Assembly: GCA_002256025.1 (NCBI GenBank)
Contig: NKIB01014332.1
Coordinates: 1-44,707, forward strand
Length of the DNA stretch: 44,707 nucleotides
Source: Asterionella formosa
Lineage: Eukaryota
Reading direction: 5' to 3'
A model generated the notes under the pieces. That model made no database searches and was not told where the DNA came from. It was given only the letters and a program-made list of their open reading frames with translations. Position 1 is the stretch's first letter. Every line of letters begins with the position of its first letter. Of the stretch, positions 1 through 44,707 are shown piece by piece. The position numbers were made by a program, and so were the translations under genes.

Positions 1-1167
1 TTCGTCGTCTATTTGATTTTCGCCCTCGTCATTATCATCTGTCTCTTCGGTTTCAGTTCCCTCTCGAACCGGATGTTCACTTTGATGGAAATCACTTCCC
101 AACGACTTCTCTGTGCCTATCGGCATTTCTTCCACTTCGTCCAATAGTAGTATCCCGATAGGAGCTTCTGCTTGTCTCACAGAACCCTTGAAACGGTTCT
201 GAAAGTCTGGGAGAACAAAATGACGATCAAATGGTCTCTTGCCACTTCGTACTCGCTGTGCAAGTTTCATATCGCCGATAAAGTCCATTGAAACATACGA
301 AAGTTGTTCATATACGTCTCTCAGAATAAATTCCGAATCCATCAAGTTCCACTGCCGATAGGACATGTAATACTTCCATAAATTCACCAAGTGACGTCCA
401 CCAACAGGGATTCTTCTCAATCCTTCCATGATGACCCTATTGTTGACCATGGGAACCACATGGGTTGCAGACCATCCCAAATCAACCACACACGAGCACA
501 GGGTGGGTGTTTTGGCCGCTGCAAAAATGGCTGAAGAAGCGAAACCAACATGTCCGAAATGAAAATCTTCAAACCAAATACTATACATGGATTCCATTGT
601 GGATCGAGGACTGGATGGCGCCAGGAGCACAAGGACAGCCATCTGCTGTGGGTTATGCAACGGAGCATCCTTGGTGGTTTGACGATTGTTTTTCCAGCCA
701 AAGGCTTGAGATGCCTCACTATTAAATGGTACCTGAATTCTCATTAAGTCTAAGATACGTTTCCAAACTTGCACTTGATTGCCAAGATTGGTAATGTGTG
801 AGCGTTCCGTTGATCGTGTCAGATACTCGACTTGATTGGGTTGCGTCTTTGTAACTTCGTCGCCAATCATGATGGCCCACTGATGCCTGAGCTTGGCCGT
901 CAGATTAGGCATAATTTCTGGTTTATCAGCCGTGACAAGGCCGTATTTGAGAGAGTCGCCTCCATTGTCGATGACTAAAATGTGGGTGGGAGGTTGACTG
1001 GTGGAAGATATTGATTCTGTTGACTTTTTAGGAGAAACTCGCTTTCGTTTCTTCGATGTTGGTTCGTTTTCTCCTTCCTGGAAAATTGCTGATGCCGCTT
1101 CTCCTGCAGCGAATATACGAGAGAGAGCTTGGGCCCGTTTCGTCTTCGTCGCTTCGGAAGTCGTCAT
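1..1167 (-). CDS. ARP6: Actin-related protein 6 (SWR1 complex); 3' part runs off the window
   Basis: Manual translation of an open minus frame from ATG 1167 to the window edge: MTTSEA...PTSKKRKRVSPKK (NLS-like)...ILVIDNGGDSLKYG...CVVDLGWSATHVVP...LRRIPVGGRHLVNLWKYYMSYRQWNLMD...FVLPDF. These are actin-fold motifs; SYRQ and VLPDF are typical of ARP6. Absent from the ORF track because it has no stop within the window. Confidence 0.88.
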   Translation of the reverse strand, partial: MTTSEATKTKRAQALSRIFAAGEAASAIFQEGENEPTSKKRKRVSPKKSTESISSTSQPPTHILVIDNGGDSLKYGLVTADKPEIMPNLTAKLRHQWAIMIGDEVTKTQPNQVEYLTRSTERSHITNLGNQVQVWKRILDLMRIQVPFNSEASQAFGWKNNRQTTKDAPLHNPQQMAVLVLLAPSSPRSTMESMYSIWFEDFHFGHVGFASSAIFAAAKTPTLCSCVVDLGWSATHVVPMVNNRVIMEGLRRIPVGGRHLVNLWKYYMSYRQWNLMDSEFILRDVYEQLSYVSMDFIGDMKLAQRVRSGKRPFDRHFVLPDFQNRFKGSVRQAEAPIGILLLDEVEEMPIGTEKSLGSDFHQSEHPVREGTETEETDDNDEGENQIDDE

Positions 1168-1521
1168 TGTCAACAATTATTTGACTGCCTCGTCTATGCC
1201 TGTATTTTTTTACAGGTATTATATAAATCTTGAACAAATGATAAATATTGATGTAGCAAAACATGGTGCTAGTGGATTCTGGATTCCGTCCTCCGTACCT
1301 TCGTCTAGAATACTCCCTACCGGTACCTGGTACCAGGTACCGGTACTTACTTACCCCCCTGGTACCATACCCAATGCTGCATGAATACCGGTAGACACCA
1401 TGGCGGTATCCTTCGTTATTACCGGTATCATGCAACTGATATGGAGTGCCGGTACCGGTAGGCGTTTTGTAATGCCGCACCGCAAATCTGGTTTAGCTCA
1501 AATTCGTTATTGTAAGTAAGT

Positions 1522-2112
1522 ATGTTTGCTCTGAAGTTTTCCACGAAGATGATGTTTATGGCAAGGTGCAGCGACGCACTAAAGACTCGCTCGTTAAGGT
1601 GGATTCACTCGACAGGAATGATGAATCCAACAGCCGCAGAACGAGTGGAACGAGTATTGACTGCCAAGTTGAATTCTGGAAGGACCTACGATGAGATTGC
1701 TACTGCTATTGGTGTTACTAATACTTACGCTGCTCAGCTTATATTGGGACAAGCCAAGTTGACACCCCCTACTGCAATAAAGCTAAAGGAGATATTGCCG
1801 GCCATTTCGGATGAGGACCTGTTACACATGCAAAAGCATTTTCCACTTCGTGGATTTAATGATGATATTCTCAAAGATCCGCACGTGTACCGGACCTACG
1901 AAGCTGTGACCCACTATGGGGAAGCCATCAAGGGAATTATCAACGAGCAGTGCGGAGATGGAATCATGAGTGCCATTGATTTTTATTGCGATGTCGGTAC
2001 AACCACTGGCAAGCACGGGGAAAAGCGTGTGGTTATTACGTTCAATGGGAAATTTTTGCCATTCATTGAACAAAAGTCGCAGGACAATAGTGCCAAAAGT
2101 CCGAGAGACTGA
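1522..2112 (+). CDS. cynS: Cyanase (cyanate hydratase) with N-terminal organellar-type leader
   Basis: N-terminal HTH-like region (TYDEIATAIGVTNTYAAQL), catalytic-domain motifs DPHVYRTYE and GDGIMSAIDF, and C-terminal VVITFNGKFLP. Confidence 0.95.
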   Translation: MFALKFSTKMMFMARCSDALKTRSLRWIHSTGMMNPTAAERVERVLTAKLNSGRTYDEIATAIGVTNTYAAQLILGQAKLTPPTAIKLKEILPAISDEDLLHMQKHFPLRGFNDDILKDPHVYRTYEAVTHYGEAIKGIINEQCGDGIMSAIDFYCDVGTTTGKHGEKRVVITFNGKFLPFIEQKSQDNSAKSPRD

Positions 2113-2292
2113 GAGCGACGTGTGAATTGGATACCATATTTCAATGTAGTTTTGAAGAAGCGAAGAGAAGCTCAGCAAAAATCAATGCAAGGATGTATCT
2201 CCTCTGCCTGTGTAGTCAAAGTATTTCTATCCTCTCGTTGCATAGTTGGCCTAAATGGAGTATTAGAACTACGTGTTTCTCGCATGTTGGCT

Positions 2293-3432
2293 TTACATTG
2301 CTACCGTCACGGATGCCAAGGCAGTTTGACCTGGAACTCCCAAGGCCAAGAGCTTGCCAAACACCACAGCAAAATCCCTGAAAAAGAGTTCTTCATCTTG
2401 GGCATAAAGTTGAACGTACTTTTTGAATCCAGGATCCCAAAGGATGGCCATGTCGCTGTTCATTATGAAGTAAGTTGAAATGACGGGATGAATAAATAGG
2501 ATGACAAAAACTCGTCTTTATTTTCCCCAACTCACCTCGGTAGCATCATCAATGCGCCACTGGGATCTTCGTATTGATCCGGTCCGGTCCATGCCTCCCT
2601 ATCATGTAGCAACTTGGGTGTCCAAGTTTCTTCTACCAATAATCGAAAATACTCATTACTAAATGTCGTTTCACCAAAAGTCCATGGTCCCCAATACCCA
2701 CTTCGGTTCGTATGACATCTCCCCAGGGCATGCGCTCCCAACAATGCTACGATCTCACGATCGTTGAATCCCATGCGGTTAAAAATATCTCGTATATGTT
2801 GAATGGTATTTCGAGGAGAGCCCTTGTCGGCATCTGGAAGTCTCCCATCGGGTGGAGATGTCGCACCAGAATCAAAATCACTTCGACCCAACATGTAGGG
2901 AATTGTAGGACCACCTGCTTCTTCAATTGCAACAACTCCAGCCAAAGTGTAAATGTCTGCATAGGAGAGTGTGGGATACTTTTTCTTGATAGGTTCCAAT
3001 GCATCCCTCGCCACGAGCAATCCAGCGTTGGCACCCCAAATAGCTTCCGGGCTAAATCTCATACGAGCACCATTGGATCCACCTGTCGAGTCAACCGCGG
3101 AATATGATCCACTGCAATGCCACGCTAGACGGACAAATGTTCCAATTAAGGAGGTCCCATCATCACGTTGATCCATGTCAGTATCAATCAAACTAACAAT
3201 ATCGGTTTTTACCTTTTTAAGAAGATTGTTGGAGGGAGATGCAGCCTTGGCATGGGTCGTTTGTGTGTCGATTGCTACGGCGGCGATCGTGAAGGCTGCA
3301 GGTACCAGTCGCTGCGATAAGGTGAGTTGACATCATGGAACATGCACTTCAATTGCTGTTCCGTCCTTCTATCGATGATAGCACTGAACAAGCAACACTC
3401 ACCGCAGCAGTACATCTAGCAGCGTTTAACAT
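2293..3432 (-). CDS. CCP1: Cytochrome c peroxidase (class I heme peroxidase), 3 exons: 3432-3403, 3311-2536, 2455-2293; 322 aa
   Basis: Distal motif VRLAWH and proximal [29 protein letters not shown] is formed across the second splice. GT-AG introns at 3402-3312 and 2535-2456 keep frame (969 nt in total). N-terminus [14 protein letters not shown] resembles a mitochondrial presequence. Confidence 0.9.
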
Positions 3433-3607
3433 GGTGGCGCCTTATGTAGATTTTCTATGAGTACGGTAAAGGGGGGCAGGGGAGGAATCTGCAAGAATTG
3501 AAAAACTATCAGAGTTTGACATTAGCGGTAGTCAAATATATATATTTACCGGTAAACAATTTAAGGCTCAAAAGACTGGGAGGTATCTTTTGATCCAATT
3601 GCTCTGT

Positions 3608-3725
3608 GGTTAAGAAAATAGCATCGATGGCAATAACAAAGTCACAAGGACTGTGGACTCGACTATAGTCCAATGAGTCAGATGGTGCGTTCCGATGTCA
3701 AGAAGCTTCCTAACGAGATTGATTT
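3608..3725 (+). repeat. Putative 5' LTR fragment of a Ty1/Copia element
   Basis: Direct repeat of 7997-8113 with about 18 differences in about 115 nt by manual alignment; shared core GTCACAAGGACTGYGGACTCGACTATA. Confidence 0.7.
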
Positions 3726-3769
3726 TCAACAGTCAAGGAGATTAAGACAGACATTCAGGACTAATACAA

Positions 3770-4030
3770 TTTAAATGCCTGGGATGATGTCAAAACAACT
3801 AACAAGAACAAAAGCAATCAGGCATTCTACAGGAAAGGCAAGTTCAAAGGCCACTGTTGTAAGCATGGCAAGTATGGCCACAAGGCAGCAACTAACTGTC
3901 TCAGCAAGGGTAATAGTGCCAATAAGAAGGAGCTCACTCCTGAGCAGAAAGAAAAGAGGAAGACAATCAAGTGTTTCAAATGCCAATGCATGGGACACTA
4001 CAAAAGTGAGTGCACTACTACATCTAAGAT
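3770..4030 (+). pseudogene. Copia gag remnant with zinc knuckles
   Basis: Translates to GKFKGHCCKHGKYGHKAATNC (degenerate knuckle) and KTIKCFKCQCMGHYKSEC (intact CX2CX4HX4C). Confidence 0.75.
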
Positions 4031-7000
4031 GCCATTTATGGCACTTTATCGAAATTATGTCTAAAGTGAAGTATTTTTGTTACTTTTCCAAACTATAATG
4101 CCACTTTTTTCGGAATTTATCTGGAACAAAAAACAATTTATATGTACTAAAACAAAAAATTTATATGTACTAAAACAAAATTTATTTCACTTATTGAATA
4201 ATTATGTGTTCAAACCAAAAATTCTGTGTGTCAGCAACAATAGTTTTTTACAAACTAGCTATCACAATTGTATAACGAAATTTTTTTGTTGCTCAGTGGC
4301 TATATTATGCTGGTCTCACCACATAATTAAATAGCAAGTCACAAATTCAATTCTATTATTATTTTTACACTTATAAATTGTTTGAATATAAAGTTCAAAA
4401 AAACAACACATTTGTCTGTGCTGACCTGTATTGATGACTTCACAAATTGCCGGTACCATCAATCAATTCTCAGTTGGCTGATAAATAACTTTTCTCATAT
4501 TTTCTTCAACTAGTCATGTTATTGTTATAGTCGTCGTCATATTCGTTGTAGTAGAGCTAGTTTTAAGTTTCGGTTCATAACATTATCATTTTGAATTTTG
4601 CCCCCCTAAATAACATGAAAAATGGGCCATCGGCGACTTCAATTTTCGTCGGCAATATTAGTTAATTATAATAATCCTTTTACGATTGTATTGTCTACGT
4701 CGTGCTTGATAAATGTTCGGAATGGGCAATCGCTGTTCTCAATTTTCGTAGAGATTTCCGCTATTTTCGACATGGTTAAGGCTGAAACGACATGATGCAG
4801 GATGCTCCAACAACCTATCACATCGACAACACTCTAGTGTTTTGTATATGTAAAAGAATCGCTTAATCTCAGCTATCAAATACTACTGTAGCGCTTACAA
4901 GGGATACCTCGCTCGGGTACTGGTACCTGGTACCCCGAGCATAAATCCAGTCATACCTATTTAATTTTTTGTATCTATGTTACTGGTAGTTGAAGGGTCA
5001 TAAATTCGTGGTCCTCATGGTAGACTCGTACAACACTGCAGCCAGACCGCGCCAGTATTTTAATTTATAATATTTTTGTACATTCTATTACCAAATGAGC
5101 ACAGCTGTGTCCACGCCCATTTTTATTTAGTTAAGTATGCATTCCATCAATAGCATCATCCTTGCAGCACATAATTGAAAAATCACGCCAAAAGGAATAT
5201 CGACAATGACAAGGATGGCCTCTGGGTGGTAAGTTTGACGCAATGGTTCTTCTTTCTGGCCTTCTTCTTCTCACACCCATACATCCTTTGTTATTTATAG
5301 ACACTCAGAGACTGAATATTCAATATTAAATCAAGAATGGGGGTCGTTGCGTATTGTCGGCGCAGTTTTGGTATGGTGTTTTTGTTTATTTTCTTGCCTT
5401 TGGTCCATGTTCTCAGTGAGCTTCTACATCTCACACTTCTACCTCAATCCTTAACTGCATCCATTTATGAATGCATTTTCAAGATTCAGATACCATTCAG
5501 TGATGAGTCACACATTTGATAGCGTATCTAGCTGGCACATCAATGAATAAGTAAATGAAAGGTAATGATGATGAATGCAAGAATGTTGATTCAGATAGCT
5601 AATGCAATAATTTCTGATTTTTAAGTTTCACTTTTATTCCCCACTCTAACTATTCTCAGATACTACCACATCCAAACCATTATTGCTTGCTTCTTAGTCG
5701 CATTGATCGTTTCAATCAAGAGGAGCTGATTAACTGAGAGTGCTGCGGTTGTCAGGAAGAAATGAAATGAATACTACCCAAATACAAGCTAGGATTTTGC
5801 AAAATTTCGCCGTTTCTCTATTGCCTTTCTTTGCTGTAGTGCCAGCATGATTGATGCATTGCTAGGAATAAAATTGATTGTACACACTTTAGTCTATTTA
5901 AAACTATTTAGCAACTGATTGTATTTGGTTTGATTCCATTTTTATCTAGAAAATACGTGATTGTTGGGAAAAATATTTGTGGTCATTGATACAGAAATTA
6001 TGTGATCAGACATAAAAAAATTGTTAGTTTGCCCCAAACTTTATATGGGTTTATAAAAAATTTATAGAAGTTGTTGAAACTATTTTAGTTCACTCCTGCC
6101 CTATCACGTATATTTTATGATGCATCACATTTTATATTTTATGTCATACCCTTAAATTATTTTGTAGCCCAATTTATCATAGTGGGCCAGCACCAAAATT
6201 ATTTATTTGGGTGATCTATTTGACTAGCTTTTTTCTGGCAGCTGGCTGTGCCAACAATCGGCGTTGTAGATGTAGTAATAGCTAGTGCATCTAAGAAAAT
6301 TAAAAACGACGAGAGCAATACCACTACACCTGGGCAAAAACCTACCCAGCAGCAACAAAGAAAAGTTCGTCGCCATGTGTGTCGAATTTAATTACAATGA
6401 GGAGGTCCGACCAGCCTTGCTTGTGACATCAAAAATCGCCTGTTATTCGACAGCAGTGTGACAGTCCACATCTGAGCACAGATGTGCACATGATGGAGGA
6501 CAAGAAAAATCATATATTCACTATTGATTTGGGAAAGTTTACTGGTACTTTAAATCAGGAGAGTAATTCCAAAGGGAACAGTGTCTATACTGTCTACTTC
6601 GACACAACACACAGTTCCATGTATGATGATGCGGATACAATTTTTTCCAGTAGCAATCCACTATAATGACAGCCACTCCCTCTATAAACAGTACCATCTG
6701 TAAAGCAGGTTCAACTAATAGCTACTCTGCCTACAGATCCGGGCAATCCAACTTGAGTGCCATGGTGCCCAACATGTTGTTGAACCATGATTTTTCAACT
6801 GCACTGGCAACTAGAAAACAATTTTTCTCAAACAACCAGTACTCTTCCATAAACAACTTTATCGATTTTAGATATGGAAGAACTGGTCTCTTGAGTGTGT
6901 TCCTTGAAAGATGGGATCTCATATGAATGAAGCTGTCGATATGCTCCTGTTTGGAATTTATTTGTTGTATAATGCAAGAGTCTCTGACAAAAGTCCACTC

Positions 7001-7584
7001 AGATCATGAATCGATATGTCATCCGTGGTTGTCTCCAGTAAAGAAAGCCGCAACATCGGATCTAGTGCTAGCATCTTGTCTAGGAGAGATTGCACTTGTT
7101 CAAAAAATCTGTTTCATTTTCTGTAATGGTTTTAGTGGTCTTACCTTCAATTTCCACTGCAGCATTGTTCGTCCGATTGACTTATCCTTTATGGATTTAC
7201 TCTCGGCGCCACATGATACTTTCATTTTGGTATCGAAAGGAATCTCGATATGTGATGGAGGAGGCATAATTGCGCCTGCCATCAACAATGCATTACGATC
7301 TTGCTGCTCACTGTCAATTTCCATCGAAGTGCCATGTGTTCCACTAGCGACTATAGCTGTAGTAATGGCGTTGTTTTTCGCCCAATGTCCCTCTTCTAGA
7401 ATAGACGTGAAATCGTTATCCTGTTCCTGTTGAGCTGCTTGAATGTTGTCTTTTTCATGGCATACCGGCGCTGGTACTCTTTTGCTGTTTCTTTTGCCCG
7501 TGCCCTTTTGGCGGTGAACACTTCATGCTGTGACACCAGCGCTAGTTCAACTTCGTCGCAATCATACTTAGATGCATTAATTGG

Positions 7585-7996
7585 CACTATTGGCGGTGCG
7601 TTAATCAGCTGGCAATCAAAAGGCCAACCATCAGTCATGCTGCCAAGTACAGAAGCAGAATATTTCGTGATGTCACAATGTGCAGAGGAAGTTAAATTTG
7701 TTGTAACAAGTGGTTAAAATATCCAACCATGCATTTTACATGAGGATAATACTGGAGCTATTTTTACAGCGAAGAATCAACAGATAGTAACATGAATGAA
7801 GCATATCGATATTAAGTTTCACCACATCAAGAACATGATAGATGAGGGTGAGTTATGTATTGTTTTTATACAATCAAAAAACAAACCCAGCAGACATTAT
7901 GACCAAGAATGTCAAAGAGTAGATTTATACAAGGTTATCTGGACCTGTATTGAGTGGCACTATTTTGGAGCTTCTTGGACATGACAATGAGGAGGA
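7585..7996 (+). pseudogene. Copia RNase H remnant followed by a polypurine tract
   Basis: GGALISWQSKGQPSVMLPSTEAEY, EDNTGAIF, KHIDIKFHHIK and ADIMTKN, with stops and frameshifts. Purine run GAGGAGGA at 7989-7996 lies directly before TG. Confidence 0.85.
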
Positions 7997-8340
7997 TGTC
8001 AAGAATGTAACATTGATGGCTGTAACAAGTCACAAGGACTGCGGACTCGACTATAATCCAATGATTCAAATGGTGTGTTCCTGTGTCAAGAAGCTTGCTA
8101 ACCAGATTGATGCTTTAGATCAATCTGACAAAGGTTTGCATCAGCGAAAAGGGAAGACAAAGAACAGGTTCTCAAAGTGTGATGAATGGGATTGAAATAA
8201 GGTTGTGTTTTAAGCTTATAATTAAGAAACAGTGAGAATTGACAGAGTAAGGTCAATAGCGAAAACTAGCAGAAATACTAGCAGCTAAAGATAACATTAC
8301 TAGTAGTACAACAGGTAAGACAAATGTAAGAGGATAACTG
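7997..8340 (+). repeat. Putative 3' LTR of the Copia element (right end approximate)
   Basis: Starts with TG immediately after the PPT; the first ~115 nt repeat 3608-3725. Confidence 0.6.
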
Positions 8341-8906
8341 TCAGATGGGAAGGAGTACACATGACCTTTTAACTTCGCTCATATGTATCAATGCTGTAAT
8401 TTTCTTATCATGTACAAAAATATACTGGCATAATGTGATAAATTTTGGTGAGGATGGTGACTTCTTGCTTGCCATTGAACCTCCATATCAACTTCGACAA
8501 GAATCGAGGGGGGTGAAGTGGAGATGATGAGACAGCTGGCAACATGAACAAGGAAAGCATCATGAAAAAGATAAACAGCAGGAATACTATTGATGAAATG
8601 AGTTTGAACATTAGCCATTGTCCAGGTGTTGTTTCTTTTATTCACTTCAGAATCTACCAGACAATCTTTTAAAAGCCACCAGAAATAATAGTAACATCTA
8701 ATAGCAGCAGATTCATGGACCTAGAACTACTTTTTTGCGTGAAAATACCAACATAACATGACACTTGTTTGGGTAAATCCCAAGAGTGGAAGGCAGAAAA
8801 GAAAGGTGATTCGTTCGAGCTTGCTCTTATATCCACGTCACTCGGAGTTGATGGTAAGAGGCCAATAATAGATTCAGAATGAATACATTTGCTGGAAACG
8901 CGAAAA

Positions 8907-9731
8907 TTAAAGTTCGCAGCCAGCGGCATGAATCATCCCCCATACACCAGCAGGAACCCCCTGCGGTTGCATGAACATTTCTCTCTGCAACAAATTCAAA
9001 ACGAAGGGAGGAGCTAGGGGACTTTGGTTCATCATGAGATTTTCAATTTTGTGCTCAATGATCTTGCCAGACACCGGGTCCAGTCGATACATGCTGATTC
9101 CGTCCAGGTATAAGGGGCGACCCATCATCTTCGGTTCCAGTACCACGTTCCAACTGATACGAATCGAAGAGCGACAAAAATCATAAACCATCCGAATCTG
9201 AATCCGTGAACGACCTTGGCTATAAAACAACTTGGTTAAGGTCTGCAAAAAAGCAAAACTGGCCTTGTAATTCTTCAAGCCAGTGAGTTGCACTCCAGAG
9301 GGATCAAGAACGCTGATATCGTCATGAAATATGGAAAAGTCTGCGACAAGAGTAACGATAAGGGTGAGGATTTATGCTCTTTTTGTCAAGATTCATCGTC
9401 GAGATTCACTGCTTCAATATAGCCGTGAGTTGAACTACCTCGTACCTGGTTGTTGAAACAACATCAAAGGGTAGTCTTTCCGTAGAACATCCATAGCCCT
9501 TCCTAGATTCATCTGAAAATCGGCTCGTTCATCTGCAATATTCCGCAAGAGAGGTGGAAGGTCGCAGGTCGTAGAACTTTCCTGCACCGAAGTGGTTGTT
9601 GGTACATCAAGCAACGACGAACGCAGAGAGAAAGCAACGTCCAACCGATGTGTCCTTGGACCCATGGAATTTTCTTGGAAGGCACCTACAGCTCCAAGAG
9701 ACAGGGTGGACAGAATGGTAAGAGACCTCAT
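8907..9731 (-). CDS. DUF2358 / NTF2-like protein, predicted plastid-targeted, 2 exons: 9731-9446, 9340-8907; 239 aa
   Basis: A GT-AG intron at 9445-9341 joins LRKDYPLMLFQQP to DFSIFHDDISVLDPSGVQLTGLKNYK; later DGISMYRLDPVSGKIIEHKIEN. Leader MRSLTILSTLSLGAVGA|FQ fits a signal peptide with +1 Phe. Confidence 0.8.
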
Positions 9732-10521
9732 AGTCGAAGGAAACACAACAAAACACTTCTTGGTTTGTCGAAAGTGATGGGTGGGTTTGTTTTATGCGAT
9801 TGCAAATTATTTTATCGATTTTGCTACCGGTAGACATGTATGTAAGCATGTATGTACACGGTCGTATATACAAGACTTTCTTACGACTGATTGCAAGAAA
9901 GGACAGAAACGCACGCAGAAACATCGTCAGCGTGCGTTTATAGTTAGCTACAAAAATACATCTGTGTGTAGATTTGGTATGTATGGCTGAACCATTGAAT
10001 TCATTGAATTGGTGGTCAATGATGATGGTTGCTGGTTTTGTTATTGTTGGCGTATGTTTTCTCAGCACGCACTGCCGAAGTTGAAATTTCAATGACGGCA
10101 AATCCAAATCGTACCCCGGATGTGAGACACCAGCGGCTAGTGTGCATGTAAATACCGGTATGCACCACATCTTCGCAAGATATGGAATCAGGAATCTCTT
10201 GTGTTTCAGTCTGACTCTACCACGGGCAATAATCCATACTGTGTATAAATACCGGTATATGTACTTGTGATTCCTGTTCTAGATCAAGCCCAACAACTGT
10301 CAGGTTCCTCTGGTCGATTTGTCATACCGGTAGTCATTTGAGTAATGATGATTGTCAGACAGGTTGTATAATTGAAGTGCACATTGCTATTATTTTTGCT
10401 GAGTCTGATGCACATGTTTGGAGAAACATGAAAAATTGGCCAACTGTTTTGCCGTTACTGAGATATATTTGTGAAATGTATCTCTGTTTGAAGATTAATT
10501 TTTTCTGAAGATACAATAAAA

Positions 10522-10627
10522 AAGGAAAAGGAAATTTTGTCCCCATAAACCTAACCCCTAACCCTTATCTTCAGATGCTAGCTAGGAAGAGCCTACTAGG
10601 GTTAGGGGGACGAAATATCATTTTCCT
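10522..10627. repeat. Imperfect inverted repeat enclosing short CCTAAC / GGTTAG tracts
   Basis: AGGAAAAGGAAATTTTGTCCCCATAA pairs with the reverse complement of TTAGGGGGACGAAATATCATTTTCCT (4 mismatches). Confidence 0.65.
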
Positions 10628-11470
10628 AAAAAAAAATAAAAAAAAATTTGCATTGCTTTTAAGATCCCTTAAGATTACTGGGAGTTTATGGAAACTCCGA
10701 AGTACAAAAAGTCACATACAAAAACTTCGTTTTCTTTAAAATTGACCTCACATCACATTTTTCAAAAAAGACCGCAAAAGAATGCAAAGTTCTCAAAAGT
10801 TCGCAAAAAGACCACAGAAAAATATCGCATATCCGGGTTTCCCGTTCTTTTGTGGTCTTTTTGCAAACTTCGCATTATTTTGCTGTCTTTTCGTTCGAAC
10901 TCTCTCAATGTGATACTGACAGGTATATATGATATCCTGCTGTGTATTGGAACCGATGTTCATATTGCCCCTGGATGTTTCATACCAAATCAGAGCTCAA
11001 ACTCGCTTTGACAAAATGATAGCTAGTCGGGCATACTTTTCGAGAAGTGCGCGAACTTCGCAAAACAAAGCGCAACTAGAATTTTAAACAGCAAGGTCTG
11101 TACATGATACACATAAGGAATCTTCCACATAGTGAGGAGGAAGTACGGAGTTTCCTGTACCTCCCTGCATTTGAAACCCTGGGCAGAAATTAAAATATTG
11201 CTTAGGGTTGCCAAAGTTCCCTGGAATTAAGAATTTATCAGCTATTTTGAATGAGGTGATTCCATTTGAAATATTTAAATCATTGGAAATTTGCAAGTAC
11301 GTACATAGATTCCTTTTCGAATTCGCTAAATATATATAAACATTCCACATCGCTCGATGTATATAGACCCTATAATACTATCAACACATATGTATCAGAC
11401 CATACAAGCTGGCAGCATGGAATGTATTATTGATGAGTATACCGGTAAGAAAACAGTATAACAATCACCC

Positions 11471-11925
11471 ATGAGCGAAATTACACATCACCATGACGAC
11501 AAGGTAGATCCATTCAGCTACAGTCATGAAACATGTTCAACATGTCAAGACCGGATGATTGAAGAGTCAGTGGATGTGGAGGAATGTGAAAATCGCATCT
11601 TCTGCAAATGCTGTGATTTTGTTTGCCCTGAATGTCAGCGCCGATGGGATGAAGTTGATGAGTTGCTAGAAAAGTTCTTTGAAGTTGAATCCTTTCTCAT
11701 CAGATTGAAGGATAAAGACATTACAGCATCAAGAGCCCGCAATTTCCTTTACAAGTTTTCAATGAGAATTTACTGTGGATCATTCTTGGGAAAAGTTGTT
11801 AGGATGGAACTTCCTGACTGTTGATTTAAGCAAGGGGGCTTGATCCCTATTGAAAAAAGGACCCAAACAAAGAGTACACTGGCTTCAAACCTGTTTCCAA
11901 ACGTTCTAAATCTACTAGTGATTAG
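11471..11925 (+). pseudogene. KolX-like (P2X7 C-terminal ballast-like) accessory protein, frameshifted near the C-terminus
   Basis: Cys-rich N-terminus (CSTC...ECENRIFCKCCDFVCPEC), then ARNFLYK...GSFLGKVVRMELPDC and, in another frame from 11860, DPNKEYTGFK. Matches the R..Y...G.LG...R..LP.C...Y.GFK pattern of this domain. Confidence 0.7.
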
Positions 11926-12327
11926 TATATTTTATTTATTTTATTCATTTTAATAGACTATTATACTTCAATGCAAACCAGTACATATGTTGTTTCAAAC
12001 TCATCATCTAGAAATGAGGTGGCATGTATTCTTCTTGTTTTCTCTATTATTTGTTAACATTGTGCTATAAATTAATAGTTAAACACATCAGTAATAACAA
12101 CAAACAACATAGACAACAACAGCAACATGCCGAGCTCCAGTGGTGGCCGTCTTTTATCAGAAACTGGAGTTGATGGTAAGGGATGTCGGAATATAGTCAA
12201 CGAAGAAAATCAGAATTGGCGGTGTCCTACAATCAAATAATCTCCTCCCGCAACAATCGCATCTACCACATCTACCATTCAATCAGCTTTTCAACTAAGC
12301 AGCAATCAAGTCATCAATTATCCTTCA

Positions 12328-14420
12328 TTGTCAACATTGCTGCAAGAAAATGTGTTTTGCAAAAGTTTTGTTAGTACGTTTGTTAATGAATATAGTCTAC
12401 AAACTGTTCGTGACTCTGTAACTTACCTACAAAACAATAGTGCCTACCAAATTACAATGGAAGAGAAATTTGAATCCTTCTTGGAACAGGCCTTGTTAGA
12501 AACCTCAGCAAAGCATCCATTTATTATTGTGTCATCGGAGACATACTATGAGTTGGCAAGCGCCATCAAAACAACATGTTTGACCTGCCAGAAACAGGTT
12601 GCTAAACTCGAATCTGCAAGAAGCAATAACGATGAAGATTAGGACCATGGTTAGATAAAGAAATTAGAAGCAAAACGCTTTGCAATCATCAACCAGCAGT
12701 TTCTGCTTGGTTGTCACGAAGCTGGATTGGGACCTGGTGACGCAGACATCATTTGTTCCGCAATTGACTTACCTCTTGCAGCTGGATTTTGGTCAACCCA
12801 AGGTAATTATACTGCCATAGAAGAGAAGGTTGGTGAAGCGGAAGTGTCAACCACAGCTCTTGCTATGGAAGAGGCTTGTTGGGAGGAAATATACCAAACA
12901 CTGAATGTGCGTGAATGAGGCGATTGGGCTGAAAAAGGACAAGATTTTCCAGTGGTGGAATAATCTACCTATTTCAGAATGCGTGTCTGTAATCAATATG
13001 CTGCAACTCACCATTAGTTATGAAGTGGGCTGGCAGCAGCAATCCAGTGGGAATATGTACAACTCTGTAAGTAGACATGCATTCTGTATTGGTGGCTACA
13101 CAAGAAAGATACCAGACTATAGAGTAAAATCAAAGGTCTGTAATGTGTGCGACAGAGCGATCCGGTACAAGAGACCAATCAAGCTTGCTTCATGTCTGCC
13201 GCAAGAATCAAGTAACTGGAAGTTCCAAGGCAATGGAACCAGATGCAGGTGTGGAAATGATGGTTGATGCCATTACTAAATACAATGTTATCTACTCTAA
13301 AATCATCTGTGATGATGATTCTACAGTTCGAGCTGTTGCCAAATAGTCTTACAAGGAATTATCAAATCTACAGTCTGAATTTCAATTGCCAAGAACATTA
13401 AATGGTCCACTACATGTTCCAGAACCAAGGTTTCTTTCTGATCAATTGCACAGGATCCGATTTCTTCTCCACCCTGCCTTCCTGAAATTCAACGGACCAG
13501 TTTATGTAGAAATACCTTCCAAAGCAGGTTGTTTCCGACTTAAGATAAATTGTGGAGCTTGGATTTTAAAAAACGGAACCTCTCTCTAACCAAATTCGTT
13601 AGTTCTCCAAGGCCCCAATCAACCACTTGTTTGGTTGCCACAAATACTGCTCTGAGACGGTGTCCTGCAAAGGCTGGAAAAAGTGTTAGTAACAGAAAAT
13701 ATCATGACAAGGAAAAGGAAACGAAAATATACAAGTGGTTAATGTTAAATATTGCAACAAAAGTCGAAAGCGAAAAGCTCCTTTCATTGTATTTTCCCGC
13801 CTTCAATACAAAGTTGAATGAGGGAATGAAAAATGCAGTGGTGTGACTATGTCCAAAAAAGTTTTCCCTGGATATAGTGGACTAAATTACAGAGTGGCAT
13901 CGGTTGCTGGACAACAAATAGAAGGAGTTACAAAGTACAAGAAAGATGTATACAAACAATGTGGAAAAGACATGTCTCAACTACAAGAATCCTTCTGGAA
14001 ACAGAAGGAAAAGAGACAGAACAATGGTGCAGCCTACAAAGCGCAATTCAATGAAAAAGGAACCGAAAGGAAAAAATACATGCTTCATGATTTAAAACTG
14101 TCAAACAAGAAAGGCACAGCAATAAAATTGGAAAGACATACAGCTCTGGGGTGGCGTTAGTAGAAGACCAAGATCAGAAGGCCACAATGAAGAATGCAAA
14201 TGCACAATGCAAACATTTTGGCAAGAATGATCATCAGAGAAAAAGCAGCGCAATCTGTCCATTCTTTCAAGGCAAAGCGGATTATATTAGTACTGGTACT
14301 ACTGATATGGTAGCAGATACAGTACCAGCCAACACCCCCAAAAAATACATGTGCATCCAGTGTGGCTGGTGTAAGTTTGCAATGCCCTGCAAATCAGGCC
14401 AATCAAATGGAGGTAATTAA
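12328..14420 (+). pseudogene. DDE transposase remnant (Kolobok / PF20700-type)
   Basis: Fragments in expected order: ISYEVGWQQQSSG..YNSVSRH, KSKVCNVC, HVCRKN..GSSKAME, IICDDDS, SDQLHR, TKLNEGM, and a C-terminal knuckle CKHFGKNDHQRKSSAICP. Multiple stops and frameshifts. Confidence 0.75.
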
Positions 14421-15111
14421 TTCACATTGACCAATCACATTAAATACCAGTATATGGAAGTGGGCACTTACAATGGAATTTGGTGGACAGGATATTTTAG
14501 GAATAAAACTTCCAGAGCACCACTACTATTCTGATGATAATGTTTTGGCTCATAGTCATTCTGATTCCAATATTTTGGTGACCATAGTAGAAAAGGCCAA
14601 TTTTGTCGAATTTTTGGACAATGATAGCTCAACGTTGGCTGGGTCTGAAGGCAATTTAGATACATAGGTAACTTTCAAATAGCATCAGTATATTATCTTC
14701 TGGCAAGAAGCTGCAGAAAGGATCTTTGGTTTTTTTTACTATACCACCAGATAAGCAGATTTCCCCTGAATTTTCGAGTCCTTTGATCACATTAAAAAAA
14801 CCGAGTTTCTTGCCAGATCCTATATTCTGATGATATGTAGAGTGGACCTACACCCCTACTTTGTGAGAAGATTGTATGTAAGCATATATGGAAAGGGTGT
14901 CTATTGGTGAAAGCTCCATTGAGCATTATACATGTTTATTTCATATGACTAATGAGAGCTACTCTAGCTAGGTACACTGCTGTTTTATTCTATCTGAATC
15001 TGAAGTAATCATAATCAATCTATAGCCCGGATGAGCTCAAATAGCGTCAAAAGTTATCATGTTAATTCATTGACTTTCAAGTGATTCAATCCAACGCAGC
15101 CCACTCAACTC

Positions 15112-18100
15112 TTAATGCATCGAAACTCGAATCTCGCCATCTAATCCACGAATTTCTTCCATGAAAAGTCGCAGCACCATGAATCCGCCGTTTACACCAC
15201 CATCGGCATTGGCGGCCATCCAGTCAAAAGACAACTCGACTTGCTTCTTTAAAATACTCGAGCCACTTCGAGATACACCGATCGATCTGTGTGCCAACAG
15301 AGTTCGACGCTGCGGTGAACCCAATACTATTGCCAGAGTAAGGGACTCGTCGACGGGCTTGGTGTTCACATTGCGTATACTACCTTTACCATAATCAATA
15401 CTTATGGTAAGGTTGAGTTTACCAATTGATTTGTTGCTTGTCTTGTCCACGATATGAAGAACTTTCATTTCGTCAATCGAATACACTGGAATGCTGTAAA
15501 CTGCATCAAGCATACGATCGATTTGTGGCATTCGACCCTTAATAAGCGGCTGCAGATAACGAACCGCATCCGGTCGAGGCATGTGTCGAAGGGACCACAG
15601 CTTCGGAGCTTCCTTGTCGCCAAGTTCTGACTCGATCTCCATGTGACGCAGGGCATCAGGGGAGAATCCCGGAAGACATTGCAAAGGATCGTCACTAACT
15701 ACCGAACGAGTTGCAATTAATTGACGAGCTCGCGAAATTTGACAAATTAGTTCAAAGGAGCCAGCAGTTTGGTAGTCATGGACTGCAACAAAGTGCATGG
15801 CCGCCAACAGACGTGGAACTTGACTTAAAACAGTTTTGGTATCGTTGATGTAATCCGAAATTGGAAGCTTGGCGCGCTCGAGGAATGCTTGTAGCAGCAG
15901 AAAACACTTGGTATGGGGATCTGCCATCACATCCAAATTTCGATAATTTTTGCGGTGCTTCCCAGGATCACGATTCTTACTGGACATGACTTCGGAAATG
16001 TCGGCACCCCACATAAGGTCGTCACTGAGATCAGCATTCAGATACTCTTCATTGTGGCGAACAGGAAGCTCGTCGAACTCATGTGTGCTGGCGAGTGAAT
16101 AGAGCAGTGATGCAATCGAGATTTCGTCGATGCGATCCCAGCGTTGGAAGTGTCGTAATTCCTTGGCATTTCCAGCATCAAATGGTACTTGAGCTTCAAA
16201 TTCGCTTAATAGTGCCATGATAGCTTTGCTTACTTCCTTTACGCCAACAAGCATCTGCTTGGGCGTTCGATATTGCAAGTAGTAGTTTGCTGCTGCTTGT
16301 CCTAACAACGTTGGTTTTACGGAGCGATCTTCACCAGATGGCTCACCCAATTCAACGCATTTGTGCTCCTCCAGATTGCCCAAAGCATTCTTGACTGCGC
16401 CAATTAGAAAATCGTCAACATCCTCGCTACAACCGGATTTAGCGCCGTAGAAGGAAGGGTTTGCCTTCACCCGCCTGGCATAAAAGGTCCAGGACAAGTA
16501 ACCAACAGCATCAACAATGGAAGTGATAGTCCTAGTTGCAACTTCAGCATTCAGATTCTCACACATTCGCTCGCCCAAGCACGACTCCAGTGGAAATGGA
16601 GAGTAGAGAAATTTTTTGTAGAAATTTTTCTTGTCTTCCGCGACCATAACAAGGGCTGTTCCTTTTGTATCAAAGCCTGGACGGCCTGCACGTCCAATCA
16701 TTTGCAAAACGTCAGTAAGTGGAAAGTCGACATATCTGGAAGTTTTCCCATCAAAATATTCTGTTCCTTTCACAATCACAAAATGAGCTGGTAAGTTCAC
16801 ACCCCATGCCAGAGTACTTGTTGCAACCAAAACTCTGATTTGACCCTCTAAAAAGAGCTTCTGTGTCATGTCTCTGTCATTAGTCGACAACCCAGCATGA
16901 TGAATACCAATGCCGTATGTGATTGTGTGGCGAAGCGACTCATCTTCAATTGATTCGGCTATCGATTCAATGTAGTCCTCTGAACATCCGAGAAAAATCT
17001 TAGCATTTTCGTCACCAGCAGCGAAACTAATAATATCCATAGCAGTAAGTCGTGTCTGGCGTCGAGATGCAACGAAGATAAGTGTAGGCTTGGTGGGAGA
17101 ATGTTCTTTTATTGCCGCATAACAAGGTTTGTTCATTGTTGCCATTCTTGGACAATAGTGACGACCTGGGTATCCTTGAATATGCACTGTCATTGGAATG
17201 GGACGAACTGATGGGCGAAAGTTGTATAGTCCCCGCATTTTGTATAAACCGCGGCTTTTTGTGTCAATACCAAGCCAATCAGCAAGGTCATATGGATTAG
17301 CGAGGGCCGTCGACAGCCCAATGAGACGAGTGTACTCATGTTGCTGTCTGTCTATGTTCTCGACATACTTCGATATGAATCTCGTTCTGCTTACTATGGC
17401 CTCTAGGACAGCACCACGCTCTTCACCTAGCAAATGGATCTCATCAATAACAAGTAAGCGAACTTGTTTCACAAATTCTTTACCATTCGAAACATTGCTA
17501 TCAACCGAAAAGTCGTTGCCGCGCCAACCACGAGAAATCAAGTCCCATTTTTCAGGAGTGCAAACAAGGACATCCGCTGTGCTCAGGGCTTTCTTGTCAT
17601 GACTTGTGTCACCTGACAGTTCCAACACTTTCCATTTTAGAGGAGCTGATCCCAGTCTCCTCTGCCATTCTTGTAGCCGCTCTCTGGCAAGCGATTTGAG
17701 CGGAGCAATATACACACAAATTCCTTTCGGGTGCAAACGCTTCATTCTCAGCAGAGCCAACTCAGCAACAATGGTTTTTCCTGAGCCAGTCGGAGCACCG
17801 AGAAAGACAGGGGAATCGGTATGGTATAGCACGTGAAACAATTGAGTTTGAATTGGGTTGAACGTATCATAACCCATGTACAACTTCTCAAAGTCGGGGT
17901 TATGGAGAGCAGATGTTGGCAACGGGGTCAAGTTGATAAGATCGGTGTGAACTGTCTCCTGTTCTGGTATCTGTACATGCCTGAACGAAACAGGAACGAC
18001 CATTTCCACTCCCACCCAAGTGTCAGAAATCACTCTCAAATAATATTGATTCGGAAGAGGATCAAATGTGGGGATTGTGAGATCTAGTGTGAGTGCATCA

Positions 18101-21100
18101 GGGTGAGTCCTCCGAGAAAATATCACATGCTCATGGTGATAAATGCGATTGTTATCGTTGTCTTCTACCCACAGCCAAAAAGATTGCGCTCCTCCATGCC
18201 AGCGAGTATGCCAGTTGAATCTAGGTCTCAAAGTAATATGAAATCGAAGGACACTACTTGACACAGGCTGGACCGTACACTCAATTTCAATTCTTGGCAG
18301 CATTCCAATTAGCTTCTGTACTTTGTCACCTTCCTTTTTTAGATGGATGAGCTGACCGACCTCTTGATGTTGCATGTCGAGAAGCGACAAGGTGAATTCA
18401 AACTGATCATAACCAACATCTTTAATGCCTTTCTTGCTCTCGAGCGCACTGAACACCTGTGCCTGCAATTCACCCTCAAACTGACGCAATGGCGACTGAA
18501 ACCACCATATTCTCTTGTCAATCGACTTGGCGATTCGCAATAGCTTGACAGCAGGTCCTGCCATGCTTCGTCTGAGACACATTTCAAACATAGCTCGAGC
18601 TACACGTCCCGCATTTGACGCAATGTAGTTCGTGTCAGATATTAAAGTAAAGCTCCGAATGCTGTAGCGAGAGATGAATGCTTGCATTAAGACATAGGCC
18701 TTATCAGACGGTTCATGAAGTGGCATCGCGACTTTCAAAGGACAGGCCTTTGGGATAAAATCCTCGATTTCGCCGAATTCTTCTTGGCGTATCTTCACAT
18801 TTTCAAACTCGGTCGCGCAGCAAATCAAATAGCAAAGTTCAGCATCCGTCAGAGGTGCACCACTTGCCAGCTTTTCGTTGAAAACAGCAACACTTGCAAC
18901 TTGGATGTAGAAATTGGCAGAAACACGACCCAAATTAGTTGCTGCTAAGTTCCCGGAATTAACATCATATCTCAACATCTGGTTTTCATCCAACAACTTT
19001 GCAGCATGCTGTACCAACTCCATACTTCGACCTCGTAGCATAGGGTCGTCGGCCTTTTGATCCTCAGTGATTCCATAAGCAAGAGGGTTCTTTAACATTC
19101 GGACGTGAAGATACGTGTAGTTCAACCATGTCGCCGCTTCCTGTATATTGGTGACAGTCCCTCCGACGACTTCTGCATTCAGATGATCTGCCAGTTGCTT
19201 GATGAAACTACTTTCGATAGGTACTGCTCTGACAAGCTTGTCAAGGTATCTGGCGAGTCCGTCATGGCTTGTGATAAGTGTTGCTTCCCCAGAAGAATCA
19301 AACTGTGGTCGGCCAGCTCGACCGAATATCTGCTGTACATCGAGGATACTGAGGTCCATCATTCCACCTTTTTCGGGATTGTAAACTTCAGTTCCTTTGA
19401 TAACGACCGTATGAGCAGGAAGGTTGATACCCCACGCCAACGTTGCAGTACACGCCAGCACCTTTATGGCGCCATCATGGAAAAGTTGTTCAGTGAGCTT
19501 TCGGTCGCCTCTCAACATGCCCGCGTGATGAATACCAAGCCCATTTGCAAAATGAAGAGCGACCTCGCGATTTCGACTCTTTTTGACACGATCAGCGTAC
19601 CTTTTGTGAGCCTCGCCGTTAATGCCTTCTTTGCCCTGGGTTATAAAGAGGGGCTCTAACTCACCTTGCTCTTGGGCTTTTGCTGTAAGAGCTGACACGG
19701 TCTCCCCCGTTCCTTTTCTTGAATGAACAAATACCATAACTTGATATCCTCTGCGTAGCGAGTCGACAACAACATCATAGCAGACCTCATTCATCTTTTT
19801 ATCCCTTGCGTACCGATCTCTAGTCGAGGAAGTCACTCCGATAAAAGTCTGTTGAAGGGGAACTGGTCTATGTTCTGGACCAAAGTAGAATAAACCGCCA
19901 GCAGGAACTTGCAAGAATGCGGCCACGTCTTGATAATTGGGCAACGTAGCTGATAGACCAACAATTCTAACCTGTCGTTGCCGACTTTCGACCAGGCGAT
20001 GGAGGCGAGCTACAACACTTTCGATGACAGCTCCACGGTCGTCGGCTAGGAGGTGAACCTCATCGATGATCAGCAGCCCACATTGGTTACCAAGAGAGTT
20101 TTCGTCGCTTCCAGACTTGCGCGTAACAACATCCCATTTTTCAGGAGTTGTCACAAGGACATGTGCAGCATCTGCTTCGGCTCGGGTGAGCTGCATATCT
20201 CCAGTTAACTCCTTCACAATCAAATGGAGGGTTGGTCTCAATTTAGAATCGAATTTTTCAACAATTTCCTGGGCTAAAGCCTTCATTGGAGCAATATAGA
20301 CAACTTTCTTTCCAGTTTCCACCAAGGATTTCCCTTCGAAACCAGGAATAAGTCCAACATCACGAAAGTGCGCCATCACAGCTAGTAAAGCAACGTTTGT
20401 CTTTCCAGCTCCTGTCGGCGCACAAACCAGCATGTTGTCTCTTCGAGTAAACGCTGTTTCAAAGACAGTGCTTTGCATGGGGTTCAATGTGGTGGTTCCA
20501 CTGAATGCTTTGCGACATTGCTCGTCTAAAATTTCGGCAACATGCAGTCGTCGATGCAAATCCTTTTCATCACGGTGTGCGGCGGGAATGGTCACCTTTT
20601 CAAAGCCGTTTCCAAACTCTCGCTCAGTTCCTTTTGGTAATCCTTGTTTCTCCGCATATTCTCGTGTACCCTCGGGCATGAGTGAATGCTGCAGCTGCAA
20701 TAGTTCGTCTTTTGACACTCCCATAAGACCACCGTTCCCTAGAGCGGCGTTGTTGATAGCGATGAAAGCGGAGTCGTCGAGGATGGCTCCGCCTTCTTTC
20801 GCTGCTTTCAAGGCCTTCTCTGCTCGCTTTTCCGCCTTTTCGGCGGCTTTTAGAAGCTGAAGCTCTGACTTGCGAGTAACTGTATGAGTTCCACCGCCGT
20901 TTACAACCCGTCTAAGATCGGCTTCCTCTCTCGCAATCGCCGCGACATGGGCTGTATTTTGTGCTTCCTGAAGCAAGCGTTCACGTCGCTGTACTTCCGG
21001 ATCCATGACGCTTGCCGCCGGGGCAGTCACTGCGTTATCCTGTGGTAGATCACGTTCTGGAATTCTCTTGATGTCTTTCATGTGCTCTGCCACTTGAAAC

Positions 21101-21426
21101 ATGACTTCCATGCCCGACTCGCCGAGGGCGTCGAAGAGCGCTCCCTGCTGTTGAGCTTCGTCGGGAAGCTGAGCTGCTGACCAAATGGCTCTCACCAAAA
21201 AATGAGGACCTAACTGAGAAGGTACATTTGAACATAATTTCATCAGCCATGCAGCGTCGATTTTCCCCACTGATGCGAGCTGTTCTCCTTGAAGGCGTAC
21301 CAATACTTGTCGGAGGGAGTCCGCCAAGAAGCGAGCAGCTTCTGTTGCCTTGTTCCACTCATTTTGAGAAAGCTGAGGCAACTCATAGGTTCTCTCTTGT
21401 TCTATCTGAAGGAGTGCCTCTTCCAT
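15112..21426 (-). CDS. ASCC3: Ski2-like tandem helicase ASCC3/Slh1 (2104 aa, apparently intronless)
   Basis: Two helicase cassettes (APTGAGKT/DEVH/QIFGRAGRP and APTGSGKT/DEIH/QMIGRAGRP), each followed by a Sec63 region. HYCPRMATMNKP favours ASCC3 over Brr2. Confidence 0.93.
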   Translation of the reverse strand: MEEALLQIEQERTYELPQLSQNEWNKATEAARFLADSLRQVLVRLQGEQLASVGKIDAAWLMKLCSNVPSQLGPHFLVRAIWSAAQLPDEAQQQGALFDALGESGMEVMFQVAEHMKDIKRIPERDLPQDNAVTAPAASVMDPEVQRRERLLQEAQNTAHVAAIAREEADLRRVVNGGGTHTVTRKSELQLLKAAEKAEKRAEKALKAAKEGGAILDDSAFIAINNAALGNGGLMGVSKDELLQLQHSLMPEGTREYAEKQGLPKGTEREFGNGFEKVTIPAAHRDEKDLHRRLHVAEILDEQCRKAFSGTTTLNPMQSTVFETAFTRRDNMLVCAPTGAGKTNVALLAVMAHFRDVGLIPGFEGKSLVETGKKVVYIAPMKALAQEIVEKFDSKLRPTLHLIVKELTGDMQLTRAEADAAHVLVTTPEKWDVVTRKSGSDENSLGNQCGLLIIDEVHLLADDRGAVIESVVARLHRLVESRQRQVRIVGLSATLPNYQDVAAFLQVPAGGLFYFGPEHRPVPLQQTFIGVTSSTRDRYARDKKMNEVCYDVVVDSLRRGYQVMVFVHSRKGTGETVSALTAKAQEQGELEPLFITQGKEGINGEAHKRYADRVKKSRNREVALHFANGLGIHHAGMLRGDRKLTEQLFHDGAIKVLACTATLAWGINLPAHTVVIKGTEVYNPEKGGMMDLSILDVQQIFGRAGRPQFDSSGEATLITSHDGLARYLDKLVRAVPIESSFIKQLADHLNAEVVGGTVTNIQEAATWLNYTYLHVRMLKNPLAYGITEDQKADDPMLRGRSMELVQHAAKLLDENQMLRYDVNSGNLAATNLGRVSANFYIQVASVAVFNEKLASGAPLTDAELCYLICCATEFENVKIRQEEFGEIEDFIPKACPLKVAMPLHEPSDKAYVLMQAFISRYSIRSFTLISDTNYIASNAGRVARAMFEMCLRRSMAGPAVKLLRIAKSIDKRIWWFQSPLRQFEGELQAQVFSALESKKGIKDVGYDQFEFTLSLLDMQHQEVGQLIHLKKEGDKVQKLIGMLPRIEIECTVQPVSSSVLRFHITLRPRFNWHTRWHGGAQSFWLWVEDNDNNRIYHHEHVIFSRRTHPDALTLDLTIPTFDPLPNQYYLRVISDTWVGVEMVVPVSFRHVQIPEQETVHTDLINLTPLPTSALHNPDFEKLYMGYDTFNPIQTQLFHVLYHTDSPVFLGAPTGSGKTIVAELALLRMKRLHPKGICVYIAPLKSLARERLQEWQRRLGSAPLKWKVLELSGDTSHDKKALSTADVLVCTPEKWDLISRGWRGNDFSVDSNVSNGKEFVKQVRLLVIDEIHLLGEERGAVLEAIVSRTRFISKYVENIDRQQHEYTRLIGLSTALANPYDLADWLGIDTKSRGLYKMRGLYNFRPSVRPIPMTVHIQGYPGRHYCPRMATMNKPCYAAIKEHSPTKPTLIFVASRRQTRLTAMDIISFAAGDENAKIFLGCSEDYIESIAESIEDESLRHTITYGIGIHHAGLSTNDRDMTQKLFLEGQIRVLVATSTLAWGVNLPAHFVIVKGTEYFDGKTSRYVDFPLTDVLQMIGRAGRPGFDTKGTALVMVAEDKKNFYKKFLYSPFPLESCLGERMCENLNAEVATRTITSIVDAVGYLSWTFYARRVKANPSFYGAKSGCSEDVDDFLIGAVKNALGNLEEHKCVELGEPSGEDRSVKPTLLGQAAANYYLQYRTPKQMLVGVKEVSKAIMALLSEFEAQVPFDAGNAKELRHFQRWDRIDEISIASLLYSLASTHEFDELPVRHNEEYLNADLSDDLMWGADISEVMSSKNRDPGKHRKNYRNLDVMADPHTKCFLLLQAFLERAKLPISDYINDTKTVLSQVPRLLAAMHFVAVHDYQTAGSFELICQISRARQLIATRSVVSDDPLQCLPGFSPDALRHMEIESELGDKEAPKLWSLRHMPRPDAVRYLQPLIKGRMPQIDRMLDAVYSIPVYSIDEMKVLHIVDKTSNKSIGKLNLTISIDYGKGSIRNVNTKPVDESLTLAIVLGSPQRRTLLAHRSIGVSRSGSSILKKQVELSFDWMAANADGGVNGGFMVLRLFMEEIRGLDGEIRVSMH

Positions 21427-22398
21427 ACTTCTCGGTAAATAACAGGCGTTGTTTAGTTCAGCCTGCCGCTGTGGTGGGAATCATGCAATGTATGCATGGG
21501 AAACGAAAACCTTTGTTTGCTCCTTGTACATAGAGTAAGTTTACATACGGTACCGGTAGATTGTGAAGCACAAAATATATGCCGGTTTAGATAAGATTGA
21601 TGGGCGATTTCGTCTGTTCTCTACCGTTTCTTCCACTTCCCACCCATATAATGTCGGCATAACAAGGTACCAGGTACCGGTACCAGGGTACCCTGGTACC
21701 ACGTACCAGGTAACTTGTACCCGGTACATAGTGTACTCCGTACCAGTATAGGTATATACCTGTTAATTGCAACCAGACGCTGCCTTTCATGAAGCGCAAG
21801 CTCCGAAAATTCTCCGGCTAATATAATAGCCCTTCCTATTTAAATATTGTTCCGAACCCGATGGTGTATATAATTTATGTTCTAAATAGTCTACCGGTAG
21901 AATTAGATGAACCTGACCTCGATTTATTTTTGGCGCGTTCTTCGTAGAATCGCACCCGATTGGAATATTTGCTCTGGACCCCTTCGTTACCGTGGTAGTC
22001 AATAGACATAAATAAGAATACATGAGAATTTCAGGAAGCCAAAATCAGATGAATAATTTCAGAAATGCTCCTTATTCATAAACGAGGATACATCATCCGA
22101 TTTTCTCCCAGTATCAATTTTCGATCCTTTCTATATCCGATACTAACGAATGCGCGAAACGTTTAGAGGGATGTTCAGAAGAAAGTATGAATACATGATT
22201 ATATAGACTTCCTTTTATAATATTTCAGGGCCGTAGTACTGTATCAAATTGTAACCCGGTTGGCAGGACCCAAATTTGTTTTACGGACTAGCAAAACCTC
22301 GGATAAAATGTGTTGAGAGTAAGTAATGTGCACATGCTGAACACAGCTACAATCTTTTCTTCCAATAGGTTGATGAGAGTGACAGGTATTGAGAAAGG

Positions 22399-23385
22399 AT
22401 GTGTAGTCACCATGTTCCGTATTATGTCGATCATTCGTTAGATGAGACTGAGGATATCCTTGCAGTGATGCGAATGAACGAATCTGGAAAGTATGAGATA
22501 AGTGATTACTTGAATCTGCCGGACAGAGCCTCGTTAACTGCAAACGTTGAACAAGTCGACGAGGCATGGAGGCAAAGGATGTGCGAGTGGATGTATGGGG
22601 TTGTGGATCACTGTAACTTTCGACGAGATATCGTAGGCATCAGCGCTGCGTATCTCGATCTTTGCCTGTCGAAGGATACCCAAGTCATTAATTCGAGGCG
22701 TACCTACCAATTGGCTGCAATGACATCTCTCTACCTCGCCATGAAGGTGTACGATACATCTTATGTGAAACTTGAGAGCCTCATCAAATTGGGACGGGGT
22801 CTCTTTCGAACAGAAGATGTCATCGAGATGGAGCAGCAAATTCTAACAAAGCTTCAGTGGAACGTCCATCCGCCTACTGCCATGTGTTTCCTTCGACACT
22901 ACATGCGCCTTTTTCCCAGCACAATGGCATACTCTACATCATACATGATTGCAGAAATATCTCGATTTGTTGCAGAAATATCAATTTGCCTGTACAAATT
23001 TGTCAAGTACCCTCGATCAGTAATTGCTTGTAAGTACTGCTGCGTGTATGAAGCAACTATTTGCTCCTGAGCTACATTCTTACTTATTATTTAATACTCA
23101 GACTCGGCCCTTCTTATTGCCATTGATGTTATTGACGAATCCACTTTACCTTCTTGGCAACGCCAAATAATATTCACCCGCATGACTGATATCGCTAAGA
23201 TGCCACATACCTGTAGTGAAATTCGAACCGTGACGAAGAAGCTTCGTGCGTCCTTCGAAAAGAATGTTGATTTGAAGGCCCTCATGTCGACTATTGATCC
23301 AAACTGCCATGTGGCAAATAATGGATCTAAACAACGCTCTGCAGAGGATGGGTCTCCTAAGGGTGTTGTCCGCGTCACAAACTAG
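22399..23385 (+). CDS. Cyclin of the diatom-specific (dsCYC) type, 2 exons: 22399-23029, 23102-23385; 304 aa
   Basis: Cyclin box WRQRMCEWMYGVVDHC..AAYLD..YQLAAMTSLYLAMK..MEQQILTKLQWNVHPPT. A GT-AG intron at 23030-23101 restores YPRSVIAYSALLIA. Confidence 0.88.
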
Positions 23386-24109
23386 GTTCATTCATTCTCA
23401 TCAAGGGGATAAGTTCCGCTGATAGACAATCACGAGTGGCACACTGCTGCATCACTTGTAGCCTTCAGCATTTGCAAACTCTCATTCATCCTGAGGTTAC
23501 AAAATACACATTTTTCTTAATTGCATTATTAAATGATTGGCTAATAGAAACTATTCTACACGCCCTTACTGTGTATTATGGTGGAGCAAGGTTATCGGTA
23601 GGTGCTCTTCGCAAAGTTTGATTCCTATCGTTGAAGCAATATTATCTATAATGTATATTCATGCCGGATTATATAGAATCAAACCAAAATAAGATACCGG
23701 TAAATACCGTTATAGCTAATTTTTACTTGTTTCTGTGACTTCTCATTCTTGGTGACAGTGTGAATCAAATCGTGTTCTTGAGCATCATGTATTTACTCGA
23801 ATGTATGCGTCATAGTACAGATATTATGTCGATCACGCATAGAAATAAATGTCCAGCCATGAGTGCATTATTCTGTGACTCGCCGGATTCGTCGGGAAAC
23901 AATTTTAAACACGTCAACCTGTTCAGAATTCTTGGATCACATCAAATATACCGGTTGTACTTTATACCGTATACCGGTATATCGGTGATCTGAATGCCTA
24001 AACATACAACCAAATCTTTTGATAAAAACCTTGCAGCTAGATATATATACCGGTAGTTGCGGACTAGCAAAATTCATGGGACAGATGCACCCTGTACTGA
24101 TATTTTCTC

Positions 24110-26202
24110 CTATCCTAGTTGCCCCAGCTGAGCCATAAACTGACATGGATCGACCAACTCTGTACTTCCATAACTCACATTTCGACGTTCATTTGCCACC
24201 ATTTGCAAGTTCTGATATTCCGCATAACATCCTCCACCAATCATGAACGCAACAATCTCACGAATCGGAGCCCGATTCATATTACGAAGCGACCTCACAT
24301 CAACATCACCCTTGACCTTGGGGTCCAAATACAAATAATCATCATCTTCTGTATTGGGTATCATCTCACATAAATTTTCCACGACGCGTGTCAAATGGTG
24401 CTTGTGCGTTTTGCCCAGCATACTGCCCATTTTCTCTGTAGCCTTGGCCAACAAACCAGTGGCTTGTGTTGTCGCTGACTTCATAAATGACGACAGCATT
24501 GCCGAGGTCTCCACGACCGCTTCCGTTACTGGAACTACCATGTGCGTCGATCGCAATTGCTTAATGTAGCTGATCGCTTGCATACCAATTTGCAAATTTA
24601 GTCGGTCATCCTTGTCCAAAATACCGCGCTGAGTTCCATCTGAATTGATTGCTGAACCCTTATTCTCCAATGCTGTCTTCATGGCGTTAGCGACTTCATC
24701 AAGGTCTGCACTTTTGCAAGGTGTAGCCAGGGCATAGACCAAGACTAGACGAATTTTATCTTGGACATTGCCCTTGGCCGGATCTGTGACCAACTCCAAT
24801 ACATCCTTTTTCGCCTTGGCCAAATCATTCTTGTAGGTTCCAGTCGACATGCCCGACTCGAGTTCGTAAAATTGAGGTACAGCTCGCGAGGCAACCTCAC
24901 TCATGATCGCCTGTAGAATGGAGGTGTGCACTTCCAATTGTTTCTTACGATCGAGCAAGGCAGGGAGGGAGTCAACAGCGTTCGCCAATTCGTTGGTGCC
25001 AGGATTAGCCATCGGGTCAGGGACGCTACCGGAAGTTTCACCAGTCTTGCTTCTTATGGCCTGTTCGCGTTGTGTGACTTCTTGCAATTCAACACCGTTC
25101 GATTCAATGGCTTCGGGAAAGGGACTGAACTTTTGTCGAGAATAAAAGGGGTCGGCGTCGGCGTCAAGGTCGTATTTTTTGGTAACCTTTTTTGGGCGCT
25201 TCTCGTCCCCTATCGACACCTGAAATTCCACACGATTTGAATTGTGAGTGAGGAGGTCGTCAATGAGAGCTTGGTATGTGGAAGAGTGTTGAACGGGTGT
25301 GACAAGGTCAGAGGTCCGGTCCATAATGACAAGGAGCGGGCGATAGTGTGAGGAAGATTTTCCCCGGAGAAGGGTAGGATGCTCGGAAATCATCTTGTTG
25401 AGCTTGCGGGCCACCATTTCAGGTGCGCCCCCCTGTAGTATTGAAAGCATAAATATGGAGTAGTTAGGAAATAAGCACTCTATCTCACACAGGCCAAGTG
25501 ATTCGGCAGAACAAAATGAAATCCATGGGAAGATGAATGAAAAAGTAATGTGCTCACCTTGGGACATCGAATAATGGGAACATAACCAAGAGTCGCAACT
25601 ACACTAAAGAGTCCATAAGCAATATCAGTCATGGCAGCTTCAATATTCGCTTCCGTCGCTCCACTCCCATTATATGTGACATAAGAATTCTTCTTGTGCA
25701 ACGAAAACAGGGAGCGCTCCAGACATACATAGTCCAAGTACTGATCATGAACGGTAGAGACCGTCTCCAGGGATCCACTTTGCACCACCAGTTTCGCGAA
25801 GTCTTCCATCATTGCTCGATCCAGTTTAGTGACAAAATTCAAATGCGCTCTCTGATAGAGTCCCTTGGCACAATCTTGCGCAATGATAGCCAGATTCTCC
25901 TTGGTAGGAGTCACGAAATACACAGCTGGCACATCAGGAATTGGGTCCCTCTCGCTATTGAGCATTAAATGCAAAGTGACCCCTCGTCGGCGCAACTGAG
26001 AGACACTCATTAACGGAGAAATAATGCTGCGGCAGGTGACGTCGTAAATTAAAATCTTCCATTGATTATGAGAGGATCCAGCAGGTGGAAGCGTGAGGTC
26101 ATTGTCGTCTCGGTACGAAGCGGACTCTTCGTTGAAGGCGAGCATGCGATTGACTGCTTTCAGTTGCGCCGCTTTCAACGATGTCGGCTGAAGCGTTGAC
26201 AT
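24110..26202 (-). CDS. SLY1: Sec1/Munc18 family protein SLY1/SCFD1, 2 exons: 26202-25558, 25432-24110; 655 aa
   Basis: WKILIYD, LRRRGVTLH, RDPIPDVPAVYFV, PIIRCPK|GGAPEMVA, RPLLVIMDR, TYQALIDD and FMIGGGCYAEYQNL; phase-0 GT-AG intron at 25557-25433. Confidence 0.93.
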
Positions 26203-27123
26203 GATGTTGCTGGAATTGAAGTATGCACTGTAGGAAATGAATCTGTTCGTAAGTGTTGGCAATGTATTCCCGACTGTAAGTGTGTAGCACCATCAAATCG
26301 GAAACCGTAAATGTGCCGATATCATATACTGGTGGTATATGATATATACATGTATGAGTAATAACAGAGCAAAACAAGGGTCAAGGGCGGATGCGGCGAC
26401 AACGACAAAAGCAATAATTCCACTATGATATTCTACGTACCGGTACATACAGAACATGCAGGTTATATGGCATACCGGTGCCTGGTACATAGCTGCCGGT
26501 ACCAGGTGGAGGCTACATATGTAAGCGCCCAGTGAGCTCTGTTCAACTGGTTTTTCCCTCGGAAACCAGATTGTTTTTCCGATGTATTCGCAGAAATTGT
26601 GATTATTGACGACGTCATTCGGTCTGTCGTTGCTGCTTGCTACTTAGGAGTGGATAGCTAAGGTGTGCATACATACCGGTAAATAGCTGCCGGTGTTATA
26701 CTCGTAGGTAAATCCTAATAGATTCTTTCGTTGATGTAAACAACCACCGGGCGCCCTGCTCATATACTGTGTTCAAATAAGGTTGGAGAAAATACCTGGA
26801 CTAGGTATTAGAGTGTTGGAACTATTATAGATAGTCTACTGTACCAGGCACCACCGGTTTATACTGATCTGACCATATATTTTATCCATACCGGCGTATG
26901 GCTGCCTTCACCACTATCGGTATCCCGGTACCTTTATCTGGTATCTAAGAAACTATCAGTTGATGACGACATGACAAATCTATACCGGTCCGCCATCACA
27001 TTCTCCGCAACAGCCTTTGTCCATTGCACCTTCAATTTGATTTTACTGTGATCTCCTTTATCGACGCTCGCTTGGTCACCAATACAACACAAACTCATCG
27101 AGGCAGTGAATGTCTGGGAAGGA

Positions 27124-29748
27124 ATGAGAATAAGTTTTCTAAGTTCCGCGTTGCTCGCACCATCATTGTCGTTTGCCTGGACACTGGGTCCTTTTGCGAG
27201 ATCGTTGAAGTCGCCCACGAAACTGAAAACCCTCCACTCCACACCCTTTGAAGCCGAATATTACAGTGGAAATGCATTTACGGAAGCGAAAGAACCTCTT
27301 GCCGTGTCAGCCGATACTAAACTAGTCTTTGGCATAAACAAGTACTCGCACGATACCAGTCTCTGTGCTGCAGATGCTGCATCAGGCCAAGTCCTGTTCT
27401 ACATGTCCAAGGAGCGGTTGACTCGCAAAAAACACGACTCGGGAAATGTGGCTTCATTGGTAGAGAAATGCTTGGATGTTCTGCAGTTGGATTTGGATGC
27501 AGTCGAAACTGTTATTGTCAACAATCACCACCATCGACTGCTACCGCTGGAGGCATCGAAAGAACACATGGAGTGGGAATGTGGCCTTGTCATCAACAAT
27601 GGATCAGAAGAAGGCTACGACGACGAAGAAAACATCTTGACAAACGCCAAAAAGTCAGAACTATCCCATCACTTGGCTCATGCATACTCCGCAGCGACTC
27701 AAGCACCGTTTGATAGGGGCATGGTTGTAGTCATGGATGGGATGGGAGAAACATATCGAGCCATGGCACGCGCAGAATATTTAGGCGACACAGCATATAC
27801 TTCAGATCTTTCATTTGGAGAATCCACATTCCAATGTATTCCCTCCAATTTGAAGGAGCTCTCCATGTACAGTCACTTTGATTTTCGAGAATCCGAGTCC
27901 GTCTACGTCTTTGAAAAGAAAGAAAAGACCATGGCAATTAGGCCGGTCTTCAAACGATTTCAAGAAGAAAATTCTCCACCAGCATTGTACAATCATGGCT
28001 TTGAAAACATGGACAGTGTGGGGGCCCTCTACTCGAGAGCATCCTCGCACATTTTCGGAGACTGGAATGCTTGTGGAAAGGTAATGGGATTGGCACCATG
28101 GAAAGTCCACTCTTGGACAGACAACGATGACAACGATCTAGAACCCTCCTTACATAAAGATTCCATTATGTGGGGATCTCTTTATTCAGAAGAAGAAGAT
28201 CACAAGTTTAAATGTGATCGAAAACTACTTATGGGGCTGCCCCATTTCGCTCGAAATGATCCAGACCTTTTTGACTCGTACACCATGGTCCGGAAACGGC
28301 GGTATGACTTTGACGATGACGAAGGTGACGGAGAAAAGGAAGCCGAAGAGGCAAAGAAGCGTCTGCCTGCAAAGGTGGCATTGGATGCCATTGCCTTGGC
28401 GGCTCGAATTCAAGATGATTTGGAGGTTGTGTGTATAGATTTCGTTCAACACTTTAAAGAACAAACCGGTGAGACCAATCTCTGCTTGGCGGGTGGTGTA
28501 GCGCTCAATTCTGTTTTGAATGGCCGCCTCGCTCGTGAACTTGGATTCGAGCAAACTTTCATTCCTCCTTATCCTGGGGACGATGGTATTGCCATTGGTT
28601 GCTGTGCTTATGGTTTGTTTGGAAATGAAGCCCTGGACAAGGCCAAAGGGTCGCTTGCGCAAGTCTGGTCCACACCTATTTCACCATATTTGGGGCCAGA
28701 TCAAACCGATTTTGATATTAGACGAGCAATTGAAGCTGCTGCTCCTTGGTTAGACGTGGACACGATTCGAAACGAAGATCGCAAGGTGCAGCTTATTGCT
28801 GAAGAAATCGAGTCCGGGAGTGTCGTGGCATGGTATCAAGGACGATCAGAGATAGGGCCCAGAGCTTTAGGTCATCGCAGCATTCTAGCAGATCCCCGCA
28901 AAAAGCGAATGGTACGTTTCATTAACGAGAAGGTTAAAAAACGCGAGAGTTTCCGCCCATTTGCCCCTTCAGTACTAGCAGAGGAGGCAAAAGGCTGGTT
29001 CAACCTTGGAACAACAGAGCAACCAAATGTTAGCCCATACATGGGCATGACAGCCTATGTCTACGAAGACAAGCGATACCTGATTCCCGCAGTGACCCAT
29101 GTTGATGGTTCGTCTCGTCTCCAAACTGTCACCAAAGAAGCCGAGCCACTATATCACAAACTTATTTCAGCCTTTTTCGCTCTCACTGGTGTGCCCATGG
29201 TCCTCAACACATCTTTCAACACCCTCCCGAGCGAGCCAATAGTCGAAACTCCTCAAAATGCAATTCGCTCGTTCCTTTGCTCGATGGGTTCCATCGATAT
29301 CCTGGTCATGGGTGATCATGTCATCAAACGGAAACCAGTGAATCTTCGCACTCTGCTTGGTGAAACCCGCAAAGAGGATGAAGTATTTTTGACCCTGCCA
29401 ACGTGTCCTGTTCGAAGTGGATCAGTATCCTTTGAATCCACATTTCGCCTAAAAAAAGGTGCGACGAACGAAGAGGAAGTCGAAACAGTCACAAGAGTGC
29501 TTATGCCGGACCGTCCCATGCACCATGATACAGCTAACTCATGGTTTACCCTGACGGATGAACTGGAAGGTGAATTGCTTTCCATCTGTGACGGATCGAA
29601 TACGCTGAACGACATGGTGGGCTACTTCACAGCACGGTCTGAGGACGATGATTTTTCAAGTGACGACATGGATGATGGTGAAGTGATTTTCAAAGAAATT
29701 ACTCGACGTTTGGTTCGCTTACACGAACATAGTTTTATAAGTTGGTAA
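27124..29748 (+). CDS. NodU/CmcH/TobZ-family carbamoyltransferase, predicted plastid-targeted (874 aa from ATG 27124)
   Basis: Kae1-like domain motifs HDTS, SHHLAHAYSA, DGMGE, GKVMGLAP, LAGGVALN, GDDGIAIG; YrdC-like domain motifs QGRSEIGPRALGHRSIL, KRESFRPFAP, THVDGSSRLQTV, LNTSFN. Leader MRISFLSSALLAPSLSFA|W. Confidence 0.92.
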   Translation: MRISFLSSALLAPSLSFAWTLGPFARSLKSPTKLKTLHSTPFEAEYYSGNAFTEAKEPLAVSADTKLVFGINKYSHDTSLCAADAASGQVLFYMSKERLTRKKHDSGNVASLVEKCLDVLQLDLDAVETVIVNNHHHRLLPLEASKEHMEWECGLVINNGSEEGYDDEENILTNAKKSELSHHLAHAYSAATQAPFDRGMVVVMDGMGETYRAMARAEYLGDTAYTSDLSFGESTFQCIPSNLKELSMYSHFDFRESESVYVFEKKEKTMAIRPVFKRFQEENSPPALYNHGFENMDSVGALYSRASSHIFGDWNACGKVMGLAPWKVHSWTDNDDNDLEPSLHKDSIMWGSLYSEEEDHKFKCDRKLLMGLPHFARNDPDLFDSYTMVRKRRYDFDDDEGDGEKEAEEAKKRLPAKVALDAIALAARIQDDLEVVCIDFVQHFKEQTGETNLCLAGGVALNSVLNGRLARELGFEQTFIPPYPGDDGIAIGCCAYGLFGNEALDKAKGSLAQVWSTPISPYLGPDQTDFDIRRAIEAAAPWLDVDTIRNEDRKVQLIAEEIESGSVVAWYQGRSEIGPRALGHRSILADPRKKRMVRFINEKVKKRESFRPFAPSVLAEEAKGWFNLGTTEQPNVSPYMGMTAYVYEDKRYLIPAVTHVDGSSRLQTVTKEAEPLYHKLISAFFALTGVPMVLNTSFNTLPSEPIVETPQNAIRSFLCSMGSIDILVMGDHVIKRKPVNLRTLLGETRKEDEVFLTLPTCPVRSGSVSFESTFRLKKGATNEEEVETVTRVLMPDRPMHHDTANSWFTLTDELEGELLSICDGSNTLNDMVGYFTARSEDDDFSSDDMDDGEVIFKEITRRLVRLHEHSFISW

Positions 29749-29837
29749 ATATATCCGAACGACGACTTGATAAATGTCACAGTCTACACGTGTGTCCCTT
29801 CGCGACTCTAATACACCTACAATAGTTTTTTAATATT

Positions 29838-30622
29838 CTATCGGACGAGACCAAGTGTCTTTACAACGCGACGAAAACTCTCGAAATCTTTGCGTTCCAT
29901 GTAATCCAAAAGCTTACGACGACGGACATACAAGGCAGCCATACCACGCTTGCAATGTTGATCTTTGCGATGAGTCTTCACATGAGTTTGAAGCTGTTGA
30001 ATGCGCGTCGTTAATGCAATAACTGTGGTTGGAAAATGCCACGGTGAGATTACAGTTTGCGTGTCGACCGCGCCAGTTCCCCTTCGCTACAGCCAGACTT
30101 AAGCAGCGAAGTGCACTTACCTTGCACAGCACTAGAGCCCGTATCACCTTCTCTCAATTGAAACAATTCCATTCCGCGCTTCTTTTGCACCGAAACCACC
30201 TCCTTCTGCGACGCATTTGACAAATTGAAGACTTTGCGTACCCGGTCACTCATTGTCAGGCCAGTGAAGCTGAATCGCAACGGCTCTGGGTCAGCTTCCT
30301 TTTCCACCATTCGCTTGTGAAGTTCTTGCGATGCCACCAAATCCGCATTTCTTGCTTCGGCGTCTCGCACATCGCGGGAGACAGCATTGATAACGGGCAA
30401 ATCTTTCGGCATGTACCTGTTGGGTTTGGGAGGCAGAATTCCCCTTGCTAGATTTGCAGCCTTTTTGGCTTTCTTTTCCTCCCGACGTCGTTTGGTCTTC
30501 GTCCATGCAAAAGATCTGCTCTGAAAGTTATCGATTAAATTGGTAACAAGAGGAGGCTTGGCTAGCCCAATGGAAGGACGACCGATGCCGCGAACAAGGG
30601 CTGAAAAGAGCGTCATGGCCAT
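29838..30622 (-). CDS. MRPS15: Mitochondrial ribosomal protein uS15, 2 exons: 30622-30121, 30022-29838 (start could be 30616)
   Basis: A GT-AG intron at 30120-30023 joins GDTGSSAVQ to VIALTTRIQQLQTHVKTHRKDQHCKRGM...RRRKLLDYMERKD...LGL (S15 signature). Arg/Ser/Leu-rich presequence. Confidence 0.9.
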
Positions 30623-33600
30623 TACTATTTCTTTGTCCTGCATGCATTGTACCTATAAAGGCTACGTACACAAGTCCATTGCAAGGTACAAGGTGCAAGA
30701 CGACAACAGGGTACCAGGGAATCTGGTACCAGGTACCACCACGAATCATTTTACACGCGGTGTTAGATTGCCTCCTTTGATGTGCACAGTACGATATTTT
30801 GCGAGCAATTCCCGCTCCAGCTATCGTCTTGCCACTCGGGTACTTCTTATTCACACCCTGAATTTTAGGTCAAACCGACACCTAAAAAATGGTCAGTACA
30901 AAATGTGCACACGAGAACGACTTCAACCTCGGGCGGACCACATCCATCCATACCTAATACAGAAAGTACTGATAATACGTTGCAGGGCGGAGCAGATGAC
31001 AACAAATATTGTAACTATAGTATACACACAATATGTTCATACTATCACTTCATTTCAACCTCAACCAAATGATAGAATGTAGATGAAATGAATAGCTAGC
31101 TATTAGTAGTGTCAGTACTACTTGTTCTGTTGAAATTTGTTGACAACATTCAACAATGGCCTGATTCTTCGGTTGACTGCTTGAACCAAACTTATTCCTT
31201 TGTTCATTTCAATAACTACTAGTAGCAATTCATTAGCATCAAAATTTCAAAATCAGAGTTTCGATGTTAACATTGTAGTCTTTAGTAGTAGATTTATCCA
31301 TACTGCTAGCAAGTTTGAATGATCTTGTTGGCTGCACATTGTGAGTTTAACTTCATGCACTCCTTGCATCGCTCATGAAGCCTCAATGATAGGCTTAGTC
31401 TATGGAGCGAGTTCAATCATCTCTTAAATCCATCAAAGAATCATGCTATTTGTGTGAATTTTTAACTACCCTGCTTTATCAGCTTGCAACAAATGGTGGA
31501 CCCTCAGTGACAAATTTGCATGACATAGTGACAGGGAATCCAGAAAGTTTCTTGATTCAATTCAACTTGAAGTCGGTAATTAATTGACGAACACATTCGA
31601 AGGCTTTTTTCTAGCAATAAGAACTGGGTGGTAAATCGATGATAGTTGGCAATCAATTGGGCTTGAATTGGCAACAAAACGAATAAGTATGACTCTATAC
31701 TACTACTGTAGGCATGGATGGTAAACAGAATAAATCAGACAACTACATAATCAAACGCACATTTTCATGGCTGTCATGATATCTAGTTATTGACATTCTA
31801 TTTTAAAATCACATCCACACATGCAACGAGCTGTTAAAATTGTGGTCGCATTACCAGCATGCAACTATCACAAGATTCTACTACAACCTGCAATTTTGCT
31901 GCATACTAGCTGGTATTTCAGAGATTGACGAGACAGCATGGACTTCGGTTGATTGCTGCGATAATCGATTGTCGCTTCATACAAATGAGCAAATCCGTAG
32001 CTAGCAATGACAAAGGTGAGCCATGGCAAACTGTAGACCGATCATATGGTTTCGCAATAATTAATGACAAGGACAAAGAAAAGTTCATGCCGACAAGATT
32101 CTACAACACACCAGTACGTACTGACATGAATGTATACGCATCCATCAGGTACCAATTACCTGGTACCTTGTACCGGTATTAATACTCCATAATATCATAG
32201 TAAGTCATAAATACCGTCCAGTATAATTCTCAATTTACCTACCGGTACCTGGTACATCAATGCTCCATGTCTGGTATCAGGTACTACCTGGTACCAGTAC
32301 ATCCAATTCATCATGCATGTACCAACCTCAAGCTAAGTTCGGTATGAACCATCAGAATCCGTCATCCGTTTTACACTGTACAAAAGTATTGAATACAGCA
32401 AGTCATTATTAGGTTTTCACTGAAAAGGAAGTTTAACTTTGTCTGTAGCCTTGTACCAACATTTTTCTGTAGGACGAGAAAATATTCTAAATCATTTCCT
32501 GAATTTGGTGCGGAATAACCTAAAATGACCCTAAGGGGCAATTAATTTAACCTAAAATTCCCCACCTTCTAAGTAATTTTTAGGCCGTAAGTAATTTTTA
32601 TTTAGGGGCAATAAGGGGCACATCGAATTTTTCGGCATTAAAATTACCGATTTTTAGCATGACAACCAGAATAACGGTAATATGCATGGAGATGGTACAA
32701 CAAGCGTAAAACACATGAGAATGATTGTAACAACATGCAACATCAATGAAAATTGAACATGATGTTTGGAGCAACCAAAGTATGAAATGCGATGTAAAAA
32801 GTTGCATCAAATAAGAAATAGAAAAAATTGTTTTGGGTTAGAAATGAAGTAAAAATAGGAGTTTCAATGCATTGTGAATCATTGTAGTACTTACACAGGC
32901 AACATTGCTTGACTTTCCATCACCACACAATCGACGACCGAAAGAAGAAGAAAAAATGCTGAACCCAATTTAGACCTGCATCGTTATGTAGCGTAAATGG
33001 TCTGGTTGCTGCAACCATGCGCATCGCTGTAGTAGCCTGACACCAGTAGCAGTATTTTCGCCACAGTCATCATTCCTCCGGCCACCAAACAAGCAACCCT
33101 GATCATTCCATTCTGAGAAAACATGATCGCCACGCTGCACCAGCACTATTGACTCTCTCTAGCTGAGTATTTATGTAGCTTGTGATACGAACTCATAGTA
33201 GAAATGTAGCAAAGTGCGTTATTACAAGAAAAGAATTGCTTGGCGGCAATATTGACATCATGGTAAACGACTATACACATCATCAACACTATGTCGTCAA
33301 AGAGTAGTCATCGATAAATACATTGGCGCTTATGTCGATAGATAAGATAGAAACAAAATGACAGTGTGGAACGACAAAGGACGACGGAAGCGATCAAAAC
33401 GGACCATGGAAGCAATCAAATCGGAACTTCGACAATTTTGTATCTACGATCACATTCAGTGTTTCACTGTTGTACTCACCGATCCGCTCTAACAAGCGTA
33501 ACACACAGCAGACGATGGGCTCATAAGAGAGTCGAAAGTTACTGTTGCAAGCCCAAATTGAGCAACGGCAGGCAGGATAGAGTGAGAATCATAATTGTGA

Positions 33601-34804
33601 GGACGAAATCGGGCATTCGGTACGTAAAATCAATCAATATGTGAACGATACAATTTAACATTCTGGTCTCGTAAAGATAACACCGAGTCTACAGCGATAA
33701 TATTATAACGTGTTCAAAGTAAGCGTTAAAGATTAGCTTAAACCATGCATGGTTGTTTTCAGTACCACGTACGTATGTAGCTAGGCTAGATGACTGCCGG
33801 CACCGGTAGACTATCCGTTAAGCATCATCACATGCATGACCGGAGCAACATCAGATGTATCGCTATCATCGCTTGTCCAACGAAATATGGACGATGCGAC
33901 TACATGAATCCCTCGAGAAGACAAGCAATTCAACAACCAACCGCATCCATTAGACAACGAATCGCTACTGGCGTCATCACTGAACTGATTTCGCTTCAAA
34001 CCGGTATGGTGAAAGGTGAATTGCCGGAGTCCACTTTTCAGGAGACGAACAAAAACGAGGTGAATTCTAGATATAAATTATATAAGTCTGTAGAGTATAT
34101 AAAATGGATTCCTTAAGTAGACCCCTTGCTTGCCAATTTCGGCAATCCCAGGGCTGGACAACCGAGGGGCAATTACTACAAATTGTAATGCCAAAATGCG
34201 AAGATACTAGGAAATATACAAAATATATTTTAATGATGGGCAATATCGGACCCATTGCAAATTTCGATGTGAAGATAGGAAATATACGAAAAATATTTTA
34301 TATGATGGGCTATAGCAAGCCAAAATTGACATTTACATTCGATGAGTGGCCAGTAGGTAAGCGACTGGCACGACGATAGCTAGTTTGTGAATTGCCTCAG
34401 CAATACCCTTCTCGGTGGCTAAATGCCTTCTTGGGGCGCCACTCGTACAGTCAACCTACTCGAGCCACCCAGCCTCAAACACATGTATACTCGCAGGCAT
34501 GAGACCACCTCAGGCGTGTATTGCCTTCGGTATGCATCCTCACAGCAGCCTGCAAGGACCAGGAACATCTGGTAGCACACGTTCTAGTGCAACTTTCAGT
34601 TTCAACGCACTCCCAATGGATCATCTCATGCCTATCAGACAAGATAGGCCATCTTTCGATTAAAATAATATTCCTTTAAGTAATTCAGGAAAACATTGCT
34701 TACTCTTATCGACCATTGATGATTGGTAGAATCAGTCTCTGAACACAACTTAGCTTTGCTCACTGTTTGGAATCGACATAAGAATCCTACCTTTCTACAT
34801 TTAG

Positions 34805-34877
34805 AATTTGCTGATAATGACTAAAATTTGCTGACTATGAATAAAACTTGCTGACAATTACTTAAATTTGCTGACTT
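34805..34877. repeat. 20-bp minisatellite, about 4 copies
   Basis: TTGCTGA recurs at 34808, 34828, 34848 and 34868. Confidence 0.8.
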
Positions 34878-34899
34878 GTATAGACATCAACGACTGGCA

Positions 34900-35560
34900 G
34901 TGCTGGTTTGCAACGAGTTGTCTTGCCTTTTAGAGTGCCAAAGTCAGGTCCGAAATTTTTTTGGCAATCTTGATATCATGGGTAGGCATATGATTGTTAT
35001 TAAAAGTATTCATATGAATTATTAACTTGAAATCATTAGTAATCAATGGCATGCCCAAAGCGTGACTTAGATCACGAGCTTGCTTGGCTCTTCCTCTCAA
35101 ATTGAAATTGAGTGTAGTAGAAAGTTTTGTTTTCATGACAAAATGATAATCTGTTTTATAGTAGCCCATTCCTACTCCTTTTTCAAGAGGGCAAGTATTC
35201 ATTTTGCTGCCTGCCGACAAGACCTGTACTTCCCTAGTTTTGTTTGCATGGTAGGTGCGTCCCCAACCACCCTTCACGAAATATGATCATCTTAGCCACA
35301 GCGTTAGGGGAAACTCCGACCGCCTAGGAAGGCGGCACAAGCTGCTTGTAGGGGGTCAACCCACTAATTCTTGCACACCAGGCAAGACCGTGCGGGACGG
35401 TAAGGAGTGTGGGAGTCGAACCCTACAAAACCTCACAACCTCAGATCAAAGACAACGGCTGTGCTTAAGCAACTACCATGAGCCATTCCCTCGTCTTTTG
35501 GTTTCATAAACAGTATTTAACATTAGGGCATTTTCAGCCTTCATAGATTTAGGAGGCTTT
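34900..35560 (-). pseudogene. Diatom Copia-type pol fragment (pre-integrase region), interrupted by the SINE-like insert
   Basis: ALMLNTVYE on one side of the insert, and ENKTFY...RAKQARDLSHALGMP..DFKLIIHMN..DIKIAKKI on the other, resemble the region preceding integrase in diatom Copia elements. Confidence 0.55.
35137..35495 (-). mobile_element. Candidate tRNA-derived SINE (359 bp)
   Basis: Minus-strand head with A-box-like TGGCTCATGGTAG (35485-35473) and B box GGTTCGACTCC (35422-35412). Flanked by TTTTGTTTTCAT (35125-35136) and TTTTGGTTTCAT (35496-35507). Confidence 0.65.
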
Positions 35561-36058
35561 AATATTTGTAGTTTCATTCTGACTATTTCAAAACAAACAG
35601 GCTTGTTGGATCCACTGTCCGTTGCCTCAAACCTGATTAGCGTGTGTGTATGTGCACTGTCGACTTGTTTACATTACAGGAGTGACTTAGCTACTCAAGT
35701 GCGTGTTATAATATCATACTCCTTAGTACAATGCAGAATACTACAGTTCCCAATCATCTCATCATGATTGATAAGGATAATGTGATATCACGATAGGTTT
35801 ACATCGATGCATACATCACCAAAGTATGATACGTAATATTGAATAAAGTATATCACATAACTATGATATCTTGATCATAGAACTATGATGATTTCTTAAA
35901 ATGTTTATGATATAATTTTGATCAAAATATGATCATGTTTAAATAATACAAAGATTGACATTCTTTCTTACAGTACCTGCAATTCGCGAACTATAACCTC
36001 AAACTTACATGTTCACACCAAAAATTCTTGGTCATTAAAATAAAACTCACAACCTTTG

Positions 36059-36610
36059 TTACAATTGATGGATCATTTCAATTTTAGCTAAGCGGGAACG
36101 ACGTTCTGATAAGGCTGCTGAAATTGAAGATTCTTGATAACCTGATATGGACGAGTTTTGAACCAAATTACGACCTTTGTAGTGATTGAGTTCATTGACC
36201 AATTGATAATATCCTTTGGCAAGTGCAAAATGTTGTTCCATCAGTTTGTCATGGACTTGTTGGTCCGTGCGATTAGAAAATTTATGATATGGTACCATGT
36301 TGTCCATCTGCATCCGGGAGTTATTAATGGCATCATCGAAAGGAGCCATTTTTCTTGTATCAACAACTGAAAAAGAAACGTCAGCATCGCTTTCTGTGTC
36401 AATTACGGGATCCTTTGTACTAGTAGCTGATGGTGTCCCCATCGACGATGGGGTAGTACCCCAACTAACTCCCTGTCGCCGATTGGGTTCCTTTGGAAAA
36501 TCGCAAGACATTGCTTGTACTACTAGATGATTGCTGTCGTTCTCTTCCTTAAAGTTCGGTGATCTTAAAATCAGGTGTTGCAAGCTACAATGAAATGAAT
36601 CATCAGCCAC
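36059..36610 (-). other. Unassigned open frame (up to 183 aa), possibly transposon-associated
   Basis: Long open frame in AT-rich surroundings with a Ser/Thr-rich middle and a helical-looking C-terminus; no recognised motif. Confidence 0.25.
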
Positions 36611-36718
36611 TACATATAATATTTTACGCTGTCTAGATATGATACCATAAAACCAACAGTGCTCTTTACATTATCGTATACAAAATCAGAACCGAGTTTG
36701 AGTCATAGCATATCTTGT

Positions 36719-37302
36719 TTTCAATTATTCAATTATACAATCTTAAAAATATGATGATTTACTGTCCCGCTGCAGTAGCAGCAGTCATGAACATTTGGCG
36801 TTCTATTGCTTGCTTACTACTCTGACTACTCTCTTTCAATTTTACGATCATACGATCCTGAAACTATGATGATCTACTGTCCCGGTGCAGTAGCAACAGT
36901 CATGAACATATGGTGTTCTATTTCTCGCTTACTACTCCGACTATTCTTTTTCAATTTTATGATTATACAATCCTAAAAATATGATGATTTAATGTCCCGC
37001 TGCAGTAGCAGCAGTCATGAACCTATGGTGTTCTGTTGCTTGCTTACTACTCTGACTACTCTCTTTCAATTTTACGATCGTACAATCCTAAAACTGTGAT
37101 GATTTGCTGTCCCGCTGCAGTAGCAGCAGTCATAAACGTATGGTGTTCTATTGCTGGCTTACTACTCCGACTATTCTTTTTCAATTTTATGATCATGCAA
37201 TCCTAAAACTATGATGACCTACTGTCCCACTGCAGTAGCAACAGTCATGAACAGATGGTGTTCTGTTGCTCGCTTACTACCTGGTACTCTGACTACCTGG
37301 TA
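36719..37302. repeat. 115-bp tandem satellite, 5 copies
   Basis: TTTCAATT unit starts at 36719, 36834, 36949, 37064 and 37179; conserved core GTCCCGCTGCAGTAGCARCAGTCATGAAC. Confidence 0.95.
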
Positions 37303-38799
37303 CCCCCAGTATATCACTTCTTACCTGCTACTGGTACTCTGTATATACATGATAAAATGTTATTGTCATATGATGTACCGGTACACATGCAGAACTCCCA
37401 CCCAAAAAAGGGGTTTAAACAATTTGCTACCAAAATCCTTGCGTATAAATAATGATTCAAATGGGTTATGACTTAGTACACCAATAGAATGGTCTAAATA
37501 ATTAGTTCCAACGGACGTAGAAAATATTGATGCAAACAAATTTCAAAAAAACAGTACTGGTACACGAAGTTGTGGAAAAAAATGGACATATAGTGCATTG
37601 AATATTTTCGAATTATCTATATGCAAATATGATCATCTCAACAATACCACACGTTCAATATTGAGAGTGCCTTTGAGTTTTATAAATGTACGACACTTGA
37701 TATATTTATATATTTACAAATTTTATAACTTTATACATGGCGAATTCATTTGAAATCGTTCTGTCATGTTAACAAACAATGCCTACTTCATGAAAAGAAA
37801 AATCGTAGTAAAGCACATGACAAGGAAGGAAAGTTTACGCAATGACGAAAAAAATTGTGGCTTCGACACATTGCGCCTTCGAAGGATGGAGTATGTTTAA
37901 GGTAATGAAGCAATCAATGTGGTACTTGGATGACAAGAGTCAGGACAACAACAAATTGTAAACTAAAAGCACATTCCCTTTTTTCTCAGTTGATTCAATA
38001 GACCGTTTCGCTTGTTGGGAAGCACCAATGTAAGTGCTATTGTCATTGGACCTATTCACTTCTGATGGAACAGAATTGATGGACATGCCACGTTTACCTT
38101 CTCTCAAAGTTAAGCTCATGAGAATGATTTGGTAAGTTTTATTCGACAACATTGGAAACCTGACACTTCCTTATTCAAGAATTTACTGACAATTTACTAT
38201 TACAGACTTATGCATCACTTGCATTGATAACAAGTCGTTCCTTCTCATTGTTACTGTAACTGCATAGGACAATAAAACCGATCAAACGGAATAGCCGGCG
38301 AGTTCAGAATGACACTAACAGCAGGGAGAGAGACGCAACATTAGTAAGGCATTGCTTGGTACAAGATTCAGAATCGAGGAAGAAAAGGGCAAGACAGGAA
38401 CAATATACATTGAGCCGAGTAGAGAGAGAAACGTTGGGTTGCTGGCATGTAGATTAATGGTTAGCATTGCTAAATTTGACAGTTAAATTACGATCCATTT
38501 CAATCTATTTTGAACAATGCTTGTGATTAGAATTATGATCATGTTTACGATAGATTTACGATGAAACAATTTAAATTATAGCACAGAGTTGAGCTGATCT
38601 TAGGATGCATTGTAATAATAATTTACATCGGGCAATCACGAGAATTGAAAATAATATAAGAATGTTTATGATGATGATGAGTAATTTTGTTGATCAGTTG
38701 ATATACATTGTGTGATGATAATGTTCTTATTATCATTATACTTCAAGGTCGGTAAATATTAATAAATCATCATAGTTATAGGATACCTTGATCATAATT

Positions 38800-39900
38800 T
38801 TGATCCAGAAATTATCATATATACGAAAATCCTTTGCCACTTAGCGTACAATACCCTTGATCCTATATGCTTGATACTTTTCATTTGCAGACGAAATGTG
38901 ACCATGGATCCATGGTTTGTTGCAAGGTGCATGCTTAAGTTGGTAAAAATTCGAATGCTCTTGACCATGTTTGATTGCAAAAGACTGGTGTAACACTTGA
39001 TTGATTGTAGTTGCGCATCTCAGATGCTTGATAAAATTGTAGTTCGATATGAGCTCCCACACATCCAGCTTGATTGACATTTGCTTGTTGCGACGAAGCT
39101 TGTGATGATGGTGGGTTGTTGGAACTAAAAGAGGTAAGCAACCATACTCATGTCCAATGTAGTAGCCTGTGCCTGTGCATAGCTATGTAGACCTTTGTTG
39201 ATTGCCCATTCCTCATACTTGAGTTTCTTCTTCTCACATCATCATGGTGATTTGTGTCCCACTGTTCCACAGCAGTAAAGCCTTCCTGTGGTCAAAGAAT
39301 GATTAATCACCACTGTTGATGCCCTCTGAATTCTTGTTGATTGCAGGCAAACCACCGCGAAGTAGATTGGAACTTTTCAATTCAATTCCGGTATGAATGG
39401 TGGGACCCCATTGTTTCAACCATGCAGTTGCAACTTTCTTTTCCTTGTATGTGTTGATCCACTTGAAAATCATCAAATCGTGAAGGATTGGAACTAGCTG
39501 TATCCAGGGACTTCTTTTATATGCCTCGAAGTCTTCACCCATTATCTTCTTGTTTTTGTCGTATTTCTTGAACTTTCCTCTATGCTTCTTTACCCATGCA
39601 TTCCAGGCATGATAAGAGCACATACCAAATGTAAATTCGGCATTTGGCCAAATCGTCTTGACAGCCTTGCGACAAGCTAAAGTATAATCAGTCATCGTCT
39701 GTATGACAAAGTCTGGTGAGTCCGGTTCCCAGCACCAAGGAGTGTCGCCAAGGGGAAGAGGCAAATTGTCAGTGCGTGCTGGAGTGTCGCCTGCAGGTGA
39801 CAATGGCAGGATCGAAAAGTTAATGGGATCTACCCCTCTTTTCAGAAGAGGAAGCACTATCATCTGACGAACTATCTCCTGAACTCTGCAAGATGCTATC
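38800..39900 (-). pseudogene. MULE/Mutator transposase remnant
   Basis: MTDYTLACRKAVKTIWPNAEFTFGMCSYHA fits the MULE D...A...P....CxxH signature; GGLPAINKNSEGIN fits the downstream catalytic-E motif. Stops follow, and the first Asp region is not evident. Confidence 0.72.
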
Positions 39901-41339
39901 ATCCTCCTCAGAGGAGGATGAATTGTGAGATGAGTTGGAAGAACTAGACATTTCGTATTTGTTGAGAAACTTTTGACAAAAAGTAATTCATGGAAAAACA
40001 CGACAATTCCAAATATAATGCCAATATGATGTATGATGTGGTAAGTAGCTAGTAATGACAGACCTACAGGATTATACGTGATTTCCAACTGCTGGTACAA
40101 CACATCTATATAGTGATGCATATTATAAACCAGTATGATTGGCATACATACTACTGGTTATGTACTACCAGTACTTGCATGTGTGTTTGTACAGCTGCCT
40201 GTGGTATGGGGTTGATGAGGCAGTAACTCCATCTTGACCATGACGAAATTATGGGTTTGAATATCTTCACGAATATTGACAATGAGCAATTCTTATTTCG
40301 CAGATGTATGTAGACTAACATAGACGAGATTATCGTTGCATAATAAAAATTTTTGCACTAGTATTGACAACAAAAAGTTAAAATCGGCGCTGGAAGTTGT
40401 TCTGATTGTCATTTGCTCAGTTTTGAAGATATGACCAAAGTAGCGACAGTTTTGAGTCCGCGGTGATTAGTTTGATAACTTTGACTAGATACAGTTTTCT
40501 ATGTTTTGTAGAAATAGATGAGAAACCTGAGCGACTACAACATTTCAAGATGCAACAAATTCCTCTACGTCAATTTTGTAGTGACTTTCATGTACACACT
40601 AATTGTCGTGGTTCATATTTCTATGGAATCTTGTTAAGGTCATTTGACACATTACTATAGACATAATTTCAGCCATTCAACAATAGACTGCTTGTTCTTT
40701 ACGGGAATAAAAAGTTCGCATCGCGGAAATGGTCACGAACTCCCCTGACCGTGTTTTATGCATTTTCCAACACTTTATTGCAAAAAATGTTTTCTTTCTT
40801 CCATGTTGATGTGATCATTGGTTCTAATAACTTGAGCGCCGCTCGTCCTTTGTCGTTGCTTTAGTGAAACCCTGCATTTCATGATCAAATTAATCAAGTA
40901 CTCTGTAGTAGTTTTAAAGTCAGATGCCTGCTTTGCCGATCCAAGGTAATATAGTTGTAATCATTAATAGACGTCTTGTTGGTATGAGAAGCATTATCGG
41001 TCCCTCCTTTGGCATGAGCCTTCTTGATAAAACCTTCCTTTTCCACTCATTTTGCGCCTTCTGAGAATTCTTCAGACTCTGAATGGTCTGGTACGCTCAC
41101 GTCTTGTCTTTGGACTCTCCACGATACACATGATGTTGTTTCTTTCTTAGCTTTGGTACTTCCTGACCAGATAACTCTTTAAATCTGTTGAGATTGAGTC
41201 CCAAAGTCTTCTATTGCTTTTTATCCTGTAAGGATACATCAGGGACCAAATAAGCTGTAGAAATATTCAACGATGTGACAAAGATCGATTGAAATTTTTC
41301 TAAAAGATTTAAAAGAAATAAAAGAATTATGAGTTTTAA

Positions 41340-44300
41340 CAAGAGGCCGCCAGCCATATCCGTACCAGCCCACACCATTGTATTTGCTCCTGTGACACTA
41401 CACGAAATTCCCCCCCCCCCTCATGCTGGCGGAACAGGCTCTCAACATCTCTCCCCATCTCCTGCATACACGCATTCCTACCATGATGCAATTTTATGGG
41501 TTGTCTCATCCTCTGGAAACTTCAATCAAAGGCTGCACTACTAGTAGCCCTCTCAAATCAGGTTCTTAATGCATCTCCTATACCTTGAGTACATCACACA
41601 TTCTGACAGCAACCAAGCTATCTAGTTATTATTTTTTGCATGCTGCCGACTCCTCCACCTCTGTTTCCCCCGCACCTTTACCCCTATACTCAGATTCTGC
41701 TGATCCTGTCAGTTTTGCCTCTGCTCTCTCAGCATTCTGGCAGATGAATTATCCAAAGACCATGAGTATACCAGCATGTGGGAACTCTCCCTCCACTTCC
41801 TTTGTGATCTTGATAGTAACTATTCCTTTCCTATTAAATTACAGCTAAAAGCTGTTGAGTACCTGGCCCCTGATTCCACTGTTCCCCCTTCTCTCCGTAT
41901 CCCAAATTTGGCATTGGTCCTGGCGCATCTTCTTCCTCCTTCAGCACTCATATTGGCACTTTCACACCTCTTGCTTATCATATCACCACCCCTCATACTC
42001 CAACTCATACACCCCATCATGCCTCTCACCAGCCCTCATCAACCCCACCCCCTTCCCACTCCTTCTGTAAACGTGAGGACATCCAGTGTGTTACCTGTGG
42101 TACTACTTGGGGCCATTCTGCTTCTCGCTGTTGTTCCTCCCTTGCCAAACCTGCCCCTGCTCAGACATAAATTCTTGCAATCCCTCACATGCTGAGAATG
42201 CTGCCACTGCTTGCAGGACTCTTCATAGCATGAACCATCGTCAGGTCATCGCCCATCATCTTCAACACCCCATCCTGAAGAATCCTGACATGGCCTCCAT
42301 GGCTGTGGAGATATTTCTCTTTATGAAGCAAATTTTCTCTAGGCCGGTCATTCTCCCCTTCCATGAATTATGAACGGCTAAGGGTTTGCGGAAAGACTGT
42401 CAGAGAGAGCTATCCTCCTCCTAAAATATAGGACTCTGTCGTTGCCGCTTCCTCTTCCTCTGACACCTTCTTGTCAGTCCTTAAATCGCCTGTATACCCA
42501 TGCATTCACCATTCCTCATATTCCTACTGTTTCTTTTGACTGTTTTTCTTTTGTTGTTCCTCCATTTCTCACATATGCCGAAAATTCCAACACTCTTCTC
42601 CCCATTACTCATGTTGATCGGCTCGCTCTGTTGTGAACCAACAGGCCTTCACCAATGTGACCTAGGTGCTATAGTGTTTGTGCTACATCCACTTTATCAC
42701 TATTCCAGAACTATATACTACCCCTTTTTTGTTCCCGCCTTTGACCTTGTAGGTGCTGAGCGATGCATCTTCTCAGGGTAAACTCTGTCCCAGTTATGGT
42801 TACTACCCACTCCATTTTTCTGATGGTTCTACCAGCACTCCTGTCCTCATGTACTGCTACTGCCCTCAGTTGTCTGAGACTCTTCAGCTTCACTTTTGAT
42901 GAAGCACATGTCACCTCGCTCTTCCAAACGCCCTCCTGGGCCTTAATCTCTCTTTGACCTTGATCTCCACCAACCTCCTATCCTGGAGCCCCATAATGAG
43001 CCATTGTCCACAAACATTCCTGCTGTTGCCCCGCCTGAACCACCGCCCTTTTCTATGTTTGCAACTATGATTCCTACACTCGTCCTTAAATGTCCTTTTC
43101 CCCTACCCTTTGCTTGGTGAAAACTTCACACCTCCTCCAACTTCCAATGCTTTCATTCTTCCTTCTTCTGGTGATCATCCTACAACCAATGCTGCCACTG
43201 CTGCCATTTCTGCTCCAACCAGAAGTGATGTCAATTGAATTGTCTGGGAATCCTTTTGGCCCTAAGTTTGTTGAATCTATTCCAATCACAAGGACATATG
43301 ATCTCATTCATGGACGCCTTTGCTCGTTATCCTGCACCCCTTGTACACCTGCTGACTGCATCAGTTACTGGCACTCTTGTCTTCGCTTTGCTTATATCTT
43401 ATCTGTTAATCATGTTCCCATTTCCACCATTACTGGTGATCTGGTCTTTTCCATTGCTCATGCGTGTACTACTTCTCCCCATACCTCGCTACACATGCAA
43501 CATCTCTTTTACCTTTGATGACATCCACAACACTCTTTCAGCTCAGGGTCTACCTCAATTATTTTTTAACCAACTTCAAGATACACCTCAAAGTCAACAA
43601 AGCTTGCACACAGGGTTCCCTAAAGCCAGTCGTTTCCCCAACTCGAAAAGGCCTTCAAACCCAACCTGGCTGACTGAATGGAATGCCTTGCTGCTGAGAT
43701 CCACCAATTTGATCAATATGCACAGCAGGATATGTTTGGTGATCCTTGCCCTCCTCCTGCTTCCATCTTTTATTGGGTACTATGGATATACAAAATCAAG
43801 GAAGAAGAAGAAAACAGAAAAAAGGCTGGAGCTTTTTGTGATGGTTCTACTCATGTGGAACAAGCTCAAGTTCATGGTCCCACATATGCACCTACCCCTG
43901 TCTGACCTGAGGGATATGCGTCGCTACTTTGCACTTGCTGGCTGCTCTTGAGAATTAATTGGTCTTTGGTGCTAATTTTTCCTCCAATACCTTTGCTGAA
44001 GCCACAGCCCCTGAACAAGTTGTATCACATGTGTGTTGATACCCAATAAGGTCTTCCACCCATTCCAGTCAGTTATGTCATTCCTATATGAAAGAACTTA
44101 CAAGGTCACACTGAAGCTCCTTGACAACAATGGTCCCACCAAATCAAAACCATCTTGCAGGAATACAATTTATCCCCACTGTTCATGCTCCTTGCCTCTA
44201 GCTACCGTGCTATAATCTCCAATGAAAATGTACTTTTCCTTCGACACCAAGTCAATTACTTTGCCATTGCAACCAATGACTTCTTGCTTCTTTATACCCA

Positions 44301-44707
44301 CATCTGTGATGCCCTTCAGAGCAAACTCCTTGTTCCTATGAAACATGAGGGCTAACTCACTCATTGGAACGGTATTGATGTCATTCAAGCTAGCAATTTC
44401 ATCACTATCCAATGTGGTACATACATCCGCAACTCCTCCACAATAATGCTTGGATGGACATGGAAGGATCCAAACTTCCCATGCCTGCTGACAATGACCA
44501 CATCAAAGCCCTTGACAGCATCTTGTTTCCTCCTACTACCTCAGAGGGTGAACATCTGGCACTGGAAACTAGTTATTTTCGATATTGGGGGGCCATTGGT
44601 GAACTTATATGGGCCATGATTACCTGTTGTCCTGAACTCAGTTTTCCTCTTGTTAAATTGAGTCAATTCTCCACCCAGCACCATGTTGCCCTTCACAATC
44701 CAGCAGT
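41340..44707 (+). mobile_element. Decayed Ty1/Copia pol (reverse transcriptase clear; upstream part presumed integrase region), continues beyond the window
   Basis: FDQYAQQDMFGDP, WIYKIK..RKKAGAFCDGS, KNLQGHTEAP, VLFLRHQVNYFAIA (decayed QVDD) and GAIGELIWAMITCCPELSFPLVKLSQFS; many stops and frameshifts. Left boundary approximate. Confidence 0.85.

Follow-up and report, generated by a model that had tools for sequence, protein, structure and literature searches.

The window analysed here, a 44.7-kb stretch of DNA from the freshwater diatom Asterionella formosa, carries repeated copies of an eight-letter palindrome, TACCGGTA, which occurs singly or in short chains. The sites and related units are given below, with the start of each exact copy; the genes beside them include those for ARP6-like, cynS, ASCC3-like helicase, cyclin, SLY1, carbamoyltransferase and MRPS15 proteins.

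1318..1346: chain TA-CCGG-TA-CCTGG-TA-CCAGG-TA-CCGG-TA in the divergent ARP6-like/cynS spacer (exact copies at 1318 and 1338; TRF period 7, 4.5 copies); 1318-1345 is a perfect 28-bp palindrome (self-match 100%; hairpin z -4.7)
1386..1460: three more TACCGGTA sites in the same spacer (1386, 1420, 1453); that at 1453 reads CCGGTACCGGTA
3547..3554: single TACCGGTA (3547), about 215 bp upstream of a peroxidase ORF (minus strand, 2535-3332)
4911..4941: palindrome of about 30 bp in non-genic, repeat-like DNA, enclosing a short GGTACC(T) array (4916-4934; TRF period 7, 2.9 copies); its arms take in non-unit flanks (hairpin z -4.5)
9825..11447: five single TACCGGTA sites (9825, 10153, 10250, 10325, 11440) upstream of a DUF2358 gene, in DNA without coding signal (ORF 9610-10278, codon score -0.02)
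21551..21558: single TACCGGTA (21551), about 70 bp upstream of the ASCC3-like ORF
21662..21727: longest chain (exact copy at 21675; TRF period 7, 21665-21727, 8.9 copies), a 57-bp imperfect palindrome (86%) that takes in the non-unit flanks ACAAG/CTTGT (hairpin z -3.5)
21892..21899: single TACCGGTA (21892) in the ASCC3-like/cyclin spacer
23695..24055: three TACCGGTA sites (23695, 23972, 24048) in the convergent cyclin/SLY1 3' spacer
23963-23986: period-8 mini-array in the same convergent spacer (TRF, 3.1 copies)
26438..26988: divergent SLY1/carbamoyltransferase spacer, with exact TACCGGTA at 26438 and 26674 and partial copies at 26472-26505, 26889, 26925-26932 and 26981-26988
30710..30737: GGTACC/TACCAGGTA cluster, some 60-120 bp upstream of the minus-strand MRPS15 ORF (Ribosomal_S15 domain confirmed, E 4e-20)
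32148-32178, 32240-32254 and 32285-32299: clusters in highly repeated DNA (exact copies at 32171 and 32240; array at 32157-32178, TRF, 3.3 copies), within a segment of about 1.7 kb (30843-32566) that is skipped by other copies in sequencing runs
37278..37383: highly repeated DNA with two TACCTGGTA and one TACCGGTA (37376) at the margin of a tandem repeat of 115 bp

Every single site and cluster listed in an earlier note on this DNA was present, and its two example chains (1318-1345 and 21668-21712) read exactly as described. TACCGGTA was found 22 times in the window, against a mean of 0.25 and a maximum of 2 in 100 dinucleotide-preserving shuffles, none of which reached 22; the excess is about 90-fold. 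The nine-letter form TACCWGGTA was found 11 times against 0.15 in shuffles, with 0 of 100 reaching 11. No other 8-mer of the window is as strongly over-represented as TACCGGTA when an order-3 Markov model sets the expectation (22 against 0.96); within the window, the comparison with a Markov background proposed earlier shows enrichment.

All 33 full units in the window have the form TA-unit-TA, which by itself is no proof of a duplication event. Units of odd length are near-palindromes with A or T, in either orientation, at the centre; the others are palindromes. Seventeen of the 22 TACCGGTA copies are isolated single units with no repeat or copy beside them, and the flanks of these 17 sites share no consensus (at most 0.46 bit), so that the unit consists of the 8-mer alone. 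One-mismatch variants of TACCGGTA number 28 against 7.0 expected, an excess that is about the number of exact copies.

Position of the sites relative to genes

The density of TACCGGTA is 3.85/kb in 5' gene flanks (15 sites in 3.9 kb), 2.05/kb in 3' flanks (3 sites in 1.46 kb), and 0.17/kb in repeat-like, repeat-rich DNA (4 sites in 23.65 kb); the contrast between 5' flanks and repeat-like DNA has P = 4e-10. None of the 33 full units falls in the 15.5 kb classed as coding on the basis of Pfam ORFs, RNA contigs and codon score. The earlier observations that the sites concentrate near genes and that coding exons are free of chains thus hold. The more specific proposal that clusters lie upstream of genes holds for ARP6-like/cynS, the ASCC3-like helicase, SLY1 and MRPS15, but not for the three sites that lie between the convergent 3' ends of the cyclin gene and SLY1, nor for the clusters at 32148-32300 and 37278-37383. 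The latter two sit inside repeats, outside any gene promoter, because the summed contig depth there exceeds that of single-copy DNA by a factor of hundreds to thousands.

Intact copies outnumber CpG-decayed ones (TACCAGTA/TACTGGTA) by 18:1 in gene flanks, against 4:9 in repeat-like DNA (Fisher P = 2e-4), the pattern to be expected from copies in gene flanks that escape methylation, are under selection, or both. Several RNA contig ends coincide with sites or lie within about 120 bp of them: the contig of the ASCC3-like gene stops at 21556, inside the site at 21551, another ends at 26990, just past ATACCGGT at 26981, and a third ends at 26317, 121 bp from the site at 26438. This third contig (23892-26317) contains the SLY1 coding sequence and, beyond its stop codon, takes in the sites at 23972 and 24048.

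TA-bounded palindromes in other diatoms

A comparison of 27 non-redundant sequences gave clear enrichment of TA-bounded units for four of them (the window, L054, L052 and L004), a marginal one for L010 and no signal for the other 22. The favoured core differs in each enriched sequence; three other diatoms are dense in different TA-bounded palindromes, 3'-3' spacers included. In L054, exact octamers reach 20-40 per kb, convergent 3'-3' spacers (about 20/kb) are as dense as divergent promoters, and TACATGTA, TACCGGTA and TAGATCTA occur together in chains. In both L054 and L052, all intergenic spacers are filled irrespective of gene orientation, and nearby sequence of 13-22 bp recurs there in non-tandem copies, both direct and inverted.

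Comparison of the L052 and L056 populations showed that three of five indels are a change between TA and TA plus CGAGCTCG, CGAGTCG or CGACTCG plus TA (unpolarised). Palindrome-making indels were also detected in L028/L030. In L001, the closest relative found (88% identity), the three TACCGGTA sites of the SLY1 3' spacer are absent. As for the window itself, contigs of run X6 align to it without gaps over the sites at 21551, 23695, 23972 and 24048, and a contig of run X8 does so over 23972 and 24048; another X8 contig, covering 21138-21668, carries 6 extra letters.

Origin of the units and chains

The chains are head-to-tail period-7 tandem arrays as detected by TRF, a result that concerns the chains and not the 17 single sites. 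Three arrays fold into stronger hairpins than their shuffles (z -4.7, -3.5 and -4.5), and two of them (4911..4941 and 21662..21727) are larger palindromes whose dyad symmetry reaches into non-unit flanks, suggesting that local sequence was duplicated in direct and inverted orientation. The earlier note had read the units as candidate excision scars of one CCAG...CTGG element, while allowing that slippage or template switching would be favoured if units copied adjacent sequence; the period-7 arrays and the two palindromes with non-unit flanks are of that second kind.

In the scar account, which we regard as quite unlikely, a TA-duplicating cut-and-paste element would enter TA in open DNA near genes and, upon excision, leave TA, a few terminal bases of both inverted ends, and TA, with some scars later adopted as binding sites. 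The units do resemble Tc1/mariner footprints in form: an excision product with both inverted ends is automatically a TA-bounded palindrome, and the units have just this form, with TA on either side of a few extra bases and, in the near-palindromes, a central A or T. The TA boundary is also specific, as the same cores between other outer dinucleotides stay close to the expected count (in the four enriched sequences the ratio is 1.2-1.9). The cores differ among diatoms as separate element families would give, the isolated sites copy nothing nearby, the one-ended forms TACGAGTA/TACTCGTA are enriched 4-fold in L052, and three of the five L052/L056 indels equal a unit plus TA, despite a fourfold greater number of TATGCATA units in these sequences. 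However, no element with matching ends was found in the 45 kb of the window (inverted repeats ending TA|CC...GG|TA) or in the 21 kb of L054, and a Tc1/mariner/pogo domain was found in 0 of 147 ORFs (at least 55 aa) from the non-genic DNA of the window, which yielded only a Mutator-like remnant. One-ended scars are the common product of the Tc1/mariner-type elements that have been studied, but in the window they are at background (TACCTA/TAGGTA, 14 against 16.7; TACCATA/TATGGTA, 9 against 8), and the 3+3 and 4+4 products predicted from CCAG...CTGG ends, TACCATGGTA and TACCAGCTGGTA, are each absent from it. The chains of the window, moreover, are tandem and inverted duplications; as scars, they would require at least six hits on neighbouring TAs and hence an unexplained hot spot, and, at the octamer density of L054, a very large number of events would be needed, yet no element was seen. 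The L056 gain of the imperfect unit CGAGTCG suggests copying, because that unit already stands 73 bp upstream. A Tc1-scar origin was also considered for TACATGTA in Phytophthora by Seidl et al., who rejected it on the grounds of conservation and abundance (PMC3520976). The one-element origin is not supported within the window, where no such element and no Tc1/mariner transposase were found and the predicted scars are either missing or no commoner than background.

It is unlikely, in our view, that the units are self-propagating palindromic simple sequence without primary protein recognition, in which TA-bounded palindromes form hairpins or cruciforms, stall replication or break, and slippage at TA steps with templated, partly inverted copying multiplies whichever unit a lineage holds. 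This would account for the tandem arrays, their hairpin strength, the palindrome running into unique flanks, the lineage-specific unit, the filled spacers and the 13-22 bp copies of L054 and L052, and the indels of L028/L030; the match between one-mismatch excess and exact copies is also what steady creation with neutral decay would give. Against it, 17 isolated exact 8-mers are hard to make by slippage, a sequence specificity would be needed to favour one word about 90-fold, the density is 20-fold lower in the repeat-like non-coding DNA of the window, and the identical word is enriched in distant oomycetes (PMC3597505). Very improbable is the idea that each unit is a minute palindromic mobile element which duplicates TA when it inserts, as a nuclear counterpart to the palindromic GC clusters found in yeast mitochondria. 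The presence or absence of a unit plus TA in L052/L056 and the boundary dinucleotide common to singles and arrays agree with it, as does the precedent of GC42, which is palindromic, duplicates AG, is sporadic among strains, and merges and shuffles (PMC4478555). Yet units of 4-8 bp are far below any known mobile element (GC42 has 42 nt), no mechanism is known, and nothing in the present data separates such elements from scars or templated repair.

Candidate function and related systems

TACCGGTA is best read as belonging to a class of TA-bounded palindromic words in stramenopiles, known already as promoter motifs of oomycetes, and as the member that this diatom has amplified. Because it is itself such a published motif, the reading we favour, if tentatively, is that of a putative protein-binding word multiplied by local duplication. 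A dimeric, sequence-specific DNA-binding protein would read it, possibly a MYB-related one like the TACATGTA binder of Phytophthora sojae, and would mark unmethylated, open DNA at gene boundaries, mainly in 5' flanks but also in 3' flanks, in the style of a general regulatory factor and not of a stage-specific switch. The chains would not be rows of independent events but small period-7 arrays and palindromes derived from the site, probably grown by replication slippage between shared TA steps and by inverted (fold-back) duplication.

This binding-site reading draws on the roughly 90-fold excess, the gene-flank density, the ratio of intact to decayed copies, the RNA contig ends, the oomycete literature and the array structure; the extension of dyad symmetry into non-unit flanks in two arrays fits duplication of neighbouring sequence. 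Several findings speak against it. The word is not generally abundant among diatoms (22 of 27 sequences show nothing), and the switching of the favoured core is not predicted by a conserved factor. The 3'-3' spacers of L054 are as dense as its divergent promoters, and the window has three sites in such a spacer, all missing in L001. Nor does a fixed dimer geometry account for units of differing length (CCGG, CCWGG, CCAGGG). Finally, whole units plus TA are gained or lost in L052/L056, which resembles the behaviour of a mutational module and not the usual turnover of binding sites.

The sites of yeast general regulatory factors are short exact words, abundant at the nucleosome-free 5' and 3' boundaries of genes, with a dominant word that depends on lineage. 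The diatom words may be analogous in all these respects, but the yeast sites form no TA-linked chains. Micro- and minisatellites of self-complementary units, and palindrome-driven slippage, share the head-to-tail period-7 chains and the strong hairpin potential, and differ in that most TACCGGTA copies are isolated single units. The yeast mitochondrial GC42 clusters resemble the diatom units in palindromic form, duplicated flanking dinucleotide, sporadic occurrence between strains and merged composite arrays; they are, however, mitochondrial and 42 nt long, with a structured stem (PMC4478555), whereas the diatom units are nuclear and 4-8 nt long, and only whole arrays in the window reach 28-57 nt.

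Among the closest relatives are the oomycete motifs. TACCGGTA is identical to motif M94 of Phytophthora infestans promoters, where TACATGTA is M93 and both are over-represented (PMC3597505), and a Plasmopara motif, ATACCGGTAT, has been equated with GTACCGGTA of Seidl et al. (PMC10031896). The MYB-related protein PsMyb37 of P. sojae binds TACATGTA in yeast one-hybrid and gel-shift assays (PMC11134190). These reports support the earlier suggestion that the word may serve in regulation (PMC3597505, PMC10031896, PMC11134190); the portions of this literature that were covered name no binding protein for TACCGGTA, nor any from diatoms, and among the matches listed there was no diatom report of the motif. 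M94 and TACATGTA (M93/motif-1/AM-20) are, like the diatom words, TA-bounded perfect palindromes over-represented upstream of stramenopile genes (PMC3597505, PMC3520976). The oomycete motifs, however, were found through expression classes and are common to Phytophthora species (PMC3597505, PMC3520976, PMC10031896, PMC11134190), whereas the diatom words vary from one diatom to another, are missing in most, fill 3' spacers and form chains.

Abundance and placement of the word

No 8-mer in the window is more over-represented than TACCGGTA, a palindrome bounded by TA (TA-CCGG-TA), which occurs 22 times against 0.96 expected under an order-3 Markov model. The earlier note had described intergenic chains of such units and expected them to exceed background. 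Its two example chains match its description exactly, and the excess was borne out within the window, where 100 dinucleotide-preserving shuffles gave a mean of 0.25 copies (maximum 2). The odd-length relative TACCWGGTA was found 11 times in the window against 0.15, and GGTACC 27 times. Together, the twelve one-mismatch classes of TACCGGTA reach 28 copies against 7.0 expected, and ten of these copies are TACCAGTA/TACTGGTA, which a C-to-T change in the central CpG produces. The hexamer ACCGGT has T and A as its outer neighbours in 22 of 29 cases, and the flanks of 17 isolated sites have no common consensus (at most 0.46 bit). These abundance and flanking counts indicate that the unit is the 8-mer itself. 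Z-DNA-like alternation was dropped as a common property, as neither TACCGGTA nor TAGATCTA, a word favoured in another diatom, alternates pyrimidine and purine. Reading the cores as restriction or methylation sites was also dropped, any short palindrome being some enzyme's site. TAGCTA (20 against 6.7; e.g., 31093-31102, 33778, and 40046) and CTAGCTA (14 against 2.5) are likewise in excess in the window, mainly in its repeat-like parts.

Genes were called with Pfam, and the intron and approximate transcript limits come from RNA contigs. Among named proteins, those most similar to SLY1 come from diatoms (Astrosyne, 72%; Fragilaria crotonensis, 70%), and the stretch occurs in public runs from freshwater and algal samples.

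Genes and gene remnants of the window
1-1176, minus strand, actin-related gene
1516-2109, plus strand, cyanase
2535-3332, minus strand, peroxidase
8910-9371, minus strand, DUF2358 gene
12655-13343, Mutator-like transposase remnant in frame-broken fragments (PF20700, E 8e-10 and 4e-11)
15115-21480, minus strand, ASCC3/Brr2-type helicase
22393-23067, plus strand, cyclin
24113-26292, minus strand, SLY1
25432-25556, intron (RNA contigs)
27052-29745, plus strand, carbamoyltransferase
29841-30086 (Ribosomal_S15, E 4e-20) and 30121-30652 (first exon), minus strand, MRPS15

Occurrence of TACCGGTA in an approximate four-class partition of the window
Coding, 15.5 kb: 0 sites, density 0
5' flanks, 3.9 kb: 15 sites, 3.85/kb
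3' flanks, 1.46 kb: 3 sites, 2.05/kb
Other non-genic, repeat-like DNA, 23.65 kb: 4 sites, 0.17/kb

The 5' flanks are strongly enriched over repeat-like DNA (P = 4e-10) and do not differ significantly from the 3' flanks (P = 0.43). Two of the 3' sites, past the SLY1 stop codon, lie within the RNA contig that bears the SLY1 coding sequence. The word is also better preserved near genes, with 1 CpG-decayed copy against 18 intact ones in gene flanks and 9 against 4 in repeat-like DNA (Fisher P = 2e-4).

At about 30760-40700, summed contig depth in three DNA runs exceeds that of the unique part by factors of hundreds to thousands, which places the clusters at 32148-32299 and 37278-37383 in repeats. 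This part looks like a nest of high-copy repeats without a Pfam-recognisable protein; inside it, a segment of about 1.7 kb (30843-32566) is skipped by other copies, with many joints, and the segment's ends have in common an inverted GAATTTTAGGT-like word. A tandem repeat occupies 36719-37280 (115 bp, 4.9 copies, 86% matches), with inverted partial copies near 38760-38810. Elsewhere, 115-bp direct repeats (85%) at 3609-3723 and 7998-8111 enclose a low-GC stretch of 4.3 kb, which has a weak match to a zinc knuckle at 3765-4061 and may be an old LTR element. Intergenic DNA at 10550-10564 holds a telomere-like CCTAACC (2.1 copies), and the final 2-3 kb of the window (42000-44000) has a strong C-over-G skew (-0.30).

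Structure of the chains and the excision-scar idea

Tandem arrays in the window (TRF)
1318-1346, period 7, 4.5 copies
4916-4934, period 7, 2.9 copies
21665-21727, period 7, 8.9 copies
32157-32178, period 7, 3.3 copies
23963-23986, period 8

The chain at 1318-1345 is a perfect palindrome of 28 bp, and 21662-21718 is palindromic at 86%. Three arrays fold as single strands better than their shuffles (z of -4.7, -3.5, and -4.5). At 4911-4941 and 21662-21718 the paired arms take in bases beyond the units, which suggests that whole segments, rather than single units, were copied in inverted orientation. Self-BLAST of the window revealed no flanking homology between clusters, so these do not represent a single repeat dispersed through it. 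Slippage and inverted duplication of a TACCGGTA site offer the best explanation for the chains.

The earlier note had instead taken the units as candidate excision footprints of one TA-targeting transposon with CCAG...CTGG ends. No element with TA-CC...GG-TA inverted-repeat ends was found in the window, where inverted-repeat and TIR scans gave motif-driven matches only (e.g., 21551/21899). None of the 147 ORFs of at least 55 aa in its non-genic DNA carries a Tc1/mariner/pogo domain; these ORFs yielded only the Mutator-like fragments at 12655-13343 and a weak zinc knuckle. One-ended scars stand at background in the window (TACCTA/TAGGTA, 14 against 16.7; TACCATA/TATGGTA, 9 against 8), and the 3+3 and 4+4 products of CCAG...CTGG ends are absent from it. 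Contigs of public run X6, from another study, match without gaps over 21551, 23695, 23972, 24048, and the start of the long chain; at 23972 and 24048 a contig of run X8 does so too. A second X8 contig spans 21138-21668, the interval with the TACCGGTA at 21551, and at some point along it has 6 letters more than the window, which is the length of CCGG plus TA. The DNA contigs listed often end at motif sites (21668, 21701, and 26445), and among the pieces listed, run X16 (about 1-2% divergence) matched coding parts only. The scar interpretation is thus unproven overall, and for the chains it is disfavoured by the slippage or template-switch test that the earlier note had itself proposed, given their period-7 arrays and inverted duplication.

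Change of word among diatom loci

The comparison set consisted of 80 loci from metagenome contigs with a SLY1 alignment (450 kb in total). TACCGGTA occurs 20 times in them against 2.5 expected, and 14 of the 20 lie in L053 and L054, which represent one species. The broader class of TA, a G/C-containing 4-bp palindrome, and TA was counted in 27 non-redundant sequences; it was at expectation in 22 of these and in excess in the other five, though just marginally in L010.

TA-palindrome-TA class, observed and expected
Window: 29 and 6.45
L054: 72 and 2.9
L052: 43 and 3.8
L004: 10 and 1.6
L010: 6 and 1.45

Identical cores with other outer dinucleotides give values near 1 (0.6-1.9). The favoured word changes from locus to locus: L054 has TAGATCTA (32), TACATGTA (25), and TACCGGTA (9); L052 has TATGCATA (32) and CGAGCTCG (8); and L004 has TACTAGTA (6). 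The top palindrome of the pooled other diatom loci is CTAGCTAG (26 against 1.4). In L054, every spacer is filled with TAGATCTA, TACATGTA, TACCGGTA, and TACGTA at 20-40 per kb (5252-6548, 11407-12324, and 13570-14157), and at about 20 per kb the convergent 3'-3' spacers (5252-6548 and 11407-12324) equal the divergent promoters. A TALE (Homeobox_KN) gene adjoins SLY1 in this locus.

The closest relative, L001 (88% protein identity), is without the three SLY1 3'-spacer sites; L001 covers only that spacer, which is mostly unalignable, and no clean insertion is readable. Within the SLY1/cyclin 3' spacer, the window and L001 share good conservation only at 23878-23908 (about 30 bp, AAATTGTTTCCCGACGAATCCGGCGAG-like on the minus strand). 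This block coincides with the end of the SLY1 RNA contig (23892) and may therefore be a 3'-end signal.

Whole-unit differences were seen between L052 and L056, from two metagenomes, which are 98.2% identical over 2.6 kb and differ by five indels. Three of these contrast TA with TA followed by CGAGCTCG, CGAGTCG, or CGACTCG and a further TA. The last two units are mutual reverse complements, a pair that parallels CCAGG/CCTGG in the window. TATGCATA takes part in none of the three, though it is four times commoner in these loci. The imperfect unit extra in L056 has another copy 73 bp upstream, and part of the 10-bp insert repeats, in inverted orientation, a word lying 7 bp upstream; templated copying thus explains the indels as well as scars do. 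The SLY1 promoter of both loci (L052:615-1100 and L056:1575-2060) is saturated with chained TATGCATA, TACGAGCTCGTA, TACTAGTA, and TAGCTA. Small indels also create or destroy palindromes between L028 and L030; no indels separate L053 from L054.

Binding site or mutational product

Diatom promoter architecture is poorly known. The best single reading, held tentatively, is that TACCGGTA is a candidate protein-binding site, given that it is an exact 8-mer free of flanking constraint, lies at gene boundaries, is better preserved there, and is identical to a promoter motif of oomycetes; a known binder of the sister word TACATGTA favours this further. Several observations run against a plain conserved binding site and keep a mutational origin of the words alive: the favoured word switches from one diatom to another, 3'-3' spacers in L054 are as densely filled as divergent promoters, units vary in length, and indels comprise whole units. 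As the source of such words, self-propagating palindromic simple sequence seems unlikely, and transposon scars quite unlikely. How the words arose and what they do now may be separate matters.

A broader proposal, which we regard as doubtful, concerns the most abundant gene-flank words of some diatoms and, by extension, those of oomycetes. Rather than having evolved as ordinary binding sites, they would be the output of a mutational machine, either TA-targeting transposon scars or hairpin-templated repair, that writes TA, a short palindrome, and TA in whole-unit steps into open intergenic DNA, each lineage having its own word, later adopted by factors such as MYB-related proteins. If so, TACATGTA, the commonest effector-promoter motif of Phytophthora, and TACCGGTA would be of mobile-DNA or repair origin. 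The word switch and whole-unit indels offer a testable system for the rise and spread of new regulatory words. Should a single exact 8-mer mark the majority of gene boundaries in a common lake diatom, it would give a direct handle on its binding factor and could serve in synthetic promoters.

No diatom report of TACCGGTA was found among the literature matches listed, and the lineage-specific behaviour of the words is undescribed as far as our searches go. The word itself belongs to a known stramenopile motif class: Roy et al. place TACCGGTA (M94) and TACATGTA (M93, with 4150 occurrences in promoters) among the high-confidence palindromic motifs in P. infestans promoters (PMC3597505). In Plasmopara, ATACCGGTAT lies upstream of 206 genes and is equated with GTACCGGTA of Seidl et al. 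(PMC10031896). Neither a CCGG nor a CATGTA word appears in the main text of a binding-array study on P. infestans (PMC11267843). Seidl et al. proposed the TALE class as binder of TACATGTA and pointed out that Tc1 excision in C. elegans rarely leaves taCATGta as its footprint, rejecting a Tc1 origin because the Phytophthora motif is conserved and abundant (PMC3520976). Our observations reopen the question, dismissed there, of TACATGTA-type motifs as former transposon scars. One-hybrid and gel-shift assays show binding of TACATGTA by PsMyb37, a MYB-related protein with a single repeat (PMC11134190). In yeast mitochondria, the palindromic GC42 clusters duplicate an AG target and merge with one another (PMC4478555).
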